Sequence record: OM386656.1
Reading direction: 5' to 3' (one strand)
Source of the DNA: Escherichia phage vB_EcoM_ESCO25
Length of the DNA stretch: 64,000 nt
Shown: positions 1 to 64,000 of the stretch, one piece after another
How positions within the stretch are numbered: position 1 is the first letter of the stretch
Layout: every line of letters starts with the position of its first letter
Translations under genes and position numbers: made by a program
Notes under the pieces: model-generated
What the model saw: only the letters and a program-made list of their open reading frames with translations
Told to the model about the DNA's origin: nothing
Databases searched by the model: none

Positions 1-994
1 CTAACCACCAATCGCCATCCCTCTCTTCCAAATGACCATCATGTTTCTTAGCAAAATTGATCATATGGTTAGTTGGCTCTAAGTTCTTTTTAATTTGCAA
101 CTTAGGTGGAATAAAAGCCTTAAGATAGCCTTTTGTTGCTGGTTTAGGTGGCAAAATAGGCTCAACGAGTAAACGAAGACGCTCCATTTCTGCATCCAAA
201 AAAGCAAGGTTCTCTTCTGCTTGCTTCATGTTAAAAGCAAACCCACGGTGTTCCTGGCGTGTGATAATGTCTGCTACACGTTGTTCAAGTTCAAATGGAC
301 CTTCCCATTTATCATAATCACCCCATTCTTCCATGAGGTAATTATATACACTTGTGTTGGCTTTGTTATCATAGATACAGTAATAAAGCATATCCGCAGC
401 AAAAGTCTTAAATCGATCTTCTTCTGGAATCTCTTTACGGAAATCTATTTTTACATCCCCGCCTGCCTTTCGAGAAAGTGCTGCCAAGCTATGTCCTGAT
501 TTGCCCTCAATCTTTCGATCTGGGTTTAACACTTTACTCAAAATTAAGGAGTCAATAAGTTTTACCTTGCTTTTACCCCACGTGTTATATTTAACACTGT
601 AATCTAATCCATAAAACAGTTTTGTAGCCAACCAGTCATAGTTGATACCGTTGTGTGCCACAGCCATTTCAACCAAATATTCAGGCTTGTCTTTAAAATA
701 ACCTTCATGATTAATAAAATCTGGGAAATCTTTTAGTTGAAAATGTGTGTAATCTTGCGCCACATATTCTTTAAGAACATATGTATATTTATCATCTGAC
801 TCTTCATAAGGACGACCATCAAAAATGTATTTAGGGCCATCGTGGAAAGCTACTATTTCTCCTGTTTCATGGTTCTCTAAGACAATACAGTGCATTTGAA
901 ATGTGTCTTTGAGACGATAAGGACTAGCTAAATAATCAATAGTATCATTATTCAACAATCCATTTGCTTCAATATCCCATGTAAACTTACTCAC
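1..994 (-). CDS. DNA polymerase, family A (T7 gp5-like), N-terminal 3'-5' exonuclease part; partial, continues beyond window start
   Basis: Minus-strand translation from GTG at 994 (GGAGG upstream) gives VSKFTWDIEANGLL...FHDGPKYIFD...DSLILSKVLNPDRK...GHSLAALSRKAGG, which parallels the T7 DNA polymerase N-terminus (SDIEANALL, FHNGHKYD, DTLVLSRLIH, GSHALEAWG). Not on the ORF track because it runs off the edge. Confidence 0.8.
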   Translation of the reverse strand, partial: MSKFTWDIEANGLLNNDTIDYLASPYRLKDTFQMHCIVLENHETGEIVAFHDGPKYIFDGRPYEESDDKYTYVLKEYVAQDYTHFQLKDFPDFINHEGYFKDKPEYLVEMAVAHNGINYDWLATKLFYGLDYSVKYNTWGKSKVKLIDSLILSKVLNPDRKIEGKSGHSLAALSRKAGGDVKIDFRKEIPEEDRFKTFAADMLYYCIYDNKANTSVYNYLMEEWGDYDKWEGPFELEQRVADIITRQEHRGFAFNMKQAEENLAFLDAEMERLRLLVEPILPPKPATKGYLKAFIPPKLQIKKNLEPTNHMINFAKKHDGHLEERDGDWWL

Positions 995-1788
995 TATTCC
1001 TCCTTTCTAATGTTCTCCAGAACCCACTGAAGTTCTTTTAAACTTAAACTTCTTACTCCCGCAGTTTTACTAGCTTCAGTTTTAAGTAACGGGTAAGCCT
1101 CAATGATACGTGTTTTAAGATCAGAAGTCAAGGCTTTTAAAAAATAGGTAGATGCTTCAGATAAAGAATCTTCTTCTGTTAGCACTTTACCTGCGCTTGC
1201 TCCGGCTCTCCTAACAGCTATGTCGTAGTCTTTGCTGTTACCTAATACGAACAGTCGATTCTCTCCTAAAACAACGGGAGAACGCTTCTGGCTGCGTTTA
1301 ATCCATATTTGGAATACACAAGGAACATCCCAAGGTTCTCCATGAAGAATAAAAGATCCTTTGGGACACTCTTCTTCGTGAAGAAGATGCATATAAGGAT
1401 TTAGTTTGTGTGCAAAAAAGATTTTTTGAAATGTGCGAGGTAAGATAAAACAAATACCACCTTCGTTATCCAGCATTTCAGCACAATGGTTAAAGAACTT
1501 AATGGCAAGACTAGCGTTTTTTCCGAATGGAGGATTACCAACAAAAGCCGTTACACTACCAACAGACTCAACAGATTGAGCTAAAAAATCTGCCTCAATA
1601 CAATCTTCAAACTTAGGGTCAATATCAAAAGAAGTTATGTTTTTAAAACAAGAAGAGAAAGCTCCTTCTCCCGCAGATGGTTCTACGTAGTTAGCTTCCT
1701 CTCCAAAAATTTCTTTGATCTTATCACATAAGAACCCCGCATAAGCGGGGTTAGTGTAATATTGATCAAGTGTGTTCAACTTGCTCAA
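994..1788 (-). CDS. DNA amino-methyltransferase (N6-adenine or N4-cytosine type)
   Basis: 264 aa; motif X-like DQYYTNP, AdoMet motif I VEPSAGEGAF, catalytic motif IV NPPFG. Confidence 0.7.
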   Translation of the reverse strand: MSKLNTLDQYYTNPAYAGFLCDKIKEIFGEEANYVEPSAGEGAFSSCFKNITSFDIDPKFEDCIEADFLAQSVESVGSVTAFVGNPPFGKNASLAIKFFNHCAEMLDNEGGICFILPRTFQKIFFAHKLNPYMHLLHEEECPKGSFILHGEPWDVPCVFQIWIKRSQKRSPVVLGENRLFVLGNSKDYDIAVRRAGASAGKVLTEEDSLSEASTYFLKALTSDLKTRIIEAYPLLKTEASKTAGVRSLSLKELQWVLENIRKEE

Positions 1789-1797
1789 TAGTCCTCC

Positions 1798-2229
1798 TTA
1801 GTTGTTAGCGAACTCAATAGTGAGGTCAACTTTACCATCATCAGAAATAACCATGTTTTTGGTATTTTTAAAGATGATATCTACTTTACCTTCACTTACA
1901 CGACAGAATGCAACACCATCTGCAACTTTATCGATATAATATTTGTAAGAAAGAATACCCACTTTACTACGACCAGCACCTTTTGTGAAAGAAGGGCTTA
2001 CATCGAAACGAAAACCTTTAGAAGAAACAACACGGTAAGAACGTCCAGTTGGAAGATGTTCAATAACAGAGACATTGTTCTCAACAACTTTTACAGCAAA
2101 CTCTTCAGGATGATCCTCAACAATCATGTGTGGGATGGCAAATGCCAACGCTTGTTTGTGTTTAATAACACCAGCACCCAGAGCACCAGCAGCTTTAACT
2201 TTTGCATTCAGATCGATTGTCATACGCAT
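1798..2229 (-). CDS. hypothetical protein
   Basis: 143 aa ORF; consensus promoter and RBS agaggag upstream; function not recognised. Confidence 0.55.
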   Translation of the reverse strand: MRMTIDLNAKVKAAGALGAGVIKHKQALAFAIPHMIVEDHPEEFAVKVVENNVSVIEHLPTGRSYRVVSSKGFRFDVSPSFTKGAGRSKVGILSYKYYIDKVADGVAFCRVSEGKVDIIFKNTKNMVISDDGKVDLTIEFANN

Positions 2230-2262
2230 TTTTACTTCTCCTCTTGTTTGGTTGATGAGACA

Positions 2263-2291
2263 AGTATAAGTCCCTTCCGCAAAGTTGTCAA
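2263..2291 (-). promoter_or_regulatory. sigma70-like promoter (TTGACA-N17-TATACT) for gene 1798..2229
   Basis: Minus-strand reading: TTGACA (2291-2286), 17-nt spacer, TATACT (2268-2263), then RBS and ATG. Confidence 0.6.
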
Positions 2292-2295
2292 CAGG

Positions 2296-2321
2296 TATTT
2301 TTAATAAAAGGGCCGAAGCCC
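2296..2321 (-). terminator. intrinsic terminator after primase-helicase
   Basis: Minus strand: GGGC-TTCG-GCCC hairpin followed by TTTTATT, directly after the stop at 2322. Confidence 0.55.
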
Positions 2322-4100
2322 TTAGTAGTTGCTATCCGTAGGTAAGTTAGCAGGGTTGTTAAAATACTGCTCTTTGTCGTGAAGAGTTGCAGTTCTAATG
2401 TCATAGTAAAACTGCCCTGCTGGACCAGTCTCCGAGAACTCACGGTTTTTTAGGATAAAGCAATGAGTTGTATTACGTTCTACAGGATCTTCAGCAGCCT
2501 TATCTCGTTCCAAAGCCAAGGTAATACCAGCACCTTTAGCCAAGAAACTACTACCCATTGCATCGTCCTCTGTTAAGTGCTCATTGCCACCATTAGCTGA
2601 CTTCTTAACGTGTGAGATGACGATAATAGTTATAGCATACTCTTTCATGATTCGCTTCAACCATGTTGCTAACTCTTCCTGGGCTTGAACATCCATACCA
2701 GAAAGCAAATCAGAATAAGGGTCGATAACAAGAATTGTTACTCCAAAATAGATGATCATCTCCAAAACTTTTTCTTTGATAGACTCCACATCTGCTCCAC
2801 GATCATCACACACGTAAAAACGTGGTGATCCATCTTCTCTTTCGTAAAAATCTAGGATTTTTTCTTTATTCTCTTCCAAGATTTGAAATTTCTCTTCCGG
2901 TGTTTTCCTGTGTAGAGGAATGTGTAGGAAAGAGGATAACAGGTTACGAGAATACTTTTTATAAGTCGCTTCCAAGGACAGAATACCTAGGGTATGTTCT
3001 GGGTGTGCAACAATAATATGTTTGGTGATCTCGTTCACCATCAAAGTTTTACCGATACTGGTCTTTGCCAGGATGACTGTAATCTCTTCCTCTACTAAAC
3101 CACCACCCAACATGTTTGCAGCAACACGCATAAAAGGAGGCAAGGTAATCATCTTGGATTCCAAGCATTCCAATGCAGCTTCATACAAGACATTAGAAGC
3201 ATAAACACCTGCTGGGGTGTATAGACGAGCACTCCAAAAAGCTTTTACGAAATCTTTTGCACGGCCTTCTTCCAGATACTGATTGGCATCCTTAAGATCC
3301 ATCTGCATACGGTAGACTTTGTTACGAGGCAGCACCTTAACAATATTTTCAAATGCCTCGTTACCTGCTTTGTCGTTATCCATGCAAACAATAATCTTCT
3401 TAAATTTTTCAAAGAAAGGATATTGTGCCTGAACTTGTTTATACATACTGGTTTCACCAGTTGTGCCACTTACTACGGCTGGAAGCTCATATTTACTGTC
3501 CAAGTTTTCAGATAGCATTTGATAAGCTGCCAGAGCATCGTGTTCACCACCTGTAATTACAACAGTATGAGAACGATCTGCAAAACGAATTTGTCCAAAA
3601 AGATCTACATCTTTACCTACTTGACCAATAGGTTTACTGAAATCTTTAGGATGAATACGACGCTTAAAACCAACCAATTCTTTACCGATGGTAGTTGGAT
3701 ATAAACAACTTTCTACTACCATCTGATCCCCTTCCTGACGGTATTCATAACGAACACCATAGAAAGATGAAACTTTTTCTTTAATGCCTCGATAACCACG
3801 TGGGTTGGTTGATGTTTCTTGAACAATTTTACGATGAATCTGTTTATTAAATTCCGAACCCACAATCTCCTCCTCTTCTTCTAAAACTTCACCATTTTCT
3901 CGTAACCATTCTACGCTAGGAATAGTGTATTCACACGCAAAGCACTTAGCACCTTTATGCTCTCCATTAGAATCTAATCCATAAACCATCAGGTTATTAC
4001 GAGAGCGATCCTTGCCATTTTTCATGCAGCGCGGACAACCTGTATGTCCTTCCTTGCTAAGATCAACATCAAATCCATATTTAGTTATAATGTGCGACAC
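2322..4100 (-). CDS. bifunctional DNA primase-helicase (T7 gp4-like)
   Basis: 592 aa; N-terminal zinc ribbon CPRC...CFAC; TOPRIM-like VVITGGEHDALAAY and CMDNDKAGNEA; C-terminal helicase Walker A AKTSIGKT and Walker B-like VLVIDPYSD. Confidence 0.85.
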   Translation of the reverse strand: MSHIITKYGFDVDLSKEGHTGCPRCMKNGKDRSRNNLMVYGLDSNGEHKGAKCFACEYTIPSVEWLRENGEVLEEEEEIVGSEFNKQIHRKIVQETSTNPRGYRGIKEKVSSFYGVRYEYRQEGDQMVVESCLYPTTIGKELVGFKRRIHPKDFSKPIGQVGKDVDLFGQIRFADRSHTVVITGGEHDALAAYQMLSENLDSKYELPAVVSGTTGETSMYKQVQAQYPFFEKFKKIIVCMDNDKAGNEAFENIVKVLPRNKVYRMQMDLKDANQYLEEGRAKDFVKAFWSARLYTPAGVYASNVLYEAALECLESKMITLPPFMRVAANMLGGGLVEEEITVILAKTSIGKTLMVNEITKHIIVAHPEHTLGILSLEATYKKYSRNLLSSFLHIPLHRKTPEEKFQILEENKEKILDFYEREDGSPRFYVCDDRGADVESIKEKVLEMIIYFGVTILVIDPYSDLLSGMDVQAQEELATWLKRIMKEYAITIIVISHVKKSANGGNEHLTEDDAMGSSFLAKGAGITLALERDKAAEDPVERNTTHCFILKNREFSETGPAGQFYYDIRTATLHDKEQYFNNPANLPTDSNY

Positions 4101-4112
4101 TTTGTTCTCCTG

Positions 4113-4391
4113 TTAAAATGGTTCGTTAGTCTCCATCATATATTCTGCTTCTAGTTCTTCCATGTGCTTTCTAAATTGGAAAGCAATTTCTGCTACAGTT
4201 ACATTTAAATCTTTTTCAAAAACTTCTGTAGATCCTTCATAAAAACGAATACCGTCAATTAAAAGCCCTCCGTGGTAATCCCAATCGCTTTCACGAGAAA
4301 GTGGATTAGGTTCTTCATAATAGTAATCCACCTCCACGACCAAGGCTTTCCCGTTACGAGTGGTGTATTCAAAATCAAAAGTGTTAATCAT
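4113..4391 (-). CDS. hypothetical protein
   Basis: 92 aa ORF, co-oriented and abutting neighbours. Confidence 0.5.
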   Translation of the reverse strand: MINTFDFEYTTRNGKALVVEVDYYYEEPNPLSRESDWDYHGGLLIDGIRFYEGSTEVFEKDLNVTVAEIAFQFRKHMEELEAEYMMETNEPF

Positions 4392-5335
4392 TATAGCTCC
4401 TCAAATAAAAGTCTACGACGCTCATTCAACACATCAATGTGATAATGAGTCCTGACATACTTAGCTAATGCTAATCCTTTCTCCATGCAAACATCGGGAG
4501 CACTTAATAAGTATTCCGTAATATCTTTCCACTCGGAAGGTGTTTCAGCAAAGAATAACAAATCTTTAAACTCTTGTGTATGATAATTCTCACGAGGAGA
4601 GCAGATTAAAGGTAAACCCTTAGCACCTGCCTCAAGAATTTTAAGATTGCTTTTTGCATTATTAAACACGTTATCGATCAATGGTGCAAGACTGATTTGA
4701 TGACCATCGTAAGATTCCATGTAGTTGGCATATGGTCTTACACCTTCATAAACACAAGTTGGTGCTACATTTTCCCTGATTAAAGACCATTCACGACTAC
4801 TTAAAACTTCAGAATCCCTACGAAAACCACATATTGTAAGATCTTTACCAAAATCGGGCAAGATAGCCAAATCTTGTTTATGTGTTTCACTTCCAGCCCA
4901 GACTAATGGAGTTTTGGAGTAGCGATCACGGGTCAACACAAATTGACCTTCATCGTAAGGAAGTCCATTAGGGATTATGTGCACATTATCATTGTATTGT
5001 GAAAGTTCAACTTGCAAGGCAGGTGTCGTAGTTGTAACAAGATCACTGTGCTCTAAAAACCATTTTAAATGTTCACGAATACCTGATTCAAAAATACCTT
5101 CTAACATGTGTCCTTTTGGAATAACTAAAGAGTCATCCAAATCCATAACCATTTTAAAGCCCAGGTTTTTAAGGGCTAAAAAGCCCTCTTTACCTTTTGT
5201 TGGCACTCCGTTAAAAACGAAAACGTTGTGTTTAGGTTGTGAAGAGAACTGCCTTGAGTAAGGCAGCACTACCCTATGGAAATCGCAGACACTATAATTG
5301 ATTCCGTTACGATTGTCAAGAATTATTTGTCCCAT
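4391..5335 (-). CDS. glycosyltransferase (GT-B-like C-terminal motif)
   Basis: 314 aa; C-terminal NLKILEAGAKGLPLICS resembles the GT4 family E-x7-E/EAG motif; paralog of 5343..6291. Confidence 0.55.
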   Translation of the reverse strand: MGQIILDNRNGINYSVCDFHRVVLPYSRQFSSQPKHNVFVFNGVPTKGKEGFLALKNLGFKMVMDLDDSLVIPKGHMLEGIFESGIREHLKWFLEHSDLVTTTTPALQVELSQYNDNVHIIPNGLPYDEGQFVLTRDRYSKTPLVWAGSETHKQDLAILPDFGKDLTICGFRRDSEVLSSREWSLIRENVAPTCVYEGVRPYANYMESYDGHQISLAPLIDNVFNNAKSNLKILEAGAKGLPLICSPRENYHTQEFKDLLFFAETPSEWKDITEYLLSAPDVCMEKGLALAKYVRTHYHIDVLNERRRLLFEEL

Positions 5336-5342
5336 ACTTCAC

Positions 5343-6291
5343 CTACAAACTTTCAATAACCTGGCGTCGCAATTCGTTTGCATCTGCCAGATTATAATGT
5401 GTTCGAACATGTTCCGCTAAGAACAAGCCGCGATCTTCCCGATAGTTCGGATTTCGAAGAAGCTTAACAATTTCGTAATGCCATTCTGCTTTATTCTCTG
5501 CATAAGCAACAGCGCGAGCATCTACAGGGTTAAAATAAGGTAATACCTTAGAACAAACAATCGGAATACCTTTTGCCCCCAGCTTCAAGGATTTTGAGAT
5601 TACTTTTACAATTATTAAAATCATTATCTACCAAAGGAGCTATAGCAATAGCATGACTTTCGTAAACACTCATGTAATTATCTAAATCTTTTACAGCAGC
5701 TTTATATTTGGCATTTGGTAAATTTCTACGGATCTTAATCCACTCTTGCCCTGTGATACTCTGCGATGCTTCATATCCTGCAATAGTAAGAAGTTCATCA
5801 TCGAAAGTATTAGAGACTAGTCGTAAATCGGGTTCGTGACTAGCACCGCCAGCCCATACAACAGGGGTACCGGATGAACGATCATTTGACAAAGTGAATT
5901 GTCCGCTATCAAAAGGAAGTGCATTTCGGATCACAACAACATTCCTATTTAAGTGACGGATCTTATATGCCAAATATTCCGTAGTCACAATGACCACATC
6001 GGCAAGCTTAACCATAGCTACAATAGCATGAGTGTTTGACTCATATAAACTTGCTAAATAATGTTCTGGATTAAGTTGGTAGAAATCATCTAAATCTACA
6101 ACAATCTTAACACCTTGACGTTTCAGGGACAGAACATATTCTGCCCCTTTAGAATGAATACGGTTAAACACGACAACATCTTTCTTAGGCTGAAAATTAT
6201 TGTTGTTAAATGGTATAACAATACGATGATAATCACAACCACTGTGAGGTTTTGCATCAATTTTCAGTTTAGTCCATTTTTTATTTGACAT
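5343..6291 (-). pseudogene. glycosyltransferase paralog interrupted by a frameshift (two overlapping ORFs 5548..6330 and 5343..5624)
   Basis: N-part ends ...NLKILEAGGKRYSDCLF*; C-part in another frame reads KLGAKGIPIVCSKVLPYFNPVDARAVAYAE...HVRTHYNLADANELRRQVIESL, colinear with the C-terminus of paralog 4391..5335 (...AKYVRTHYHIDVLNERRRLLFEEL). Confidence 0.5.
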
Positions 6292-6964
6292 GTGCCAGTG
6301 CCTCCTCATAAGAAATTCGGATTTTCCCATTTTTAATATCTTCTAAAGACGCTTTATATTCTTCCCAGTTAATGCCAATAGCAGCTTCTTTCTCTTCTTT
6401 TGTCAGATTAGCAAAAGGCATAGGATTGTTTCCAAAAACATCGTCTGGGTGGATATAAGCCATGATACGAAGTGGACAAGGTATTGCCTGAATGCCCTGA
6501 TTCAAACCAGCAGCTTTCAAACGGTGTACCCATTCAGCATCTTCAAAACCATAGCCGTGAGTGTAAGGGCGGAAATAACCCATCTTCTCAACAACGGCAC
6601 GAGAATACATTGCAAATTGACACATTGCAAGTTCCCAGAGAATAACTTCTCCTTTACTCCCAACAACTTTATCTTTGAAATACTCCGGCATACCAAAGAA
6701 ATCCCATCCTCCAGAGACAGCTTGATCTACAAAATATGTTTCCCATCCCTCCATGATTGGGTAGCAATCGTCGTCAAAAATAAACCAATAATCATAACCT
6801 TCTTCATAAAACTGGTGCATAAGTTCATTCCTGGCGTAAGCTACACCTTTACGATCTGGATCGTTGAATACTCGAAAATCTGCATGTGGATCTGTTACAA
6901 GATAGTCTTTAAGTGGACGGACACCTACAGTGATAACACCCACTCCGATTTTAATATTTTCCAT
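6281..6964 (-). CDS. glycosyltransferase, GT-A fold (DDD motif)
   Basis: 227 aa; YWFIFDDDCYP acidic motif typical of GT-A nucleotide-sugar transferases. Confidence 0.5.
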   Translation of the reverse strand: MENIKIGVGVITVGVRPLKDYLVTDPHADFRVFNDPDRKGVAYARNELMHQFYEEGYDYWFIFDDDCYPIMEGWETYFVDQAVSGGWDFFGMPEYFKDKVVGSKGEVILWELAMCQFAMYSRAVVEKMGYFRPYTHGYGFEDAEWVHRLKAAGLNQGIQAIPCPLRIMAYIHPDDVFGNNPMPFANLTKEEKEAAIGINWEEYKASLEDIKNGKIRISYEEALAHVK

Positions 6965-6972
6965 TTTCTCTC

Positions 6973-7536
6973 CTAGATAGTTTTACTGTGATCGTGACAG
7001 TGTAATAAATGATGTATAGACCGTTGAGGATTTGTTTGACCTAATCTGTAAATGTGAAACAGATACATTCCCCGCATCAATCCTAACCTTTTTCCTTTTT
7101 CATGTAAAGTGCGAGAGAAAATTAGGTCGAATTGGATAGATTTTTCTTCGAAAGGAATTTCATTCCACAATGATTTTCTAAAAAGCAAAAAGAAACCTGC
7201 CAGAGGTGTTCCGAAAGGAACTTCTTCAACACTCACTTTATGATATTCTCTTGCAATCTTAGCATATTCTATATGGTTTAGAATATTTGGATCATCGTTA
7301 ATTTGGTTAGAGAAAAGCTGATAACCACTACCTAACCTGTTACAAGTTGCACCTATTACATCAAAAGGCGGGTTTGACATAATAAGCTCTTCAAGCATAG
7401 ATGGTTGATCAGGCAGGAGGAACATTGTATCGGTATCTCTTAAGCACACCCAACTATCATCTGGAAGAACGGCAATAGCTTCATTGATAGCCTTGCCGAT
7501 ATTTCCTGTCAGATAGGGAGTAATATAATAAATCAT
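6973..7536 (-). CDS. hypothetical protein, possible GT-A glycosyltransferase (DTD motif)
   Basis: 187 aa; VCLRDTDTMF DxD-like motif. Confidence 0.4.
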   Translation of the reverse strand: MIYYITPYLTGNIGKAINEAIAVLPDDSWVCLRDTDTMFLLPDQPSMLEELIMSNPPFDVIGATCNRLGSGYQLFSNQINDDPNILNHIEYAKIAREYHKVSVEEVPFGTPLAGFFLLFRKSLWNEIPFEEKSIQFDLIFSRTLHEKGKRLGLMRGMYLFHIYRLGQTNPQRSIHHLLHCHDHSKTI

Positions 7537-7552
7537 TCTCCCCTCCGTTATA

Positions 7553-7744
7553 TTAACTGTCAGCTACAATCCCACGTTTAATCATTTCTTGTTGGATTTG
7601 GATGACACGATCTCGTGCTTCCATATATTCTTTAAAAGATTCTTGGAGATGGTCACGAGCTACATCCCGTAGTTTAATCAGCTTGTCGTTTGTCACTTCT
7701 TGAAGAGAGATCTCGCCAGTTTCATTGGTCCCAAGCGTTTTCAT
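7553..7744 (-). CDS. hypothetical protein
   Basis: 63 aa ORF in operon. Confidence 0.45.
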   Translation of the reverse strand: MKTLGTNETGEISLQEVTNDKLIKLRDVARDHLQESFKEYMEARDRVIQIQQEMIKRGIVADS

Positions 7745-7952
7745 TTACAACCTCCTTAATAGCTACTGCACAGTTCTTACAAATACATTGACCTTTGTTC
7801 TTAGAAATTTCAATGTAAGGTTCATTTTCGTTTTCTCCGCGTCGTGAATCGTATATTACAGTATTGAAGCAGACAACGCAAATGTTTTTAATAACAACAT
7901 ATTTTTGCACTTTTTGTTTAGTGCGAAAATTTACTTCAATGACTTCTCCCAT
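7722..7952 (-). CDS. small Cys-rich protein (zinc-ribbon-like)
   Basis: Track ORF trimmed to internal ATG (MGEVIEV...) that overlaps the upstream stop as TGATG; CVVCFN...CICKNC Cys pairs. Confidence 0.45.
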   Translation of the reverse strand: MGEVIEVNFRTKQKVQKYVVIKNICVVCFNTVIYDSRRGENENEPYIEISKNKGQCICKNCAVAIKEVVNENAWDQ

Positions 7953-8236
7953 CAGTGAATCTCCCCTAAAATGTTGTTTTGAGACATTACTGCGGAGCAT
8001 TCTACAGCATCATGAGTCCTTGCAAAACGCTCCCACAGCACAGCATCTACTTTAAGAACCATACAAGGATAAATACTGTCGTTGATCATATCAATGCTAT
8101 ATTTATCTACATCCTTTTCATCTTCCATAAACAAAGTAGCGTATGCTTCCAAATGTTTACGGGTGTAGTATACGTCCTCTTCGGTAAGACCGACAACCAG
8201 GTAACTTGCTACAACAACAGTATTATCTTCTTGCAT
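7952..8236 (-). CDS. hypothetical protein
   Basis: Track ORF 7952..8299 trimmed to ATG at 8236 (MQEDNTVVV...) with RBS aaggggag. Confidence 0.5.
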   Translation of the reverse strand: MQEDNTVVVASYLVVGLTEEDVYYTRKHLEAYATLFMEDEKDVDKYSIDMINDSIYPCMVLKVDAVLWERFARTHDAVECSAVMSQNNILGEIH

Positions 8237-8237
8237 T

Positions 8238-8759
8238 TTAACTCCCCTTTGGTAGATAGAAACCATGCACTTTATCTCGATAAACAAGACGCATATCACG
8301 CTCCCAGTGTGTCCTTATATTCCGTTTCTTGAAGTATAGAGCACCTTTAGTAACATCTAAAACAGACCGCAATTCAGGAAAATGTTTCTCTAAATAAAGT
8401 AAACGCTCCGCTATTGCTTTTGCTTCCTGCCACTTATCTTTCTCTGTCACGTTAAAAGTTTTCGCATATGAGAATTGCCCTTTCTGGAACAAGACTCCCT
8501 TGACTGTGTTAGGGAAGTAGGCATCATTTCTTCTGTTGATTACCACATTCCCAACGGCATTCATTCCTTTTTTACCCAGACCGCGACCTTCTGCGTAAAT
8601 TGCACAAGCTAATAGAATTTTATCATTATATTGCTTTGTACATTTGTGAACTACTTTAGCGGTTTTTACGTTTGCAGCTTCGGCTTTCGCCACAACAGGT
8701 GTAAATGTAAAAGCAGTTAAGGATAGTAACGCAACTGTTACAAAGTTTTTTATCAGCAA
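8238..8759 (-). CDS. SleB-like cell-wall hydrolase with signal peptide
   Basis: TTG start with GGAGG 6 nt upstream; N-terminal signal peptide LLSLTAFTFTPVVAKA; LACAIYAEGRG...AVGNVVINRR matches the hydrolase_2 (SleB) core. Confidence 0.6.
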   Translation of the reverse strand: MLIKNFVTVALLSLTAFTFTPVVAKAEAANVKTAKVVHKCTKQYNDKILLACAIYAEGRGLGKKGMNAVGNVVINRRNDAYFPNTVKGVLFQKGQFSYAKTFNVTEKDKWQEAKAIAERLLYLEKHFPELRSVLDVTKGALYFKKRNIRTHWERDMRLVYRDKVHGFYLPKGS

Positions 8760-8791
8760 ATTTTGCCTCCTTTTTAAGTTAACGAACTTCT

Positions 8792-8820
8792 AGTATAACA
8801 CGATAGAGGCTTTATTGCAA
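8792..8820 (-). promoter_or_regulatory. sigma70-like promoter (TTGCAA-N17-TATACT) for the SleB-like gene
   Basis: Minus-strand TTGCAA (8820-8815), 17-nt spacer, TATACT (8797-8792). Confidence 0.5.
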
Positions 8821-8841
8821 GAGGGGGACTTCTCCCCCCTC
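8821..8841 (-). terminator. GC-rich stem-loop after terD (possible terminator or processing site)
   Basis: GAGGGGGA-cttc-TCCCCCCTC inverted repeat directly after the terD stop; weak T-tract. Confidence 0.4.
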
Positions 8842-8859
8842 AAAATCATTTGTTAATTA

Positions 8860-9462
8860 TTATGGACATTCATACCATTCTTTTTTACCACCGAAGGCCA
8901 TCACCACATCGCAAATATCCAGACCAGCTTTACCTACACCATATGCTTTCAGCTTCCATTCTCCATCTTCACGAACCAGGGAAGCCACGTGGCAGATTGT
9001 GTTGCCAGCTACTTCAGGAGCCAGGAAGTCAAAATCCAGAATTTCCACATTGCGCTCGGAGTCGAAGATTTTAAGCATACCTTCAGAAGCATGACCAAAA
9101 CGTTTCAGACCTGTATCATCATCAATGGTCAGAACAAAGGCAATCTCTTGTGCATCAGGAGAGATTTTAGCCAGAGTAATATCAATCTGCTCCATGCTGC
9201 CAGTTCCATCACGAACATCGTCACCAGCGAAGGTAGAACGTTCAGGATCAAACTTGTTAGCATAGCAAACCAGATGACGTGCAGACAGCATTTCAGGATT
9301 GCCAGCGGCATTGTGACGACAAACCAGTGCACTTACATCCAGATCCAGTTTAGAATCAGATTTCCAAGAGAATTCCAGACGCAGTTCTTTCAGAGCCGGA
9401 GCAACTTTCTTCAGGGAAATTTTTTCGCTAGAACCTTTTTTCAGGGAAATTTTATCAGTCAT
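8860..9462 (-). CDS. terD: TerD-family stress protein
   Basis: 200 aa; N-terminal KISLKK repeats, then LDLDVSAL, GDDVRDGTG, EIAFVLTIDD and REDGEWKLKAYGVGKAGL matching the TerD/TerE/TerZ fold signature. Confidence 0.8.
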   Translation of the reverse strand: MTDKISLKKGSSEKISLKKVAPALKELRLEFSWKSDSKLDLDVSALVCRHNAAGNPEMLSARHLVCYANKFDPERSTFAGDDVRDGTGSMEQIDITLAKISPDAQEIAFVLTIDDDTGLKRFGHASEGMLKIFDSERNVEILDFDFLAPEVAGNTICHVASLVREDGEWKLKAYGVGKAGLDICDVVMAFGGKKEWYECP

Positions 9463-9477
9463 CTTTTGTCTCCTCTA

Positions 9478-9747
9478 TTATTTAAGTGTAATACCAGTTA
9501 CAGTCAATTCTACTTCCAAAAGCTTAGATGTGTTTTGGATTGATACTAATTGTGCATGATGGTTTAGTTCTACAGCAGAATAATCATTTTCCCCATCATC
9601 TACTTTTAAATAAACAATGATTTCACTAAGGTCTAAACCATTTTCGTCAAATGCATTTTCATAGACGAAAGTATCTCCTACATCCAAATCTTTAATGGTA
9701 AGGCATCGTTTATTTACTTTTTGCTCATCAATTTCGAAGTTTAACAC
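9478..9747 (-). CDS. hypothetical protein, paralog of 10769..11065
   Basis: 89 aa; shares DLDVGDTFVYENAFDENGLD and C-terminal LEVELTVTGITLK with 10769..11065 (DLGIGATFMYYDAYEDAGLD, VEVDLEVTNITLK). Confidence 0.55.
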   Translation of the reverse strand: MLNFEIDEQKVNKRCLTIKDLDVGDTFVYENAFDENGLDLSEIIVYLKVDDGENDYSAVELNHHAQLVSIQNTSKLLEVELTVTGITLK

Positions 9748-9976
9748 TTCTTCCTCCTAATGTTATCTCCGGTTTGTATATACGAAGAATTATAGCATTT
9801 TCATTTTCTTTGTCAACCCATTCTTCATAATCAGGCCATACATGAATCTCTACTCTACTTACAATATCTTCCATTCGCACAGTCCCAATGAAATACTCTT
9901 TGAGACTGCGCATAATGAAAGCTTCTCTCTCGCGCCAATAATTTTCTATGACTTGAGAGGCAAGCTCGTCGATCAT
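9728..9976 (-). CDS. hypothetical protein
   Basis: 82 aa ORF in operon. Confidence 0.5.
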   Translation of the reverse strand: MIDELASQVIENYWREREAFIMRSLKEYFIGTVRMEDIVSRVEIHVWPDYEEWVDKENENAIILRIYKPEITLGGRSVKLRN

Positions 9977-10767
9977 TTTTTAGCACCTACTTTAACAACC
10001 CACTCTCCGAACTCTTCAGATAAGAGTTTGTCATAAAGCTCTGAATCTGTCAAGTCTAAATCTTTAATGCCAATAAAACCAACATTATCATAAGCATTTG
10101 CCAGTTCTTTCAGGAAGCCAAACTTCTCATTACCAACGCCAACCATGAACCAATAAATAGGTTTATTCTTATTCTCTTCAATAAGACGACGAACAGCACT
10201 AGGATCACCATTCTCACCATCCGTCTGGAAGAATACAACACCAGGGGTAACGTCAGCACCTGGTTCAGACACAGCTACAACCTTTTCACGCTCTACAGAT
10301 ACTGTTTCAGTTTTACCAAGCAGACGATTAAAGAAGCCTTTCTTTGGAGCCTCCTCTTGTACCACTTGTTTAGTGGTAATATATTTGGTAACAGTGCCAA
10401 AATACTCATCGTAGATATCTGCCATTACAGGGGCGTAATTTGTTCCACCTCCGATACGAACATTGCGCATACATTTACCAACATAGTCATCGTAAACGTC
10501 TGCTGTTGCTGGAGTAAGCTCTTGGGAACTCGTATTGAAGGCCCACATATCAATTTGTTGATTATCGTCGAACAGCATACCAAAAGGAAGCAGTTTACCT
10601 ACAAAATCACTCACTACCCCACTAGAATATAGACCATGCATACTACCAGAAATATCTAGAGCACATGCTACACGAAGAACAATCTTACCTTCATTCAGGT
10701 TCTTATTCTTTTTCAGAGAGAAAGCAAGGTTTTCTTGACGTTTTTTCAGGCTGATTTTCTCGGACAT
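9973..10767 (-). CDS. von Willebrand factor A (vWA) domain protein, TerY-like, with TerD-like ISLKK N-terminus
   Basis: 264 aa; N-terminal KISLKK...FSLKK, then a MIDAS-type ACALDISGSM (DxSxS), GGGTNYAPVM and VVFFQTDGENG. Confidence 0.7.
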   Translation of the reverse strand: MSEKISLKKRQENLAFSLKKNKNLNEGKIVLRVACALDISGSMHGLYSSGVVSDFVGKLLPFGMLFDDNQQIDMWAFNTSSQELTPATADVYDDYVGKCMRNVRIGGGTNYAPVMADIYDEYFGTVTKYITTKQVVQEEAPKKGFFNRLLGKTETVSVEREKVVAVSEPGADVTPGVVFFQTDGENGDPSAVRRLIEENKNKPIYWFMVGVGNEKFGFLKELANAYDNVGFIGIKDLDLTDSELYDKLLSEEFGEWVVKVGAKK

Positions 10768-10768
10768 A

Positions 10769-11065
10769 TTATTTCTCCTTCTTAAGTGTAATATTGGTAA
10801 CTTCTAAATCTACTTCCACCATATTTGTATCTGGCGGGATGCAATGAGTATAGCCTCGTTGTGCTAGTGATCCATTAATACAGATCGCACTGTTTGTGGA
10901 ATTTTTAATGAACACCAAGTTACGGTAGGTATCCAACCCTGCGTCTTCATAGGCATCATAATACATGAATGTGGCCCCTATGCCAAGATCTTCGAAAGCA
11001 ATAGGTAAATCCTGACACTTTTCTTCTTGAATATTGAATCTAAACACGCATACCTCCTCTACCAA
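10769..11065 (-). CDS. hypothetical protein, paralog of 9478..9747
   Basis: 98 aa; see paralog motifs above. Confidence 0.5.
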   Translation of the reverse strand: MVEEVCVFRFNIQEEKCQDLPIAFEDLGIGATFMYYDAYEDAGLDTYRNLVFIKNSTNSAICINGSLAQRGYTHCIPPDTNMVEVDLEVTNITLKKEK

Positions 11066-11603
11066 TTTTGAAGCCCAAATCGTAAGCTTCTTTAGTGATC
11101 TTTTGCAACTCGCTTATAGGAAGTGTTACAAGAGGATCATCTTCTTCAATTTCCATCTTGTCATCTTCTGTTTCAATGAGAGTATTATGCACTTTATGAT
11201 AAGGGTTGTCAACACGTTTAAACTTATTCTTTTCTGTGCTGAAGAAACAATCTGGATCTTCTTCACCATCACCCCAACCTTGATTAGGATCTCTGTCAGA
11301 TTGTTCTGTAGGGATCTCACCTGTAAAGTACTCTTCCAGCACCATAGCGATGCCGTCCCTTGGATTTGAGGAATGCATCAAATCACAAACCTTACTCCAA
11401 TCCATAGCCCAGTCGAACCGTTCACGAACGCCATTTTCATCCTCTTTTCCAGAGAAAACACAACCATAACTATCATAGTTGCCATACATCTCTTCAATAA
11501 CAACACCGTCCTTCAAAAGAAAGAGGTAGCAAGGTGATCCGTCGAAAGAAGTAGAAAGGGCAGCTTTGCCCGATTCTTTGCACAAAAAGCTAAAACAACC
11601 CAT
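11040..11603 (-). CDS. hypothetical acidic protein
   Basis: 187 aa ORF; Asp/Glu-rich. Confidence 0.5.
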   Translation of the reverse strand: MGCFSFLCKESGKAALSTSFDGSPCYLFLLKDGVVIEEMYGNYDSYGCVFSGKEDENGVRERFDWAMDWSKVCDLMHSSNPRDGIAMVLEEYFTGEIPTEQSDRDPNQGWGDGEEDPDCFFSTEKNKFKRVDNPYHKVHNTLIETEDDKMEIEEDDPLVTLPISELQKITKEAYDLGFKIGRGGMRV

Positions 11604-11806
11604 TACAAACCCTCCTTCAGATTATCAAGAGCTACAGTGGTTTCACAAAATTCTCCATAAGCTTTATGATGTTCCAGAAAAGCTTCGGGTCCACCCCAAT
11701 CATTGTCTTGTGTATTCCAGCCATCAATAAAAGCATCTTCAATGATTGTGATCAGTTCTTGTCGGGTTAACTGGATAATATTAGGGTCGTTATCGTAGTT
11801 AAACAT
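11603..11806 (-). CDS. hypothetical protein
   Basis: 67 aa ORF. Confidence 0.45.
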   Translation of the reverse strand: MFNYDNDPNIIQLTRQELITIIEDAFIDGWNTQDNDWGGPEAFLEHHKAYGEFCETTVALDNLKEGL

Positions 11807-11972
11807 CCTCTTCCTCCTCTAAAATATGGAACCCGTAATTACAATAGTCCTGAAAGGTTTCGTGTGCAAGATCTTCTATATCCTCTTGAGACATATCATC
11901 TTCAATTTCGATATCCACAACCTCATTGCATCCACACCAAGCAGTTTCAATATTCACTCGTAATATTTTCAT
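11799..11972 (-). CDS. hypothetical small protein (57 aa), not on ORF track
   Basis: Manual translation MKILRVNIETAWCGCNEVVDIEIEDDMSQEDIEDLAHETFQDYCNYGFHILEEEDV; start overlaps the upstream stop as TAATG with a GAGGAGG RBS; fills an otherwise unexplained gap. Confidence 0.4.
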   Translation of the reverse strand: MKILRVNIETAWCGCNEVVDIEIEDDMSQEDIEDLAHETFQDYCNYGFHILEEEEDV

Positions 11973-12169
11973 TACTCCTCCTCCTCATTGAAGTCAATAT
12001 CTGCAAGGAGTTCGAATTTACGGAAGTTACGACAACCTTCATAAATATAACAATCACGACAAACTGCTAGAACACTTGGGGGATATATGCCTCCCATCGG
12101 CGCGAATCGTTTTTCGTCATCATAACGGACACCAATGTCCTCATCAATTATATAGATACGGATTCTCAT
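11972..12169 (-). CDS. hypothetical protein (Cys-containing)
   Basis: 65 aa ORF. Confidence 0.45.
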   Translation of the reverse strand: MRIRIYIIDEDIGVRYDDEKRFAPMGGIYPPSVLAVCRDCYIYEGCRNFRKFELLADIDFNEEEE

Positions 12170-13278
12170 TTACCAAGCCCTCGTTTCACAGCAGCTACCA
12201 TCCCGTCTTCCAAAGATTGAACTTCATTAATATAATCAACACGAGCAGCACGGGCTTCCGTATTGATGCGGTTAGTTTCTTCCAACATCTTAACCAAGTT
12301 TTCCTGATCGTGACGCAGAGTTTCAATATCCAACACTTGACGGTTAGCCAGTGCTGCTGCTTCGATCTGATTCTGTGTGGCAAGATCGCTACCCAGTTTA
12401 ATTGCCAGGTTAAATTCATCAAGAACGTTATTCTGCGTCTCTGCTGCTTTCATTTGACGTAAGCTCTCGATATACATTGAGAAGTTAGCAGAGTAAGCAG
12501 GAATAACATTATTTACTATGTTACGCGCAGATCGCATTAAGCTTGCAGAAACTTTTTGCATACCTTGTACACGCGGTCCCATTTGGACACACAGTAGGCG
12601 CAATGCTTTTAAATCTGCAATACGAATCTCCAGAAGATCCAAAGTATCTCGGATCACTTGTCGCTGTTCTACTGCATCTTCTGGAAGAGCAGCCAAAGCT
12701 TGTTCTTCTTTTTCATAGGTTGCTGTTAGAAGCTGCATATCTCGGTTCAAACTTGCAGCATATTGTCCAATAGCTTGATGTAGCTTTTCAAGATATACCA
12801 AGGAATCTTCTTCTTTGCGAATATCCATTTGAAGGTTTTTTACCAACTCTTCAATACGGTTATTAACATTATCAAACTCCCCAAACAGATCTTCTTTCAT
12901 ACCCATAACTTTTTTAATGAGTTTAGTAATACCCTTGCTTTGTTTAATAGAGTTTGGATCAAGTTGTTTTGCCTGTTTAATCAAAGCTGTGAGTCGTTCA
13001 CTCATCTGATCGCCTTGATTACTACGTTGATGTTTTAATACCTCGGCATTCAAGGAACGCAAGGTTGTTCCTGCCTCTGCCCCAATCTCTTCGATCTCCT
13101 GTCGGGTCATAGAAGGCAAAACTGGAACTTCTTGCGGTGCCGCTGGTGCATAAACAGGACTGGCATCTAACACGCTTGGAGCGAATACAGATTTACTTGC
13201 ATCTGTTGTTGCAGCAAATACGCTCATTTCAGGTTTCTTCTGACAGCCAGTAGCTGCTTTTAAAAATGGACTTGTCAT
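12166..13278 (-). CDS. TelA-like toxic-anion-resistance family protein
   Basis: 370 aa, predicted all-helical; N-terminal EIEEIGAEAGTTLRSLNAEVLKHQRSNQGDQMSERLTALIKQAKQLDP parallels the conserved TelA/KlaA N-terminal block. Confidence 0.6.
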   Translation of the reverse strand: MTSPFLKAATGCQKKPEMSVFAATTDASKSVFAPSVLDASPVYAPAAPQEVPVLPSMTRQEIEEIGAEAGTTLRSLNAEVLKHQRSNQGDQMSERLTALIKQAKQLDPNSIKQSKGITKLIKKVMGMKEDLFGEFDNVNNRIEELVKNLQMDIRKEEDSLVYLEKLHQAIGQYAASLNRDMQLLTATYEKEEQALAALPEDAVEQRQVIRDTLDLLEIRIADLKALRLLCVQMGPRVQGMQKVSASLMRSARNIVNNVIPAYSANFSMYIESLRQMKAAETQNNVLDEFNLAIKLGSDLATQNQIEAAALANRQVLDIETLRHDQENLVKMLEETNRINTEARAARVDYINEVQSLEDGMVAAVKRGLGK

Positions 13279-13865
13279 TCTTCATTCTCCTCTTCTGCAT
13301 CTCTTATATATGGTGAAACACCGTACTCTTTAGCTACTTTAACCCAATCGTCCCATTTATACAACCATAATTTTCCTTCGGTCCCTTCTTTATCTGATTT
13401 CAACCACATATTAGGTTGCTTACCTGGGTACATGCGATTAGGTTTACGATTATAACCTCTAACACATCTTGTCGCAAACCTATCTACCAGAACAAGAACA
13501 TATTTATATTCGTGGTTCAACGGCTCTTTGGAAGTGGCTTTAGGATTAGCCCCTAACTCTGCTGCCAGTTTTTGCCAATGAGCACCGTGTCTACTAAACT
13601 TACCCATACAACCATCAATAGCATGAGCAATTTCGTGCTTCATTGTATCCACGATCATATCTCTTGTAGAGTTCTTATGCAAGTGCCAATTTACAACAAC
13701 AATTTTATCTCGGTAGTTGCACCAACCGAAAGAGTTATTCACTTTGTTTCTAACACAAGCTTTATATCCTGCTTCACGTAACATGTTGTAGTAAACAGGA
13801 AAATCTTCTTTTATTTCCTGCATCACTTCCCACCACAAGAGTTGCAAGTCTCTCTCGGTATACAT
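13275..13865 (-). CDS. SprT-like zinc metallopeptidase domain protein
   Basis: 196 aa; HExxH motif MKHEIAHAIDGCMGKFSRHGAHW with an SprT-like N-terminal region. Confidence 0.55.
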   Translation of the reverse strand: MYTERDLQLLWWEVMQEIKEDFPVYYNMLREAGYKACVRNKVNNSFGWCNYRDKIVVVNWHLHKNSTRDMIVDTMKHEIAHAIDGCMGKFSRHGAHWQKLAAELGANPKATSKEPLNHEYKYVLVLVDRFATRCVRGYNRKPNRMYPGKQPNMWLKSDKEGTEGKLWLYKWDDWVKVAKEYGVSPYIRDAEEENEE

Positions 13866-13868
13866 AAC

Positions 13869-14462
13869 TTACACCTTAAAAGTGAAATGCGTGGTCGTGG
13901 TTTCAAAATCAGGACCAGATAAACGTGCACTGAAATCTGAAATATTTGTAATTAAAAAGCTTTTATGCATACCTAACACAGCTACGCTTTCAATATCTTC
14001 TACTAACATTTCAATCATGTTAGAAACATGGCTGAACGTAGAGTTTTGTTTTTTGATGGTGTAGAAAGAAAGATTCCCACCTGCTGTATAAGATACCTCT
14101 TCAAAATCTTTAATGGTATATTGTGTGCCATCAGTAAAGAAAATGGTAGCTTTATTAGTAGCACGTTTCTTGTTTTTTGGTCCTTTTTTACGTTTACTGC
14201 GAGTAGGCAAACCGTTTGGGAACACCATAGCTACAAATTCTTCAGCAGAAACCTCCTTACCGAAATCATAACCATAAGAAACAGCGTCTATAAACTCGTC
14301 ATCTTCATTTTTAAAATAATGGAAATAGGGCCAATTTGAAAGATTATCAAGCATCTTATGCTCGTCCACAGCAGAGAATGTATCCCTCAAAGCGCGTGTG
14401 ATTTGCAAAGCATTAGGCAACCTTTTAACACCTACGATGGAAGTACGAATAGAAATTGTCAT
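13869..14462 (-). CDS. hypothetical protein
   Basis: 197 aa ORF. Confidence 0.5.
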   Translation of the reverse strand: MTISIRTSIVGVKRLPNALQITRALRDTFSAVDEHKMLDNLSNWPYFHYFKNEDDEFIDAVSYGYDFGKEVSAEEFVAMVFPNGLPTRSKRKKGPKNKKRATNKATIFFTDGTQYTIKDFEEVSYTAGGNLSFYTIKKQNSTFSHVSNMIEMLVEDIESVAVLGMHKSFLITNISDFSARLSGPDFETTTTHFTFKV

Positions 14463-14476
14463 TGTTTTTCTCCTTA

Positions 14477-14914
14477 TTAACGTCGCTTGCTACGAGATGA
14501 ACTCTTTTTACTTAAAGGGCTATTGTAAGATTTACGAGTTGTATAGCTACTATTTGTTTTAAAAGTTTGTCTCGGCTTTTCATAAGTTTTTATCTCTTGT
14601 TTAGGCTTACTATAAAAATTAGTTTTCGGTTTAGGTGTATTATAATGCTTATTAATAATCGTTCTGTTATCGTTATAATCCCCACTGCTACGATTACTAC
14701 CGCCACTCATCATATGCCCTAACAACATACCTGTAGCAAACTCACCAACACCGCTACTACTAGAACCGCCACCATTGTTGATAATAGTTGTATCTCCGTC
14801 AGATCCTTGTTGAGCGTATTGTTGAGGAGGTTGTTGGTATTGTGCAGGATTTGTCTCATCCTCGCAAGCTGTTAAAAAGATACAACCAATTAAAATCAGG
14901 GCTAGTTTTTTCAT
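14477..14914 (-). CDS. lipoprotein, low-complexity Q/G/S-rich
   Basis: Start trimmed to MKKLALILIGCIFLTAC (lipobox LTAC); the remainder is Gln/Gly/Ser/Lys-rich. Confidence 0.6.
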   Translation of the reverse strand: MKKLALILIGCIFLTACEDETNPAQYQQPPQQYAQQGSDGDTTIINNGGGSSSSGVGEFATGMLLGHMMSGGSNRSSGDYNDNRTIINKHYNTPKPKTNFYSKPKQEIKTYEKPRQTFKTNSSYTTRKSYNSPLSKKSSSRSKRR

Positions 14915-15101
14915 ATTTGCTTTCCTCGTTTTGGCTATTAATACATCTGTGTTTGAAATCTCCAGAGAAGCAATAAAGTTGCTCTCCATCTCGGTATAAA
15001 CTCACTTTACTGCCGTTGATTACGCTTGTCAATACAAAAATTACAACAAACAACCCTATTGCAAAACAAATATTTTCAAACACAACCAACAAGTATTTCA
15101 T
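14856..15101 (-). CDS. possible small membrane protein
   Basis: 81 aa ORF with hydrophobic N-terminus LLVVFENICFAIGLFVVIFVLTSVI; overlaps the lipoprotein start, so uncertain. Confidence 0.35.
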   Translation of the reverse strand: MKYLLVVFENICFAIGLFVVIFVLTSVINGSKVSLYRDGEQLYCFSGDFKHRCINSQNEESKYEKTSPDFNWLYLFNSLRG

Positions 15102-15448
15102 TTTAAAAATACCTCATCATCAGTTTCATTATCCCAGAAGAACAAGTCCCAACCATTCGGATCATTCCATTTAGCTGCTGGAGAAGTCCATATTTGCTCG
15201 ATATCAATATTCAAAACTTCACCGTTTCGTTTTGAAACAGCTTTAGTTAATTCCCAACGGGATACAGGCTCCACTTCCCCTGAACCACTCCCACAACAAG
15301 CTACCACATTAGGAGGCAAATTAATTGGATCTTTGGTCACGATCATAACGCTTACCCCAGGGTAAACTTTTGAAAGATAATCTAAAACGTAATCCACATC
15401 ACCAGATAAATCCCAAACAAGTTCTTGAATTTCATCAAAATTACTCAT
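15098..15448 (-). CDS. hypothetical protein
   Basis: 116 aa ORF; RBS aggagag. Confidence 0.5.
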   Translation of the reverse strand: MSNFDEIQELVWDLSGDVDYVLDYLSKVYPGVSVMIVTKDPINLPPNVVACCGSGSGEVEPVSRWELTKAVSKRNGEVLNIDIEQIWTSPAAKWNDPNGWDLFFWDNETDDEVFLK

Positions 15449-15454
15449 AAGTCT

Positions 15455-15484
15455 CTCCTATAAAATAGCCTCCCGAAGGAGGCT
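15455..15484 (-). terminator. intrinsic terminator after terC
   Basis: AGCCTCC-cgaa-GGAGGCT hairpin (15467-15484), followed on the minus strand by TATTTTATA. Confidence 0.55.
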
Positions 15485-15490
15485 CATTTA

Positions 15491-16465
15491 TTAAACAGTA
15501 GCTTCTTCTTTTTCAGGGAAGATAAAGCTTGCAATAACACCAAGAGATAATGTGCCTAGAACAATCATCAGACTTACGTTAGGGGAAATATCATGCGGGA
15601 GGAATGACCACTTGGCATGAAGTGTTTCACCGAACGGGTGATACATAAGTTTAGCACCAACAAACACCAGAACCACAGCAACAGCTTTCTCTAAGTGAAC
15701 CAGATATTTCACAGCTACACTTAACACAAAGAAAAGTGCACGTAAACCAAGAACAGCCATCAGCATTGCAGAATAAACTAGCAGAGGTTCTTGTGTCACA
15801 CCGATCACAGCCGGAACTGAATCAAAAGAGAAGACAATATCTGTAAGCTCAATAACAAACACACAAAGAAGAGCAGGAGTTGCATATTTAATACCATTCT
15901 TAATGGTGATGAACTTTTCACCATCCAGTGCATTGTGCACAGGCAGAACTTTACCTACTAAACGAACAGCCCAATGTTTAGAGTAATCAATATCCTCTTC
16001 TTTGTCACCACCTTTGATGATAGCCACGGCAGACCAAGCTACAATCAAACCGAACAACACTTGGACCGACCAATGAAGGTTAAACAAAGCGGTCCCTGCT
16101 GCAACAAAAATACCTCGGAAGACAATGGCTCCTGCAATCCCCCAAAGTAGAATCTTATGTTGGAGATGTGTGCTCTTAATTCCAAAGCTTGCAAAAATTG
16201 CCATGAACACCATTAGGTTATCTACAGAAAGACTCTTTTCCAACACATAGCCACTTAGGAAAAGCGCGGCAAACTCTTTACCATGTTCTACCCAAATGAA
16301 TGCGTAATACCCTAAAGCTAAAGCAATCCAAAAAACAGACCAAAGCAAAGCAGATTTAATTCCAATTTCTTTATTCTCTTTATGACCAAAGAAATCGATA
16401 CCAATAGACAATGCTAAAATACCAACTAAAACAACTACATCAATAATTGGGAAACCGAGTTGCAT
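15491..16465 (-). CDS. terC: TerC-family integral membrane protein
   Basis: 324 aa, multiple transmembrane helices; LSGYVLEKSLSVDNLMVFMAIF and downstream helices match the TerC/Alx signature (LSxDNxxVF). Confidence 0.8.
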   Translation of the reverse strand: MQLGFPIIDVVVLVGILALSIGIDFFGHKENKEIGIKSALLWSVFWIALALGYYAFIWVEHGKEFAALFLSGYVLEKSLSVDNLMVFMAIFASFGIKSTHLQHKILLWGIAGAIVFRGIFVAAGTALFNLHWSVQVLFGLIVAWSAVAIIKGGDKEEDIDYSKHWAVRLVGKVLPVHNALDGEKFITIKNGIKYATPALLCVFVIELTDIVFSFDSVPAVIGVTQEPLLVYSAMLMAVLGLRALFFVLSVAVKYLVHLEKAVAVVLVFVGAKLMYHPFGETLHAKWSFLPHDISPNVSLMIVLGTLSLGVIASFIFPEKEEATV

Positions 16466-16482
16466 TCTTTTCTCCTCTCTTT

Positions 16483-16541
16483 GCGGGGAACTATTCCCCG
16501 CTTCATGTGATATATCTTACTCTTTTTAAGAACTATGTCAA
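16483..16541 (-). promoter_or_regulatory. PeSL-like cassette (promoter plus 5' stem-loop) upstream of terC
   Basis: Minus strand: TTGACA (16541-16536), N16, TAAGAT (16519-16514), atatcacatgaa, hairpin GCGGGGAATAGTTCCCCGC (16501-16483), RBS gagaggag; same architecture as the plus-strand array at 38.3-48.2 kb. Confidence 0.6.
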
Positions 16542-16544
16542 CAC

Positions 16545-16766
16545 TTATTTTGTTGAATGAGAGGAAAAGATTCCTCGTAATACCGCCAAAATAAACGAAA
16601 CACAAACCACGGTCCAGAAGGTTACTGGGACAGTGATATCTGCATGACCCATAACTTCAGCAACATAGTTGTAAGCCAGCAACAGTAACCAAGCTGGAAT
16701 CAAACTAAGCATAAAAGCAATAACAAAAAAGCTTACCACTGCAACAATACCTGCAAAAACACCCAT
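16545..16766 (-). CDS. small membrane protein
   Basis: 73 aa, two or three hydrophobic helices. Confidence 0.5.
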   Translation of the reverse strand: MGVFAGIVAVVSFFVIAFMLSLIPAWLLLLAYNYVAEVMGHADITVPVTFWTVVCVSFILAVLRGIFSSHSTK

Positions 16767-16778
16767 ACTAATCTCCTC

Positions 16779-17252
16779 TTAAAGTTTATAAATAGTCACA
16801 TCGTGACCTGTTTTTACTAAAGTTTCTTCAATCATCACTTGGATGATAGCCCAATTACCTCCGGCATGTCCCGCTCCAATCATAGGTAAACCGATCTTAC
16901 ATTTTTGGTCACGGAGAAGCAAATCATTAGCCATAGCTATTAGTGCATCGTAAAGTGCATCATAGTCCAACTGACGACCTTTAGCATTGTATCCGTAACG
17001 GTATTGCCCGTATAGATTATATACCAAAGGGTCTGATTGTTCGTCTGGCACCCCTAAACTAAAAGAACCTAACTTACTTTGATCACCAGCCATTGTGTCT
17101 AAATCTGCCGCATATGCATAAGGGAATGCTCGTTTAATTTGCGGAGCAATTCCTGCTCCCATATTACACATACAATTGCAACAATGAGCAATAACAGTTA
17201 CTTCACCTGCTTTAGCGGCATCAATAAGATTACCTGTTTTCATTTTAAGCAT
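16779..17252 (-). CDS. macro domain protein (ADP-ribose binding or hydrolysing)
   Basis: Start set at MLKMK with AAGGAG RBS; VIAHCCNCMCNMGAGIAPQIKRAFP and GLPMIGAGHAGG resemble the macro-domain Gly-rich loops. Confidence 0.65.
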   Translation of the reverse strand: MLKMKTGNLIDAAKAGEVTVIAHCCNCMCNMGAGIAPQIKRAFPYAYAADLDTMAGDQSKLGSFSLGVPDEQSDPLVYNLYGQYRYGYNAKGRQLDYDALYDALIAMANDLLLRDQKCKIGLPMIGAGHAGGNWAIIQVMIEETLVKTGHDVTIYKL

Positions 17253-17265
17253 TTTTAGCTCCTTA

Positions 17266-18093
17266 TTACAGAATGTGTTGTTTTGTGTAACGATCCAAGA
17301 ATTCAAAGTTTTCAGCATACTTTGAAATTCGGTTGTAACCTTCTCCCAAACATCCGAAGAAAAGTTGCTCTACATAGTAGTGTGGCAATTGGCTAAGAAT
17401 GATTTTGAAGTCTTCGTGATTTTGGCCCATAAGATACTTAATAGGACGAACAAGACACTGTGCATCACGTTCTTCATTAATCATTTTAACAAACGCTTCT
17501 GGTGTATTGATGTAGTTAAAATTCAGTTTAGCTTCAGTATCTGCTTGATTACCTTCATATTTTGCAAAATACAAGAAGTAAACATCATTTTTAACTTGAT
17601 TTTCATCAAGAATCTCAATCAGTTTGTCTTCATGAGTTCCGGTGATATTTACATCATCAATGAACACAAGCTTCTTATCACCCCAGAATTCTTTGTTGCA
17701 GTAGAATGTATCCCCATCAATAAGTTTCTTACGACTAGCTTTATCCAAGAAACCATAATCGTTGATATAGCTAACTTTACGATGAATAATATCCAGTTCT
17801 GCTGAACGACCTTGATCATATTGTGCTTGCAACATATTAAAGTAATTAATAAAATGATCTGTCATCATTGTTGCAGCATTGTGCACATGGTTATAAGGAG
17901 AAGGGATGATAACAAATTGTTCCCCAATATGTTTCATTGCCACTTGAGCAAAAAACTGAAGTACCAATTCTTTACCCATACGACGCGCAGCTTGGTTACT
18001 ACCAAATTTCAATTTTGAATAGTCTTTGATATCAAAAGTAGCAGTTTCCAGGTCATCAAATTTATTTGCAAAAATTTGAGTTTGATTACGCAT
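17266..18093 (-). CDS. phosphoribosyltransferase-like protein (type I PRTase motif)
   Basis: 275 aa; KKLVFIDDVNITGTHEDKL resembles the PRPP-binding motif (hydrophobic-DD-x-ITTG-T). Confidence 0.45.
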   Translation of the reverse strand: MRNQTQIFANKFDDLETATFDIKDYSKLKFGSNQAARRMGKELVLQFFAQVAMKHIGEQFVIIPSPYNHVHNAATMMTDHFINYFNMLQAQYDQGRSAELDIIHRKVSYINDYGFLDKASRKKLIDGDTFYCNKEFWGDKKLVFIDDVNITGTHEDKLIEILDENQVKNDVYFLYFAKYEGNQADTEAKLNFNYINTPEAFVKMINEERDAQCLVRPIKYLMGQNHEDFKIILSQLPHYYVEQLFFGCLGEGYNRISKYAENFEFLDRYTKQHIL

Positions 18094-18742
18094 TTACAAT
18101 TTCTCCTCTTTTAAGTTTCTCTAGTAAGTCGTTAGGGTTCTTAATATGACAGAAGTTAATCCCTATGTCAACACATTTACCATCAAATTCTTCGCTGTCC
18201 CCAACATGTAAAATCTCTTCAGCCTTCAAAGGAATGCTTGAATATGTGGCGGTCCTAACAAAGAATCTAGGATCTGGTTTACATAACAGATGTTCGTCTG
18301 AAAAATGCATAAATTCAAAACAATTCCAACTGTCGAACATACAAGCACGACGCAAAATATCCCCAGATATAAAATTAGTATTGCTTTTAATACTAAGATC
18401 ATATTTACCAGACAAGTATAGCAAACAAACTGGCAAATCTAAAGCGATATGTGGAGGAAATTTAAGAAACCATTGCTCACACTCAAAACGCATTTGTGCA
18501 GATTCTACAGGGGTTAAACCTATCTTTCTTCCCAACATATTCCATGCATATGCTACACCTTCTGCACACCCATTTAGTGCAGCATTATCCATAATTTCTT
18601 TGGCATCTTTATATGCTTCTTTTGCCGCACGTTCAGACATTCTACCATATGTAGCAATAGTGTGCGTACGTGCATCTGCATAGTTTTGATTGGCAGAAAT
18701 AAGAGTATTCCATACATCAAAAGAAATATGTTTTATTGTCAT
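18086..18742 (-). CDS. HAD-superfamily hydrolase-like protein
   Basis: Start set at MTIKHISFDVWNTL; HAD motif I-like FDVWNTL (second Asp absent, as in dehalogenase-like members), motif III KPDP, motif IV HVGDSEEFD. Confidence 0.5.
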   Translation of the reverse strand: MTIKHISFDVWNTLISANQNYADARTHTIATYGRMSERAAKEAYKDAKEIMDNAALNGCAEGVAYAWNMLGRKIGLTPVESAQMRFECEQWFLKFPPHIALDLPVCLLYLSGKYDLSIKSNTNFISGDILRRACMFDSWNCFEFMHFSDEHLLCKPDPRFFVRTATYSSIPLKAEEILHVGDSEEFDGKCVDIGINFCHIKNPNDLLEKLKRGEIVNA

Positions 18743-18743
18743 A

Positions 18744-19349
18744 CTAGGCCCACCACGCATCAAGATTTAAGTTACTGTCTACCACAACTTGTTCTATGTG
18801 GTAGCCTTTTATCTGTATCCCACTGTTCAAGAGCATATCATATGCTTCATTGAAACGCAACTTATCTTCTGCGGAATATAAGCGAGCATTGTAAAATCGG
18901 TAATCAAGTTCTTCAGCATTAGAAGAAATACGGAAGAAGTTTGTTTCTACTTCAGGATCACTTGCTGAAGTTTTAATGTGAACTTCTCCGTAATTTTCTT
19001 TGCTTAGATCCATGAAAAGAACACAGGCAACATGTTTAAACATTCGTTCCAGTTTGTAACGAACAACATTGAAACCTGCGTTCTCAAGTTTTTCTACACA
19101 TTGCAACATTAACGTAGTGTCGAGATCGCTTTGATACTTTGTTAACATACGATCACGTTGAGACTTTGTATCCCGATGTAAATCAATTGTTGTGCATTTG
19201 GCACCAATGATCTTAGCTGCTTTCATCAACTCTTCAGAACTAACGTTAGATAAAGTAAGATGAAAATGGGCTTTCCACACTTTTTTAGCAGGGACACCAA
19301 AAGATTTATCCCCACTATTCGGCATGTTGACTACTACACTATGTTGCAT
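18744..19349 (-). CDS. hypothetical protein
   Basis: 201 aa ORF. Confidence 0.5.
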   Translation of the reverse strand: MQHSVVVNMPNSGDKSFGVPAKKVWKAHFHLTLSNVSSEELMKAAKIIGAKCTTIDLHRDTKSQRDRMLTKYQSDLDTTLMLQCVEKLENAGFNVVRYKLERMFKHVACVLFMDLSKENYGEVHIKTSASDPEVETNFFRISSNAEELDYRFYNARLYSAEDKLRFNEAYDMLLNSGIQIKGYHIEQVVVDSNLNLDAWWA

Positions 19350-19364
19350 TACTTATCTCCTCAC

Positions 19365-19556
19365 TTAAAATGGAAGTCTTTGAAGTTCATCTCCTCCGAT
19401 ATCAAGTAATTTAGCAACATCTCGATCAGAAAGCAACTCTTTTCTTTGTAAAATATCCACAAGGGTTGCAAGAATGTCCTTAACGTCCCGATCATTGTTC
19501 TTCAAAAGTTCTCCTGCCGTCCCTACCCTATCTCCTACAGCAAAATATGTAACCAT
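19365..19556 (-). CDS. hypothetical small protein
   Basis: Start trimmed to ATG with GGAGG 5 nt upstream (MVTYFAVGD...). Confidence 0.4.
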   Translation of the reverse strand: MVTYFAVGDRVGTAGELLKNNDRDVKDILATLVDILQRKELLSDRDVAKLLDIGGDELQRLPF

Positions 19557-19569
19557 AAAACCTCCTACG

Positions 19570-20040
19570 CTAATCTGATTGCCAACCACTCGCCGTTTTG
19601 GTCCATAATCTTTGATTATCTGACCCTCTGAAAGGTTTTGTGGTTGGATTGTTTATTTCATACTTTCCGTCTACAATAATGTCAACAAGATTTTTAATAT
19701 ACAAAGGCACTTCCTCAAAAGTATATCCTGTATACACCATTATATCTTTGCTTGACCCATAAACGTCTCTAACCTTTTCTATAAGGTTTTTAACATTGTA
19801 AATATTCTGCGGATCTAATGGTTCTCCTCCTAAAATTGTTAAACCTTTTACAAACGGTCTTGACAAATCTTTTAAAACTTGCTCTACATTTTCGTTAGTG
19901 AACGGTTTCCCATAAGAATAAGACCAGGCTTTCTGGTTAAAACAGCCACGACAACCGTGGCTACAACCACTAACCCAGAGGGAGCACCTAACTCCCTCAC
20001 CATTAATAAGATCTACAGGTTCATATCCTGCAAAATTCAA
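19570..20040 (-). CDS. nrdG: anaerobic ribonucleotide reductase activating protein (radical SAM)
   Basis: 156 aa; CSLWVSGCSHGCRGCFN cysteine cluster; overlaps nrdD by 4 nt. Confidence 0.85.
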   Translation of the reverse strand: MNFAGYEPVDLINGEGVRCSLWVSGCSHGCRGCFNQKAWSYSYGKPFTNENVEQVLKDLSRPFVKGLTILGGEPLDPQNIYNVKNLIEKVRDVYGSSKDIMVYTGYTFEEVPLYIKNLVDIIVDGKYEINNPTTKPFRGSDNQRLWTKTASGWQSD

Positions 20041-21851
20041 AGATGTTTCTCCCTTTGCAAAACTTCCTGCATTTTACCTTTGTTATAAGGCCGTGAATTA
20101 GGGGCAGAAAGATACCCTGATACACGTCTAACTACAGAAATAGTTTCTTCTTCATGGTTGCCACAATTAGGACACTCAAACCCTTTAGCCGTTGCCTTAA
20201 ATTCTCCATGAAAACCACACTTAAAGCATTGATCCACGGGCTGATTAATACCAAAATAGTGAATATGTTCATAAGCGTAGTCTACTAAAGTCTCCAAAGC
20301 TTCTAAGTTATTCTTTAAGTTTGGTGTTTCGACATAACTTATGTTACCACCATTGCTAATCTGTGCAAAACCTGCTTCATAATCCCATTTTTCAAAAGGA
20401 TTTGTTACCAACCATACAGGTTGATGAAAAGAATTAGTAAGATAGTCTCTTTCTACCAGACCTGGATATTTTTCATTTAAAGCTGTTGCAAATTTATAGC
20501 ACAAGGATTCTGCTGGAGTTCCATAAAGACTAAATGCCAACTTAGATCGTTCTTTAAACACAGCACACACATCTTTCATATGTTGCAGAATGTTTTTACC
20601 TAGTTCCTTTTTATCTTTTTCCTCTGGATAAAGGATTTCCAAAGCTTCGGCAAGACCTACATAACCAATACTAATAGAAGCATAACCACCTTCAAACAAA
20701 GCACCAATTTCATCGTTGGCATTTAAACGCGCTAAAGCCCCTTCCATGAAAAGAATAGGGTTTTCAGATGCTTTGGTATGTCTGATACGGTTTACACGTA
20801 GCATGTGAGCATCGTAGGCTATCTCCATATGTTTATTAAGAAGATCGGTGAAAGATTCTCCTTTACTTCTCGCTTCCGCAGCAATCAGAGGCAAGTTGAT
20901 AGAAACTACTCCAAGGTTGAATCGTCCATCATATTTTTCTCCTTGTTCGGTGGCATAGTACGACAAAAAGGAACGACAACCCATACTCGTAACGGTACCA
21001 TCTGCTGATCCCGTAACTTCTTTGTTCAAAGGAACAGAAATAAAATCTGGATAAATACGATCAGCACAACATGCCAAAGCTTGTTGCTTAAGGTCGTAGT
21101 TAGGATCACTAGGTTTCATGTTAACACCTTCTTGTAAAAAGAAAATAACTTTAGGGAATACAGGCGTTACATGATCTTTACCTAGACCGTTACTATGCAC
21201 TTTAAGATAGTTAGCTGTGATCATTCTGCCAAAAACAGAGGTATCCAGACCCATACTGATTGTAATAAAAGGAGATTGTCCATTAACACTCATTAAAGTG
21301 TTAACCTGATACAAAAGAGTTTGCATAGCGTCATATACATCTTGTTCGGTCATTTCTAGGGCTTCTTTCCTTGCATAACAACCGTAGCGACGTTTGGTTA
21401 TCTCCATGTTTTTAAGGAAACTGGCTTCAACATAAGGACTAAGACCTTTATCAATGTGCGCACACGTCTGACCTCCATACTGACTGGAGGCAACAGCTTG
21501 GATGATTTGAGTTAGCACTGTAGTAGCTACTCCAATAGATTTTGGTTTTTCTATCTGTGCAGCACCGATCTTAAAACCATTCTCTAACATATCTTGATAA
21601 TTAACAAGACAACAGTTTGTAAGAGGAGAGAGCAGATAATCCAAGTCGTGAATATGTCCAAAACCTTCTGTATGCCATTCTGACAAGTTTTTTGGCAGTA
21701 TCTGTGTCATTGCCATATGTTTGCTTAAAATCCCCGCCAAGAGATCCCTGTGCGTGTTAACAAGGTGGGAAGGTTTGTTTGCATTCTCTCTAGTGTATGT
21801 TTCTGAAGTGCGATCTAAAAAAGAAAAAACATCTTGGTACAAATCTTTCAT
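20037..21851 (-). CDS. nrdD: anaerobic ribonucleoside-triphosphate reductase (class III)
   Basis: 604 aa; C-terminal zinc ribbon CFKCG...CPNCG and glycyl-radical motif RRVSGYL. Confidence 0.9.
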   Translation of the reverse strand: MKDLYQDVFSFLDRTSETYTRENANKPSHLVNTHRDLLAGILSKHMAMTQILPKNLSEWHTEGFGHIHDLDYLLSPLTNCCLVNYQDMLENGFKIGAAQIEKPKSIGVATTVLTQIIQAVASSQYGGQTCAHIDKGLSPYVEASFLKNMEITKRRYGCYARKEALEMTEQDVYDAMQTLLYQVNTLMSVNGQSPFITISMGLDTSVFGRMITANYLKVHSNGLGKDHVTPVFPKVIFFLQEGVNMKPSDPNYDLKQQALACCADRIYPDFISVPLNKEVTGSADGTVTSMGCRSFLSYYATEQGEKYDGRFNLGVVSINLPLIAAEARSKGESFTDLLNKHMEIAYDAHMLRVNRIRHTKASENPILFMEGALARLNANDEIGALFEGGYASISIGYVGLAEALEILYPEEKDKKELGKNILQHMKDVCAVFKERSKLAFSLYGTPAESLCYKFATALNEKYPGLVERDYLTNSFHQPVWLVTNPFEKWDYEAGFAQISNGGNISYVETPNLKNNLEALETLVDYAYEHIHYFGINQPVDQCFKCGFHGEFKATAKGFECPNCGNHEEETISVVRRVSGYLSAPNSRPYNKGKMQEVLQREKHL

Positions 21852-21921
21852 TATTAATCCTTATTTTGTGAGTAGAACTATTATTCTACCTCTTTCAACC
21901 GAAAAAAGCTTTGAGGGAAAT

Positions 21922-21947
21922 CAAAAAAGGCGCAAAGTGCGCCTTTA
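21922..21947 (-). terminator. intrinsic terminator after gene 21955..23370
   Basis: GGCGCA-aag-TGCGCC hairpin; on the minus strand followed by TTTTTTGATTT. Confidence 0.6.
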
Positions 21948-21954
21948 AGTTTTA

Positions 21955-23370
21955 TCATTTGGAGAGGAATTGTCTTCCCATGATCTTACCGTTCTTCACA
22001 GCGGTCCCATCGTGTCCATTGTAATCCCAGGTTCCATCGATATTACGCAAGAAGCTATCACGAACAGTATAGGCTTTACCGTTCTCTACTTTACTTTCTT
22101 CCACAATGATTGCCATAACAAGCTTATTTTCAATTTCGGTAGTAACCGATTCTTTGATACCCTCTGTAACTTCACGATCATATTGGATATAAACTCGCTC
22201 CTCGGTTACTTGCACGTCTACCACATTTTTAAATGTGTAGGTCTGTTGCGTAGTGTAGAGGACACGAACGACACTCTTCTTACCTACCGGAGGCTTCTTA
22301 CGAGGCTTACGGTAACGTGGTTTAGGGTTGTTAGTTGGAAGCCAACCAACAATATCCCGATCATATCCAACATGACCCCAAGTGAAATGCGTAGCCGATC
22401 CACTATCCGTAGTTCCGTCACGAAAGAGAACTTCTACGTGACCACCACAAGGGCGGTGTCCACCATTATTATAGTTGTATTTTGCCGTGCGCGGGAGAAT
22501 GAAGTATTCTTTAATCGCCCACTCTTCCAGATTGTCGATATTCCAAGTGAATACTGTTCCCTTAGCAACATCTGTTTGACCATTGTTGAAGCGAACCTGC
22601 ACGAAATCTTCCGAAGGCATAACACCTGTGTTCGGCAGATATTCAAATGCAGTATCTTCCGCTACAAACTGTTCTTCCTCTTGCTCCTCAATACTTGGCA
22701 CAGGCGCAGCTTCATCGTATTTCGCAGCAAACATATTTTTAAATTCTTGAGCCGTGACTTCTACAAGGCCGCGATCACCAGTAGCAGCAGAGTGTGGGCG
22801 TGGTAAATCCCCAACTTCAATATGCATTGCATCTAAGCCTGCTTGACGATCAAAGAAGATAACCTTGCGGAATTGTTTATCTTTATATTGTGGCAGTTCA
22901 TACATACTTGGATCGATTGTCTTCAAACGTTCAGCATCTTCTGGCTTCCAGAAGCTTTTACCTGTTGCAAATCTAAAGTCTACCAGTAGTTTAACAACAT
23001 CTCCTAATGATAAACTATCTGCATCTACGAAAACGTCTTCGATTCCCAATAACCCTGATTTCTTAAGAATCAAATCTAACATGTAACCTCCTGTGGTTTG
23101 TTCTGCGTCTGGATAACGATCAACACTGGTGCTGGTTACACCGTTTATTTCACCAGTGGAGGCATTGTAGGAAATATATGGGAAGGTCATATCGTTCATT
23201 GCAAAATCACCTGAACAGGTTGGATCATCTTCTCCCTCCCAGCCATACACCTTCACAATACCTTCACACAATTTGTCATACACACCAGCGCGACGTGCTG
23301 CTTCAGCAACTTCCTGTTTACGGGCAAATTTATTAATCATGATTCCTCCTGTTAATTGCCATAGATGCAC
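21955..23370 (-). CDS. hypothetical protein (471 aa)
   Basis: Long ORF, co-oriented; no motif recognised. Confidence 0.55.
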   Translation of the reverse strand: MHLWQLTGGIMINKFARKQEVAEAARRAGVYDKLCEGIVKVYGWEGEDDPTCSGDFAMNDMTFPYISYNASTGEINGVTSTSVDRYPDAEQTTGGYMLDLILKKSGLLGIEDVFVDADSLSLGDVVKLLVDFRFATGKSFWKPEDAERLKTIDPSMYELPQYKDKQFRKVIFFDRQAGLDAMHIEVGDLPRPHSAATGDRGLVEVTAQEFKNMFAAKYDEAAPVPSIEEQEEEQFVAEDTAFEYLPNTGVMPSEDFVQVRFNNGQTDVAKGTVFTWNIDNLEEWAIKEYFILPRTAKYNYNNGGHRPCGGHVEVLFRDGTTDSGSATHFTWGHVGYDRDIVGWLPTNNPKPRYRKPRKKPPVGKKSVVRVLYTTQQTYTFKNVVDVQVTEERVYIQYDREVTEGIKESVTTEIENKLVMAIIVEESKVENGKAYTVRDSFLRNIDGTWDYNGHDGTAVKNGKIMGRQFLSK

Positions 23371-23890
23371 GAGGTTCGGCTATGGCTGTTGCATAAATAT
23401 ATGGATGACCTTGTGGGGACAATCTTGTTCCGAATGACCCTAATTCTAAACCATTCATGTCTTCCACGTCAAGCCCTATTTCTGTTTCTACAATTCTTGT
23501 TTGGACTTTGTAGTAGGTCCAGAAGAAGTATCGCATTTCTTCGGCATACTCTTTCACTTCACCAAAGCTGGGATAGAACTCAATCAACTCCAGCTTCAAG
23601 AAGATGTTGAAGTGAGAATCATCCAACACTTCCTCTGTGCGGTAACATGGTGTCAGGGCCATGTAGGGATGACCAGCGATAAACTCGTAGCCATCCTTTT
23701 CCATTTGCAAGAATGATTGCTCGGCACTGGCAACATAAAACTTCCCATTAGGATGCCCCAAAGGAGCATCTTCTTTGCCAGGTGGCAGTGTGAATGCCAA
23801 AATATCTGCATCCACTAAATAAGGAACATCTAACATTTCAGCAAAGCGTCCATAACTCTGGATGGCTTCGGCAATCACACCTGTGTTCAT
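23333..23890 (-). CDS. hypothetical protein
   Basis: 185 aa ORF. Confidence 0.5.
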   Translation of the reverse strand: MNTGVIAEAIQSYGRFAEMLDVPYLVDADILAFTLPPGKEDAPLGHPNGKFYVASAEQSFLQMEKDGYEFIAGHPYMALTPCYRTEEVLDDSHFNIFLKLELIEFYPSFGEVKEYAEEMRYFFWTYYKVQTRIVETEIGLDVEDMNGLELGSFGTRLSPQGHPYIYATAIAEPRASMAINRRNHD

Positions 23891-24138
23891 GACCTTCCTC
23901 CTGTGCTGAAAGCGCGTTTAGTAATGTTGGACATAATGATTAAATCTTGTAAAGTCATATCTGGGAACTGTTGTTCTAAAACTCCCTCGACAGCCCCTAT
24001 AATATCTGACAATTCAACAAGTTGCATTATTTTGCAATCCTGCTCAACAGCATCAAAAAGTTCTTCTACTTCCTCTTTAATCTTTTCTATGCTGCCATAA
24101 GGTTGTTTCTTAATGTCTGTTATGTGATACCCTGCCAT
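23887..24138 (-). CDS. possible MazG-like nucleotide pyrophosphohydrolase domain protein
   Basis: 83 aa; IKEEVEELFDAV...ELSDIIGAVEGV resembles the MazG E-x2-E / E-x2-D helices; weak. Confidence 0.35.
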   Translation of the reverse strand: MAGYHITDIKKQPYGSIEKIKEEVEELFDAVEQDCKIMQLVELSDIIGAVEGVLEQQFPDMTLQDLIIMSNITKRAFSTGGRS

Positions 24139-25731
24139 TTAACGATCCTCTCTGATTTGATTAATCTTACGAGCAAGGGCAGCTATAAGCTTATCTTCTT
24201 CAGATACAGGAGCCGTGCTCTTACCTAAACGATGCATGTCTAAAATCTCTTGAACAGTTCGGTTCCATTGCAGACATTTAATACAACGTGTATGTGCAAC
24301 ATACAGAAGATTTCGTTCTGATTCTTCAAGACCTACCCACTCACCCTTCTTATCGTAATTAGAAGGGAAGTCATTTGCAACAATAACCTGATCCCATTCC
24401 AAACCTTTTGATTTGTGGGCTGTAGTTAAAGTAACTTTAGCCGTTGGAGAGTTACGGTGCATACGTAAAGTGTATGCAATATTATTAGCTTTACCAGAAA
24501 CAACAATGTTTAAAAGTCGTTTTGCATCAGGATCTGATTCTGCACACTCTACAAATTCTTCCCAAGAAGTGTAAGGTAGAACTGTCTCATGCTTAACTTT
24601 GTCCAAATCACCTCTACGTAAAGCATTAACACTATCAACCATAGAAATGAAATCTTTGGTATCTACGTTAATAATAATCTCTTCTCCGTTAGCGATTCGG
24701 TCCATAGCTTCGAGCAACAGGGTCAAATTCTTACGGAAAATAATGGTGTAAGGTTTACTATAATCTACCACATCAGAATGAAAACTTCCAGTGACAGTAT
24801 CATAACCTTTCCCTACCAGCGGATGCTTCAGAGGTGAGCGATCAGAAAGGATCGCATTAGCAATGTCCGCAACTTTAGGACCAAAGCGAAAACAAGCTGT
24901 CAGAGGCAACTCAACCCCATATGTAGCCGTTTGCTTCATCATGTTCTGGCTTCCACGGAACTGATAAATACTCTGAAACTCATCACCCACAACAACAATA
25001 CGTTTAGCCGATTTAGCATTGCGAAGGATAGACAGGAATGCAGGGTTAACATCCTGGAATTCATCTCCAAAAATAATATCGTATCCTAAATCTTCTTTAC
25101 TCAATTCAAAGAGTTTCACATAGGTGTCATGAGTCATAATGGTTTCTGATTTAGGATCAATACGCTCACGCCAAAGTTGCTTCGCATATTTAACAACTTC
25201 GTTAATAAGTTTTTGTTCGTTGATGTTCTTACGTTTAAGATCTGACATATGCACTTTAGGAAAATGTTTATGTCCAATATGTTCATCGTCAGAAAACTCG
25301 TATTTAGCTAAAGTTTGTTTTACCATTAACCCGATCATTGCACGAGTCAGTAGCACTTTACCATTCTTATCAATCAAGTTCTGAATCTTGAATTTTTTGG
25401 CAATCTCACTACCAGTTCCAGCTACGTTAACATATTGACCTTCTGGACGAGACAATTTGTGTCGAAGGTTTTGTGGAAGACGCTGGTAACAGATTGAATG
25501 TAGCGTTCGGCACATAACATTAGGCGGCATTTTACGTCGAGCTTCCTCTGCCATACTTTTGTTAAACGCCAAGTATAGAATACTATCATTTGTGCCATTA
25601 GCCAACATATACAGCGTTGACGTTTTACCTGATCCAGATTTAGCTTGAATTGTAACGAAACGATTTTCTTGATACCCACTTTCAATAGCGTATTGTTCGT
25701 CGGTAGGTGTAAAACTCAATTGTGTAGACAC
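24139..25731 (-). CDS. UvrD/Rep-like superfamily 1 DNA helicase
   Basis: 530 aa; Walker A AKSGSGKTS, DEFQD box (IIFGDEFQDVNPAF), C-terminal VAHTRC. Confidence 0.7.
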   Translation of the reverse strand: MSTQLSFTPTDEQYAIESGYQENRFVTIQAKSGSGKTSTLYMLANGTNDSILYLAFNKSMAEEARRKMPPNVMCRTLHSICYQRLPQNLRHKLSRPEGQYVNVAGTGSEIAKKFKIQNLIDKNGKVLLTRAMIGLMVKQTLAKYEFSDDEHIGHKHFPKVHMSDLKRKNINEQKLINEVVKYAKQLWRERIDPKSETIMTHDTYVKLFELSKEDLGYDIIFGDEFQDVNPAFLSILRNAKSAKRIVVVGDEFQSIYQFRGSQNMMKQTATYGVELPLTACFRFGPKVADIANAILSDRSPLKHPLVGKGYDTVTGSFHSDVVDYSKPYTIIFRKNLTLLLEAMDRIANGEEIIINVDTKDFISMVDSVNALRRGDLDKVKHETVLPYTSWEEFVECAESDPDAKRLLNIVVSGKANNIAYTLRMHRNSPTAKVTLTTAHKSKGLEWDQVIVANDFPSNYDKKGEWVGLEESERNLLYVAHTRCIKCLQWNRTVQEILDMHRLGKSTAPVSEEDKLIAALARKINQIREDR

Positions 25732-25745
25732 GTGTTTCTCCTCTC

Positions 25746-26255
25746 TTAATAAAAACTCTTGACAATCCTCATCATTTCCTTAGCTCTGCTGGCATAAGGT
25801 TCTTTTAGATTAGGTGGCAAATGTGCATTAATGTATCCCATTTGTTTTTCCCATGTCCACTTATCTTTAAATCTTGGCATGGTATCTCCTGCTAAACTGT
25901 TTTCTTTTCGTGTTTGAATAATCCAATTACATGGAAAATGCACACCACCTTTACGGAAGGGAATATAATGTCCCAATGTGAATGCCTTATTGTTCTTTAA
26001 ACGTCCAGCTAAATTAAGATTAACAATAAGACTACGAAACACATAGTATTGATAAAGATTGTCAACAGTATATACAGAGTAGTATGCTCTAAGTGCATTA
26101 TCTCTACTAAGATTACCAACATCCAAACTGCACCAGTTTAAATTACTTGGATCATAGTTGTGATTATCAATCCATTCTTCTCTTTCCTCAAATTCTGCAT
26201 TAACAGCAGATTGCCCTGCTGTAGATACAAAAAGAGAATTTGCATCAAAGAACAT
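25746..26255 (-). CDS. hypothetical protein, possible HNH-like nuclease
   Basis: 169 aa; GHYIPFRKGGVHFPCNW is HNH-like (His...GG...N); weak. Confidence 0.35.
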   Translation of the reverse strand: MFFDANSLFVSTAGQSAVNAEFEEREEWIDNHNYDPSNLNWCSLDVGNLSRDNALRAYYSVYTVDNLYQYYVFRSLIVNLNLAGRLKNNKAFTLGHYIPFRKGGVHFPCNWIIQTRKENSLAGDTMPRFKDKWTWEKQMGYINAHLPPNLKEPYASRAKEMMRIVKSFY

Positions 26256-26265
26256 ACTCCCTCCT

Positions 26266-26676
26266 TTAGTTTACATCGTTTAGAGCATTACCAATCTTTA
26301 AGATAATAACATCGTTAAGGGCTTCTTCTCCATTAAGGCCAGAGAAAGCAGGAGTAACGAAAGTTACCATATAATAATGGTCTTCTTGTAGGATTGCGAT
26401 AACGCCGTCTAGTTTAACATCTCCTGTGAAACGAAAAACTTTCAACTTTTGTTCTAAAGGAAGATCTCCTTCAACATTTAAAACCATATCTCCAACACCA
26501 AACTTTTCTGCCCCGATGTAGATGTAAGCTTGGTCCTCTTTTTTATGATAATACAGTGTTGCTTGTTTGTCTTGTAGTGTTGTGATACCAAACACATCTA
26601 CATCAATAATATTTTTCAAAAATTCTCCTCCCAAATCCAATAATTGTCTACATAAGTAGGATGCCTTTTGTCCCAC
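26266..26676 (-). CDS. hypothetical protein
   Basis: 136 aa; 61-nt overlap with the upstream gene; an alternative TTG start overlapping the upstream TGA (TTTTGA) is possible. Confidence 0.45.
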   Translation of the reverse strand: MGQKASYLCRQLLDLGGEFLKNIIDVDVFGITTLQDKQATLYYHKKEDQAYIYIGAEKFGVGDMVLNVEGDLPLEQKLKVFRFTGDVKLDGVIAILQEDHYYMVTFVTPAFSGLNGEEALNDVIILKIGNALNDVN

Positions 26677-26984
26677 TCTTTTCTAGCCCAAGCCACGGCT
26701 GCTATCAATACATCTCCATGACAAGGTTGAGGGGAGCAGAAGCAAACTAAATCTTTCCCTTCTAGCTCTAATAAATCTTCAAGAGTGATCTTACCACAAC
26801 GAATTTGCTCCCACAACCACTCTTTATACCTTTGTATAGTTGATCCTCGTGGTTCATCATCTTTTAACTTAAAAGGGTTTGCAAACTTGGAGGCTTTTAG
26901 TCCCATGTGTGGCATTGCTCTACCAATATAAACAGCACCTTCTGGGATTGTTTTGCCTAAATGGTAAAAGTTTAATACCTTCAT
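26616..26984 (-). CDS. conserved Cys/His-motif protein (DUF4326-like)
   Basis: 122 aa; LVCFCSPQPCHGDVL motif. Confidence 0.4.
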   Translation of the reverse strand: MKVLNFYHLGKTIPEGAVYIGRAMPHMGLKASKFANPFKLKDDEPRGSTIQRYKEWLWEQIRCGKITLEDLLELEGKDLVCFCSPQPCHGDVLIAAVAWARKEWDKRHPTYVDNYWIWEENF

Positions 26985-26985
26985 A

Positions 26986-27348
26986 TTAACCTAAACACAT
27001 ACGTGCGATCAGACCTTGAATTAGTTTATCTGCTTCTTCTCGATCATAGTCGGTATCTTCTATACCACCATCTTCGTCACGATAAACTTTACCTTCCAGG
27101 TACCCAGCATCGATCAAACCAATAATCAAATCGAACTGCCAACAAGAATTACCGAAAGGACGTTTTCCACTGAAACTGTCTTCTTCTTCCCAAAGTGTAG
27201 AGAGCAGTCGTCTGAAATATTCACGCACAGTAACAGTGCCAAGATCATCGTCTTCAAAAACAACATCTAAAGCATCTGGTTCAGCTTTATCTACAACAGG
27301 CACATAACGTTGACCATTAATAACAACATCTACAATCGTTTCTCTCAT
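26986..27348 (-). CDS. hypothetical protein
   Basis: 120 aa ORF. Confidence 0.5.
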   Translation of the reverse strand: MRETIVDVVINGQRYVPVVDKAEPDALDVVFEDDDLGTVTVREYFRRLLSTLWEEEDSFSGKRPFGNSCWQFDLIIGLIDAGYLEGKVYRDEDGGIEDTDYDREEADKLIQGLIARMCLG

Positions 27349-27707
27349 TTTTCCTCCTTCTTGTATTCTAAGAACATGTCAACTTCATAAGCTGCCCGTT
27401 CATTAAATTTACTAGGATCTACTAAAATAAAAAGTTGTTTATTTATATCTTGAAACTCTTTTACTACAATGTAAAGGTGTTTCTTACAAGAGAAGCCTGT
27501 TGCTTGATAAGCATCGCCCCAATCATCCACACCTTTTAATGTTTCTACATACTTACATTTTATTTTATCTTTACCGTCTTGGTAAAGTGCTTCACCTCCG
27601 AACCATGTGAAGAATTTAGTGCGATCTGCCCCAACCTTAAAGCCGTCACGAGCAAAAACACCAGTAGAGGCTAATAACAGCAAGGCAAACAGCACTTTTC
27701 TCATCAC
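27345..27707 (-). CDS. secreted protein (signal peptide)
   Basis: MMRKVLFALLLLASTGVFA signal peptide. Confidence 0.55.
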   Translation of the reverse strand: MMRKVLFALLLLASTGVFARDGFKVGADRTKFFTWFGGEALYQDGKDKIKCKYVETLKGVDDWGDAYQATGFSCKKHLYIVVKEFQDINKQLFILVDPSKFNERAAYEVDMFLEYKKEEK

Positions 27708-28015
27708 ATCTCCTCGTCGGACTTCAAGGCTTTAGAGAATACTACATTAAACATTTCACCGCAACCATTATTAACATAATACATGATGTAATTATCATCT
27801 TCGTCTACAGGCGCACGATACTCCAATTCATAACTATACAGATTAGAATTACTTGTGCAACCTTGTGGATACCAAAAGTAAAGTTCACCACAAGATTCTA
27901 CCCATTTAAGACCAGTCCGATCTTCAAACACCAATGTAGAAGGGTTTTCTGAATCTTTCACAGCTTCTTCATACTGTTGATGTACCATAACTGCTAATGA
28001 TAATGTACTCATCAC
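27704..28015 (-). CDS. hypothetical protein
   Basis: 103 aa ORF. Confidence 0.5.
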   Translation of the reverse strand: MMSTLSLAVMVHQQYEEAVKDSENPSTLVFEDRTGLKWVESCGELYFWYPQGCTSNSNLYSYELEYRAPVDEDDNYIMYYVNNGCGEMFNVVFSKALKSDEEM

Positions 28016-28185
28016 GCCTCCAAATAGTGTTTACAAATGACAAAACGCCATGTTTGTTTATAATAGTCTCTTTTTTCAAGAGCCTCTTTGTAAGAGGGTA
28101 TACGTTGCGACAGAAGCATCCATTCACAATCTGCACCCATTCTTCCATAAAGCGCGTAACGGATGTTACTTTGTTTATCTCCCAT
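28009..28185 (-). CDS. hypothetical small protein (58 aa), not on ORF track
   Basis: Manual translation MGDKQSNIRYALYGRMGADCEWMLLSQRIPSYKEALEKRDYYKQTWRFVICKHYLEA; RBS aaggagg; ATGA overlap with the next gene. Confidence 0.4.
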
Positions 28186-28228
28186 AAATGCCTCCTTAAT
28201 CTTGTTTACAAGTATACCCTCTAATTAG

Positions 28229-28426
28229 TTACACTTTTTCCCAAGTACCAAAAGCACAGGAAGGGTAGATTCCAACTTGAGGGTTTCCGTTATCATCTTT
28301 GAAAGTAAAACTGTTGTTGTCTTTATCAAGAACTGTAGAATAAATCTTACCAACAGTAACGCAGTTGGAAGCTTGACCCAGTTCAGTAAGAGTAAGACAT
28401 TTCATTTTCTGTTTCTTTGTAGCCAT
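28229..28426 (-). CDS. hypothetical protein
   Basis: 65 aa ORF directly downstream of promoter 28457..28486; RBS aggagac. Confidence 0.5.
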   Translation of the reverse strand: MATKKQKMKCLTLTELGQASNCVTVGKIYSTVLDKDNNSFTFKDDNGNPQVGIYPSCAFGTWEKV

Positions 28427-28456
28427 TTATAAAGTCTCCTTAGTAAGTGAATCTTT

Positions 28457-28499
28457 ATTCTACACAAAGAGCTTTGCACATGTCAAGTAACTCTTTGTG
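28457..28499 (-). promoter_or_regulatory. sigma70-like promoter (TTGACA-N18-TAGAAT) flanked by a 9-bp inverted repeat
   Basis: Minus strand: TTGACA (28486-28481), TAGAAT (28462-28457); inverted repeat CACAAAGAG (28463-71) / CTCTTTGTG (28491-99) brackets the -35. Confidence 0.55.
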
Positions 28500-28508
28500 A
28501 GATTAATC

Positions 28509-28775
28509 TTAATGATTGATGTTGATGACGATCTTAGTTTCAACCTTAGCCCAACAGGAATCTGCTTCATTAAAACGACTATTTGCAATGTATTCTCCTG
28601 CACGAGAACCTGTTAAGCAAACTGCACCTGTATCTGTAGCTAAGTAGTAGTCCCGTTCTTGTTCATTTACTTCTGAGTTGTAGTAATAGAAAACAGACAT
28701 AGGTTCAATTTCAGATAAACGGTATAACTTTGGAACAGGGGATTTCTCGATAAACTCAACAGAAGTTTTACTCAT
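28509..28775 (-). CDS. hypothetical protein
   Basis: 88 aa ORF. Confidence 0.5.
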   Translation of the reverse strand: MSKTSVEFIEKSPVPKLYRLSEIEPMSVFYYYNSEVNEQERDYYLATDTGAVCLTGSRAGEYIANSRFNEADSCWAKVETKIVININH

Positions 28776-28969
28776 TTGTTTTCTCCTAGATCTAAACTAA
28801 TTAAGAAGTCACGAAGGATGATCATTTGTTCTGTAGACAATGATAATACACCTTCTCCATAAATATCACCAGACCATTCAGCAGTTAGATCTAGTGTACC
28901 AGTACCAGGAAACCAATCAATAGTGATCTGATTACCATTAGAGTCAGGTAGTATTTCACTGACTAACAT
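28772..28969 (-). CDS. hypothetical protein
   Basis: Start trimmed to ATG with RBS aggagag (MLVSEIL...). Confidence 0.45.
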   Translation of the reverse strand: MLVSEILPDSNGNQITIDWFPGTGTLDLTAEWSGDIYGEGVLSLSTEQMIILRDFLISLDLGENK

Positions 28970-29138
28970 AACACACTCTCCTATTATTGTTCTTGATCTT
29001 ACGATCATCTACCGATAAGAACAAGTACTTAAATCTCTGTTCTTCGAACATCTAACGATAGAGATTAATCTATTACATAATCTATACTCGCTATCGCTCG
29101 ACCCTTCGGGGTTAGGGTAGCATATTTTTTGAAAAAAG

Positions 29139-29462
29139 TCAACACTTATTTTTGGTAAGTAGATAAATCAATTGTTCACCTGCTTCTGGTGCATATAGTG
29201 CTTTAGTATCGAAGTCAAAGAAGTGAGTGACTCCTGTTACTTTGGATGCCTGAATAGATAATCGTGCAAGCTTAAGCAGATTATCCATTTCTGCAATCTT
29301 TGCACGAAACACTGCACGTGTAGCGTCAAAAGCTGCATGTGGCATGTATTTACGATTTAGACTACTACGTTTAAATTTACGATAATCTGCAATGATCTTG
29401 TTACGTTCTTTGTTCAAGTGCTTTACCAGTGCAGTGTATACATGTGGTTCTTTGTTAGCCAT
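29139..29462 (-). CDS. hypothetical protein
   Basis: Start trimmed to MANKEPHVYT with RBS gaggag. Confidence 0.5.
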   Translation of the reverse strand: MANKEPHVYTALVKHLNKERNKIIADYRKFKRSSLNRKYMPHAAFDATRAVFRAKIAEMDNLLKLARLSIQASKVTGVTHFFDFDTKALYAPEAGEQLIYLLTKNKC

Positions 29463-29667
29463 TGTTAATCTCCTCTTCATATGTTGGTAGTGCATGGTAT
29501 GCGATCACAGGTGCCAAGTCAAAATAAAAATGACCATTGATAACAGCTATCGTGCCATTGCGTGTTTTGTTAACTTCACAGAATCCCTTCTTGCCGTTTG
29601 CCATGATTACAAGCCACTCTCCGATAGGAACATCCTCGGTACCAGATACTTTAATCCATCCACTCAC
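29455..29667 (-). CDS. hypothetical protein
   Basis: 70 aa ORF. Confidence 0.5.
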   Translation of the reverse strand: MSGWIKVSGTEDVPIGEWLVIMANGKKGFCEVNKTRNGTIAVINGHFYFDLAPVIAYHALPTYEEEINNG

Positions 29668-29921
29668 TTTACTTCCCCTTTGTAATCGGACACTATACCA
29701 GGTCTTACTTTTGCCTTAAGATGTTTCAACTCTACCATAGGAGTTGCCACTTGTATAGGGCTAACTTCAACCTTGTAGATAGTATATTCATAAGTCGCAT
29801 ATTTACCGATGGAATGCAAATACTTAATTGCGTGTTCAGGGGAATCTGCTTCAACATACCCTAAATCTTTCGTAGTACGACCTTCGGTATCGCCTTCAGT
29901 GGTTACGTGATAAAGTGTCAT
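29664..29921 (-). CDS. hypothetical protein
   Basis: 85 aa ORF. Confidence 0.5.
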   Translation of the reverse strand: MTLYHVTTEGDTEGRTTKDLGYVEADSPEHAIKYLHSIGKYATYEYTIYKVEVSPIQVATPMVELKHLKAKVRPGIVSDYKGEVK

Positions 29922-30241
29922 AAAACCTCCTTCTGGTTGGCTGCTTCAATCATAACGTTAAGAGTCTCCATACCGCTTTCAACTGCTTGAGCAATCTCTT
30001 GGAACACTGTTTTCTTAAAGATGTATAAAGATCCTGCCTGTAAGCGTTGCACACAGCATAAGAGGGTTTGGTGATCCATAACAAAGTCTCCATAAGCACA
30101 ATCAATTTTCCCTGTGATTGGGTTGTCTCGTGAGCGAGGATCGTATTCTAATGTGATATGCGTTACACCAGGTAAAGTAACAAACTGACAACGGATGTTG
30201 ACACGTGGTGCAATTGACACGCTAAACAAACTGTTTGACAT
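29918..30241 (-). CDS. hypothetical protein
   Basis: 107 aa ORF; RBS ggagg. Confidence 0.5.
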   Translation of the reverse strand: MSNSLFSVSIAPRVNIRCQFVTLPGVTHITLEYDPRSRDNPITGKIDCAYGDFVMDHQTLLCCVQRLQAGSLYIFKKTVFQEIAQAVESGMETLNVMIEAANQKEVL

Positions 30242-30388
30242 TTAAACCTCCTCGTAGTAAGGCAAAGCTTTGATCAGCTGTTCTGAAGTGCCATTCTCTG
30301 TCCATGTAACCCCGTTGTCAAGAGAAACATACCCTTTCTTATCGATAAATTTACGGAGACAACCAGTGAACTTGTTTTTGTAGATCAT
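30242..30388 (-). CDS. hypothetical small protein (48 aa), not on ORF track
   Basis: Manual translation MIYKNKFTGCLRKFIDKKGYVSLDNGVTWTENGTSEQLIKALPYYEEV; ATGA overlap with the upstream stop. Confidence 0.4.
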   Translation of the reverse strand: MIYKNKFTGCLRKFIDKKGYVSLDNGVTWTENGTSEQLIKALPYYEEV

Positions 30389-30819
30389 TTCTTCTTTCCT
30401 TTCTTTAATTTGTTGTGACCTTTACCCTTATAAAGCTTGTGATTACGAGCAGATGGGTTATTTTGGTTCTCCAGTCGGCTAACAGGTGTATTCCAAAGAT
30501 TTCCTGCTACAAAAGATGCTGCCACAAGTTCTTCCAGGTATACAAAATCCAAAGCAGGTATCTTTGTTTCCCTCATCTTGCGTTCTACATTAGACAACAC
30601 GCCTTCTTCCTTACTGTCTTCTTTTTCAATTACAGACCAACCCTCTTCCTGCCAAGCTTCCCCTCTGAACCAAGTTTCCATGTTATAACCTTGTTCGTCG
30701 AGAATAACACCATCTCGCATCTCAAACCATTCACCACCGCAAAAATAACTGTGCTCAACACGTCTACCTTCCTTCATTGCTTCTTTAGCTTCGGTCCAAG
30801 TCAGTTTGATGTTTTGCAT
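30385..30819 (-). CDS. hypothetical protein (first gene of minus-strand block)
   Basis: 144 aa; RBS agaggag; Lys-rich C-terminus. Confidence 0.5.
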   Translation of the reverse strand: MQNIKLTWTEAKEAMKEGRRVEHSYFCGGEWFEMRDGVILDEQGYNMETWFRGEAWQEEGWSVIEKEDSKEEGVLSNVERKMRETKIPALDFVYLEELVAASFVAGNLWNTPVSRLENQNNPSARNHKLYKGKGHNKLKKGKKK

Positions 30820-30849
30820 TTGTTTTCTCCTCTTGTTTTGTATGAGTTG

Positions 30850-30877
30850 ATCTTAACAGGACTAAAAAGCATGTCAA
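30850..30877 (-). promoter_or_regulatory. sigma70-like promoter (TTGACA-N16-TAAGAT) driving the minus-strand block
   Basis: Minus strand: TTGACA (30877-30872), TAAGAT (30855-30850). Confidence 0.5.
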
Positions 30878-30880
30878 TAC

Positions 30881-30908
30881 TTGATCTGAAATTATTTTCA
30901 GGTATCAT
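30881..30908 (+). promoter_or_regulatory. candidate divergent promoter (TTGATC-N16-TATCAT) for the plus-strand block
   Basis: TTGATC at 30881-86, TATCAT around 30903-08; gene 30934 follows with RBS agagagg. Confidence 0.4.
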
Positions 30909-30933
30909 ATATGAACATTAACAAGAGAGGTAG

Positions 30934-31227
30934 ATGATGAACATTACTTTAGCAACTAAGAATATTTCTGAGACAATTAACGGTTTTGGTGTCATTGTAG
31001 CCTTACACGGTAACAACGAGAAATGGTTGGCTTCTTTTGAAGAGGATCGTCAGCACAACATTATTTTAGATGCTCCTATAAAAGTTATGCATATCGTTGG
31101 TGAAAGCAAAGTGCTCACTTCCTCCCGTTCAAAAGAACAAATTACAAATGAATTAGTAAAACTGCTTGACAATGTTCTTAACATGTTTGATAATGCACCC
31201 ATCGATACAAAACGTGTCTTAATGTGA
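30934..31227 (+). CDS. hypothetical protein
   Basis: 97 aa ORF. Confidence 0.5.
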   Translation: MMNITLATKNISETINGFGVIVALHGNNEKWLASFEEDRQHNIILDAPIKVMHIVGESKVLTSSRSKEQITNELVKLLDNVLNMFDNAPIDTKRVLM

Positions 31228-31239
31228 GAGGAGAACCAA

Positions 31240-31527
31240 ATGTATTATTCACAAAATGAAGTAGCAAACATTAAACTGGCAGTTGGCGATCTTATTGTGT
31301 CACCTAACTACCATTGGGATAACACAGACTTGGTTGAAGTAGTAACTCATGTTGGGTTTGAGGGTGTTGTGCTCTACACCCTGGGTGGAGGTGTTGTTGG
31401 GGAAATGGAACGTTATACAACGACCAAGAAACTGGTAAGTTCTTATCGTATGTTCTTGCATCAAGGCTCAGAAGAGTATGCAACCTTCTTGTTGAAATTG
31501 GACGCAGATCGGGAGAAGGCACGATGA
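31240..31527 (+). CDS. hypothetical protein
   Basis: 95 aa ORF; RBS gagaggag. Confidence 0.5.
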   Translation: MYYSQNEVANIKLAVGDLIVSPNYHWDNTDLVEVVTHVGFEGVVLYTLGGGVVGEMERYTTTKKLVSSYRMFLHQGSEEYATFLLKLDADREKAR

Positions 31528-31880
31528 AAATTGTACACGATGAAATTCAAATAGAAGAAAGTGACCTGATGGATTTGGATGCAGCTTTGGGGAAGGTAAT
31601 CTATGCAGGAATTAAAGCCTTCCGTGAGAAGGCAAACAATAGCACGTTTGTCATGATCCCCACTAAACTGATGCGTGTTTTGTATCCAAATAGAAGTGCG
31701 CCGTATACAGATGAAGAAGAGGAGACAGGTAGAAGAGAGTGGTTAAATATTTTAGAAAAGATGGAGAATGCTTTTATTGATAGTGGTAATCCAGAAATCG
31801 TGTATGCTGAAGATCAAAGGAAGGCACGGTTAGAGGGCCGTCTTTTATTCGCTAGTTATTTTGATAATCTTTGGAGCTAA
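31524..31880 (+). CDS. hypothetical protein
   Basis: 118 aa ORF; ATGA overlap. Confidence 0.5.
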   Translation: MKIVHDEIQIEESDLMDLDAALGKVIYAGIKAFREKANNSTFVMIPTKLMRVLYPNRSAPYTDEEEETGRREWLNILEKMENAFIDSGNPEIVYAEDQRKARLEGRLLFASYFDNLWS

Positions 31881-31882
31881 AT

Positions 31883-32059
31883 ATGTCTGAATTCTTCACA
31901 ATGGCTTTCTTAGGGATCTATCTGATTATTAGTGCTGTTGGCTTAATCATGTCTCTAATAGAGGAAATGGGAATTAAGTGGAATTGTGCATTCGGTATAG
32001 CTCTTATGCTCACTCCGGTTTGGATCTACATCTGCAAAGCAGTTGAACTCATTGGTTAA
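31883..32059 (+). CDS. small membrane protein
   Basis: Start trimmed to MSEFFTMAFLGIYLIISAVGLIM...; two hydrophobic helices. Confidence 0.45.
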   Translation: MSEFFTMAFLGIYLIISAVGLIMSLIEEMGIKWNCAFGIALMLTPVWIYICKAVELIG

Positions 32060-32069
32060 TGGAGGTAAT

Positions 32070-32408
32070 ATGTTTAGTAAAGAAATGAGAGAGGTGATCG
32101 CTACTCTGGTAGTAGATCATGGTGTTGAAGTTGAGCGTCACGTTTGGAAAGATGAGCCTCCTTTCTTTGATTTGGCATCACGGGCTAAAAGTCACATGTA
32201 TCTCCTTGAAGATGATAAGGATTTTATTCTGCGTATGCGTTATGATCGAGAGTTTAGAATTCCTCTTGACACAGATCCTGGTGATGTAGTATTGTGGTTG
32301 GCAGAGCATTTCGCATTTAACGCTCTACATGGAAGAAGTTTTGGTAATGAACGTTGGGATACCATTTGTCGTAAACATAATATTGAACCAGAATACGGGA
32401 GTATGTAA
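32070..32408 (+). CDS. hypothetical protein
   Basis: Start trimmed to MFSKEM with RBS ggaggt. Confidence 0.5.
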   Translation: MFSKEMREVIATLVVDHGVEVERHVWKDEPPFFDLASRAKSHMYLLEDDKDFILRMRYDREFRIPLDTDPGDVVLWLAEHFAFNALHGRSFGNERWDTICRKHNIEPEYGSM

Positions 32409-32659
32409 TGTTAAGTATCAAACCTAAAATGATTACTGAAGATCAAAAAGATTACATTTATAAATGTGGTCGGGTGTGGAAAGAATACACTAAAGGTAAT
32501 GAAGTTATTGTAGTTACGGAACATGCTATTTCTTTATCAGATCTTTTTGGTGATTATTTGCAAGTCATTAAAATTGGTATTGACAGAGGTTTGGTGCAGG
32601 TGTTAACATTATCCCAAGTTGAAGCAGAACACTTAGACAAAATCATTGTCGAGTTCTAA
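32408..32659 (+). CDS. hypothetical protein
   Basis: 83 aa ORF. Confidence 0.5.
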   Translation: MLSIKPKMITEDQKDYIYKCGRVWKEYTKGNEVIVVTEHAISLSDLFGDYLQVIKIGIDRGLVQVLTLSQVEAEHLDKIIVEF

Positions 32660-32672
32660 GAGGAGAAAGAAT

Positions 32673-32837
32673 ATGATCTCTTTAGAATCAATAGCTTTTA
32701 AGAAGGGGTATACCGCAGGGTTCAAGTTTGGTATGTTTAATAAAGTAAATCCATATTGTCCAATGACACACAAAAAGGAATTCGAAGAATGGGAAGATGG
32801 ATTTTCTAAAGGCTATCAGGCAAAAGGTTGGTTGTAA
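32673..32837 (+). CDS. hypothetical small protein
   Basis: Start trimmed to MISLES with RBS gaggagaa. Confidence 0.45.
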   Translation: MISLESIAFKKGYTAGFKFGMFNKVNPYCPMTHKKEFEEWEDGFSKGYQAKGWL

Positions 32838-32846
32838 GGAGAGAAT

Positions 32847-33011
32847 ATGATTTTAAACTTCATCATCAACTTGTGTTTGACATTGGGGTTACTCTGTGCA
32901 ATAGTATCCCCTTTGGTTGGTGAATATTGTTCTGAACTGGCGATGTTTATAGTTCTTGGTGCGGCTATTGCTAATATGTTTGTCGCTGCGATTTGTATGT
33001 TGTGGGAATAG
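32847..33011 (+). CDS. small hydrophobic membrane peptide (54 aa), not on ORF track
   Basis: Manual translation MILNFIINLCLTLGLLCAIVSPLVGEYCSELAMFIVLGAAIANMFVAAICMLWE; RBS aaggagag. Confidence 0.45.
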   Translation: MILNFIINLCLTLGLLCAIVSPLVGEYCSELAMFIVLGAAIANMFVAAICMLWE

Positions 33012-33022
33012 GAGGGAAGTTT

Positions 33023-33379
33023 ATGAAAAAACTAATCTTAGCCACATTGCTGGCTACCGTAAGCTTCACCACTTACGCTCAAAAATTTGTAGCAGTTAAA
33101 ACAGATATTGGTAAAGATGTTGTGATCACAGGCAACAAGTTTTACTATACACCTGGGAATGGTGTTCTAGAAGAGTGTAAAGATGTTGAGGCATATACGG
33201 GAAAAGAAGATAACACGGAACGTCCTTTTTATTCGATTATAGCTACTTGCAAAAATGAAATAGTAGCTATTAAACAATACAAAGATGCCCCTGGAGGAGA
33301 ATACTTATTAGTCAAGAATATTAAGAGTGAAAAAACTGCAAAGTTTACAGTAATTATTTTAAAAGGAGAAACGTTCTAA
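33023..33379 (+). CDS. secreted or periplasmic protein (signal peptide)
   Basis: MKKLILATLLATVSFTTYAQ signal peptide; RBS ggaggga. Confidence 0.55.
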   Translation: MKKLILATLLATVSFTTYAQKFVAVKTDIGKDVVITGNKFYYTPGNGVLEECKDVEAYTGKEDNTERPFYSIIATCKNEIVAIKQYKDAPGGEYLLVKNIKSEKTAKFTVIILKGETF

Positions 33380-34518
33380 TGAAATACACTATTTTTGGAG
33401 ATGTAGCTGTTGTAAATAAGGAATATGGCGTTGAAGCTAATAAACTTCCTGCTGGAGTTTGGGTTGTCAACTGCGATCCGCACGGTAACTACTCTTTAGT
33501 GCGTGGTGAAAGTTTCTCTCTTCCGAACACTCTTTATGGGGAAACTAAAGATCGCGCCGCACATGTTATTAAAACATTTGCTCGTCGTAGTAAAGAAGGT
33601 AAAAATACTGGGGTGTTACTGACAGGGACAAAAGGCAGTGGTAAGACGATGTTAGCTAAACTAATTAGCATGTCTCTAATGTCCACAGAAGGTTTAGGTA
33701 TTCCAACCATTTTGGTTACACAGCCTTACACAGATGCTGGCTTCTTAGAATTTATGAGTAAAATTACAGATCGGGCTGTTGTTTTATTTGACGAATTTGA
33801 TAAAGTGTACGCTAAGAAAGAAGATCAGGAAGCACTGTTGACCTTGTTGGATGGAACAGGAAGTGGGAATAAACTTTACATCCTCACTAAAAATAGTGGT
33901 TATATCTCGGAATATTTTGTAAACCGTCCTAGTCGTATCTACTACAGTTTCAATTACGATAAACTGTCTAGTGAAACTATGTTAGATTACTTGGATAAGA
34001 ACTTGGTAAATAAAAAGCACGTAGATAACTTCCAACGTTTATGGGATGTTAGCACAGAGTTGTCTTTCGATGTTATTCAAGGCATTGTAGAAGAATTGAA
34101 TTTCTATCCAAAAATGACTTTTAAAGAATGTCTTGAAATGATGGGTATTTCTTTAGGGAACGATGCTAAATGGAATGTGGCTTCTATCGTAGCTAATGGC
34201 AAAACCTTGAAGGTGAATTGGATCAATAACTGGCACGACTTCACCCCTACTAAGTTTTTGTCGGGTGCTTGTTCCCTGAACATCTATCTACAAAGTTTGA
34301 AAGATGATGAAGTGGAAGCAATGGAAACCAACAGTTATGTTATCCTGGATGAAGATGGTGATCCACATATTGATCTATGTGCAACGGCTGATGGTCTAAC
34401 TTGTGATCTGATTGAAGGTGGTAAGATTCTGGTTATGAGCACTACACCAGGAAACACTTTGCGAGTGGTGCTGGAGCCTGTAACACAACGTTCCACTACA
34501 CTTGGTAGCGTGTTCTAA
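33379..34518 (+). CDS. AAA+ ATPase
   Basis: 379 aa; Walker A LLTGTKGSGKTMLAK, Walker B VVLFDEFDK. Confidence 0.7.
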   Translation: MKYTIFGDVAVVNKEYGVEANKLPAGVWVVNCDPHGNYSLVRGESFSLPNTLYGETKDRAAHVIKTFARRSKEGKNTGVLLTGTKGSGKTMLAKLISMSLMSTEGLGIPTILVTQPYTDAGFLEFMSKITDRAVVLFDEFDKVYAKKEDQEALLTLLDGTGSGNKLYILTKNSGYISEYFVNRPSRIYYSFNYDKLSSETMLDYLDKNLVNKKHVDNFQRLWDVSTELSFDVIQGIVEELNFYPKMTFKECLEMMGISLGNDAKWNVASIVANGKTLKVNWINNWHDFTPTKFLSGACSLNIYLQSLKDDEVEAMETNSYVILDEDGDPHIDLCATADGLTCDLIEGGKILVMSTTPGNTLRVVLEPVTQRSTTLGSVF

Positions 34519-34523
34519 TAAAG

Positions 34524-34546
34524 ATGCCCCGCAAGGGGCATTTGTT
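34524..34546 (+). terminator. intrinsic terminator after the AAA ATPase gene
   Basis: ATGCCCC-gcaa-GGGGCAT hairpin followed by TTGTTAT. Confidence 0.55.
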
Positions 34547-34606
34547 ATGGAGGGATTTTAGTTATTCTTTTGTTGTAGGCTCGCACTAATAGCTAAAGGG
34601 GGAGGT

Positions 34607-36067
34607 GTGCCAAAAATAGTCACTTGGGAACAATATAAAACAGATATAAAACAAGCTTATCAAGGTAAGTCTTGGACTGTTGTAGATTATATTGAGCCGT
34701 GGAACGGCAATAAAACTAAACTTAGATGCATCTGTGCTCTGCATGGAGAATGGAAAACAACAAGCATAAATACCGCTAAACTAGGGAGGGGTTGTCCAGA
34801 ATGCGGTAGGGAGATTATAAGTAAAGCAGTATCTATAAACAAATCAAAAACCTGGGAGCAATATAAAGAAGAAGTGCAAACCACTTACAATCAGGCAGGT
34901 AAGTTTTGGACTGTTACAGGATGGCACGGAGAATGGAAAGGATGGAATACTAAACTGGTTTGTTGTTGTGCTTTACATGGGGAGTGGAGGTCTACTTCTA
35001 TATCTTCTGCGAAAAACGGGAGTGGATGCAGGAAGTGTATGGGAGAAGCAAACAGAGAAAGAACATCGATTGCATGGGAGAAACATAAAGAAGAAGTAGA
35101 AGAAGCTTATAAAGAAAAACCCTGGATTGTTAGAGGCTATGTGGAACCGTGGAACGGTTCCCGCACTAAGTTGATTTGTGAGTGTAAGGTTCATGGTCAA
35201 TGGTGCACTACCACTGTAAACAGTGCTAAACAAGGGACTGGATGCTACAGTTGTCAAAGAGAAATGACGAAACAAAGGAATACAATGGAGGATAAACAAC
35301 ATGTTGAAGATTTTATAAAAGCTTGTCCTGATAATGTAGAGCGTAAATATTATCGTAGCGATAGAGTAGATAGATTAGGTCGTCAGGTTTACTGGATTGT
35401 AGAATGTCCTATATGTGCAGAGGATGATTATTGTAAAGAAGGCTTATGCGATAATAAATTTGAGATGAAGATGAGTCATTTGAAAAGGGGTGGCCTTCCT
35501 TGCCGTTGTTCTAAATATTATCATTACACTCCTGAACAATGGGCCTACCGTATGACCAAAGCTTGCCAGGAACGAGGGGATCAATTTATAGGATTCATTG
35601 ATAAGGTAAGCAATAACAGCAAGTTTAAATATCTATGTAGGGAGCATGGAGAGCAAACGATCACACCTACCGATTATCTCAATGGGAAAGGTTGTCCAGG
35701 CTGTAAGAACAGAAATATGCAAGAATTTTACATCAATATTATTCTTGATGAGTACGGAGAAGACACGGGAGCTTACAAGTTGGGGATTGCAAAGGACAGT
35801 GATATCAGGATCAAAGGGCAGAATGCAAACAACAATTACTCTATGCGCCGTATAGCATTGTTCGATCTGCCGTCCTACCAAGCTTGCAGGGCGTTAGAGA
35901 GTAAGCTAAAGTCTAAGACTGATCAGATTCTACCGTCTATTGGCTGTGTAGAACGCTTGCACATGAAAGATGGTCATAGTGAAACCTTCCTGCGCGAGGA
36001 TTTGGCTATCGTCTTAAGTGCTATCAACCAAGCAGGTGGAATAATGAGAGAGGAGGAAACATGTTAG
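34607..36067 (+). CDS. Cys-rich tandem-repeat protein with C-terminal GIY-YIG/T5orf172-like region
   Basis: 486 aa; three ~70-aa repeats (W-E-Q-Y-K ... TKL-C-C-ALHGEW ... AK-G-GC-x-C) plus a fourth degenerate Cys module; C-terminal EFYINIIL...AYKLGIAKD...RRIALFDL resembles a GIY-YIG-like motif. GTG start. Confidence 0.5.
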   Translation: MPKIVTWEQYKTDIKQAYQGKSWTVVDYIEPWNGNKTKLRCICALHGEWKTTSINTAKLGRGCPECGREIISKAVSINKSKTWEQYKEEVQTTYNQAGKFWTVTGWHGEWKGWNTKLVCCCALHGEWRSTSISSAKNGSGCRKCMGEANRERTSIAWEKHKEEVEEAYKEKPWIVRGYVEPWNGSRTKLICECKVHGQWCTTTVNSAKQGTGCYSCQREMTKQRNTMEDKQHVEDFIKACPDNVERKYYRSDRVDRLGRQVYWIVECPICAEDDYCKEGLCDNKFEMKMSHLKRGGLPCRCSKYYHYTPEQWAYRMTKACQERGDQFIGFIDKVSNNSKFKYLCREHGEQTITPTDYLNGKGCPGCKNRNMQEFYINIILDEYGEDTGAYKLGIAKDSDIRIKGQNANNNYSMRRIALFDLPSYQACRALESKLKSKTDQILPSIGCVERLHMKDGHSETFLREDLAIVLSAINQAGGIMREEETC

Positions 36068-36426
36068 TTGACGTTCAAATTATGCGCAACGAAAGAATGG
36101 ACTTCTTTGAAGCAGTAGAGAAACATCTGATCAGATGGGACTATGAATTTGTTCCTGCTGGATGTGGACCAGTAGAGCATTTAGCGGAAGACGACGATGT
36201 ATACATGATCATTCGTCAAGTGTACCAGACAGACCAGTGTGAAGAAACTCCCGAACTGATTTTGTTTGAGTGTAAAGATCTTGCAAAATATTTTGACTAT
36301 GGCGGAAAAGAGGGTCATAATCTCTCCAGATACAATAAACGTCTACTTATCTTAGACTACATGCGGAACAACAAACACAAACTCATCGACGCAGACGCAG
36401 TTTATGGCTACTGGTGGATGGACTAA
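36061..36426 (+). CDS. hypothetical protein
   Basis: 121 aa ORF. Confidence 0.5.
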   Translation: MLVDVQIMRNERMDFFEAVEKHLIRWDYEFVPAGCGPVEHLAEDDDVYMIIRQVYQTDQCEETPELILFECKDLAKYFDYGGKEGHNLSRYNKRLLILDYMRNNKHKLIDADAVYGYWWMD

Positions 36427-36439
36427 CAAAGGAGAAACT

Positions 36440-36619
36440 ATGGCACGTTTAGCAGATCATGAAATCTTTAAACCTATTCTGAACCACTATGATGAACTTA
36501 AAGCAGTGTTGGATTGTTATAGAGAGGATGAAGAACGTTTGGAAGTCAATCTTAAGATAGTTCTGATGAAAGCTTTTCAAGACGGGCAAGCTAAAGTTTT
36601 AGAAGGCATGAAAAAATGA
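36440..36619 (+). CDS. hypothetical small protein
   Basis: Start trimmed to MARLADH with RBS aaaggagaa. Confidence 0.45.
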   Translation: MARLADHEIFKPILNHYDELKAVLDCYREDEERLEVNLKIVLMKAFQDGQAKVLEGMKK

Positions 36620-37158
36620 GAATAACTGATGAATATGTATTCTTCTTTTCACATAAAGATGTGTTTAGTAATTGGTATATTGCACCCTTTACAGAAACTG
36701 AACCAGGTTACAATGAGACTTTCTGTTGTGTTGAGCAATATATGATGTGGCGTAAGGCTTTGCTGTTCAAGGATCATGCGATTGCAGCAGCTATCCTTGA
36801 TCACTCAACTATACGTGACAACGAGAGGAAACAAGCATACTACAAACGTATGGGTCGAGCGGTATCTGGTTTTAATAATGATATGTGGGAAGAGAACCGT
36901 GAGCGTATTGTTATGCGAGGCTTATGCTTGAAATATGTACAGAATCCAGATTTGTATGCAGACTTACACCTTTACCAATACAAAACGTTTGTTGAAGCAA
37001 GTCCTTACGATAAGGTTTACGGTATTGGAATGGGAATGTATGAACCAGGGGTGCTAAACCCTGCTACCTGGAAAGGGCAGAATCTTTTAGGAAAATATCA
37101 TAATAAACTGATCGAAATACTTTTCCCAGACAAAATACCGCAAAGACGATATTTGTGA
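36616..37158 (+). CDS. NADAR (YbiA-like) domain protein
   Basis: 180 aa; FFFSHKDVFSNWY, CVEQYMMWRKALLF, RERIVMRGLCLKYVQNPDL and VEASPYDKVYGIGMG match the NADAR/DUF1768 signature. Confidence 0.7.
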   Translation: MRITDEYVFFFSHKDVFSNWYIAPFTETEPGYNETFCCVEQYMMWRKALLFKDHAIAAAILDHSTIRDNERKQAYYKRMGRAVSGFNNDMWEENRERIVMRGLCLKYVQNPDLYADLHLYQYKTFVEASPYDKVYGIGMGMYEPGVLNPATWKGQNLLGKYHNKLIEILFPDKIPQRRYL

Positions 37159-37213
37159 TATTTTAACTTTTTTCATTTTTAGAACAAAGGTGTCACTTTG
37201 TAGCACAGAAATA

Positions 37214-37249
37214 AGGCTCCTACAGCACCGTAGAGAGCCTGTTATTTTG
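37214..37249 (+). terminator. intrinsic terminator after the NADAR gene
   Basis: Nested hairpin AGGCTC-[CTAC-agcacc-GTAG]-a-GAGCCT followed by GTTATTTTG. Confidence 0.55.
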
Positions 37250-37400
37250 TCCTATACAAACCCTTGTCTTTTTCAGTTTGCATCACTAGGATTCGATCTG
37301 AGTGGGTTCCTGAAGGTTTACCAATAAGATTAAAGGTTATATCAAATTCCCACTATCTTTTATCTCAAAAATCCCTCAAATTATTTAAACTTTTTAAGAA

Positions 37401-37578
37401 TTTACAAAAGTGAAAGTTGAAAACCAAAATTTAAAGTTTAGGAAAATTATCTTAAAATATTAGATACAAAACAAAACTCAAAAGTCAAGGAAAATTTTAA
37501 AAATTTTGCGCGCCCACAGTATTTAAAGTTTTTTTGCTTTTACAAAAATGAAAGTACAAAAGCAAAATTTAAAGTTTA
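37401..37578. repeat. two ~40-bp AT-rich direct repeats (37401-37440 and 37539-37578)
   Basis: TTTACAAAAGTGAAAGTTGAAAACCAAAATTTAAAGTTTA versus TTTACAAAAATGAAAGTACAAAAGCAAAATTTAAAGTTTA, about 34/40 identical. Confidence 0.6.
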
Positions 37579-37600
37579 CAAAAATTTTTATGCAGGTGAA

Positions 37601-37707
37601 AATGAGAAGAGTTCTCATATGGAAATGCAAATGATAATGATTCGCATTTAAGTTTATAAATGAGATTGATTCTTATTTAATAAGGTAAATGACAATCATT
37701 CTCATTT
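37601..37707. promoter_or_regulatory. array of four ~20-bp AT-rich palindromes at ~29-bp spacing (operator or Fur-box-like)
   Basis: AATGAGAAgagTTCTCAT (37601), AATGATAATGATTCGCATT (37629, contains GATAATGAT), AATGAGATTGATTCTTATT (37658), AATGACAATCATTCTCATT (37687). Confidence 0.45.
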
Positions 37708-37966
37708 AGAGAATGACGCGCAGGGGCGGTGTTTGTCTCGCGCTCCCGTGTCCCCTCGCCATGTAATAAGAATAACAGATCCAGCCAGGAAAGCAAGCGA
37801 TTATTTTATCTTTACATTTCTTTACAAATATATAGCACCCAGCCTACCGGCGATCAACCTTCCAACCAGTGCCCCCTGGTATGTTAGCCCCGCCTTTACG
37901 CCGTGGGGTGGCGCTTCCTCTTCTGTATGTAAAACAGTATAAGCCCGATCCCTGGGCTTGTCAAGA

Positions 37967-38233
37967 TTATTTTTTGTTTTCTTGCCAGGATAGGACACCT
38001 AACCAAAAATACATATCGCCCCGCGCCCCTGGTGGTATCTTGCTTTCCCCGCCGCCACTGCAAGCCCATAGATAACCATTTGCGAACGTATCAAAATGAT
38101 CTATCTCTTCCACCTTATGATCGCCCAGGTTGAGAACGGTTTCAACCTTTAAGCCCGTTGCGCTTGCTACCTGGTGCACCGTGCCGCCTTGCCAGCCCAA
38201 TGAGTGCATAAGGTGTAATGTAGTATTTGTCAT
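37967..38233 (-). CDS. possible hypothetical protein in an otherwise non-coding GC-rich island
   Basis: 88 aa ORF with weak RBS (aaggg); no recognisable promoter; low confidence. Confidence 0.3.
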   Translation of the reverse strand: MTNTTLHLMHSLGWQGGTVHQVASATGLKVETVLNLGDHKVEEIDHFDTFANGYLWACSGGGESKIPPGARGDMYFWLGVLSWQENKK

Positions 38234-38419
38234 GATATCGCCCTTTCTTTGTTGTGCGCCCTGGTTGGCGCGGTAGAAAGATAATAGCCCTTTTCTTTAT
38301 ATATAGCAAGCAAAAAGAAAATAAAAAAGATTGAAAAATGGTTGACGTTAACCAGGCGGCGGCGTAGTATTCATCTTGTAGGGCGGCAATGGTGCCGCTC
38401 ACTATTTGGAGTTAAGATC

Positions 38420-38617
38420 ATGGCAACATTGCACATTGTGGCGAAAGCTGGACAAATCAACGTAGTGGTAAACGGTTTTACTGAGTTCAGTCACCCCCAG
38501 GATGATCATGAAACGGTTTTATCTTTCATTGATTCCCTGTTAGAAATGGGAGTCATTACAGAAGACCAGCACGCTACAAAATGCAAGCGCGTTAATCAAA
38601 TCGCAGGAATAGAATAA
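38420..38617 (+). CDS. hypothetical small protein (cassette gene)
   Basis: Start set at ATG after cassette hairpin (MATLHIVAKAG...); the track ORF began upstream of the promoter. Confidence 0.5.
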   Translation: MATLHIVAKAGQINVVVNGFTEFSHPQDDHETVLSFIDSLLEMGVITEDQHATKCKRVNQIAGIE

Positions 38618-38707
38618 AAACTATTGACAACAAACAACAACCTGATAAGATGTATCACATAGGGCGGGAAGTGGTTTCCCGCTCGTAACAGAAGAGAGAT
38701 TATCATC

Positions 38708-38980
38708 ATGGCATCATATAGCGCAACAATGATCGTAGCTGGCACAACTGGTAAACCTATGAGCGGTGGCGGATCTTTCGCTAATATCAATATTGACGGG
38801 CGTTTATCCCTGGACGCAGCGATCGCTATTGCACGGGAAACATTTAAGAAAGAATGTAATTTCAACAAGCAAGATTATCTCGGTTTCGCTATTGAAAAAA
38901 CCGCGCGCTTTGTTGATTATAAAAGCCCGAAAATGGTTGATACTACACTAAAAGCGCAAGATGTAGCGTTTTTGCTTTAA
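38708..38980 (+). CDS. hypothetical small protein (cassette gene)
   Basis: 90 aa ORF after cassette; RBS agagag. Confidence 0.5.
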   Translation: MASYSATMIVAGTTGKPMSGGGSFANINIDGRLSLDAAIAIARETFKKECNFNKQDYLGFAIEKTARFVDYKSPKMVDTTLKAQDVAFLL

Positions 38981-39056
38981 GGCTTGACATTAACGAATAA
39001 TTTGTTAATATGTTACATAAAGCGGGAATAGTTCCCGCTATTTGTAAGGTGGTAGA

Positions 39057-39314
39057 ATGTTTTACATCAAATTAAAAGGTCACGTGATCGCGTTCAAAGA
39101 TAACGCTTTTTACAGATTAGCAAAATATGCGTTAATACATCCCCACTATGTTTATATAAGGAGGCGTGATGAAATAAATATCTTTGATCAAACAACATGC
39201 GAGAACATCGAGATCCGCAAGGTTGGCGTACGTGATTATCGTACATCTTTCTACCCTTGCAAGGATTCAGCAAGTCTTTTTAAAGTATGCCAATTGTTGA
39301 AAAAAGGTGGTTAA
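39057..39314 (+). CDS. hypothetical small protein (cassette gene)
   Basis: 85 aa ORF after cassette. Confidence 0.5.
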   Translation: MFYIKLKGHVIAFKDNAFYRLAKYALIHPHYVYIRRRDEINIFDQTTCENIEIRKVGVRDYRTSFYPCKDSASLFKVCQLLKKGG

Positions 39315-39873
39315 TATGGGCCGCGAATATGTGATCCAGTCTTGGGTAAAACATGAAGCAGATGATCCGCGCATCATTCCCGATCATCTTATCGATGAAT
39401 CCACGGGATATAGCGGTGAGCAAATAGGTAACAGATTAGCACGTAGTAACGGCAACGTAAAAGCGCGTTATGTGCGCCCTGGTTGGCTGGCAAATGGTAA
39501 CGCTGATTTATCCAGTGCGGAAGATGCGAGCGACGGCGCGAAAGATAATCCTTTGTACAAAGTTGATCCGGCTTTTCGTGTCCTGGATGAATACCCCAGC
39601 AAGATAGCGGCGCTCGATCAGGCCCTGGAAAGTAAGCGCATCACCTGGACCGCTTACAACATGGCAAAAAACGTACTTGATGGTAAATTGATTCAAGCTG
39701 AAAGAAAATTAGCCAAAATTGCAGCCATAGCCCAGGAGGAAGACGAGGAGACAACGGAAGAGGAAGAGTACGAAGAGATCCCGCCGTTGTTGTGTGTTGA
39801 TGCTTTTCCTGATTATCAGCCGACAGAGGAAGAAAAAAGGATCGCACTAGAAAACTTTGAAAATAGTCTTTGA
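39307..39873 (+). CDS. hypothetical protein, acidic C-terminus
   Basis: 188 aa ORF; EEDEETTEEEEYEE tail. Confidence 0.5.
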   Translation: MVNMGREYVIQSWVKHEADDPRIIPDHLIDESTGYSGEQIGNRLARSNGNVKARYVRPGWLANGNADLSSAEDASDGAKDNPLYKVDPAFRVLDEYPSKIAALDQALESKRITWTAYNMAKNVLDGKLIQAERKLAKIAAIAQEEDEETTEEEEYEEIPPLLCVDAFPDYQPTEEEKRIALENFENSL

Positions 39874-39955
39874 CATATCGCCGCCACTGGCATAATATTT
39901 ACCACGTAGGGCGGCAATGGTGCCGCTCATAGTGAAATTATGCAAGAGGCTTACA

Positions 39956-40051
39956 ATGATTAATAAAGAAAATAGCTTGACGGTTGGAACGATTAACGCT
40001 ATCATTCTAGCCGTTCCATTTTGGATTGTAGTAGCGGCTATTATTTTCTAA
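39956..40051 (+). CDS. hydrophobic micro-ORF (31 aa), not on ORF track
   Basis: MINKENSLTVGTINAIILAVPFWIVVAAIIF, downstream of cassette 39870..39927. Confidence 0.35.
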   Translation: MINKENSLTVGTINAIILAVPFWIVVAAIIF

Positions 40052-40141
40052 AAATATTCTTGACAACGTTTTTTAATCTGATAAGATGTATCACATAGGG
40101 CGGCGGAATACTTCCCCGCCAAAACAAAAAAGGGTAACACA

Positions 40142-40504
40142 ATGAGCAAGCAAATCAATACTATCATGTTAAACCTGGTATCCTTCCGCGATGATATGAA
40201 AAATTTACCACGTGAAACGGTTGATATTCATGTTTCAGCTTATCGCGCCCTTATTGACATGTTACCGCTAAAACGTGATCAACATGCCGCTAACATGATG
40301 CTTAATGCTATGCTTAAAAAGATGATTCAAACGGATCTCATCCTGGCGTATGAGTATCAAGGGCGCTTATATGCTACTTACAACAAGGCGGTACCTGGTC
40401 TGGGAAGTACCGAAGAGTTGCACGGCTTAAACCTGGATCAGAACACTTGGGATAGTATGCGCCGCGTTATGGTATGGGCCGAAAGCGGTAAAATTTACGA
40501 ATAA
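40142..40504 (+). CDS. hypothetical protein (cassette gene)
   Basis: 120 aa ORF after cassette. Confidence 0.5.
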   Translation: MSKQINTIMLNLVSFRDDMKNLPRETVDIHVSAYRALIDMLPLKRDQHAANMMLNAMLKKMIQTDLILAYEYQGRLYATYNKAVPGLGSTEELHGLNLDQNTWDSMRRVMVWAESGKIYE

Positions 40505-40586
40505 AACGGTTGACACTGTTTAAAATTCTGGTATAGTTTATCACGTAGGGCGGCAATGGTGCCGCCAACAATAAAAGGTTAACATC

Positions 40587-40766
40587 ATGACTATCATTGC
40601 AAAAACTGAGATTATAGGTTTAGATTCGATCCTCCTGGCTTATGAGGAAACTTTAAAAATGTATGTAGTGACCTATGGTGATTATGTGCGTGAATACGAA
40701 TACATTGATCTTGCTTTCGAATGTTACATTCGCCAGGTCAATAAAGCCTATAACGATTATCGTTAA
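40587..40766 (+). CDS. hypothetical small protein (59 aa), not on ORF track
   Basis: MTIIAKTEIIGLDSILLAYEETLKMYVVTYGDYVREYEYIDLAFECYIRQVNKAYNDYR after cassette 40510..40566. Confidence 0.45.
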   Translation: MTIIAKTEIIGLDSILLAYEETLKMYVVTYGDYVREYEYIDLAFECYIRQVNKAYNDYR

Positions 40767-40863
40767 AAGTTTTAGTCTTATACTATTGACAATGAGTGAT
40801 AGTATAAGCATAATAACTTTTATCGGGAATACTTCCCACTAACCAAAAAAAGAGAGTAATATC

Positions 40864-41229
40864 ATGGCTATTAATATCAATGTTTCCTCTTATGCTACCC
40901 TGGCTGACACGGCTAAAATTGAATTATCCAGCATTGAGGCGGTGCATATTAGCGCCCGTCGTTGGTTTCAACAGTCCTACGGTAACACATATTTTTCTTT
41001 AATGGTTGACGTTGAGATCGGCGGTAAACTGATCGAGGTGGTTAACGTTCCGTTTCAATATGGTTATGGTGATCATTTTGATACCGTCGCCCTGGAAGAA
41101 TTTAGCAAGGTTATTAATATGGAAGGTAAAGAGTTTTCACGCGGCGCGTATCTTTCCCGTTTTTGCCGTGACAATGGGATCACTGTATACAGTCATGCAA
41201 GCGATGTTAAACGTAAAAAAGATTTATAA
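40864..41229 (+). CDS. hypothetical protein (cassette gene)
   Basis: 121 aa ORF after cassette. Confidence 0.5.
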   Translation: MAININVSSYATLADTAKIELSSIEAVHISARRWFQQSYGNTYFSLMVDVEIGGKLIEVVNVPFQYGYGDHFDTVALEEFSKVINMEGKEFSRGAYLSRFCRDNGITVYSHASDVKRKKDL

Positions 41230-41321
41230 AAAGCATTGACAGCACGAATAAAAAGAGTAAACTGTATTACATCAAGGCGGCGGAATGGTCCACCGCCTAA
41301 CAAAGAGAAGAGGAAAACATC

Positions 41322-41489
41322 ATGATCACTTTCGCTACCCGTGAAGCCGCTCGCAACGTTGCCCGTAAAGTTAACGCCGCCAACCTGGGCGCTACGCTTA
41401 AAGCCCCTGTAAAAGATGAATCAGGAAAATGGATCTTCCCTGGTCTGCGTCATGCTGACAAGTTAGGTACTTTAAGCCTTAAAAAATAA
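41322..41489 (+). CDS. hypothetical small basic protein (55 aa), not on ORF track
   Basis: MITFATREAARNVARKVNAANLGATLKAPVKDESGKWIFPGLRHADKLGTLSLKK; shares the first 15 coding nt and RBS context with the next gene. Confidence 0.45.
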   Translation: MITFATREAARNVARKVNAANLGATLKAPVKDESGKWIFPGLRHADKLGTLSLKK

Positions 41490-41563
41490 TCGTTGACTTT
41501 TCGTTATAGCGCCTTATAATGGGCGCTATAGAGAAGAGAAACCACTACTAACAAGGAAACATC

Positions 41564-41785
41564 ATGATCACTTTCGCTATTGTCGCCGTTGTCGCTGGTC
41601 AGGTTTACATAAACGATACATTCACCACAGAAGACAAGGCCGCAGGAGACATAACCGCCGTTTACAATGAGTGCAAGGCAGTAGAAAGGATGTTAGCGCC
41701 TTGTATGCTAATGAGTGAACGCCAGGACGGGATAACAGTATTTACTAACATTGAAACAGGGTACCAAATGGTAGTAACAAAATAA
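41564..41785 (+). CDS. hypothetical small protein (cassette gene)
   Basis: 73 aa ORF; starts MITFA, identical 5' junction to the previous gene. Confidence 0.5.
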   Translation: MITFAIVAVVAGQVYINDTFTTEDKAAGDITAVYNECKAVERMLAPCMLMSERQDGITVFTNIETGYQMVVTK

Positions 41786-41864
41786 AGCTTGACACGGATT
41801 TAATTTTTAGTAAACTGTTACACGTAGGGCGGGAATAGTTCCCGCTCAAAAAGAGAGAAAGACC

Positions 41865-42218
41865 ATGAAAGCACAAAATGCAATTAAAGAGTACATCCTT
41901 GCCGCTATCGATTTTAATGATTACGGTATTACAACCGAAAAAGAGAAGATCGCGGAATTGATGCGCCGTTTTAATTCCGAGTACTGGTACCCTGATAACC
42001 AATCACGTTTTAATTATAGTATTGTTAAAGCACTTGCATCATGGTTACAAGGCTTGCCATCAGATATCAATATCGCTTTCGAATATTGGGAAATTGATCG
42101 CCTGTTAACATCCTGGGGATACATTAAAGAGAATAGCAGCGATGATAAAATCCAACGAGAAAGGGAAAATTATTGGCTTTATATTGCAGGCGTGATCCTT
42201 GCTTGCTCTTATGAATGA
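41865..42218 (+). CDS. hypothetical protein (cassette gene)
   Basis: 117 aa ORF. Confidence 0.5.
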   Translation: MKAQNAIKEYILAAIDFNDYGITTEKEKIAELMRRFNSEYWYPDNQSRFNYSIVKALASWLQGLPSDINIAFEYWEIDRLLTSWGYIKENSSDDKIQRERENYWLYIAGVILACSYE

Positions 42219-42297
42219 TAAACCTTGACAATTTTACAAAACAGTTTAAATTAACAATATAGCGGCAATGGTGCCGCTCATATGAAGAGGAAACAAA

Positions 42298-42444
42298 ATG
42301 AATACATCTAATCGCGCAGAAAAAATTCAATCTTCCAAGATCCGCAAGGCCTGGAACGAGGAAGTGATCCGCAAAGGCGACAAGCGCAATAAAACAAAGC
42401 GTGGGAAGAGTGACAAATATAATTGGATGGATTTAGAGGATTAA
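42298..42444 (+). CDS. hypothetical small basic protein (48 aa), not on ORF track
   Basis: MNTSNRAEKIQSSKIRKAWNEEVIRKGDKRNKTKRGKSDKYNWMDLED; followed by a terminator. Confidence 0.4.
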   Translation: MNTSNRAEKIQSSKIRKAWNEEVIRKGDKRNKTKRGKSDKYNWMDLED

Positions 42445-42452
42445 CATAACAA

Positions 42453-42479
42453 GGGGCGCACCAAGCGCCCTTTCTTTTT
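42453..42479 (+). terminator. intrinsic terminator (copy 1 of a repeated terminator)
   Basis: GGGGCGCACCAAGCGCCC followed by TTTCTTTTT; identical to the copy at 48656. Confidence 0.65.
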
Positions 42480-42500
42480 ACATGTAGAGGATAAACAAAG

Positions 42501-42686
42501 ATGACTTTAAGCGAGCTTAAAACAGCCTACAACGCAACGTTAAAAATAGCCGTGCGTTACCGTGACGAATACGGTTTTATTGCGCAGGGCGTGATCCTGG
42601 GCTTTTCTGACGATGGTTTGATCTATGTTGATGCACATCACAATAAGGTTAAACCTGAAAACGTCATTAGCATAAAATATCTTTAA
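42501..42686 (+). CDS. hypothetical small protein
   Basis: 61 aa ORF; RBS agagga. Confidence 0.45.
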   Translation: MTLSELKTAYNATLKIAVRYRDEYGFIAQGVILGFSDDGLIYVDAHHNKVKPENVISIKYL

Positions 42687-42770
42687 AAGTGGTTGACACC
42701 ATAACCGGACCTGTTAAACTGTATTACATCAGGCGGGGAATAGTTCCCACCATACAAAAAGGTAAATATT

Positions 42771-42977
42771 ATGATCACCGCAAAACAAGAAAAAATCATT
42801 ATCGACGTTGCAGCCGTTGCTGCTATTGCTATTATTGGATCTTATTATGACACCGCGCGTCCTTCCTCCTTGCATGAGGTCGCCGCCGTTGCATCAGTTG
42901 GCGTACTGTTTTACGTTGGTAAACGCTATTTATCACCAATGATTAACAAGCTGACACCGTGGAAAAATAAAGGTTGA
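42771..42977 (+). CDS. small membrane protein (cassette gene)
   Basis: 68 aa; hydrophobic IIIDVAAVAAIAIIGSYY. Confidence 0.5.
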   Translation: MITAKQEKIIIDVAAVAAIAIIGSYYDTARPSSLHEVAAVASVGVLFYVGKRYLSPMINKLTPWKNKG

Positions 42978-43048
42978 TCCTGTTTTATATTGTGTTATAG
43001 TTATCGTGTAGGGCGGCAATGGTGCCGCGCCCTTTTGAGGATGCAATC

Positions 43049-43333
43049 ATGAGTAAAGCTAACACCGTGCTAATGTTTTCCCTGATTAATGATTCCGCTT
43101 ACTTGTCCAACATGACGCAGGAGGGTAACACATTAACGGCAACATTCACCAATAAGCTTGACCGGGTGATCATCGTCTCACTGAAAACAGTTAGTAAAGG
43201 CTTTTACTCGTTAGCTTATCATTGGATCACCGATACCGATGAGACAAGCCAGGACTATAGCACCCCTTTCCCTGAATCAATGGCACGGGAGGTCATCGCC
43301 GCCGTTGTAAATGATGGTTTGTTTACTGCATAA
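43049..43333 (+). CDS. hypothetical protein (cassette gene)
   Basis: Start trimmed to MSKANTVLMF. Confidence 0.5.
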   Translation: MSKANTVLMFSLINDSAYLSNMTQEGNTLTATFTNKLDRVIIVSLKTVSKGFYSLAYHWITDTDETSQDYSTPFPESMAREVIAAVVNDGLFTA

Positions 43334-43431
43334 AATAATTTAGAAAAAGGCTTGCAATCATTTTGAGATAGTGTATATTTAATTCATAGGGCGGCGGGAA
43401 TAGTTCCCAAAGCAAACGAGAGGATTACACG

Positions 43432-43551
43432 ATGAGCAAGTACACAGTAGAATACACGGTAGAGAATCCGGCAGTATCCGAAGGTAAAAAGATGACATTT
43501 GCCATCAGTATAATCGCTTTCGTTGTCACTATCTTATCAATCATCTTATAA
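43432..43551 (+). CDS. hydrophobic micro-ORF (39 aa), not on ORF track
   Basis: MSKYTVEYTVENPAVSEGKKMTFAISIIAFVVTILSIIL after cassette 43352..43408. Confidence 0.4.
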   Translation: MSKYTVEYTVENPAVSEGKKMTFAISIIAFVVTILSIIL

Positions 43552-43561
43552 GGTGCACACC

Positions 43562-43723
43562 ATGAAAACAACAGATATTATCAAAGAGATCGCCCTTGCC
43601 GCTGACGTTGAGATCGAGGAAGTGATCGCGCTCAATCTTACAGAAAACGATCTGCGCAACTATGAAGCGGAAAGCGTGAAAGCAAGTGGCGCGGTCCTGG
43701 CATATAATCCGGCTAACAAATAG
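43562..43723 (+). CDS. hypothetical small protein
   Basis: Start trimmed to MKTTDIIKEI. Confidence 0.45.
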   Translation: MKTTDIIKEIALAADVEIEEVIALNLTENDLRNYEAESVKASGAVLAYNPANK

Positions 43724-43803
43724 TTTGACAAGCTGAATCAACCTGATAAGATGTATCACATAGGGGCGACAAGCGCCCCGCCTAACAGAAGAGAGAAAAA
43801 ATC

Positions 43804-44082
43804 ATGACCATCGTTAAATTAACAACCGAAGAAATGAAAACAATGTTAACCACTAATTTACAAAATTGGAAAATTGGTGTTGACGTTGAAACAGTGTGCA
43901 AGTTGAACGACAAACTAACACCGGACGACATTGAAACGATCATCCGTGCAGATTTCTATGATGCTTTATACGATGATTCCACAGTCCTTGAAACGATGTT
44001 GGATAACGCTTGGATCAATCCCGATTTGGCGGCTTATGGTCATCTTGCCTTTGAAGCCATCCATAATGTTTATAATCGTTAA
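43804..44082 (+). CDS. hypothetical protein (cassette gene)
   Basis: 92 aa ORF. Confidence 0.5.
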   Translation: MTIVKLTTEEMKTMLTTNLQNWKIGVDVETVCKLNDKLTPDDIETIIRADFYDALYDDSTVLETMLDNAWINPDLAAYGHLAFEAIHNVYNR

Positions 44083-44092
44083 GGGGGATAAC

Positions 44093-44203
44093 ATGAATCC
44101 GAAAGATATGCAAGCATGGAAAGGGTACGACGATCTAAGCGCCTTGCGCAATAAGTCAAGCCGTAACCTTAGACGGTTGGAAGCAAAGAAAAAGAAAAAA
44201 TAG
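44093..44203 (+). CDS. hypothetical small basic protein (36 aa)
   Basis: MNPKDMQAWKGYDDLSALRNKSSRNLRRLEAKKKKK; RBS aaggggga. Confidence 0.4.
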   Translation: MNPKDMQAWKGYDDLSALRNKSSRNLRRLEAKKKKK

Positions 44204-44281
44204 TTTGACAAGTCCGCCTAGTCTGATAATATGTATCTTGTAGGGCGGCAATGGTGCCGCTCACAAGAAGAGAGAAAAATC

Positions 44282-44566
44282 ATGAAAATCACAAAAAGCC
44301 TGACTAATTATGCAGCACGTCGCGGATTATGTTTAACCGTTGAAAACTTAGGGAAAGAAGACTTTTTGTGTTTTTGGGAGCTTGAAAATGATTGCGAGTG
44401 GATGTTTTCTTATTCTATCTGCGAAGATCAAAACGGTTGTTTGTTAACCTGGCGCGGTAATATCTATTTACCGGAAGAAATTAAAGAAGAGTTACCAGGT
44501 ACGATCATGACAGAGAGACAGCTTAAGGAAGTGATCAATTTTGTAGGGCAAAACATTAAAAAATAA
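44282..44566 (+). CDS. hypothetical protein (cassette gene)
   Basis: Start trimmed to MKITKSLTNY. Confidence 0.5.
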   Translation: MKITKSLTNYAARRGLCLTVENLGKEDFLCFWELENDCEWMFSYSICEDQNGCLLTWRGNIYLPEEIKEELPGTIMTERQLKEVINFVGQNIKK

Positions 44567-44651
44567 TTTGACAGTAGGCAAACAACGTAGTAAAGTTTAT
44601 TACATAGGGCGGCGGAATGGTCCACCGCTCACAACAGAAGAGAAACAAATC

Positions 44652-44822
44652 ATGATCCCGACTATGTTTTATGTATCGCGCAAAGGTCATAATATTTTTT
44701 GGTCTGAAGATTTAAATGAAGCCATGACGTTTGCCCGTGATCGTGTCGCTATCGGTGGCGTTAACATCACCGTAACCGATGAAAACGGCATTGAATACTA
44801 TAACGGCAACGATGAAGAGTAA
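44652..44822 (+). CDS. hypothetical small protein (cassette gene)
   Basis: Start trimmed to MIPTMFYVSRKG. Confidence 0.5.
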   Translation: MIPTMFYVSRKGHNIFWSEDLNEAMTFARDRVAIGGVNITVTDENGIEYYNGNDEE

Positions 44823-44866
44823 TCAACAAGGCGGGATTAATCCCGCCTGTATTAAAGGGTAATATA

Positions 44867-45013
44867 ATGAAAACTTTCAACGCAACAGCCTCGACAATTG
44901 GTTATATTATTACAGTGCAAGCCGTGGATCTGGTAGCAGCAACAAACAAGATTAAAAGAATGATCCCGATAGGCAGTGAATTTTCCGTTTGGGAAGTAAA
45001 AAATAAATCTTGA
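44867..45013 (+). CDS. hypothetical small protein (48 aa), not on ORF track
   Basis: MKTFNATASTIGYIITVQAVDLVAATNKIKRMIPIGSEFSVWEVKNKS; preceded by hairpin GGCGGGATTAATCCCGCC. Confidence 0.4.
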   Translation: MKTFNATASTIGYIITVQAVDLVAATNKIKRMIPIGSEFSVWEVKNKS

Positions 45014-45089
45014 CGATAATTTGTTATCTGATAGAATGTATTTCGTAGGGCGGGGCAATAAGGCAACGCCCATTAATGAGGGTAGAATC

Positions 45090-45194
45090 ATGTTAGAGAA
45101 AATTTTCACGGTTGTAGTAGTTGGCCTGGCGTTATCGGTTGGAGTGGTTGCAACTATGGCTAACATGATCCTATCTTCCCACGGTATCGGTTAA
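45090..45194 (+). CDS. hydrophobic micro-ORF (34 aa), not on ORF track
   Basis: MLEKIFTVVVVGLALSVGVVATMANMILSSHGIG after cassette 45010..45070. Confidence 0.4.
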   Translation: MLEKIFTVVVVGLALSVGVVATMANMILSSHGIG

Positions 45195-45195
45195 G

Positions 45196-45420
45196 GTGAA
45201 ACAAATGATCACGAACAAAACAGGCAAAACGGAATTTTTACGCGGCTTACAAGTTGGTAAGCCTGAGATCTGGCATTGCACGAAGTCCGCGCATAATGAA
45301 ATGAAAGATTTCACCGCTACTTTACAACGTGTTAAAATATCTATCACACAGAAAAAAGCCTTGTTGGTAGTAGAAAACGAGATCCCGCAAACTATTATTA
45401 TTGTCGAGCGTACAGCATGA
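45196..45420 (+). CDS. hypothetical small protein
   Basis: 74 aa ORF (GTG start; ATG at 45205 is an alternative). Confidence 0.45.
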   Translation: MKQMITNKTGKTEFLRGLQVGKPEIWHCTKSAHNEMKDFTATLQRVKISITQKKALLVVENEIPQTIIIVERTA

Positions 45421-45803
45421 AAACAGAAATCATTAACGAAATCATCAACGGCTATAAAGAAGCCTTTATTTTTGCTGAATCAGCAAGGGATCATGAAGGT
45501 AATTTTATTGATAACTTAGACGATTATGATTTTTCTCCTAGCGCGGACGAACGGATCGCCCAGGATGTAACAGCCTTTATTAATGCTAATCTTGCCGCTA
45601 TCTCTGAGGCAATGAGCGACGGCGCAACAGCCAACCAGATCGGGAATGATTTACATTTTACCCGTAACAGTCACGGCGTAGGCTTTTGGGATCGCCCTGA
45701 AATATACACCACTAACACGGCGAACCGCCTAACCAATGCAGCTAAGTTTATGCCGAACGTGTCGGCTTACATTGGTGAAGATAATTTGATTTATATTGAA
45801 TAA
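45417..45803 (+). CDS. hypothetical protein
   Basis: 128 aa ORF; ATGA overlap. Confidence 0.5.
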   Translation: MKTEIINEIINGYKEAFIFAESARDHEGNFIDNLDDYDFSPSADERIAQDVTAFINANLAAISEAMSDGATANQIGNDLHFTRNSHGVGFWDRPEIYTTNTANRLTNAAKFMPNVSAYIGEDNLIYIE

Positions 45804-45884
45804 AAAGTATTGACACAGATCGCCAGTGTGCTAATATTTACCACGTAGGGCGGCAATGGTGCCGCCGATAATGAGGAAAGTAAA

Positions 45885-46184
45885 ATGGAAACTATCGCTA
45901 TTGTTACCGTAGAAAAACTGGTTGTTGGTGATGTATTCGCGTTAATGGTGCCTAACAGCAGCAAACTGGGTGCTTATGAAGTAATGGATCATAAAAATGA
46001 ATCATTTGGCGACGGTTGCACAATGGCGGTAAAATCTTTAAAGGATGGAATCATCCGCCAGGCTAACTGGCACAAAGGGAATCAAGTCGGTTTAATATCA
46101 GCTAATTTCTTGCCAGAAGAGCAAACGTTAGACCAACTATCAGGCGGTAAGACGTTAGCCGAACTACTGGAAACAGCGATCTAA
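45885..46184 (+). CDS. hypothetical protein (cassette gene)
   Basis: 99 aa ORF. Confidence 0.5.
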   Translation: METIAIVTVEKLVVGDVFALMVPNSSKLGAYEVMDHKNESFGDGCTMAVKSLKDGIIRQANWHKGNQVGLISANFLPEEQTLDQLSGGKTLAELLETAI

Positions 46185-46228
46185 TCAACAAAGGGGCGGC
46201 AACGCCCCACATCAGAAAGGAAAAGATT

Positions 46229-46465
46229 ATGAGTATTGCAACAGTATTAAACGCCGTTAAAACCGCTGAATCATCCGGCTTGCATGTTGAGCTTATAGAT
46301 CAACCAGGTGGCGATCTCCTTGTCCAGGTTTACCCGCCGAAAGTAGGGGATGATTATTATTGGGCTTATTCTGATACGTTCGAACAAGTAGACACGAAAG
46401 CGATCACGGCTTTTATTTTAAAAGCTATTGAAGAAAATAACTTTCATCATAACATCAATCAATAA
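46229..46465 (+). CDS. hypothetical protein
   Basis: 78 aa ORF after hairpin GGGGCGGCAACGCCCC. Confidence 0.5.
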   Translation: MSIATVLNAVKTAESSGLHVELIDQPGGDLLVQVYPPKVGDDYYWAYSDTFEQVDTKAITAFILKAIEENNFHHNINQ

Positions 46466-46519
46466 ACCATAAGCGGGGCGGTAACGCCCCATTAAACGCA
46501 ATAGGAAGAGGATAGGCGC

Positions 46520-46804
46520 ATGAAAAAGATGATCGCAGTAGTTGCCCTGGTTGTTGGTATTAACGCGCCTGTAATGGCGAAAGAGTTGCCAGAATCCATC
46601 ACGTTAACCGATATTAACGCAGTGAACCGGATCGGCGTTAATTATCGCCTATACCTTGCCGCTAAAACTTTCCAGGACGGCACAACAGAGTACTACGGAT
46701 TCGAGGGTGTCCGGTGCGGTGAGCTTGCACGCGACCTTAAGGAAGATCCAGACCTTGAGGCCATACCGATGACCGTAAACGGTAAAGCCCAGGTAAACCG
46801 CTAA
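46520..46804 (+). CDS. secreted protein (signal peptide)
   Basis: MKKMIAVVALVVGINAPVMA signal peptide. Confidence 0.55.
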   Translation: MKKMIAVVALVVGINAPVMAKELPESITLTDINAVNRIGVNYRLYLAAKTFQDGTTEYYGFEGVRCGELARDLKEDPDLEAIPMTVNGKAQVNR

Positions 46805-46806
46805 CC

Positions 46807-46941
46807 ATGAGAAAGGTAATCATCACAATGGGGATCGTAGTAGCAACGCTGGCGCTTATCCCCTTCATGGTTGAATATGTGCTGATTAATGTTGTCCTGG
46901 TAGTCAGTGACCTATTGGAAACGGTTGGCACCTGGTTTTAA
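46807..46941 (+). CDS. hydrophobic micro-ORF (44 aa), not on ORF track
   Basis: MRKVIITMGIVVATLALIPFMVEYVLINVVLVVSDLLETVGTWF. Confidence 0.4.
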   Translation: MRKVIITMGIVVATLALIPFMVEYVLINVVLVVSDLLETVGTWF

Positions 46942-46953
46942 GGAGTAATAAAA

Positions 46954-47145
46954 ATGAATGCAGAACAAGTTAGAAAGGTATTAGCAGCGTTGCGGTATCA
47001 CAACCATAGCAAGGTAAAAAATGATCCTGATTATGTGGATTCAAGCCTGGAAGAAGACACATTGCAAGCTATAAGCCATATGCAAGAATTGTTTAAGCGT
47101 ATGACAGAGAAGAACAGATCTGATTATATAGGTGACGAGATCTAA
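46954..47145 (+). CDS. hypothetical small protein
   Basis: 63 aa ORF; RBS aaggag. Confidence 0.5.
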   Translation: MNAEQVRKVLAALRYHNHSKVKNDPDYVDSSLEEDTLQAISHMQELFKRMTEKNRSDYIGDEI

Positions 47146-47154
47146 TCTTTACAA

Positions 47155-47186
47155 AAACAGGGCTTGCTTTTGTCCTGTTTTTTGTT
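47155..47186 (+). terminator. intrinsic terminator
   Basis: AACAGG-gcttgcttttgt-CCTGTT followed by TTTTTG. Confidence 0.5.
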
Positions 47187-47399
47187 ATGCTTATTGAACG
47201 GGCGGCACTTGGGAGCAGGGGAAGATAATCACCGGAAGACCCCGCTATATATTGATAGCTAATACCTATCAAACAACAAAACATCAAAGAGATAAACTAT
47301 CAAATCTTTACAATCCCACCTATTGACACCGGATCACGCTTACATTATTATTTATCACGTAGGGCGGGAATGTTTCCCACCTGATTTAGGAGTCATATC

Positions 47400-47633
47400 A
47401 TGATCGAACAAATTAAAAGCACTACACCAAATGTTAACGGTAATGTTTCTCACTTTATCAGGGATAATGAAAGAGGTACACCGTACGCCGCCGTAACCGT
47501 TCAACCTAACGGGGATTATTGGTTTACCGTGTACGGATCTTACTCTTTTGGACGTTCGGCACATGATAAGATCTTGCAAGTGGTTAAGCCTACTGGGAAG
47601 AATATCACAGCAGAAAAATTTTATAAAAAATAA
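47400..47633 (+). CDS. hypothetical protein (cassette gene)
   Basis: 77 aa ORF; RBS aggag. Confidence 0.5.
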   Translation: MIEQIKSTTPNVNGNVSHFIRDNERGTPYAAVTVQPNGDYWFTVYGSYSFGRSAHDKILQVVKPTGKNITAEKFYKK

Positions 47634-47711
47634 CTTGCTTTATAGCTCCTGTTAACTTATAGTTATTGCGTAGGGCGAGCAATACAGCAAGCCCACAAAG
47701 AGGAAAATAAA

Positions 47712-48080
47712 ATGAGCAAATCAGCAATTAAAGCACTTGAAAAAGCACAAGAAGTGATCGCAACGTCAACCACTGGCGCAAAGGTTAATCTCGTTGGTTA
47801 TCTGACAGATGAAACTATCCGTAAAAATTGGCGTAATGCTGATTTACTGGCTTGCTTATTGATTAATAGTGTCGCTAATGCTTTCCAGTGTGAAACAGCC
47901 GAGAGCCTGGAGGAAAACTTGTTTGATAATATGGATCAAGCCATTGAAACCTATATACAATCAAACCTGGATAGCTGGAACAGTAAAACATGGCCCGACA
48001 ATTTACGCGATACAACTGATCAACTGATCCGCCTTGCCCTGATGGTTGAACGCGATAACGTTCACAACCGCACAAAGTAA
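47712..48080 (+). CDS. hypothetical protein (cassette gene)
   Basis: 122 aa ORF. Confidence 0.5.
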   Translation: MSKSAIKALEKAQEVIATSTTGAKVNLVGYLTDETIRKNWRNADLLACLLINSVANAFQCETAESLEENLFDNMDQAIETYIQSNLDSWNSKTWPDNLRDTTDQLIRLALMVERDNVHNRTK

Positions 48081-48090
48081 GATTATACAA

Positions 48091-48112
48091 GGGGCGCACT
48101 AAGCGCCCTTTA
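48091..48112 (+). terminator. stem-loop/terminator, near-copy of the 42453 element
   Basis: GGGGCGCACTAAGCGCCC followed by TTTAACG (weak T-tract). Confidence 0.45.
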
Positions 48113-48220
48113 ACGTAAAGAAATGTAAATAATGCGCTATCCCCTATTGACAGGGGATCGGCGTTATATTATATTTAACTCACTGGCAGCAAACAACGAA
48201 ACGAAACAAAGGACAACATC

Positions 48221-48640
48221 ATGAACATTAAATCAAATAATCCAGCTTACTCCTTCGATAACGCTTTTTGTCACGGTAGCGCCGCCAAAGGCTTCGAAAT
48301 CGATGGTAAATTGGTTATCGTGAACGTTGACGGGGAAGAGGTTGCAGTGTATCCGGTAAACGATGTTAAAAGCCGTTTACAATGCCGCATGGATGTTACC
48401 GCATATCAGCTTGATCCGGTCCGTGTAGTTGCCCTGGTATTAGAGGAAGAGATCAAAGCAATGCATCACAGTAATAAGTTTATTGGTGACGCGCAGGATA
48501 ATATGAACGTTTGCCGCCATAAAGTTAACGAAGCATTGAAAGAATACGGTTTTAAGGATCTGATGATCAAACGTGATGAAAAATTCCGCTTTCGTAATGA
48601 CCTGGCAAACCGGATCTACTCAATCTATGAAGCTTTATAA
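48221..48640 (+). CDS. hypothetical protein (last cassette gene)
   Basis: 139 aa ORF. Confidence 0.5.
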   Translation: MNIKSNNPAYSFDNAFCHGSAAKGFEIDGKLVIVNVDGEEVAVYPVNDVKSRLQCRMDVTAYQLDPVRVVALVLEEEIKAMHHSNKFIGDAQDNMNVCRHKVNEALKEYGFKDLMIKRDEKFRFRNDLANRIYSIYEAL

Positions 48641-48655
48641 TCAACAACAAAACAA

Positions 48656-48682
48656 GGGGCGCACCAAGCGCCCTTTCTTTTT
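48656..48682 (+). terminator. intrinsic terminator (copy 2 of the repeated terminator)
   Basis: GGGGCGCACCAAGCGCCC followed by TTTCTTTTT. Confidence 0.65.
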
Positions 48683-48888
48683 GCCCGAACAATGTTGATA
48701 GCTTTCGCCTATGAAAAACCGACACAGAACAAAACTGAATAAATCGCGGTATCGAGCTAATCAACCAGCAAACGAATAACCATACCTCCCAGGGTTACAG
48801 GCTGTTAGAGAGCTATTTAGAGCGGTTAAAATCGATCAACAACCAACAACAAACCATCAAAAACACCCTTTTACCTCCTTTCTAGTGC

Positions 48889-48906
48889 AATGATAACCAT
48901 TATCAT
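48889..48906. promoter_or_regulatory. Fur-box-like palindrome
   Basis: AATGATAACCATTATCAT, close to the Fur consensus core AATGATAATCATTATC. Confidence 0.4.
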
Positions 48907-50102
48907 CTACCCATGATTATCTATGCAATATAAGCGCATAATTATAATGTTGATAATAGTTCGCAACAACTAACCAACAAACAACATAAAACAATAAGCA
49001 AACTAATCATAATCAAAGGAATAATAGCAAGATGATTGATAACGACAAACAATCAAACCATGATGAATACTAAGCAAAATAACGATAACACGACAAAACA
49101 ACCAACTAACGAACAATAACAAACGAAACCATTAAAATAATAACTATTAGCAAAATAGTGCCTGAATGAAATCATTACAAAACGAATCATTCACAGAGTC
49201 ATCATTAGCACGCTATGCCGGACACATAGCGAGCTAATAATAAGCCAACTACACCCCAACAATCATAACCATCGGTGATGGTTATTTCTTGTTACTGCGT
49301 AGCTTGCAATAATTGCAAGCGTAATGACGCTTACACTTATTGCGCTGGCTTATTATTAGCATTATATGTAATTACCAAGATCATAACATTAGCGCAATAA
49401 CAATAATCATTGTAATAATTATGTAAGGAAATAATTAACATGGCAATAATTATGGGGGCGAAATGTTACCGCCACAGGCGGGAATGTTGAGCAAGTTCTC
49501 TTAAACGTAAATAAAATCAGAAAATTCTTGATTTATTTTAGTTTTTATGTTAATAAACGTTTAAATAATAATCATTCTCATATAAATAATAGTCCGTCTG
49601 TCATGAGCGGCATTAGTTGACATTGTTCCGTCATATGATGAAGTTGCCAAGCCATTGATAAATAAGTGTTTGTGTGATTTATAATCAGGTGGCCCACCTT
49701 GTCGCTATGTTGGCATGAGCCTTGCATAAGTCATTGAATACGAATGATAATTATTCTCATTCGCATGATATTTGGGAATTGTCGCTGCGTGGACCTGACG
49801 GCCCGAAAATTCGCGTTAAGCACTTCTTACGTATGCGCCATGATTTTTGCCATATCATATTGATTCTATTAGATATTCTTGCCATGATTGCCATGAAACA
49901 GGGTGTCCCGAAATAATCTCTCCCCGTAGATATTTTGGGTTACTTTTTATACAAGAGCGGGGTGTCAAAAATAATCGGTATATATGGGATAATTGATAGG
50001 AATCCCCTATGATAATTCGATTGTAATTCCCTAAGATTGATCGTATGATGTTGGTGATTGATGATTGCCATGAAAGATGGCTAACGATGAGAGGAGATTG
50101 TC

Positions 50103-50447
50103 ATGCAAGAGAGTAAAAATGTTCCGTTGAGTAGTTTACGTCTAATGAAGTTTTACAAAGCTTGGCTTGCTGGTGAGGTAGAAGGTCACACAACGAGTGG
50201 TTTGTGCATATGTTTGATTAAGTATGTAGAGGGAACATACCCTGATGAACTGTTACCTCGTCTACAACAAGAGATGAAATCACAGTTTATTGGTGCAGGA
50301 TTGGATTACAATTTCCCGTTTAATGAAGGTGGTTATGAGGAATACACCTTTGAACATAAAAAACATATTTGCCATAAAAACAAACATCGTATACAATGGG
50401 TGCTAGATAGAATTCAAGATTATGAAGGAGAGAAAGATGACAAATAG
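50103..50447 (+). CDS. paralog family A member 1 (GLC...WV-D-R small protein)
   Basis: 114 aa; FYKAWL...TSGLCICL...GLDYNFPF...RIQWVLDR; RBS gagaggag. Confidence 0.55.
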   Translation: MQESKNVPLSSLRLMKFYKAWLAGEVEGHTTSGLCICLIKYVEGTYPDELLPRLQQEMKSQFIGAGLDYNFPFNEGGYEEYTFEHKKHICHKNKHRIQWVLDRIQDYEGEKDDK

Positions 50448-50805
50448 TATTCCGTTGAGCAGTGCAACATTGCTTCGCTTCTATAAAGCATGGATTGCCA
50501 ACTATCCTGCAATGAATCGCACAACGAGTGGCTTATGTGGTTGTCTGGTAGATTATGTAGATGATTTTGTTGGTGATACACCTAGAGAAGAAGATAGAAA
50601 ATGGCGTGATCATTTGTTGGACCGTTTGAAATATGAAATGAGGAAACAATTTACATGTGCAGGGCTGGACTACAATCTTCCGTTCAATGTGGATTGCATG
50701 GATTACCTTTCAGAGTGTATAAACTTGGCGTGTCATACCAACACGTTACGTCTTCAGTGGGTGAAAGATCGGATTGAAGATGCAAATAATGCTTGCATTG
50801 AATAA
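50437..50805 (+). CDS. paralog family A member 2
   Basis: Start trimmed to MTNSIPLSS; FYKAWI...TSGLCGCL...GLDYNLPF...RLQWVKDR. Confidence 0.55.
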   Translation: MTNSIPLSSATLLRFYKAWIANYPAMNRTTSGLCGCLVDYVDDFVGDTPREEDRKWRDHLLDRLKYEMRKQFTCAGLDYNLPFNVDCMDYLSECINLACHTNTLRLQWVKDRIEDANNACIE

Positions 50806-50854
50806 AGATGTTTGTATAATGGATGACATAACAGATAGCCAATGAGGAGGTGAA

Positions 50855-51064
50855 ATGAAGAATTTGAAAACTGTCGCAATGTTCTTGACTGATCCTACAC
50901 GTGTGCAAGCACTGGCTAAAGCCAGCCGTGTAGCTGTAGAATTCCAAAACTTTAAGCCGTCCGTTGTGACAGGCAGTGAAACGTGTGTTATCGATTTCAT
51001 TAACGAATACTTCCGAGGGAATCCGGTTGGTCGTTACTTTATTAAGGGTCTGAAGGATGCATAA
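50855..51064 (+). CDS. hypothetical protein
   Basis: 69 aa ORF; RBS gaggagg. Confidence 0.5.
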   Translation: MKNLKTVAMFLTDPTRVQALAKASRVAVEFQNFKPSVVTGSETCVIDFINEYFRGNPVGRYFIKGLKDA

Positions 51065-51065
51065 C

Positions 51066-51287
51066 ATGAAACGCATGAAAATTCGTATTGAGAATGATGG
51101 TGGTTATAAAGGATTGGCACATGCAAAATTTCCACTTGTGTTGGAAGCTACTGTGGAATACAGTGGGCTTGCTCATGTGCGATTCTCGAAGATGATGGAA
51201 GTGCAGGAATGGTTTTGGGACGAGATAGATGCACGAGAAGGGGAAGATTATGTTTTCTTTCCTCACGAATATGAAATTGTCTATTAA
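51066..51287 (+). CDS. hypothetical protein, paralog of 56151..56372
   Basis: WFWDEIDAREGEDYVFFPHEYEIV versus WEWFEEDVWEGCDYVFFSDEVKVL. Confidence 0.5.
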   Translation: MKRMKIRIENDGGYKGLAHAKFPLVLEATVEYSGLAHVRFSKMMEVQEWFWDEIDAREGEDYVFFPHEYEIVY

Positions 51288-51299
51288 GGGTTGTGTGCA

Positions 51300-51539
51300 A
51301 TGATCACACCACAACAGAATGAAGCAGCAATGGATCTTCTCGATAGTTTGTATTTCGATAATTGGTACTCTGAATGTGAATGGATGAATATGCAAACTCT
51401 GAAAGAGAAGACAGAAGCGTTGATTACAGCAGATCAATTTCTTGCAGAGACGGAAAGAATGAATTATGATATGGCATCTCGCGCACGACGCGTTTCCATT
51501 TTCAATAAAATGTTAGCATTATGGGGAGGTAGAAAATGA
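51300..51539 (+). CDS. hypothetical protein
   Basis: ORF 51291..51539 with probable ATG at 51300. Confidence 0.45.
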   Translation: MITPQQNEAAMDLLDSLYFDNWYSECEWMNMQTLKEKTEALITADQFLAETERMNYDMASRARRVSIFNKMLALWGGRK

Positions 51540-51997
51540 GACAATTCACTATACTGGCAGCTTATGTGCAATGTGTTCACGATTATGTTAGTGCTCATAC
51601 AGGTTTGCTGGAAGTTACCAGTAAAATTGAAGGTAATATGGGTACTGTCTGTGTGCAACATACTTTATCCAATGTGCCGTTTAAAGTGTTCACTGTTGTA
51701 GCTGCCGATTACAATCGTGTAGATGTGCGTTTCTTGGATCATAATTTTCGTAACGCACTAGATAATATTGAAGATTATCTTCCCGTGAAACCTTTGTCAT
51801 TTCCACCAAGTCGTGCAAATAATGTAGTGACAAATCTTAATGAAAGAAATGTGGCTATGCACAAAAAAGTCCGTCAATTGAAAATGCTGATGGAAATGCA
51901 AGAAGAGATTGAAAAAGAGCTAAAAGAAGATTTTGGTATGCTTCCAAAAGACGCTTTGAAATGGTATGATGAACTAGGAGGAGAGAGCAATGTTTAA
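51536..51997 (+). CDS. hypothetical protein
   Basis: 153 aa ORF; ATGA overlap. Confidence 0.5.
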   Translation: MRQFTILAAYVQCVHDYVSAHTGLLEVTSKIEGNMGTVCVQHTLSNVPFKVFTVVAADYNRVDVRFLDHNFRNALDNIEDYLPVKPLSFPPSRANNVVTNLNERNVAMHKKVRQLKMLMEMQEEIEKELKEDFGMLPKDALKWYDELGGESNV

Positions 51998-52448
51998 AGA
52001 AGGTCATGTCTACCGTTTCCAGGATGAGGATTATATGCGACTATATTCTACCTTTGATAACAGTATTGCGGCTATCATTGGAGAGAATTTTTTCGAGGTG
52101 TTGAGCACTGATGCAAATGGTAATATCTTGTCAATGGTTGTAATAGGTATGAGAGATGGTATTATCACTGCTGGTGATGGGGATCGTTACATAATCAATT
52201 CTGCTCATATAGATTATTTTGTTGACGGCGGTGTTCGTGGTGGTCGTGGAAAACCCCAAGAAGAACCTGTTGATACAACAAAAGAAGAGTGGTATGTTGT
52301 AATGACTGGTGACACCTGTATTTCTGGATCTCAAAATTATGAAGAAGCTTTGAAAGAAGCAGCGGAGCATAAAATGGCTAATCCTACAGAAGAGGTTGAA
52401 GTTTATAAACGTTTGGTTGTTGCTACCATCGGCGTATCTTTTGTTTAA
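51990..52448 (+). CDS. MFK-family paralog 1
   Basis: 152 aa; N-terminal MFKEGHVYRFQDEDY shared with the next two genes. Confidence 0.5.
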   Translation: MFKEGHVYRFQDEDYMRLYSTFDNSIAAIIGENFFEVLSTDANGNILSMVVIGMRDGIITAGDGDRYIINSAHIDYFVDGGVRGGRGKPQEEPVDTTKEEWYVVMTGDTCISGSQNYEEALKEAAEHKMANPTEEVEVYKRLVVATIGVSFV

Positions 52449-52460
52449 AAGGAGAATGTT

Positions 52461-53246
52461 ATGTTTAAAGTAGGTTTTGTTTACAACTTCAAATCGGAAG
52501 ATACCAAAAACAATTTTGGTAAAGCTAGTATTCGTAATGCCTTTTTTGTAGGTTGCATCCAAGATAGTAAATTTAAAGTTTTGGATGTTGATTTTCTTGG
52601 TTCTGTATCCAAGGTGAAGGTATTAGACACAAATAAAATCATCGAAGGTGGTTCTGGGCTTTTCCCTGAAGGTTATAAGCTTGTAAGTTGTATGGATTAT
52701 ACTCGTTTTGAAGAACATACCCCTGAAGATTATGAAGATTCTCCTACAGGAGGCTGTGTCTTTGTAGAAGGTGGTGTCTATAAGTTTGCAAGTGAACAAG
52801 ATCGTAAGCTTTTCGCCAATTATATTGACGGAGGACAAACGACAAACAATGTAAACCGAAAAATTTCCGATCTTATTGGTGATGATCCTTTCGTGATCAC
52901 AAAGATGGTTGGACAAGATGTAACAGCAATCCGTAGGCTTGTATGTAATACAAATCATGTAGCAGGTGAAGGTTGGTTCAAGGAAGCTTGTGCGCTGCTA
53001 ATCAAAAGCGATAACCCTTATTTTAAAAATATTAAAGATGTTGTTGAGCCTAAACAAGAGGAATCCGCAGCGAATTTTAAACACTATGCTATTGTTAAAG
53101 GTATGAATGTCCAACTGGTGTCACATTCTTACGAAGAGATCGCCACAGAAGCAAAAAAGATGAAAGAAGAATACCCAATTTCTACTGTTGAGATCTATGA
53201 GCGTATTGGTGTTGTTAGTATTGAGCCTACTGCGGTAATAAAATAA
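52461..53246 (+). CDS. MFK-family paralog 2 (internally duplicated)
   Basis: 261 aa; MFKVGFVYNFKSEDTKNNF and an internal second copy VFVEGGVYKFASEQDRKLF. Confidence 0.5.
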   Translation: MFKVGFVYNFKSEDTKNNFGKASIRNAFFVGCIQDSKFKVLDVDFLGSVSKVKVLDTNKIIEGGSGLFPEGYKLVSCMDYTRFEEHTPEDYEDSPTGGCVFVEGGVYKFASEQDRKLFANYIDGGQTTNNVNRKISDLIGDDPFVITKMVGQDVTAIRRLVCNTNHVAGEGWFKEACALLIKSDNPYFKNIKDVVEPKQEESAANFKHYAIVKGMNVQLVSHSYEEIATEAKKMKEEYPISTVEIYERIGVVSIEPTAVIK

Positions 53247-53255
53247 GGAGCTATT

Positions 53256-53693
53256 ATGTTCAAAGCTAATGCTGTTTACTGTTTCAAAAGCAAAGCTGCA
53301 TGTGAAGCTTTCTCTACAATCTCTGATGAAAATTTCAAAATGGCAGCTTTGATTGAAGGGTCTTGTTTCCGCGTCGAAGATGTTAGTGAATCAGGATCTG
53401 TTTGCTCGTTGACTTTATTGGACAGCGGAGATATTATTGAAGCTGGACAGTATCCGTTCAGAAGTTGGGAGATATTGTTAGCTCGCGGAGAGCGTAACTT
53501 TTTTATGTGCGTGTCTGCGGGGGAAGTTGTGAAAGAAACTAAGGATGTTTCTGTTTACAATTCTGAATTTATAAGTTATAGTGAGTATCAACATCTGGAA
53601 GGCATTGTTGGTCACTTGTTATCTCTGATTGACATTGAATGTGACTTGCCTGAATCATTGAAAGAAGAGTTGAAAGCATTAGATCTGCTGTAA
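53256..53693 (+). CDS. MFK-family paralog 3
   Basis: 145 aa; MFKANAVYCFKSKAACEAF. Confidence 0.5.
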   Translation: MFKANAVYCFKSKAACEAFSTISDENFKMAALIEGSCFRVEDVSESGSVCSLTLLDSGDIIEAGQYPFRSWEILLARGERNFFMCVSAGEVVKETKDVSVYNSEFISYSEYQHLEGIVGHLLSLIDIECDLPESLKEELKALDLL

Positions 53694-53720
53694 TGTTCCG
53701 CACAACGAAAGGAGAATAAA

Positions 53721-54020
53721 ATGAATCTGACCGAACAGTTACGCCGTATTGCAAAAGAAGCTTCCTTCAACTTCCCTGTTGAAGAAGTGATCGAGACATG
53801 TTTTGCTGAAGCACGAGCGGGAAACTCTTCAAGAAATTTCACGCCATCTGATTTTGGTCTGGATAATTCCCCTACCCACCCAGGGGAGATCTACAATCAG
53901 GTGAAGTGGATGGATGAAGCAGTAGCAATTCTTCGTGAGCGTGGGCTTATTGTTTATAAAGAAATGGATCTGAACGGGGCATACGAGTGGATCACTATTG
54001 ATTGGTCGGAGGTGAAATAA
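53721..54020 (+). CDS. hypothetical protein
   Basis: 99 aa ORF; RBS aaggagaa. Confidence 0.5.
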   Translation: MNLTEQLRRIAKEASFNFPVEEVIETCFAEARAGNSSRNFTPSDFGLDNSPTHPGEIYNQVKWMDEAVAILRERGLIVYKEMDLNGAYEWITIDWSEVK

Positions 54021-54229
54021 TGGTTACTATCACATTGACAGTTACACAAGAGCAAGCAGAAGAATTACGTGATGCAGTGGCATACATGGGACGCTCTTAT
54101 TATATGCCTTATAAATCACAAGATGTTTTTGCTACAGCCATTGAGAAAGCTTTAAACAAATATCGAGAAACTCATGCCGTTCCTAAAGTATCAGCAGAAG
54201 AGTTTGGCACTTGGCACGAAGTTAACTAA
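54020..54229 (+). CDS. hypothetical small protein
   Basis: Start trimmed to MVTITLTV with RBS ggaggtg. Confidence 0.45.
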   Translation: MVTITLTVTQEQAEELRDAVAYMGRSYYMPYKSQDVFATAIEKALNKYRETHAVPKVSAEEFGTWHEVN

Positions 54230-54239
54230 GGAGGTATCG

Positions 54240-54473
54240 ATGAAAGGTAACAAGATGAAAGTTAATCAGGTACCGAGTGCATACACTTTGTGGCTTGCGC
54301 GAGCGTTACACCAGACGATCAAAAATCCTAAGAAGCCAATGAAGAGTGGGAAGAAGTTTATGTCTAAGGGCAAAACAACCTTTGGCTTCACTCGTATGTC
54401 TGTTAAGATGAAAAGGCTGGGGTATAAGCCAAACTACGCTCGTTACCCTTCTGAATACAACTGGTTTGACTAA
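54240..54473 (+). CDS. hypothetical small basic protein
   Basis: Start trimmed to MKGNKMKV with RBS aaggagg. Confidence 0.45.
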   Translation: MKGNKMKVNQVPSAYTLWLARALHQTIKNPKKPMKSGKKFMSKGKTTFGFTRMSVKMKRLGYKPNYARYPSEYNWFD

Positions 54474-54488
54474 AAAGGAGAACAAAAC

Positions 54489-54707
54489 ATGAAAACATCT
54501 ATTCGCGTGAAACATGATCCGAACAGCAGTTACCCATACGTGTATGTTGAACGTCATGAAGGGGACTATTACACCATAAAACGTAAAGTCCCAACTGATA
54601 CAGGGTTTAACTTTGATGTTATTGCGCTGGATGATCAAGGTGTTGATAATCTGGTGAATGCATTACTCGCATTGAAGGAAGTACGATATGAAAATCAGAC
54701 TAATTGA
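54489..54707 (+). CDS. hypothetical protein
   Basis: 72 aa ORF; RBS aaggaga. Confidence 0.5.
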   Translation: MKTSIRVKHDPNSSYPYVYVERHEGDYYTIKRKVPTDTGFNFDVIALDDQGVDNLVNALLALKEVRYENQTN

Positions 54708-54879
54708 AAAGGGTGATACCATCTTCGAAACCCGTAAAGGTGAAATCACAGAGGTTCCAGAAGAAAGATCAACAATTCTTGTCGATGGTGTTTTGAAATA
54801 TTGCTGTAGTGTCTATAAATCTTACGAGAAGGATCAGTATGGCGATCCAGAAATCTGGTTTGTAGGTGATGTGTATTAA
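54688..54879 (+). CDS. hypothetical small protein
   Basis: 63 aa ORF. Confidence 0.45.
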   Translation: MKIRLIEKGDTIFETRKGEITEVPEERSTILVDGVLKYCCSVYKSYEKDQYGDPEIWFVGDVY

Positions 54880-54888
54880 GGGGGTAAA

Positions 54889-55248
54889 ATGAGCGGAGAA
54901 TTTCGTAAAGTAAAAGATATCTCCCTCTTTGAGGGAGACGTTGTTCGGATCAATGGGAGATTGTTAAAATTTCACCAGTTGATGTATCCAAGTACATCTC
55001 GTAATGTGATGGTGATCTTCCAGGACGCTTTTGCTGCAAGCGATTACACTCCGTATTCAGCAGAAACTGAAGTATATTTTGAAGGATATGTTGATCGACC
55101 ACTTGCAAAAGAGATGTGGGACAAGTATCATATAAACATTACAGATTCACAGGGTGTCTTCTGGAACTACCCTAGTGAAGGTAAGATGGCTTTCGATTCT
55201 TGTGATCGTTTAGCCGAAGAGATTGCCGAATGGCGTGATACTCACTAA
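54889..55248 (+). CDS. hypothetical protein
   Basis: 119 aa ORF. Confidence 0.5.
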   Translation: MSGEFRKVKDISLFEGDVVRINGRLLKFHQLMYPSTSRNVMVIFQDAFAASDYTPYSAETEVYFEGYVDRPLAKEMWDKYHINITDSQGVFWNYPSEGKMAFDSCDRLAEEIAEWRDTH

Positions 55249-55263
55249 AACAGGAGAAAGATT

Positions 55264-55440
55264 ATGGCTACTTTTCAACAATTGAAAGATGTTTCACGTT
55301 TAGTAAGAAAAATCCGAGAAGCAGACGCTGCTGTGCGGAATGCATTAACGCCAGCAGAGCGTGAAGATCTTGAAGAGGAGGTGAAAACAGCCGAGAATGC
55401 TTTTGCTGTGTATCTTTCGACACTGCATACAGGAGGTTAA
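55264..55440 (+). CDS. hypothetical small protein (58 aa), not on ORF track
   Basis: MATFQQLKDVSRLVRKIREADAAVRNALTPAEREDLEEEVKTAENAFAVYLSTLHTGG; RBS caggaga. Confidence 0.4.
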   Translation: MATFQQLKDVSRLVRKIREADAAVRNALTPAEREDLEEEVKTAENAFAVYLSTLHTGG

Positions 55441-55755
55441 ATGTCAGAGGAACTTAAAGAATTTTATCAGGCATATCATAACTGGCTATTAGCTGGTGCT
55501 CCAGATAATAATCCTTTCTGGCATGATAAAGGATTATGTAGTTGCCTCTATCTTTGGTCTGGTGGTTATGATGACCTAAATTATGAAATGCAAATGCAAT
55601 TTCGAGAAGCAGGATTGTCTGAAGAATACCCGTTTGATGACGGAGACTGGTTTAAATATGATTTTGCACAAAGAAACGGGCTATTGCATTTGAATGCTGC
55701 CCGTATAAAATGGGTAAAAGATCATGCTACACAGGAGGATGTGCAATGCCAATAG
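55441..55755 (+). CDS. paralog family A member 3
   Basis: 104 aa; FYQAYHNWL...KGLCSCL...AGLSEEYPF...RIKWVKDH. Confidence 0.55.
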   Translation: MSEELKEFYQAYHNWLLAGAPDNNPFWHDKGLCSCLYLWSGGYDDLNYEMQMQFREAGLSEEYPFDDGDWFKYDFAQRNGLLHLNAARIKWVKDHATQEDVQCQ

Positions 55756-55946
55756 TGTTTAGTTTCTTGGTAATTGTTATGGTTGTTCTTTTCGCGGCAT
55801 GGCTTTGGGATTTTGACCCAGGAGCAGCGCAGCAAAGAGCTACAGACTGGAAAGAACAATGTATTGTGCTCAAACATGAACGAAATGCGGAGAAATTTCT
55901 TGACCTGGAGTGTGATCGCCTTGTAAGATACAAGCAAGACAAATAA
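55746..55946 (+). CDS. small membrane protein
   Basis: Start trimmed to MPIVFSFLVIVMVVLFAAWLW; RBS caggagga. Confidence 0.45.
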   Translation: MPIVFSFLVIVMVVLFAAWLWDFDPGAAQQRATDWKEQCIVLKHERNAEKFLDLECDRLVRYKQDK

Positions 55947-55960
55947 CCTTGAGGTGCAAA

Positions 55961-56149
55961 ATGGTAATTGAGATTAAACTTGAGTATGCTGGCGCTGTTG
56001 CTCTGATCGCACAAATGCTTGGAGCAAAGATTGAAGAAGTGTATATCAACGCTTGGAGCGTAGAGATTGATGTTCCTATGGACAACATTGCTAATCGCTT
56101 GCTGGTGGCAGAGTGTGAACGCACCAACATAATCTACAAAGGAGCATAA
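55961..56149 (+). CDS. hypothetical small protein
   Basis: Start trimmed to MVIEIKLEY. Confidence 0.45.
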   Translation: MVIEIKLEYAGAVALIAQMLGAKIEEVYINAWSVEIDVPMDNIANRLLVAECERTNIIYKGA

Positions 56150-56150
56150 T

Positions 56151-56372
56151 ATGAAAATTAGAGTTTGTGATGTATTGGGTTATGTTGGTTTTGAGAATGT
56201 TCAGATTCCTTTTGTTGTTGAAGCACATCTTGTTAGTGAGGATATGACAACATTCTTTGTTACGATAGAAGAAATGTCCAAAGTCGAGGGATGGGAGTGG
56301 TTTGAAGAAGATGTTTGGGAAGGTTGTGATTACGTATTCTTCTCTGACGAAGTGAAGGTTCTTGCGGAGTAG
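56151..56372 (+). CDS. hypothetical protein, paralog of 51066..51287
   Basis: 73 aa; see paralog motif above. Confidence 0.5.
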   Translation: MKIRVCDVLGYVGFENVQIPFVVEAHLVSEDMTTFFVTIEEMSKVEGWEWFEEDVWEGCDYVFFSDEVKVLAE

Positions 56373-56374
56373 GC

Positions 56375-56581
56375 ATGTCTTGTTTTACGAAAGCAGTGTC
56401 CATATGTAAGAAACAGTATGAAAGTGATTACGGAATATTTAATATTCCTGCGGATCATACAGAGTATTGTTCATGCGGTGGCAGAATGAAGAAAACAGTG
56501 ATTTATGCGGATAATGGAGATGAACTTGTTCCGGTTATTGTTTGCAAAGCTTGTCATTCTGTTAAAACATTAAAAGCGTAA
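56375..56581 (+). CDS. small Cys-containing protein
   Basis: 68 aa; CSCGG...CKAC. Confidence 0.45.
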   Translation: MSCFTKAVSICKKQYESDYGIFNIPADHTEYCSCGGRMKKTVIYADNGDELVPVIVCKACHSVKTLKA

Positions 56582-56676
56582 GGAGTCGGGACACCCGACG
56601 ATTGGAGCTAAAAATTTTGCGTACAACCCTTTCCGCCCAACAGGGGCGCGTCGGGTAAATAAAGAGGAGAGTTTAT

Positions 56677-57075
56677 ATGAAAAAGATCATTGTAGGTTTA
56701 TTGCTACTCGTTGCATCACTTGGAACAGCAAATGCGTCTCAAGTTTATGAGTGTGTGTCAGATGTGGTTGTTAAAAATCTGAAAGGTGAAGTGATTTCTG
56801 GTCCTAAGAAAATGGCTTCTGTTGTCATTAATAAAGATAACTCCTTTATCCTTAAAAATTCAGGTGGTGCTTTGATGAGTGGCATTCTGCAATACACAGG
56901 AGAAAAAAGTAAAGATGGTAGTGCTATGTACGGTTCACAACAATTTATTGGCACTACTGAAGTAGTAATGATGCGCACAGAGTATCGAGACACTTTGGCT
57001 TGGTTTGCATTTCTAAAAAATGATAAAACAATAACGAATGTTCTTACTCTAGAAGCTGATTGTACGCAACGATAA
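56677..57075 (+). CDS. secreted protein (signal peptide)
   Basis: MKKIIVGLLLLVASLGTANA signal peptide; RBS agaggaga. Confidence 0.55.
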   Translation: MKKIIVGLLLLVASLGTANASQVYECVSDVVVKNLKGEVISGPKKMASVVINKDNSFILKNSGGALMSGILQYTGEKSKDGSAMYGSQQFIGTTEVVMMRTEYRDTLAWFAFLKNDKTITNVLTLEADCTQR

Positions 57076-57084
57076 GGGGGATTT

Positions 57085-57531
57085 ATGACTAAAATGAGAC
57101 ATTACGCTGTAAACTGCAACGATGTTTGGCGTTTGTGTCCTGATGATCCGACAGAAGGCACATTTGTAAGATATGAGGATTATAAAGAGTTATCGGATGC
57201 TGTAGTCGCATTGTTAACAGATATCCGTTCACGTTATCCAGGACAAGATTTCACTTGCCCTCACATCAAACTTCTTGCCCTTCTGGTAGAAGGTGAGAAA
57301 GAAGTGGAAGATGGCTTCAAGCGTGTAGAGTATCAAGGTGAAACTTTAGAGGTTCCTGAATTTGTTAATTATATTGCAACAGATTCGAGTGGCGAGCGTT
57401 ATGGCTACAGCCATAAGCCAGAGATTCCTGATTGGATTCCCGCTTGGAGATATTCCGTTAGTACCGGAGACTATATCTTCCTTGGTGTAGGTAGTAGTAA
57501 GGATTGGCGTTTCTCTTTGACAGAGGTTTAA
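57085..57531 (+). CDS. hypothetical protein
   Basis: 148 aa ORF; RBS aaggggga. Confidence 0.5.
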   Translation: MTKMRHYAVNCNDVWRLCPDDPTEGTFVRYEDYKELSDAVVALLTDIRSRYPGQDFTCPHIKLLALLVEGEKEVEDGFKRVEYQGETLEVPEFVNYIATDSSGERYGYSHKPEIPDWIPAWRYSVSTGDYIFLGVGSSKDWRFSLTEV

Positions 57532-57535
57532 TAAT

Positions 57536-57799
57536 ATGAAAGAGACATTGCCAGCAGCATACCGTTTGAATGATGAACGTATTTGGGAGTGGACCGACGT
57601 TTCTTGTTTTTACCCTGAAATAGTTCAATATTGGCGAGCAAAAGGGTGTGTTGTAGTTATCAACCCTTGTGGACCAGTGGATGAAGATTGCTTGTATCTC
57701 GATGGAAAGTGGCACAGTTATTGTCGCTGGCCTTTTGAGTGGATGTGTAAAGAAGATCTCCCAGAGGGTTGGGAGTATCCAAAAGCAAATAGGAGATAA
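57536..57799 (+). CDS. hypothetical protein
   Basis: 87 aa ORF. Confidence 0.5.
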   Translation: MKETLPAAYRLNDERIWEWTDVSCFYPEIVQYWRAKGCVVVINPCGPVDEDCLYLDGKWHSYCRWPFEWMCKEDLPEGWEYPKANRR

Positions 57800-57800
57800 T

Positions 57801-58163
57801 ATGTCTAAAGATTTTGTTGAAGTGTTTGTCAAAGATGAAGAAACTGGTTTAGGCACGGGTTTCATTTGTGAAGAAACTTTTAAACGTGAACAAGAAAAAG
57901 CTATCCTTATGCGAAACTATGATCATGCATTAGAACAATGGAAAAATGCAGAACAAAAATGCAAAAACCTTTATGCAGAAAATAGAAAACTACAAGATCA
58001 AATGGAGTTGTTAGCTATCAGTTTACGATCTCTCATTTTGGCTGTAGAAGACGGTTTTAAAAATCCAGATGGTTTTCCTGTGAGCGATATTGAACATGAT
58101 TTGTATCTTGCTCGTGGTGCTTACTTTTATGTTAAACAGAAGTCTGTAGAAGGAGAGAAGTGA
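57801..58163 (+). CDS. hypothetical protein
   Basis: Start trimmed to MSKDFVEVFV with RBS ataggaga. Confidence 0.5.
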   Translation: MSKDFVEVFVKDEETGLGTGFICEETFKREQEKAILMRNYDHALEQWKNAEQKCKNLYAENRKLQDQMELLAISLRSLILAVEDGFKNPDGFPVSDIEHDLYLARGAYFYVKQKSVEGEK

Positions 58164-58360
58164 TGGAAGAAAAACTGGAACGTATTATCGAGTTAGCCAT
58201 GTCTATTGGCTACGACGATTGTTTTCTCCAAACTATTGGAGAAACACAGAACGATTACGACTCTTGGGTGAAAGAGTTGGAAGAACTCAAAACTTCCTTG
58301 ATTGCTGACTTTGCTGAAGCCGAGGATAAAGCAGATCGTTACAACTATCTGTGTCGATAA
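58160..58360 (+). CDS. hypothetical small protein
   Basis: 66 aa ORF; ATGA overlap. Confidence 0.45.
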   Translation: MMEEKLERIIELAMSIGYDDCFLQTIGETQNDYDSWVKELEELKTSLIADFAEAEDKADRYNYLCR

Positions 58361-58422
58361 GCCTTGACATTTATTTTATGTATGGTATACATACATTATC
58401 AACGTGAGCAAGGTGGTGTAAT

Positions 58423-58695
58423 ATGAATAAAGATCGGTTTCTTTCTTTAGTCGCGGAAGCTCCTTTTGATGTTCTTGGGGTGAGATTATGGAAAGACAGA
58501 AACTATGGGTTAGATGTTCAAACATATTCTCTTTGGTTGGTTGGGGAGCACAGCTTAGATGAAAGCTTGTGCATGGGTAGGGATTCTCGTTCCCTTTGTT
58601 TAAAGTTCAGAAGCTTAGAACGCGCAAACAAAGAGCAAGAAAAACTAACGAGGTGGCTAAATGAAAACAAGCACAGGGTTGATGGAGTTTTATAA
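58423..58695 (+). CDS. hypothetical protein
   Basis: 90 aa ORF; candidate promoter TTGACA at 58374 upstream. Confidence 0.5.
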   Translation: MNKDRFLSLVAEAPFDVLGVRLWKDRNYGLDVQTYSLWLVGEHSLDESLCMGRDSRSLCLKFRSLERANKEQEKLTRWLNENKHRVDGVL

Positions 58696-58987
58696 AATTT
58701 ATCTAGCATGGATTGATGTTGGTGCTCCTGATGGTAAACCTTTTCGGCGGGATTGTGGTTTGTGTGCCAACTTGTTCGATTATGTGCACAGAGGTAATTA
58801 CAACCCCATTATAACAACCTTGTCAGATGAAATGCACGCACAGTTTTACCATAAAGGGTTGAATCAAGGACTCCCTTTCAATGAGAACTACGATGCATAT
58901 GTCTTAGAGTCAGATGCAGATGCCTGTCACCTGAACGTGGACAGAATTAATTGGGTAAGAGATCGTATTGCAGAGGAGGATGAATAA
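58661..58987 (+). CDS. paralog family A member 4
   Basis: 108 aa; FYKIYLAWI...CGLCANL...KGLNQGLPF...RINWVRDR. Confidence 0.55.
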   Translation: MKTSTGLMEFYKIYLAWIDVGAPDGKPFRRDCGLCANLFDYVHRGNYNPIITTLSDEMHAQFYHKGLNQGLPFNENYDAYVLESDADACHLNVDRINWVRDRIAEEDE

Positions 58988-59214
58988 TGTCGGATTATAA
59001 CTGGTATGAACTTGAAGCTGTTTGTCAGTTTTATGATTCAATAGTTCTACGTGATCCAATCTGTCAAGAATTGAGTCGCCGTGCAAGTGCATTGGCAATC
59101 CGTGTTAAAATAAATGGTTGGAACCCAGACTTGGAAAAAGAGTTGGAATTTCTCTTAGAAACAACACGTGTCTTCCACAAAGTGTTCCCTGAATGGTTCG
59201 AGATGGAAGAATGA
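58987..59214 (+). CDS. hypothetical protein
   Basis: 75 aa ORF. Confidence 0.5.
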   Translation: MSDYNWYELEAVCQFYDSIVLRDPICQELSRRASALAIRVKINGWNPDLEKELEFLLETTRVFHKVFPEWFEMEE

Positions 59215-59432
59215 TCATGTGGATTGTACGTCTTAAATATGATGGCCCTGATCCTTGGGTGCATAACGTTTGCGGTTGTGATTCCGAAGAAGCAGCACAT
59301 AAAGCAGGAAGAGCAGCAAGTGCCTTCTATAATGACAAACCTTTTTGTTTAGAAATGGCAGGTGTGGTTTGTATGAGCATGTTCGAATACTACTCTTATG
59401 AAATCAAAGAACACCAAGGGGAATGGAAATAA
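59211..59432 (+). CDS. hypothetical small Cys-containing protein
   Basis: Start trimmed to MIMWIVRLKY. Confidence 0.4.
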   Translation: MIMWIVRLKYDGPDPWVHNVCGCDSEEAAHKAGRAASAFYNDKPFCLEMAGVVCMSMFEYYSYEIKEHQGEWK

Positions 59433-59494
59433 ATCGTTGACAGAAGGATCTGTCTTTGTCATAATCATCTCATCGAAACAAAGAGGAGAAAATC

Positions 59495-60049
59495 ATGAAA
59501 AAGTTTATTTGCACCCGTTCCACTAACAGTGATATCCTTGTAGGTAAGGTTATCAAAGGAGAACTCTTCCATGCAAACGGTAAGAAATATATTCTGCTGA
59601 AAGATTCTTTCAACGGGGAATATCCGCGCTGCACTTTCTTCAATTACAACACTCCATTTGCTTTAGAAGGAGATGCTTGGGACTGGGCTGAACTTCATCC
59701 TTTCTGTGAAGATGGACAGACAGAAGAGCAGGAAGAATCTACGGGAAGTTTACGTGATAAACTGCGTAATAAAGCACTGCAAGCAAATTCCCATTTTACT
59801 GAAATGGTAGACGCCGTTCTATTAGAGATTGAAGATTGTGCGGAACAAGGGAAGTTTGAAAAATACTTTGAACCTTCCAGTTTTGGTTTGTGCAATAACC
59901 CTTCTTCTTATGAACAGATAAGTGAACAGAAAAGAGGGGCAAATGTTGTAGCTACAATGCTACGTGCAAAAGGTTTGGATGTAACATTGGCAACCGCAGA
60001 GCACAGTATTTTTGGGATTATCAAACACATCATTATTAGTTGGAACTAA
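59495..60049 (+). CDS. hypothetical protein
   Basis: 184 aa ORF; candidate promoter (ttgaca at 59447) and RBS agaggaga upstream. Confidence 0.5.
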   Translation: MKKFICTRSTNSDILVGKVIKGELFHANGKKYILLKDSFNGEYPRCTFFNYNTPFALEGDAWDWAELHPFCEDGQTEEQEESTGSLRDKLRNKALQANSHFTEMVDAVLLEIEDCAEQGKFEKYFEPSSFGLCNNPSSYEQISEQKRGANVVATMLRAKGLDVTLATAEHSIFGIIKHIIISWN

Positions 60050-60060
60050 AGGAGATAGAT

Positions 60061-60360
60061 ATGCAAGTTGAAGACCTGATCAAAATTTTGAATAAAGCAA
60101 AAGAAAAAGGTGCTATCAAGGACTGGAAACGTGAAACAAGTGAAGACCTATCTCACTGTTGCCGAGAATTTTACATCGAAGGTATTGCTGACGATCATTA
60201 TATTATCGAATGGTATATCAACTTAATGACTCTTAAGCACGGTTCGTTTGAGGTTTGGTTTGATGACATTGATGTAAATGGTTTTCATCCTGGCTATAAA
60301 ATCGCTATGCAGTTATCTTATCGTAGAGAAGTTGTAGCACATTTGGGTTTACATAACTAA
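60061..60360 (+). CDS. hypothetical protein
   Basis: Start trimmed to MQVEDLIKIL with RBS aaggaga. Confidence 0.5.
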   Translation: MQVEDLIKILNKAKEKGAIKDWKRETSEDLSHCCREFYIEGIADDHYIIEWYINLMTLKHGSFEVWFDDIDVNGFHPGYKIAMQLSYRREVVAHLGLHN

Positions 60361-60370
60361 GGAGAAAAGA

Positions 60371-60694
60371 ATGCAAGCAGTTGTTAACGAAGCTATTATG
60401 AACTTATCCTTTTTGTTAGCTGGTTTAGGAGGTGTTCTCATAGGTTTGGCTCTTATCTGGTGTATTCGTCGATTAATCGGGTACCGACAAAAAGGTGTTT
60501 CATGTTTTGTATCTTACAATTTTACAACTGCTTACAGCAATGAGGTTGGATCTGGCAATGCTCAAGCATTTTTACCAACATATCCTCCTACGGTGGAAGA
60601 TATTCGAAACTTGGAAGTAGAACTTATGGGACTAAGTGATAACTATACATCTCTAGTTATTCAAAATATTTTTCGACTAAAACAGGAGGCGTGA
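60371..60694 (+). CDS. membrane-anchored protein
   Basis: 107 aa; N-terminal helix LSFLLAGLGGVLIGLALIWCI. Confidence 0.5.
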   Translation: MQAVVNEAIMNLSFLLAGLGGVLIGLALIWCIRRLIGYRQKGVSCFVSYNFTTAYSNEVGSGNAQAFLPTYPPTVEDIRNLEVELMGLSDNYTSLVIQNIFRLKQEA

Positions 60695-60907
60695 ATGAAG
60701 GTACATTACCCTCATCCCTTTGATCCTAAAAACAAAGCCGTAATTCTTCGTCAGTGGCAACGGGTTTGTCGTACTAAATGTCCAATCAATAGCCCACACA
60801 ATGTAGACAAGGACTATCTTGGGACATTTGTTGAATACACTTACATAGACAAAAACAAGCGTAAACAACATGTCGAGGAATACTGCTTAAGAGTAGAATG
60901 GCTGTAA
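60695..60907 (+). CDS. hypothetical small protein
   Basis: 70 aa ORF. Confidence 0.45.
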   Translation: MKVHYPHPFDPKNKAVILRQWQRVCRTKCPINSPHNVDKDYLGTFVEYTYIDKNKRKQHVEEYCLRVEWL

Positions 60908-60977
60908 ATAATAAATACCTTGACAAGTGTTTATTCGTTTTGTAAAGTGAGGATACAGCAATGGTTTAGGAGTGGTT

Positions 60978-61649
60978 ATGAAAAAGTTTGTTGTTTACAG
61001 TCGTCTTTCTAAACAGAAAAAAGGTGAGGCACAATATGGTATGGAGAGCCAAGAGAATGATATCCGTTACTTCTTAGACTCTGTGCCTGATGCGGAAGTT
61101 ATTGGTCAATTTTCTGAATACTATTCGGGTAAGGGCGATTGGAAGCAACGTAAGGAACTGGTTAAAGCGGTTGAAATGTGTAAAGCTACCGGAGCAACTT
61201 TATTGGTAGCTAAAGTTGACCGCTTGGGTCGTAACAACGCCTCCGTAGCAACTCTTCTAGAAATGATTGATGTTAAGATAGCCATCATGCCAGACGCAGA
61301 TAAAATGGTTATACAGCTTCTGTCTGTTCTGGCTGAACAAGAAGTTAGAGGTATTGCTGATCGTATTAAAAAGGGTCTTGCTGTAGCAAAAAGCAAAGGT
61401 GTTTTATTAGGCAGTGCTAATCCTAAAACTGCCGCTGCACGTAGAAAAGGAAAAATGGAATACAATTCTGTTAAAGCAGACGCTTTTGCAGAGACATTTC
61501 GTGAACGCTTGGAGATCCTTAGAGATTTAAATACACCTTACAAAACTATTGCTGAAAAATTCAATAGTAAGAAAATAGCAACAGCACGTGGTGGTAAATG
61601 GGATGCTAAAACTGTTTCTCGTTTGTGTGCCAGACTGAACATTAAATAG
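60978..61649 (+). CDS. small serine recombinase (resolvase/invertase family)
   Basis: Start trimmed to MKKFVVYSRLSKQKKGEAQYGMESQ (catalytic-Ser region), LLVAKVDRLGRN, C-terminal HTH-like region; own promoter (ttgacaagtg...) at about 60921. Confidence 0.65.
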   Translation: MKKFVVYSRLSKQKKGEAQYGMESQENDIRYFLDSVPDAEVIGQFSEYYSGKGDWKQRKELVKAVEMCKATGATLLVAKVDRLGRNNASVATLLEMIDVKIAIMPDADKMVIQLLSVLAEQEVRGIADRIKKGLAVAKSKGVLLGSANPKTAAARRKGKMEYNSVKADAFAETFRERLEILRDLNTPYKTIAEKFNSKKIATARGGKWDAKTVSRLCARLNIK

Positions 61650-61657
61650 GAGAGGAT

Positions 61658-62068
61658 ATGAAACAAGAAAATGAATCTGTAGATCACTTAATCATGCTGT
61701 CAGCCCTTTTTGCCGGATGGGAGGTATTTTTTGAAAATTTGTTCAATTCTGCTACAGATGGTTCTGATTTTATGCGCCAATTTAAACGACGAACTGTTGA
61801 GGACTATACTTTCTATTCAGGTCGGATTGAAAAAGGTTACGAAGATATAGATACAATACTTACAATTAAAGTTTTAGATGTGATGTTTAGTGTTATAGAT
61901 GCTATCGATGAAAGTCTTCCGATTTTAGAAGATTGCAATACGAAAGCTTATGTTTACAAAATAGCCCGTGCTTATGTGTCTGCAAACAGTTGTCTTCTTT
62001 CCACCCAAATTGCGGTGAACAATCTTGCCAACTTGTTCGATGAAGGAGAAACTTTTTATGACAATTGA
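61658..62068 (+). CDS. hypothetical protein
   Basis: 136 aa ORF; RBS aggagagga. Confidence 0.5.
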   Translation: MKQENESVDHLIMLSALFAGWEVFFENLFNSATDGSDFMRQFKRRTVEDYTFYSGRIEKGYEDIDTILTIKVLDVMFSVIDAIDESLPILEDCNTKAYVYKIARAYVSANSCLLSTQIAVNNLANLFDEGETFYDN

Positions 62069-62423
62069 TTTGAAGTGTAAGAGGATTCTTTTAGATTTCT
62101 ATAATAATTGGTTAGAACACCTCCGTCTCTTTCCACGAGAAAGTGGTTACGCTGATGTTGGCTTATGCCGAGGTCTACGTATGTATATAAGTGATGAATT
62201 TCGAGCCGATCATTCTTTAGCATATTCTGTTTATGGTATGCAATTAGCCAGTTTTGAAAATGCTGGTTTAGATACAACTTTCCCGTTTAACACAGCAAAA
62301 TCTTTTGAGCAAGAGTGTAAGGAAAAACGTTGCATGTTTAATGAAAAACGTGTACAGTGGGTTAAGGATCGAGTTAAACAACTGGAACAAGAGTTGGATT
62401 TCTTCTATGATGAGGCAGAATAA
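62058..62423 (+). CDS. paralog family A member 5
   Basis: Start trimmed to MTIDLKCKRILLDFYNNWL; ...VGLCRGL...AGLDTTFPF...RVQWVKDR. Confidence 0.55.
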   Translation: MTIDLKCKRILLDFYNNWLEHLRLFPRESGYADVGLCRGLRMYISDEFRADHSLAYSVYGMQLASFENAGLDTTFPFNTAKSFEQECKEKRCMFNEKRVQWVKDRVKQLEQELDFFYDEAE

Positions 62424-62695
62424 TGGATAGACAAACCTTAAAAACAATGGCAGATGCCACTAATTCCCCGTACTTTGAAAAAGTAAGTAAATTGGTAGCT
62501 CAAGCCGCAGAGGAAGGATATTATAACATAAACATCCACAACCCAAGTCTTATACTAGAAATGCCAAGTGATAAGAAGATACAAGAGAGTATCTGTGAAG
62601 GTATTGTTAGTTACTGGCGCGAGCGTGGGTGTGGTGCAAACATGGCTTTAGACAGTGCAAACATTGTAAGATATATAAATATTTCTTGGGGGTGA
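62423..62695 (+). CDS. hypothetical protein
   Basis: 90 aa ORF. Confidence 0.5.
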   Translation: MDRQTLKTMADATNSPYFEKVSKLVAQAAEEGYYNINIHNPSLILEMPSDKKIQESICEGIVSYWRERGCGANMALDSANIVRYINISWG

Positions 62696-62700
62696 TTTTT

Positions 62701-63312
62701 ATGATCCAATGCACTCATATCCAAATTACTTGGAGAGATGAACTTTACCATTTAGGACAATTTACTGTAGGGGAAACATACCCTGTCATTAAACATAATC
62801 CTAACATCGCAAACTTTGACAGGATGGTTCTTGTTGAGGACGATCTAGGTCAAACTTATTCTTTAGATCTAAAATATCCGTTTTCTTACGGCTACGATTG
62901 GATCGTTACTTTTGAAGACGTGGAGGAAAATAAAGCAATGAACGAAAAAAATTCTTGGTATTATCGTTGTGAACTGCCGCCAGTAGGTGAAAAGGTTATC
63001 TTTGTTCCTGATTTGGAAAGATATTCTTGGGACAGTTCTTATTCTGTTCCTAAAGAAGGCACCGAAGTTGAAGTTATTGCACATCGCACAACTTCGCATG
63101 GTAACGATGTAGCAGTTGTTTTCTGGGATGATGAAGGCGCTGCTTGTGCAGGTGGCTTTGTTGCAGGTAATTTTGAACCCCTGCCAGATCCTTTGAAGGA
63201 GGCAATTTTAGGCGTAGCTTCTTTTGGACTCTCTTACACATCTGCACAAGAGATCGTAGAAGGTATTTTAAACGGTACCGTTCCAAACGAAATTTTTAAA
63301 CAGATTAAATAA
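62701..63312 (+). CDS. hypothetical protein
   Basis: Start trimmed to MIQCTHIQITW. Confidence 0.5.
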   Translation: MIQCTHIQITWRDELYHLGQFTVGETYPVIKHNPNIANFDRMVLVEDDLGQTYSLDLKYPFSYGYDWIVTFEDVEENKAMNEKNSWYYRCELPPVGEKVIFVPDLERYSWDSSYSVPKEGTEVEVIAHRTTSHGNDVAVVFWDDEGAACAGGFVAGNFEPLPDPLKEAILGVASFGLSYTSAQEIVEGILNGTVPNEIFKQIK

Positions 63313-63363
63313 TAGTTGCACCCCGTTCTGCGGGGTGTTATTGTATACGTAAAGGAGGCGCTA

Positions 63364-63702
63364 ATGTATTACACTGAAGACTACATATTGTATAACTTTT
63401 TTAAAGGCTGGTTGGAATGGGCGGAAAAAGCTCCTGTTGGAGATTGTGTTTTTCCTTGGGACTCTCGTCAAGGTTTGTGTCGTTGTTTGGAAGACTGGCT
63501 TATAACCACAAGCTACAATTCAGAGACTAAGAAATCTACATCAAAGAGACTAAAAATGTTATTTGAAGAAGATGGTTTAGATCCGATTTATCCTTTCGGT
63601 GCTGAAAGCTTCCACAATGGTCTTTTTCTTGGCACTCAACATTATGACAAAGATCGCGTAGATTGGGTAAAAGAAAAGGTAGCACAATATGAATGGGGCT
63701 AA
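63364..63702 (+). CDS. paralog family A member 6
   Basis: Start trimmed to MYYTEDYILYNFFKGWL (RBS aaggagg); ...QGLCRCL...DGLDPIYPF...RVDWVKEK. Confidence 0.55.
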   Translation: MYYTEDYILYNFFKGWLEWAEKAPVGDCVFPWDSRQGLCRCLEDWLITTSYNSETKKSTSKRLKMLFEEDGLDPIYPFGAESFHNGLFLGTQHYDKDRVDWVKEKVAQYEWG

Positions 63703-63892
63703 GATTTATCATCGTTGGTTAGAAAGTTATATTAAGAAATGTGAACTTGGTGTTCCAGGCTATACTTACGACACGGACGAGATTCTTGATGAAATGGAAG
63801 TTTGGTTTAAAGAGCCTCGTGAACTATTGGAAAACATTCTAATGGCTTGGAATGGTACGGCACAAAGCATCGGAGGAGGTAGAAATGAGTAA
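63689..63892 (+). CDS. hypothetical small protein
   Basis: 67 aa ORF. Confidence 0.45.
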   Translation: MNGAKIYHRWLESYIKKCELGVPGYTYDTDEILDEMEVWFKEPRELLENILMAWNGTAQSIGGGRNE

Positions 63893-64000
63893 GAAATTGT
63901 TTAATATTCGTGAGAATCGTGATGGATCGTTCTCTGTAGTCAATGAGTTTAACGTTTCGGTTGGGACTTTTATTACTAAACGTCAAGCAGAACAAGTAAG
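63885..64000 (+). CDS. hypothetical protein, partial (runs off window end)
   Basis: ATG at 63885 after RBS ggaggagg; MSKKLFNIRENRDGSFSVVNEFNVSVGTFITKRQAEQV... Confidence 0.4.
   Translation, partial: MSKKLFNIRENRDGSFSVVNEFNVSVGTFITKRQAEQV

What the first reader, a model, noticed from the sequence alone, without database searches (positions are those of the whole stretch)
16779..37158. Macro domain (16779-17252) and NADAR domain (36616-37158): candidate anti-ADP-ribosylation counter-defence
Both domain families act on ADP-ribose conjugates. NADAR-family proteins have been reported to reverse guanine ADP-ribosylation of DNA by DarT-type toxins, and macro domains remove ADP-ribose from protein or DNA. 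Their presence in one phage suggests countermeasures against host ADP-ribosylating defence systems, or, for the macro domain, a role in the Ter-linked metabolite pathway.
Basis: partly seen in the sequence, partly recalled or inferred. Interest (0 to 1): 0.6.

Follow-up and report, generated by a model that had tools for sequence, protein, structure and literature searches.

The report
Phage NADAR and macro ADP-ribose hydrolases
This E. coli phage carries two separate genes for enzymes that strip ADP-ribose off molecules: one matches a protein already shown to defeat the bacterial DarTG1 defence, and the other is an untested but very widespread phage enzyme that probably does a similar job on a different ADP-ribose linkage.

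Summary
The window is a phAPEC8-like E. coli myovirus (Phapecoctavirus). Both domain calls hold at the stated coordinates.

The NADAR gene (36616-37158, +) scores 122 bits on Pfam, and its model matches PnNADAR with ADP-ribose bound. All catalytic and ADPr-contacting residues are kept. It is the syntenic, 57 %-identical orthologue of AdfN^Bas60, a phi92-like phage protein shown experimentally to neutralise DarT1 and counter DarTG1. This part is already-known biology.

The macro gene (16779-17252, -) barely passes Pfam, but profile and fold searches place it firmly in the TARG1/ALC1-like class. It belongs to the SCO6735/BT1257 subtype, with Gln83 in place of the catalytic Lys and a long mobile loop. 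SCO6735 removes thymidine-linked ADP-ribose, the DarT2 product.

HAD-PRTase_3 is the conserved module (36/37 loci), and macro accompanies it only in this phage lineage. In other phages this macro family sits directly beside a NADAR gene, in both gene orders.

The macro substrate is untested; anti-DarT2 activity is my best guess. The two genes are unlinked here. Ordinary to moderately interesting.

The parts
36616..37158 (+). NADAR-family ADP-ribosyl N-glycohydrolase gene (180 aa), orthologue of AdfN^Bas60
   Evidence: Pfam PF08719 at 122 bits. 57 % identity and conserved synteny with Bas60 bas60_0111. AF2 pLDDT 95, Foldseek 8BAU TM 0.79. Invariant E40, K47, W91, E127, D132.
36404..36619 (+). 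Small upstream ORF (phrog_22330, no known function) whose stop overlaps the NADAR ATG (ATGA). NADAR is probably translationally coupled to it. Context only.
   Evidence: This ORF and 36061-36426 are absent from the Justusliebigvirus arrangement, where the endonuclease gene abuts NADAR.
16779..17252 (-). Macro-domain gene (157 aa), TARG1/ALC1-like class, SCO6735/BT1257 (Gln-type) subclass, phrog_335
   Evidence: Family-invariant H23, N26, Q83, G126. Q83 aligns with TARG1 K84 and SCO6735 Q85.
17258..17263 (-). Shine-Dalgarno (AAGGAG) for the macro gene, between the PRTase stop and the ATG at 17252
   Evidence: Read directly from the sequence. An RBS is annotated at the same place in ESCO13.
17266..18742 (-). 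Context, not part of the ADPr function: the HAD-like hydrolase (18086-18742) and ComF-like PRTase_3 (17266-18093) pair immediately upstream of macro
   Evidence: Pfam PRTase_3 at 142 bits. HAD lies directly upstream of PRTase_3 in 36 of 37 loci, but macro is adjacent only in this phage lineage.
15467..16766 (-). Context: small TM protein (16545-16766), TerC (15491-16465) and a terminator-like hairpin (15467-15484) that probably ends the transcript containing macro

Best explanation
These are two independent, stand-alone ADP-ribose-removing enzymes of a phAPEC8-like E. coli phage.

(1) The NADAR protein is an AdfN-type counter-defence enzyme. It is expressed from the early + strand block. It hydrolyses the N-glycosidic bond between ADP-ribose and guanine that the DarT1 toxin of DarTG1 places on phage ssDNA, which restores replication. 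The family, fold, residues and orthology are shown here. The activity is inferred from the tested orthologue.

(2) The macro protein is a SCO6735/BT1257-type member of the TARG1/ALC1-like class. It binds ADP-ribose in the canonical cleft (G32-x-G34 and G126-x-G128 loops). It uses Gln83, with His23 and Asn26, to position the substrate for water-mediated cleavage at C1''. Its most likely substrate is thymidine-linked ADP-ribose on ssDNA, the DarT2 product, so that macro and NADAR together would cover T- and G-linked DNA ADP-ribosylation. Glu/Asp-linked protein ADP-ribose is a secondary possibility. The fold, subclass and conserved constellation are shown here. The substrate and the role are inferred.

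Macro's position next to the HAD-PRTase_3/Ter genes is a lineage-specific juxtaposition, not a pathway link.
For: NADAR:
- Pfam 122 bits; fold match to PnNADAR with ADPr.
- Residue map from the 8BAU alignment, using the numbering in PMC11543638: E40=E43, K47=K50, K77=K75, R81=R79, W91=W89, R93=R93, E127=E125, D132=D130. E40, K47, W91, E127 and D132 are invariant in 51 homologues.
- 57 % identical to Bas60 bas60_0111 and in the same ATPase-endonuclease-NADAR position.
- AdfN^Bas60 restored RB69, T5 and Bas25 replication on DarTG1 hosts and neutralised DarT1, with no effect on DarTG2.

Macro:
- Profile hits: BT1257 2e-21, SCO6735 2e-19, TARG1 2e-18, DarG 1e-11. Foldseek: TARG1, BT1257 and DarG at TM 0.77-0.82.
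- H23, N26, Q83 and G126 are invariant in 51 homologues. They equal SCO6735 H24, N27, Q85 and G126; Q85A/E abolishes SCO6735 activity.
- It has the long mobile loop typical of the SCO6735/BT1257 subclass.
- SCO6735, DarG and TARG1 all cleave dT-ADPr DNA, and SCO6735 rescues E. coli from DarT.
- The only NCBIfam hit is the macro half of the DarG model.

Linkage:
- Among 80 viral macro loci, 16 have a NADAR directly upstream. With L005, that gives 17 pairs, 11 of them overlapping or abutting.
- Among 80 viral NADAR loci, 14 have this macro within 1.5 kb on the same strand, in both gene orders.
- A phage macrodomain of another subfamily, AdfM, is a proven anti-DarTG2 factor.
Against: - No experiment exists for this macro family in phages. 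I found none for T4 Tk.4 either.
- The SCO6735 DNA-positioning lysines K34 and K89 are Ala33 and Gly87 here. TARG1 also has Ala at the K34 position and still cleaves dT-ADPr, so this counts only weakly.
- The Aravind group argues that phage Macro and NADAR domains mainly target low-molecular-weight ADPr derivatives.
- One relative sits in an NAD-salvage island with NAMPT, Nudix, SIR2 and a PRPP-synthetase-like gene. That fits small-molecule or NAD recycling roles.
- The NADAR also passes the TIGR02464 'riboflavin-intermediate N-glycosidase' model.
- E. coli YbiA and T4 NADAR hydrolyse G-ADPr in vitro yet failed to protect from DarT1 in one in vivo assay. In vitro chemistry therefore does not guarantee counter-defence, and 57 % identity leaves room for a shifted specificity.
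- In this genome the two genes are 19 kb apart, on opposite strands.
Confidence: 0.6

Rival explanations
1. Small-molecule reading. Both enzymes mainly act on low-molecular-weight ADP-ribose derivatives, such as immune signals or toxic metabolites (ADPr-1''-phosphate, O-acetyl-ADPr, cyclic or His-linked ADPr), or they recycle ADPr for NAD+ salvage. On this reading they do not act on ADP-ribosylated DNA.
For: Argued on comparative grounds by Iyer et al. 2022. A 47 %-identical macro lies in an island with NUDIX, NAMPT, NADAR, HAD, SIR2 and a PRPP-synthetase-like gene. The fold also matches Poa1p, an ADPr-1''-phosphate phosphatase, at TM about 0.8. The phrog_335 annotation is 'phosphatase'.
Against: For NADAR, the tested orthologue acts on DarT1-modified DNA in vivo. 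For macro, the closest characterised relative SCO6735 prefers dT-ADPr DNA and is inactive on phosphate-end and 2'-OH ADPr. No small-molecule activity has been shown for this subclass.
Confidence: 0.22
2. Ter-pathway reading. The macro protein works with the adjacent HAD phosphatase and ComF-like PRTase to make or edit the predicted Ter-linked nucleoside-like metabolite.
For: Macro lies 13 nt downstream of PRTase_3. It shows no intervening terminator-like site and appears co-transcribed with HAD, PRTase_3 and TerC. The arrangement recurs in sister genera (L008, L012/13, L017, L021).
Against: HAD-PRTase_3 is the conserved pair (36 of 37 loci). Macro accompanies it only in this phage lineage: 0 of 20 other bacterial loci and 1 of 11 distant viral loci, that one 7 kb away. 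Pfam finds no macro next to the pair in Sinorhizobium or in a 350-kb phage Ter cluster. Most members of the macro family have no Ter genes nearby: 64 of the 80 viral macro loci show none within 10 kb, and the deposited family includes T4 Tk.4. Relatives keep macro near other Ter genes while no PRTase_3 is detected within 10 kb (L015, L016, L020) or while it lies about 10 kb away (L011, same contig as L123), and extra genes are inserted between PRTase and macro in L008 and other relatives.
Confidence: 0.06
3. Housekeeping N-glycosidase reading for NADAR. Like E. coli YbiA, it clears reactive riboflavin-pathway intermediates or other ribosylated bases during infection.
For: It passes NCBIfam TIGR02464 at 115 bits against a cut-off of 74. 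It has Glu at the YbiA-type E125 position. The profile hits YbiA at 7e-16.
Against: No riboflavin genes are annotated in the window. The 'GTP cyclohydrolase II' labels in GenBank come from fusion-protein homology. YbiA itself hydrolyses G-ADPr in vitro. The orthologue AdfN^Bas60 has a demonstrated anti-DarTG1 phenotype.
Confidence: 0.07

Closest known systems
AdfN^Bas60 (anti-DarT factor NADAR of phi92-like phages Bas60-62; Johannesman, Carlson & LeRoux, Nat Commun 2025)
   Same: Same protein family and subfamily. 57 % identity over 172 aa. Same genomic position (ATPase, CapR-repeat endonuclease, NADAR). Same host species and a sister genus in Stephanstirmvirinae. Catalytic residues identical.
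   Different: 43 % of residues differ. Two small ORFs are inserted upstream in Phapecoctavirus. The activity of this orthologue has not been tested.
P. nicotianae NADAR (PDB 8BAU) and E. coli YbiA (2B3W)
   Same: Same fold (TM 0.79 and 0.69). ADPr-contacting residues and the YbiA-type Glu at position E125 are conserved.
   Different: W133 is Tyr135 here. Cellular, non-phage contexts. YbiA did not protect against DarT1 in vivo.
AdfN^T4 (gp30.3) and DarG1 antitoxin NADARs
   Same: NADAR superfamily members that hydrolyse guanine-ADPr. AdfN^T4 is also an orphan phage counter-defence gene.
   Different: According to Schuller 2023, T4-type phage NADARs have His and DarG1 has Asp at the E125 position. 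This protein has Glu. DarG1 structures are not reached by the family profile. No DarT neighbour is present.
SCO6735 (S. coelicolor) and BT1257 (B. thetaiotaomicron) macrodomains
   Same: Closest solved relatives. Gln replaces the TARG1/DarG catalytic Lys. His, Asn and the Gly loops are conserved. The long mobile loop is present. All are single-domain proteins of about 150 aa.
   Different: Only 26-29 % identity. SCO6735 K34 and K89 are not conserved. Phage rather than chromosomal context.
AdfM (PhiKZ gp104), DarG2 and TARG1
   Same: Same ALC1-like macro class. All cleave thymidine-linked ADPr on DNA. AdfM is a phage-encoded anti-DarTG2 factor.
   Different: These are Lys-type enzymes (K78, K80, K84). 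AdfM is only remotely related (BLASTP E 0.012; hhalign 21 % identity). DarG2 has an extra DarT-binding domain that is absent here.
T4 Tk.4 (phrog_335 'phosphatase')
   Same: Same phage macro family (37 % identity), also Gln-type. T4 likewise carries a separate NADAR (AdfN).
   Different: Tk.4 has the short TARG1-like loop. Its function is also unknown as far as I could find.

Membership tests
NADAR superfamily (Pfam PF08719) | Profile match above the gathering score, and the NADAR/YbiA alpha+beta fold | tested here: met
   122 bits against a cut-off of 35. AF2 pLDDT 95. Foldseek 8BAU E 3e-9, TM 0.79; YbiA TM 0.69.
NADAR superfamily | Catalytic Glu and Lys seven residues apart (PnNADAR E43/K50; C7 NADAR E88/K95; AdfN^T4 E36/K43), plus the ADPr-contacting K75, R79, W89, R93, D130 | tested here: met
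   E40/K47, K77, R81, W91, R93 and D132 from the 8BAU alignment and the paper's numbering. Invariant or nearly invariant in 51 homologues. W133 is Tyr135.
AdfN (phage anti-DarT factor NADAR), Bas60 type | Orthology to the experimentally tested AdfN^Bas60 | tested here: met
   57 % identity, E 9e-68. Same ATPase-endonuclease-NADAR position in the sister genus.
AdfN | Removes guanine-linked ADPr from DNA and restores phage growth on DarTG1 hosts | not testable with these tools
   Needs biochemistry and plaque assays. Shown only for the Bas60 orthologue.
DarG1 antitoxin NADAR | Encoded next to DarT1, with Asp at the E125-equivalent position | tested here: not met
   The neighbours are small hypothetical ORFs and a CapR-repeat endonuclease. 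The position is Glu127. The profile search did not reach DarG1 structures.
YbiA-type riboflavin-intermediate N-glycosidase (TIGR02464) | Profile match above the cut-off | tested here: met
   114.9 bits against 73.7. This is a domain-level match and does not establish the substrate.
YbiA-type riboflavin-intermediate N-glycosidase | Association with riboflavin biosynthesis genes (fusion or neighbourhood) | tested here: not met
   Single-domain 180-aa protein. No rib genes are annotated in the window.
Macro domain (Pfam PF01661) | Profile match above the gathering score, and the macro fold | tested here: met
   22.8 bits against 22, which is marginal. The fold is unambiguous: pLDDT 94, TM 0.77-0.82 to TARG1, BT1257 and DarG.
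ALC1/TARG1-like class, SCO6735/BT1257 subclass | Gln at the TARG1-K84/DarG-K80 position; conserved His24 and Asn27; Gly126/Gly128 loop; mobile loop about 5 residues longer | tested here: met
   Q83, H23, N26, G126 and G128. The long loop is seen in alignment A5. The defining features are taken from PMC9411070.
ALC1/TARG1-like class, SCO6735/BT1257 subclass | DNA-positioning lysines K34 and K89 of SCO6735 | tested here: not met
   Ala33 and Gly87. TARG1 also has Ala at the first position.
ALC1/TARG1-like class | Hydrolysis of thymidine-linked ADPr on ssDNA | not testable with these tools
   Shown for SCO6735, DarG and TARG1. Needs a gel-shift assay with a DarT2-modified oligonucleotide.
DarG2 antitoxin | Catalytic Lys80, a C-terminal DarT-binding domain, and an adjacent darT | tested here: not met
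   Gln83 replaces the Lys. Single 157-aa domain. NCBIfam DarG scores 36 bits against a cut-off of 250 and covers only model positions 2-147 of 338. No DarT neighbour.
AdfM (chimallivirus anti-DarT factor macro) | Close homology to PhiKZ gp104, with N23/K78 | tested here: not met
   BLASTP E 0.012 over 22 aa. hhalign gives 94 % probability at 21 % identity. Lys is replaced by Gln.
Ter-linked HAD-PRTase_3 nucleoside-metabolite module | Conserved co-occurrence with PRTase_3 and HAD across lineages | tested here: not met
   HAD is adjacent to PRTase_3 in 36 of 37 loci. Macro is adjacent only in its own lineage, in 0 of 20 other bacterial loci and 1 of 11 distant viral loci. Only 5 of 80 macro loci have PRTase_3 within 10 kb.

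The most novel reading that the evidence does not exclude
The Gln-type phage macro family (phrog_335, including T4 Tk.4; found in at least 2,900 deposited phage genomes) may be a widespread, so far unrecognised anti-DarTG2 factor. It would act mechanistically like SCO6735 rather than DarG or AdfM. Together with YbiA-like NADARs it would form a two-enzyme 'erase any DarT mark' module: thymine-ADPr by macro and guanine-ADPr by NADAR. The module would be fused into an operon in many phages and split across the genome in phAPEC8-like phages. [quoted passage not shown]
Probability: 0.35. Interest if true: 0.6.

Novelty: new member of a known kind. Interest (0 to 1): 0.32.

Why it matters
The NADAR gene adds a Phapecoctavirus orthologue to a counter-defence class already demonstrated in 2024-25. 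That helps in predicting the host range of therapeutic phAPEC8-like phages on DarTG1-carrying E. coli.

The macro gene is the more useful lead. It belongs to one of the most widespread accessory gene families of large phages, and I found no experimental function for it. Its closest characterised relative erases the DarT2 mark. Its repeated operonic coupling to NADAR makes a specific, cheap experiment worthwhile.

The analysis also removes a tempting but unsupported link between the macro gene and the enigmatic Ter/PRTase cluster.

Tried and rejected
- The Anantharaman/Iyer/Aravind 2012 Ter paper could not be retrieved by DOI or PMC id. The Ter-module definition therefore rests on Iyer 2021 and on my own locus scans.
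It was rerun without that row.
- Model coordinates are not exposed. I could not measure pocket geometry or electrostatics, so residue equivalences rest on HMM and MAFFT alignments to solved structures.
- A literature search for T4 Tk.4 or this phage macro family found no functional study.
- ICP1 AdfB was considered as a macro-type precedent and rejected. It acts by binding DarT and is not described as a macrodomain.
- tRNA and Rfam scans of the window found nothing.
- The promoter scan is not enriched over shuffles. Operon statements therefore rest on gene spacing and the absence of terminator-like sites.
- I did not check the remaining ~86 kb of the phage genome, outside the window, for a phage-encoded ADP-ribosyltransferase.
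- My macro HMM is class-specific and could miss MacroD-type macros near PRTase_3. The Pfam spot-check of two loci found none.


Full report
**Source and layout.** The window is 98-99.9 % identical to phAPEC8-like E. coli myoviruses (Phapecoctavirus, Stephanstirmvirinae). It is collinear with phage ESCO13, offset by one base. The - strand block from about 1 to 30.8 kb holds replication and nucleotide-metabolism genes and a Ter-type cluster. A + strand block of mostly small unknown genes starts at about 30.9 kb.

**Observation check.** Both ORFs are present at the stated coordinates.

- The NADAR call is unambiguous: Pfam PF08719 at 122 bits against a gathering score of 35.
- The Macro call is marginal on Pfam: 22.8 bits against 22. 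Other evidence makes it solid. phmmer against PDB finds SCO6735 (1e-12), BT1257, the T. aquaticus DarG macrodomain and TARG1. A profile of 51 homologues gives 2e-21 to 2e-18 for BT1257, SCO6735 and TARG1. The AlphaFold2 model (pLDDT 94.2, pTM 0.90) superposes on TARG1, BT1257 and DarG at TM 0.77-0.82.
- The macro start at 17252 is supported by TAA, then AAGGAG, then 7 nt, then ATG.
- The NADAR ATG overlaps the stop of the preceding small ORF (ATGA).
- The finding's 20-kb span is not one locus. The genes are on opposite strands, 19 kb apart.

**NADAR: what it is.** I used the alignment to PDB 8BAU (P. nicotianae NADAR with ADP-ribose) and the residue roles in Schuller et al. 2023 (PMC11543638). 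The chain index equals residue number + 2.

| This protein | PnNADAR |
|---|---|
| E40 | E43 |
| K47 | K50 |
| K77 | K75 |
| R81 | R79 |
| W91 | W89 |
| R93 | R93 |
| E127 | E125 |
| D132 | D130 |
| Y135 | W133 |

E40, K47, W91, E127 and D132 are invariant in 51 homologues down to 38 % identity. Glu at the E125 position marks the YbiA-like type. According to Schuller 2023 this position is Asp in DarG1-type proteins and His in T4-type phage NADARs. The model (pLDDT 95.3) matches 8BAU at TM 0.79 and YbiA at 0.69. The profile reaches 8BAU (3e-36) and YbiA (7e-16) but not DarG1 structures.

**NADAR: what is known.** Johannesman, Carlson and LeRoux (bioRxiv 2024; Nat Commun 2025) found a NADAR in Bas60, Bas61 and Bas62, named it AdfN^Bas60, and showed the following:

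- Ectopic expression restores RB69, T5 and Bas25 replication on DarTG1 hosts.
- It neutralises DarT1.
- It does nothing against DarTG2.

Bas60-62 are phi92-like phages, now Justusliebigvirus, the sister genus of Phapecoctavirus. I located the Bas60 gene (bas60_0111 in PaulScherrer, MZ501100). It is 57 % identical to the window protein (E 9e-68). It sits in the same place, directly after the ATPase and the CapR-repeat 'endonuclease'. The window gene is therefore the positional orthologue of a tested anti-DarTG1 factor.

Two caveats apply. E. coli YbiA and T4 gp30.3 hydrolyse G-ADPr in vitro but did not protect from DarT1 in one in vivo assay (Cihlova 2024). The protein also passes the TIGR02464 'riboflavin-intermediate N-glycosidase' model. 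This explains the frequent 'GTP cyclohydrolase II' mislabel in GenBank.

**Macro: subclass and active site.** The TARG1 dyad is absent: K84 is Gln83 and D125 is Ala130. This is exactly the situation in SCO6735 and BT1257. In SCO6735, Gln85 occupies the Lys position and Q85A/E abolishes activity. His24, Asn27 and Gly126/128 line the site (PMC9411070).

- The window protein has H23, N26, Q83, G126 and G128. H23, N26, Q83 and G126 are invariant across 51 homologues.
- It also has the longer 'mobile loop' that the paper gives as the hallmark of the SCO6735/BT1257 subclass. T4 Tk.4 has the short TARG1-like loop.
- SCO6735, DarG and TARG1 all cleave thymidine-linked ADPr on DNA. SCO6735 is the fastest of the three. 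It rescues E. coli from DarT and is inactive on dG-ADPr, phosphate-end ADPr and 2'-OH RNA-ADPr.
- The SCO6735 DNA-positioning lysines K34 and K89 are Ala33 and Gly87 here. TARG1 shares the Ala, so this is only weak counter-evidence.
- The chimallivirus anti-DarTG2 macrodomain AdfM (PhiKZ gp104; PMC13309987) is Lys-type and only remotely related. NCBIfam sees only the macro half of the DarG model, far below the cut-off.

**Macro: Ter-pathway component or not?** The gene lies inside a full Ter-type cluster:

| Gene | Coordinates |
|---|---|
| TerD | 8860-9462 |
| vWA-TerF | 9973-10767 |
| TelA | 12166-13278 |
| SprT-like | 13275-13865 |
| TerC | 15491-16465 |
| PRTase_3 | 17266-18093 |
| HAD | 18086-18742 |

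Macro seems co-transcribed with HAD, PRTase_3 and TerC, because the only terminator-like hairpin is at 15467-15484. I tested the linkage from both sides.

*From the macro side* (80 viral loci, 39-91 % identity):

- Twelve loci (L010-L021) are close relatives of this lineage. Nine of them have Ter genes within 10 kb.
- Two further loci show only a weak vWA-like hit.
- PRTase_3 is present in only five loci.
- In some relatives macro stays near other Ter genes while no PRTase_3 is detected within 10 kb (L015, L016, L020) or while it lies about 10 kb away (L011, same contig as L123).
- In L008 a 184-aa gene is inserted between PRTase and macro.

*From the PRTase side* (21 genome and 16 viral loci):

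- HAD lies directly upstream of PRTase_3 in 36 of 37 loci.
- Macro is adjacent only in the window's own lineage.
- It is absent from all 20 other bacterial loci (rhizobia, Bacteroidales, Pedococcus).
- It is present in 1 of 11 distant viral loci, 7 kb away.
- Pfam spot-checks confirm LysE-HAD-PRTase_3-ClpP in Sinorhizobium and TerC-like-x-HAD-PRTase_3-TerD in a 350-kb phage, with no macro.

The conserved module is HAD-PRTase_3, and macro is a lineage-specific neighbour. The macro family itself occurs in 2,929 deposited phage genomes (T4-like Tk.4, FelixO1-like, PAK_P1-like, Ackermannviridae and others). Typically no Ter genes are nearby.

**Macro: the recurrent partner is NADAR.**

- In 16 of the 80 macro loci, a NADAR of the same subfamily (VEASP[YE]D motif) lies directly upstream. 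Counting L005 as well gives 17 such pairs, and in 11 of them the genes overlap or abut (-10 to +5 nt).
- From the NADAR side, 14 of 80 loci have this macro within 1.5 kb on the same strand. Both gene orders occur.
- Within the macro-side set the linkage persists while macro falls to 59 % and NADAR to 51 % identity. These loci are related to one another, so the counts are not independent events. The two gene orders nevertheless argue for more than one arrangement.
- One relative lies in an NAD-salvage/ADPr island: NUDIX, NAMPT, NADAR, macro, HAD, SIR2 and a PRPP-synthetase-like gene.
- Iyer et al. 2022 had already noted NADAR-Macro neighbourhoods and fusions in DNA viruses. They report that 41 % of myoviruses carry Macro and 27 % carry NADAR. 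Co-presence is therefore common.

**Mechanism.**

*Shown here:* both proteins are intact members of ADPr-hydrolase families with the residues required in their closest characterised relatives. NADAR is the orthologue of a tested anti-DarTG1 enzyme. Macro is not a conserved part of the Ter module, and its family is repeatedly coupled to NADAR.

*Inferred:* NADAR removes guanine-linked ADPr laid down by DarT1. Macro removes an ADPr conjugate that NADAR cannot. Thymidine-linked ADPr from DarT2 is the best candidate, because that is the shared activity of the class and the preferred substrate of the nearest subclass. Johannesman et al. also report that T4 lacking adfA and adfN remains DarTG2-resistant. 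T4 carries the Tk.4 homologue, so this is compatible with the idea but is not evidence for it.

*Rivals:* small-molecule ADPr derivatives or NAD recycling (about 0.2), the Ter pathway (about 0.06), and a riboflavin-type N-glycosidase role for NADAR (about 0.07).

**Novelty and verdict.** The NADAR part is a new member of an already demonstrated kind. The macro part is an uncharacterised but very common phage family, with a clear and testable prediction. The juxtaposition with the Ter genes is incidental. Overall interest is modest.

Noticed in passing
window 8860-19349 (- strand): A near-complete Ter-type cluster in a 150-kb phage: TerD, vWA-TerF-like, TelA, SprT-like metallopeptidase, TerC, a HAD-like hydrolase and a ComF-like PRTase_3, plus several unknown ORFs (11040-11603, 13869-14462, 18744-19349). 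The HAD-PRTase_3 pair, which overlaps by 8 nt here, is conserved in 36 of 37 loci. These include rhizobial replicons, Bacteroidales MAGs and jumbo phages. Its product and role are unknown.
   Followed up: partly
window 37159-37966: An ~800-bp stretch with no convincing ORF lies downstream of NADAR. It contains two 72-nt direct repeats (37377-37448 and 37515-37586, 82 % identical), three 29-nt repeats, a 23-nt inverted repeat (37657-37708) and several TTTACA-N17/18-xAAAAT promoter-like sites. No tRNA or Rfam match. It may be a regulatory or promoter array.
   Followed up: partly
window 34607-36067 (+): A 486-aa protein with five CapR-homology repeats (Pfam PF21817; PHROG 'endonuclease') lies upstream of NADAR (two small ORFs lie between them) and is conserved in that position in Justusliebigvirus. 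Function unknown.
   Followed up: no
L005 (Logan ERR3662987 contig; the same protein is also on a 331-kb NCBI contig): An NAD/ADPr island in a large phage-like contig: AAA, NUDIX, Glu_synthase, NAMPT, NADAR, unknown, macro, HAD_SAK_2, SIR2, a PRPP-synthetase-like gene, PhyH and Thg1. It looks like an NAD-reconstitution plus ADPr-processing module.
   Followed up: no
L090 (JAEZZU010000022.1, 'MAG: Proteobacteria bacterium OH_PFB_59'): A 13-kb contig binned into a bacterial MAG is 98-100 % identical at protein level to this phage's nrdD, nrdG, HAD, PRTase and macro region. It is almost certainly phage DNA mis-binned into the MAG.
   Followed up: no
phage database records MG065650, MG065645, MG065639 and others ('Campylobacter phage B15, A145, A150...'): Records labelled as Campylobacter jejuni phages carry NADAR genes 89-99 % identical to E. 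coli Phapecoctavirus and Justusliebigvirus proteins, with genome sizes of 146-151 kb. The host labels look doubtful.
   Followed up: no
GenBank annotations of the NADAR orthologues: The NADAR gene is variously annotated 'GTP cyclohydrolase II', 'N-glycosidase', 'YbiA-like N-glycosidase' or hypothetical. The macro gene is annotated 'phosphatase' or 'RNase III inhibitor'. These names are carried over from fusion proteins or distant homologues and are likely misleading.
   Followed up: partly
window 4389-7533 (- strand; ESCO13 gp230-233): Four consecutive glycosyltransferase genes lie next to the primase/helicase. The BASEL paper mentions a putative dTDP-glycosylation machinery in these phages, which are nonetheless highly sensitive to restriction-modification systems.
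   Followed up: no

What the first reader, a model, noticed from the sequence alone, without database searches (positions are those of the whole stretch)
32847..46941. Several unannotated hydrophobic micro-ORFs (31-54 aa) embedded among the small genes
ORFs below the 60-aa track threshold encode single- or double-helix hydrophobic peptides with plausible RBS and cassette context: 32847-33011, 39956-40051, 43432-43551, 45090-45194, 46807-46941. Small membrane peptides of this kind in phage early regions often act as host-takeover factors, holin-like modulators or superinfection-exclusion proteins.
Basis: inference. Interest (0 to 1): 0.45.

Follow-up and report, generated by a model that had tools for sequence, protein, structure and literature searches.

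The report
Small membrane-protein genes in phage
The five tiny hydrophobic reading frames are real, conserved genes for small membrane proteins in the host-promoter-driven accessory region of a phAPEC8-like E. coli phage, but public phage records already list them as proteins of unknown function, so the finding is sound but ordinary.

Summary
The window is a Phapecoctavirus (phAPEC8-like E. coli myophage), 99.8% identical to vB_EcoM_REC. All five ORFs exist at the stated coordinates. Each has at least one predicted membrane helix: ORF1 has two, the others one.

Hydrophobicity alone is not beyond chance: 14 of 223 ATG-ORFs of 30-59 aa in the window score as high, and 7 of those lie inside larger genes. 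Conservation settles it. Each ORF recurs in 70-165 phage records. Each was intact in all 13 loci fetched at first. Each has its lowest pN/pS in the stated frame (0.32-0.54), and homologues down to 40-50% identity keep length and hydrophobic profile.

ORF2, ORF3 and ORF4 are each the first cistron behind a sigma-70-type promoter plus 5' hairpin. ORF5 is translationally coupled to a secreted 94-aa protein. ORF1 co-varies with an adjacent secreted 118-aa protein.

"Unannotated" is only a track-threshold effect. Four are annotated CDSs in the nearest record, ORF5 in others, and four match full-length PHROG families.

Function is untested. The best inference is early-made inner-membrane peptides that bind envelope proteins (exclusion or anti-defence). 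A holin-like role is unlikely. Interest is low to moderate.

The parts
32847..33011 (+). ORF1: 54-aa gene for a two-helix membrane hairpin (segments 5-21 and 34-52, loop SPLVGEYCSE). It lies inside a tightly packed operon.
   Evidence: The ORF and its AGGAG ribosome binding site are. It is annotated as REC_00028. It matches phrog_27459 full length, E 1.4e-38. It occurs in 70 phage records, 6 of them at 40-47% identity. dN/dS is 0.27-0.32. The frame test is and the membrane segments.
33023..33379 (+). 118-aa protein with an N-terminal signal peptide (MKKLILATLLATVSFTTYA|Q). It is the likely partner of ORF1.
39870..39898 (+). Sigma-70-type promoter (TTGACA-17-TAATAT) that drives ORF2.
   Evidence: Found by the promoter scan. 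It is conserved in REC, Mt1B1_P17 and SKA64.
39909..39928 (+). 5'-leader hairpin GGGCGGCAATGGTGCCGCTC, a member of the repeated GTAGGGCGG hairpin family.
   Evidence: Repeat families D2, D3 and D5 are. The fold gives -14.7 kcal/mol.
39956..40051 (+). ORF2: 31-aa gene with a polar N-terminus (MINKENSLTVGT) and a C-terminal membrane helix. It is the only ORF between two promoters.
   Evidence: Sequence context is. It is annotated as REC_00040. It occurs in 113 phage records. It occupies different genomic slots in different genera, and its C-terminal length varies from 31 to 36 aa. dN/dS is 0.07-0.46. It has no PHROG match.
43352..43379 (+). Probable promoter TTGCAA-16-TATATT that drives ORF3.
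   Evidence: Read by eye from the sequence. It is conserved in SKA64, Mt1B1_P17, REC, phiWec188 and PsgM04F. It is weaker than the others.
43391..43413 (+). 5'-leader hairpin upstream of ORF3 (weak, -7.8 kcal/mol).
   Evidence: Fold. It belongs to repeat family D7.
43432..43551 (+). ORF3: 39-aa gene with a 20-aa polar N-terminal head and a C-terminal membrane anchor (23-39). It is the first of two cistrons.
   Evidence: It is annotated as REC_00054. It matches phrog_10979 ('membrane protein'), E 5.9e-23. 63 phage records are at least 60% identical. Justusliebigvirus homologues at 39-42% identity keep the 39-aa length. dN/dS is 0.23-0.38.
43562..43723 (+). 53-aa second cistron of the ORF3 cassette.
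   Evidence: It starts 10 nt after ORF3's stop. It matches phrog_35944.
45010..45037 (+). Sigma-70-type promoter TTGACG-16-TAGAAT with TG before the -10. It drives ORF4.
   Evidence: Found by the promoter scan. A promoter is present at this position in 10 of 11 relatives.
45048..45071 (+). 5'-leader hairpin GGGCGGGGCAATAAGGCAACGCCC upstream of ORF4.
   Evidence: The fold gives -16.8 kcal/mol, z -3.8, and 0 of 200 shuffles fold as well. It is conserved with ORF4 across subfamilies.
45090..45194 (+). ORF4: 34-aa single-pass peptide with a conserved C-terminal motif ATMANxILSSxGIG. It is the first of three cistrons.
   Evidence: It is annotated as REC_00061. It matches phrog_14631, E 2.1e-22. It occurs in 156 phage records, all full length, spanning Stephanstirmvirinae and Vequintavirinae. 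It was present in every fetched locus that covers the region, even where the neighbouring genes differ. dN/dS is 0.04-0.31.
46520..46804 (+). 94-aa protein with a signal peptide (MKKMIAVVALVVGINAPVMA|K). It sits upstream of ORF5 and is its partner.
   Evidence: It matches phrog_9845. It is adjacent to ORF5 in every locus where both were found. The AlphaFold2 model has pLDDT 67 and gave no specific fold match.
46807..46941 (+). ORF5: 44-aa peptide with N-terminal MRK, one membrane helix (4-22), a further hydrophobic stretch and a conserved acidic tail SDLLETVGTWF. It is the fourth gene of a five-gene operon.
   Evidence: It matches phrog_16005, E 8.6e-30. It occurs in 158 phage records, 121 of them full length, and most leave it unannotated. 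It is annotated in Mt1B1_P17 and PsgM04F. dN/dS is 0.30-0.50 in divergent pairs. It starts 2 nt after, or overlaps, the upstream stop. A second tail allele exists in phage inoa, and phage V18 carries an in-frame fusion.
47153..47182 (+). Intrinsic terminator that closes the operon containing ORF5. The operon's promoter is at 45810-45837.
   Evidence: Both sites come from the scan.

Best explanation
The five ORFs are real protein-coding genes of a phAPEC8-like phage. Each encodes a very small inner-membrane protein. ORF1 is a two-helix hairpin. ORF2 and ORF3 have a short polar head on a C-terminal anchor. ORF4 and ORF5 have an N-terminal helix and a short conserved tail.

They are transcribed by unmodified host RNA polymerase from consensus sigma-70 promoters, and therefore early. 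This step is inferred. ORF2, ORF3 and ORF4 are each the first cistron after a promoter-plus-hairpin element. ORF1 and ORF5 lie inside operons next to genes for secreted proteins, and ORF5 is translationally coupled to its neighbour.

The most likely mode of action, also inferred, is that of bacterial small membrane proteins and T4 Imm. The peptide inserts into the cytoplasmic membrane and binds a larger membrane or periplasmic protein through its helix and its conserved tail. That would change the envelope of the infected cell, most plausibly to block secondary infection or a membrane-based host defence.

My sub-confidences are:
- real translated genes: about 0.9
- membrane-inserted: about 0.85
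- expressed early: about 0.7
- partner binding rather than membrane damage: about 0.5
- exclusion or anti-defence role specifically: about 0.3
For: - The ORFs, their hydrophobicity and their ribosome binding sites are.
- The genes are annotated in near-identical and related records.
- Four of five give full-length PHROG matches.
- tblastn finds 70, 113, 165, 156 and 158 phage records for ORF1 to ORF5.
- All homologues in the 13 loci fetched at first are open, with conserved length and start codon.
- Pairwise dN/dS is 0.04-0.5 in divergent pairs.
- The stated frame has the lowest pN/pS of the six frames and no stop codon in any homologue.
- Homologues at 40-53% identity keep the same hydrophobic architecture.
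- The micro-ORFs are retained at least as widely as their neighbours in a mosaic region.
- Sigma-70 promoters are over-represented (76 found against 54.5 +/- 7.8 in shuffles), and about 20 TTGACA promoters lie on the plus strand at 38.3-48.2 kb.
- The promoter, hairpin and Shine-Dalgarno motif stay with ORF4 while the flanking genes change.
- T4 Imm is a 9.3-kDa membrane protein that blocks genome entry by binding the tape measure protein (bioRxiv 10.64898/2026.03.06.709160).
Against: - There is no direct evidence of transcription, translation or membrane insertion. I found no Ribo-seq, proteomic or transcriptomic data for this phage group.
- No similarity to any characterised protein family was found.
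- Fold searches of the two secreted partners were unspecific and rested on mediocre models.
- For ORF3 and ORF5 the antisense -2 frame is also open, with pN/pS nearly as low. Strand assignment there rests on context.
- ORF5 is the least constrained (dN/dS 0.3-0.5, and higher in close pairs) and has no Shine-Dalgarno motif.
Confidence: 0.6

Rival explanations
1. The peptides are membrane-damaging agents in their own right, like Hok- or TisB-type toxins or pinholin-like peptides. They would depolarise or permeabilise the inner membrane to shut the host down, and would not bind a specific partner.
For: They are very short and very hydrophobic, with a Kyte-Doolittle maximum of 2.45-2.69, which is similar in size to type I toxins (from my own knowledge). 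No partner protein has been identified.
Against: Early expression of a depolarising peptide would drain the energy the phage needs for replication. The conserved polar heads and tails suggest specific recognition: ATMANxILSSxGIG in ORF4, SDLLETVGTWF in ORF5, KKENSLTVGT in ORF2, and the 20-aa head of ORF3. ORF1 and ORF5 pair stably with genes for secreted proteins. No homologue occurs in 5,426 E. coli genomes.
Confidence: 0.15
2. They are lysis-timing components: holins, antiholins or pinholins.
For: They are small proteins with one or two membrane helices, and ORF1 (54 aa, two helices) is in the size range of small holins. An automated annotation in phAPEC8_ev052 labels a nearby 68-aa gene 'bifunctional anti-holin/holin'.
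Against: That label is on window 42771-42977, which is not one of the five, and its hydrophobic segments are not predicted to insert into the membrane. All five lie behind consensus sigma-70 promoters in an accessory region where no endolysin or spanin is annotated in REC. None has the charged, hydrophilic C-terminal tail typical of holins as summarised in the rV5 paper (PMC3606486). ORF2 and ORF3 end within the membrane helix. They are gained and lost between close relatives, which is unlike a lysis gene.
Confidence: 0.07
3. They are not functional proteins. They could be chance ORFs in conserved non-coding spacers. Alternatively they could be leader ORFs whose translation matters only for coupling or for stability of the downstream mRNA, and not for the peptide made.
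For: Hydrophobic micro-ORFs arise by chance in this AT-rich genome: 14 of 223, at least 7 of them artefacts. ORF3 and ORF4 end 10 nt before the next gene, and ORF5 is coupled to its neighbours. The antisense frame is also open for ORF3 and ORF5.
Against: Substitutions concentrate at third codon positions, and pN/pS is lowest in the stated frame for all five. Amino-acid motifs, length and hydrophobic profile persist at 40-53% identity, where the DNA is saturated at synonymous sites. ORF2 has no downstream cistron in its cassette. ORF4 is kept when its downstream gene is replaced or lost.
Confidence: 0.06

Closest known systems
PHROG families phrog_27459, phrog_10979, phrog_14631 and phrog_16005, and the hypothetical-protein CDSs in GenBank records (REC_00028, REC_00040, REC_00054 and REC_00061 of OM386667; QNJ49177.1 of MT496970)
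   Same: These are the same genes. The profile matches are full length, E 1e-22 to 1e-38, and the CDSs in the nearest relative are identical.
   Different: Nothing differs. The entries carry no function: three PHROGs are 'unknown function' and phrog_10979 is only labelled 'membrane protein'. ORF2 has no PHROG family. ORF5 is left unannotated in most records.
T4 Imm, the superinfection-exclusion membrane protein, with the periplasmic protein Spackle (Sp)
   Same: Both are small membrane proteins made by a virulent myovirus that act at the envelope. Imm is a 9.3-kDa membrane protein that binds the incoming tape measure protein (bioRxiv 10.64898/2026.03.06.709160). Sp is an early periplasmic protein that inhibits the gp5 lysozyme (PMC7677548, abstract). 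The pairs ORF1 with the 118-aa protein and ORF5 with the 94-aa protein likewise combine a membrane peptide with a secreted protein.
   Different: There is no sequence similarity: no significant Pfam match. The peptides here are 2-3 times shorter. Exclusion activity is untested. In T4, imm and sp are not an adjacent coupled pair (from my own knowledge).
Bacterial small membrane-protein regulators such as AcrZ, MgrB, MgtS and CydX (from my own knowledge)
   Same: They are 30-50 aa single-pass peptides that work by binding a larger membrane protein. ORF2 to ORF5 have the same size and architecture.
   Different: Those are host-encoded and these are phage-encoded. The only Pfam trace is ORF4 against the CydX-like family PF08173, at E 0.45 and 11 bits against a cutoff of 26 bits. 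That is not significant.
PhiNM1 Gp11, a small membrane protein found in a screen of early-gene products of a Staphylococcus aureus phage
   Same: It is a small phage membrane protein that acts on host envelope processes; it blocks cell division by inhibiting peptidoglycan synthesis (PMC11237401, title and abstract).
   Different: The phage, the host and the sequence are unrelated. It is only a precedent for this kind of function.
PeSL cassettes (promoter-early stem-loop) of T4-type phages
   Same: Both are repeated units of a near-consensus sigma-70 promoter plus a G/C-rich stem-loop. In both, the units flank small orphan genes in a hyperplastic region and sit where close relatives differ by insertions or deletions of whole genes (PMC2839356 and PMC4122927; compare).
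   Different: Here the hairpin lies downstream of the -10 box, at the predicted 5' end of the mRNA, and has no U-tract. In T4-type phages the stem-loop is described as a terminator or attenuator for upstream transcription. The phage lineages are also unrelated (Stephanstirmvirinae and Vequintavirinae, not T4-like). Recombination at these elements was not tested here.

Membership tests
PHROG small-protein families (phrog_27459, phrog_10979, phrog_14631, phrog_16005) | A full-length, significant match to the family profile | tested here: met
   ORF1 1.4e-38, ORF3 5.9e-23, ORF4 2.1e-22 and ORF5 8.6e-30, each covering the whole profile. ORF2 has no family.
Protein-coding gene, as opposed to a chance ORF | The reading frame is kept open, and non-synonymous change is suppressed in that frame, across diverged relatives | tested here: met
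   no stop codons in any homologue, pN/pS 0.32-0.54 and lowest in frame +1, and length conserved at 40-53% identity. The one rearranged copy is the in-frame fusion in V18.
Integral membrane peptide | At least one segment of about 17-21 residues predicted to insert into the membrane | tested here: met
   the Kyte-Doolittle maximum is 2.45-2.69, and the summed apparent free energy is negative for one segment (two in ORF1). This is a prediction only; no dedicated topology predictor was available.
Holin / antiholin | Membrane helices plus a charged, hydrophilic C-terminal tail | tested here: not met
   the C-termini are MLWE, AAIIF, LSIIL, SSHGIG and ETVGTWF. None is a basic or highly charged tail, and ORF2 and ORF3 end within the helix.
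Holin / antiholin | Location in a lysis cassette next to an endolysin or spanin, with late expression | tested here: not met
   no lysis gene is annotated within about 17 kb in the near-identical REC record, and the genes lie behind consensus sigma-70 promoters. Timing itself was not measured.
T4 Imm superinfection-exclusion family | Sequence similarity to Imm, which would appear as a Pfam match | tested here: not met
   no significant Pfam hit for any of the five peptides.
T4 Imm superinfection-exclusion family | Blocks genome entry of a superinfecting phage | not testable with these tools
   This needs plating-efficiency assays on cells that express the peptide.
T4-type PeSL cassette | A repeated unit of a strong sigma-70-like promoter and an adjacent stem-loop, flanking orphan genes in a plastic region | tested here: met
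   Searches show the repeated units.
T4-type PeSL cassette | The stem-loop acts as a terminator or attenuator of upstream transcription and is placed ahead of the promoter | tested here: not met
   the hairpin begins about 10 nt downstream of the -10 hexamer and has no U-run. Terminator activity could not be measured.
Type I toxin-antitoxin toxin | A small hydrophobic toxin with an overlapping antisense RNA, usually encoded in bacterial chromosomes or plasmids | tested here: inconclusive
   No Rfam family is found anywhere in the window, and there is no DNA match in 5,426 E. coli genomes. Antisense transcription was not testable.

The most novel reading that the evidence does not exclude
ORF2 and ORF4, and perhaps ORF3, may be plug-in membrane effectors. 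Each would travel as the sole or leading cargo of a self-contained promoter-hairpin mini-cassette that is shuffled within and between two myovirus subfamilies (Stephanstirmvirinae and Vequintavirinae). The pairs of a secreted protein with a membrane peptide (ORF1 with the 118-aa protein, ORF5 with the 94-aa protein, and the ORF2 homologue with a 119-aa protein in Klebsiella phage 05F01) would then be two-component envelope systems that exclude competing phages or disarm membrane-embedded host defences. That would extend PeSL-like modular shuffling beyond T4-type phages and define new families of anti-phage or anti-defence micro-proteins.
Probability: 0.2. Interest if true: 0.6.

Novelty: already known. 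Interest (0 to 1): 0.27.

Why it matters
Small proteins are often lost by length cut-offs in gene calling. ORF5 shows this: it is conserved in about 158 phage genomes, yet most records leave it unannotated. If these peptides act on the cell envelope, they would be candidates for superinfection-exclusion or anti-defence factors in phAPEC8-, phi92- and rV5-like phages, which are widely considered for therapy against pathogenic E. coli. They would also be compact tools for probing membrane proteins. As it stands, the result is mainly a sanity check. The genes are real, they are catalogued, and they have no known function.

Tried and rejected
- **Family searches.** Pfam, NCBIfam and PHROGs gave no characterised family for the five peptides or their neighbours. 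The faint Pfam hits (CydX-like family PF08173, DUF7396, Tom5; E 0.05-0.45) fall far below their cutoffs, and I rejected them.
- **Large protein database.** Queries must be at least 40 aa, so ORF2, ORF3 and ORF4 could not be searched. ORF5 returned only 28 unnamed proteins from the same phage group.
- **Rfam.** There is no family in the whole window.
- **Hairpin consensus.** RNAalifold on 19 hairpin copies predicted no consensus pairs, because the sequence-based alignment does not register stems of different lengths. The hairpins are supported only by their recurrence and by single-sequence folds.
- **Host genomes.** There is no DNA match in 5,426 E. coli genomes.
- **Literature.** I found no transcriptomic, Ribo-seq or functional data for these genes or this phage group.
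- **Longer ORF versions.** The 44-aa form of ORF2 (ATG at 39917) and the 52/57-aa forms of ORF4 (ATG 45036, TTG 45021) were rejected. Their extra codons overlap the conserved promoter -10 box and the leader hairpin.
- **'Anti-holin/holin' label.** It belongs to another gene, window 42771-42977.


Full report
**Identity of the window**

Megablast of 32000-48000 against 50,697 phage records gives 99.8% identity over 100% of the query to Escherichia phages vB_EcoM_REC (OM386667) and vB_EcoM_ESCO37. Both belong to the genus Phapecoctavirus, subfamily Stephanstirmvirinae. Partial, mosaic matches extend to about 250 further records of Phapecoctavirus, Justusliebigvirus (phi92-like) and Vequintavirinae (rV5-like). 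GC skew changes sign near 30 kb, and from about 31 kb onwards essentially all genes are on the plus strand.

**Check of the observation**

All five ORFs are present at the stated coordinates, each with an ATG start and a TAA or TAG stop. Their products are:
- ORF1: MILNFIINLCLTLGLLCAIVSPLVGEYCSELAMFIVLGAAIANMFVAAICMLWE
- ORF2: MINKENSLTVGTINAIILAVPFWIVVAAIIF
- ORF3: MSKYTVEYTVENPAVSEGKKMTFAISIIAFVVTILSIIL
- ORF4: MLEKIFTVVVVGLALSVGVVATMANMILSSHGIG
- ORF5: MRKVIITMGIVVATLALIPFMVEYVLINVVLVVSDLLETVGTWF

The Kyte-Doolittle 19-residue maximum is 2.45-2.69. A Hessa-type scale, with values taken from memory, predicts two insertable segments in ORF1 and one in each of the others. The second hydrophobic stretch of ORF5 is not predicted to span the membrane.

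ORF1 to ORF4 have AGGAG- or GAGG-type Shine-Dalgarno motifs 6-9 nt upstream of the start. ORF5 has none. It starts 2 nt after the stop of the preceding gene.

**Is it more than chance?**

Hydrophobicity by itself is not. Of 223 ATG-initiated ORFs of 30-59 aa in the six frames of the window, 14 (6%) are equally hydrophobic. Seven of the eight on the minus strand are embedded out of frame in larger ORFs, so they are artefacts. All six on the plus strand lie in gaps between genes at 31.8-47 kb. These are the five listed plus 31883-32059, a 58-aa gene.

Conservation is what decides the question:
- tblastn finds ORF1 in 70 records, ORF2 in 113, ORF3 in 165 (63 at 60% identity or more), ORF4 in 156 (all full length) and ORF5 in 158 (121 full length).
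- In the 13 related loci fetched at first, every homologue is an intact ORF with a conserved start and length. This includes homologues at only 40-53% amino-acid identity: ORF1 in phiWec179, phiWec188 and PsgM04F; ORF3 in Justusliebigvirus; ORF4 in Vequintavirus navn; ORF2 in Klebsiella phage 05F01.
- Nei-Gojobori dN/dS in divergent pairs is 0.27-0.32 for ORF1, 0.07-0.46 for ORF2, 0.23-0.38 for ORF3, 0.04-0.31 for ORF4 and 0.30-0.50 for ORF5.
- Among the six frames, the stated frame has the lowest pN/pS for all five (0.32-0.54) and no stop codon in any sequence.
- The register-sharing antisense frame comes second, as expected. For ORF3 and ORF5 it is also open, so strand assignment there also rests on context.
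- The partial-coverage tblastn hits for ORF5 have two causes. One is a second C-terminal allele that is still 44 aa long (phage inoa). The other is an in-frame deletion in phage V18 that fuses ORF5 to the next gene.

**Annotation status**

The ORFs are 'unannotated' only with respect to the 60-aa display threshold. REC annotates ORF1 to ORF4 as hypothetical proteins REC_00028, REC_00040, REC_00054 and REC_00061. ORF5 is annotated in Mt1B1_P17, PsgM04F, vB_EcoM_01, EP57, ETEC-TG and others. It is left out of REC and of most records. Four of the five match full-length PHROG families at E 1e-22 to 1e-38, and only phrog_10979 carries a label ('membrane protein').

**Genomic context**

The stretch from 38.3 to 48.2 kb is an array of mini-cassettes. 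Each has these parts in order: a near-consensus sigma-70 promoter (TTGACA, 16-17 nt, TAnnnT, often with TG before the -10), a conserved GTAGGGCGG motif that opens a G/C-rich hairpin, a Shine-Dalgarno motif, and one to five short genes. Promoter-like sites are enriched over shuffles: 76 found against 54.5 +/- 7.8 expected.

Each micro-ORF sits as follows:
- **ORF2** is the only ORF between the promoters at 39870 and 40060.
- **ORF3** is the first of two cistrons behind TTGCAA-16-TATATT.
- **ORF4** is the first of three cistrons behind the promoter at 45010. Its leader hairpin is unusually stable (-16.8 kcal/mol, z -3.8).
- **ORF5** is the fourth gene of a five-gene operon that runs from the promoter at 45810 to the terminator at 47153-47182.
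- **ORF1** lies in a tightly packed operon upstream of an ATPase gene.

Across relatives, ORF4 keeps its promoter, hairpin and Shine-Dalgarno motif while the genes on either side are replaced or lost. ORF2 occupies different slots. It has its own cassette in Phapecoctavirus. It follows another gene in Justusliebigvirus. In Klebsiella phage 05F01 its CDS overlaps by 4 nt the end of a gene for a 119-aa signal-peptide protein. In a presence and identity matrix over 39 genes, the micro-ORFs are retained at least as broadly as their neighbours.

**Modules with secreted proteins**

ORF5 always directly follows a 94-aa protein that has a signal peptide. It is either 2 nt beyond that gene's stop or overlaps it, and this holds in Vequintavirinae too.

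ORF1 is followed by a 118-aa signal-peptide protein. Both drop to 39-47% identity in phiWec188, PsgM04F and phiWec179, while the flanking genes stay at 80-84%. That pattern indicates a two-gene allelic module. In Justusliebigvirus the same slot holds an unrelated 57-aa two-helix protein and a 145-aa hydrophobic protein.

**Mechanism**

What is shown:
- The ORFs are conserved coding sequences.
- Their products are predicted to insert into the membrane.
- Host-type promoters and ribosome binding sites lie upstream.

What is inferred:
- They are transcribed early by unmodified host RNA polymerase.
- The peptides insert into the inner membrane. The MRK at the N-terminus of ORF5 and the KK that precedes the ORF3 anchor suggest a cytoplasmic N-terminus.
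- They act by binding a larger envelope protein.

The conserved short polar motifs argue for specific recognition rather than generic membrane damage. These motifs are ATMANxILSSxGIG in ORF4, SDLLETVGTWF in ORF5, KKENSLTVGT in ORF2, and VEYTVENPAxxEGKK in ORF3 (VQYSVINPAxxEGRK in its Justusliebigvirus homologues). The pairing with secreted proteins points the same way.

The closest functional precedents are T4 Imm, bacterial small membrane-protein regulators, and PhiNM1 Gp11. T4 Imm is a 9.3-kDa membrane protein that binds the incoming tape measure protein.

A lysis role is unlikely. The promoters are of the host type, no lysis genes are annotated nearby in REC, the peptides lack charged C-terminal tails, and the genes are variably present. 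None of these functions was or could be tested here.

**Comparison with known systems, and novelty**

The genes are the same as existing database entries, so their existence is already known. Their function is not. They belong to the known kind 'small phage-encoded membrane proteins of accessory early regions'.

The surrounding architecture resembles the PeSL cassettes of T4-type phages: a sigma-70 promoter plus a stem-loop flanking orphan genes in hyperplastic regions (PMC2839356, PMC4122927). It differs in two ways. The hairpin lies downstream of the -10 box, at the mRNA 5' end, and has no U-tract. The phage lineage is also unrelated. I found no description of this architecture for phAPEC8-, phi92- or rV5-like phages. 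The rV5 genome paper reports only 33 consensus promoters (PMC3606486).

**Verdict**

The finding is ordinary and already catalogued. Its residual interest lies in the promoter-hairpin mini-cassettes and in the modules that pair a secreted protein with a membrane peptide.

Noticed in passing
window 38300-48200 (+): This stretch is an array of about 20 mini-cassettes, roughly one per 470 bp. Each has a near-consensus sigma-70 promoter, then a conserved GTAGGGCGG motif that opens a G/C-rich hairpin at the predicted mRNA 5' end, then a Shine-Dalgarno motif and one to five small genes. It resembles the PeSL elements of T4-type phages, but the hairpin lies downstream of the promoter and the phage lineage is unrelated.
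   Followed up: partly
window 41229-41322, compared with L001 (REC) 9730-10775: REC carries a 951-bp insertion of three extra single-gene cassettes (REC_00044 to REC_00046), inserted between two cassettes of the window. This is whole-cassette gain or loss between genomes that are 99.8% identical.
   Followed up: partly
It is 58 aa with one strongly predicted membrane helix and a second marginal one, and it is REC_00024 and phrog_22639. It is conserved in Phapecoctavirus at 64-100% identity.
   Followed up: partly
window 42771-42977 (+): A 68-aa gene (phrog_30003) that is labelled 'bifunctional anti-holin/holin' in phAPEC8_ev052. Its two hydrophobic stretches are weak (summed apparent free energy +2.1 and +5.1 kcal/mol), so the label looks like an unreliable automatic call.
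   Followed up: partly
window 44093-44203 (+); A-run near 44190-44200: A 36-aa, very basic micro-gene ends in KKKKK. REC has one more A in the terminal A-run (7 instead of 6), which changes the C-terminus to KKKKKIV. This is a homopolymer length difference between near-identical phages.
   Followed up: partly
window 37160-38420: About 1.2 kb holds no plus-strand gene. It contains AT-rich direct repeats (37377-37448 and 37515-37586, 82% identical), a locally G+C-rich part, the only minus-strand ORF of the region (37967-38233, 88 aa, annotated in relatives), and a strong minus-strand promoter-like site at 37964-37936. No tRNA or Rfam match was found.
   Followed up: no
window 34607-36067 (+): A 486-aa protein, annotated 'endonuclease' or 'homing endonuclease' in relatives, has three internal repeats of about 75 aa (DNA repeats at 34625, 34853 and 35075). 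Each repeat carries a CxxHGEW...GxGCxxC-like motif. Its length varies between relatives, from 326 to 486 aa.
   Followed up: no
L015 (phage V18) 701-890; L016 (phage inoa) 701-835: In V18 a deletion fuses the first 36 codons of the ORF5 homologue in frame to the C-terminal part of the downstream 63-aa gene. In inoa, ORF5 keeps 44 aa but has a different tail (SDLVLYINSLF).
   Followed up: yes
window 45090-45194, compared with L006 (pangalan) and L007 (navn): ORF4 is 100% identical in amino acids (4 synonymous differences) between this Phapecoctavirus and Vequintavirus pangalan, although the surrounding 590 bp are only 88% identical. Another Vequintavirus, navn, carries a 53%-identical allele behind a different leader. 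So there are at least two ORF4 alleles, and cassette exchange between subfamilies is possible.
   Followed up: partly
window 48700-50000: A stretch poor in ORFs, with negative GC skew and several minus-strand promoter-like sites. It contains a hydrophobic minus-strand micro-ORF (49053-49190, 45 aa) that is not embedded in any larger ORF. The corresponding stretch is unannotated in SKA64.
   Followed up: no
window 32877-32905 (+), inside ORF1: A promoter-like site (TTGACA-17-AATAGT, with TG before the -10) lies within the ORF1 coding sequence, upstream of the 118-aa secreted-protein gene. It may be chance.
   Followed up: no
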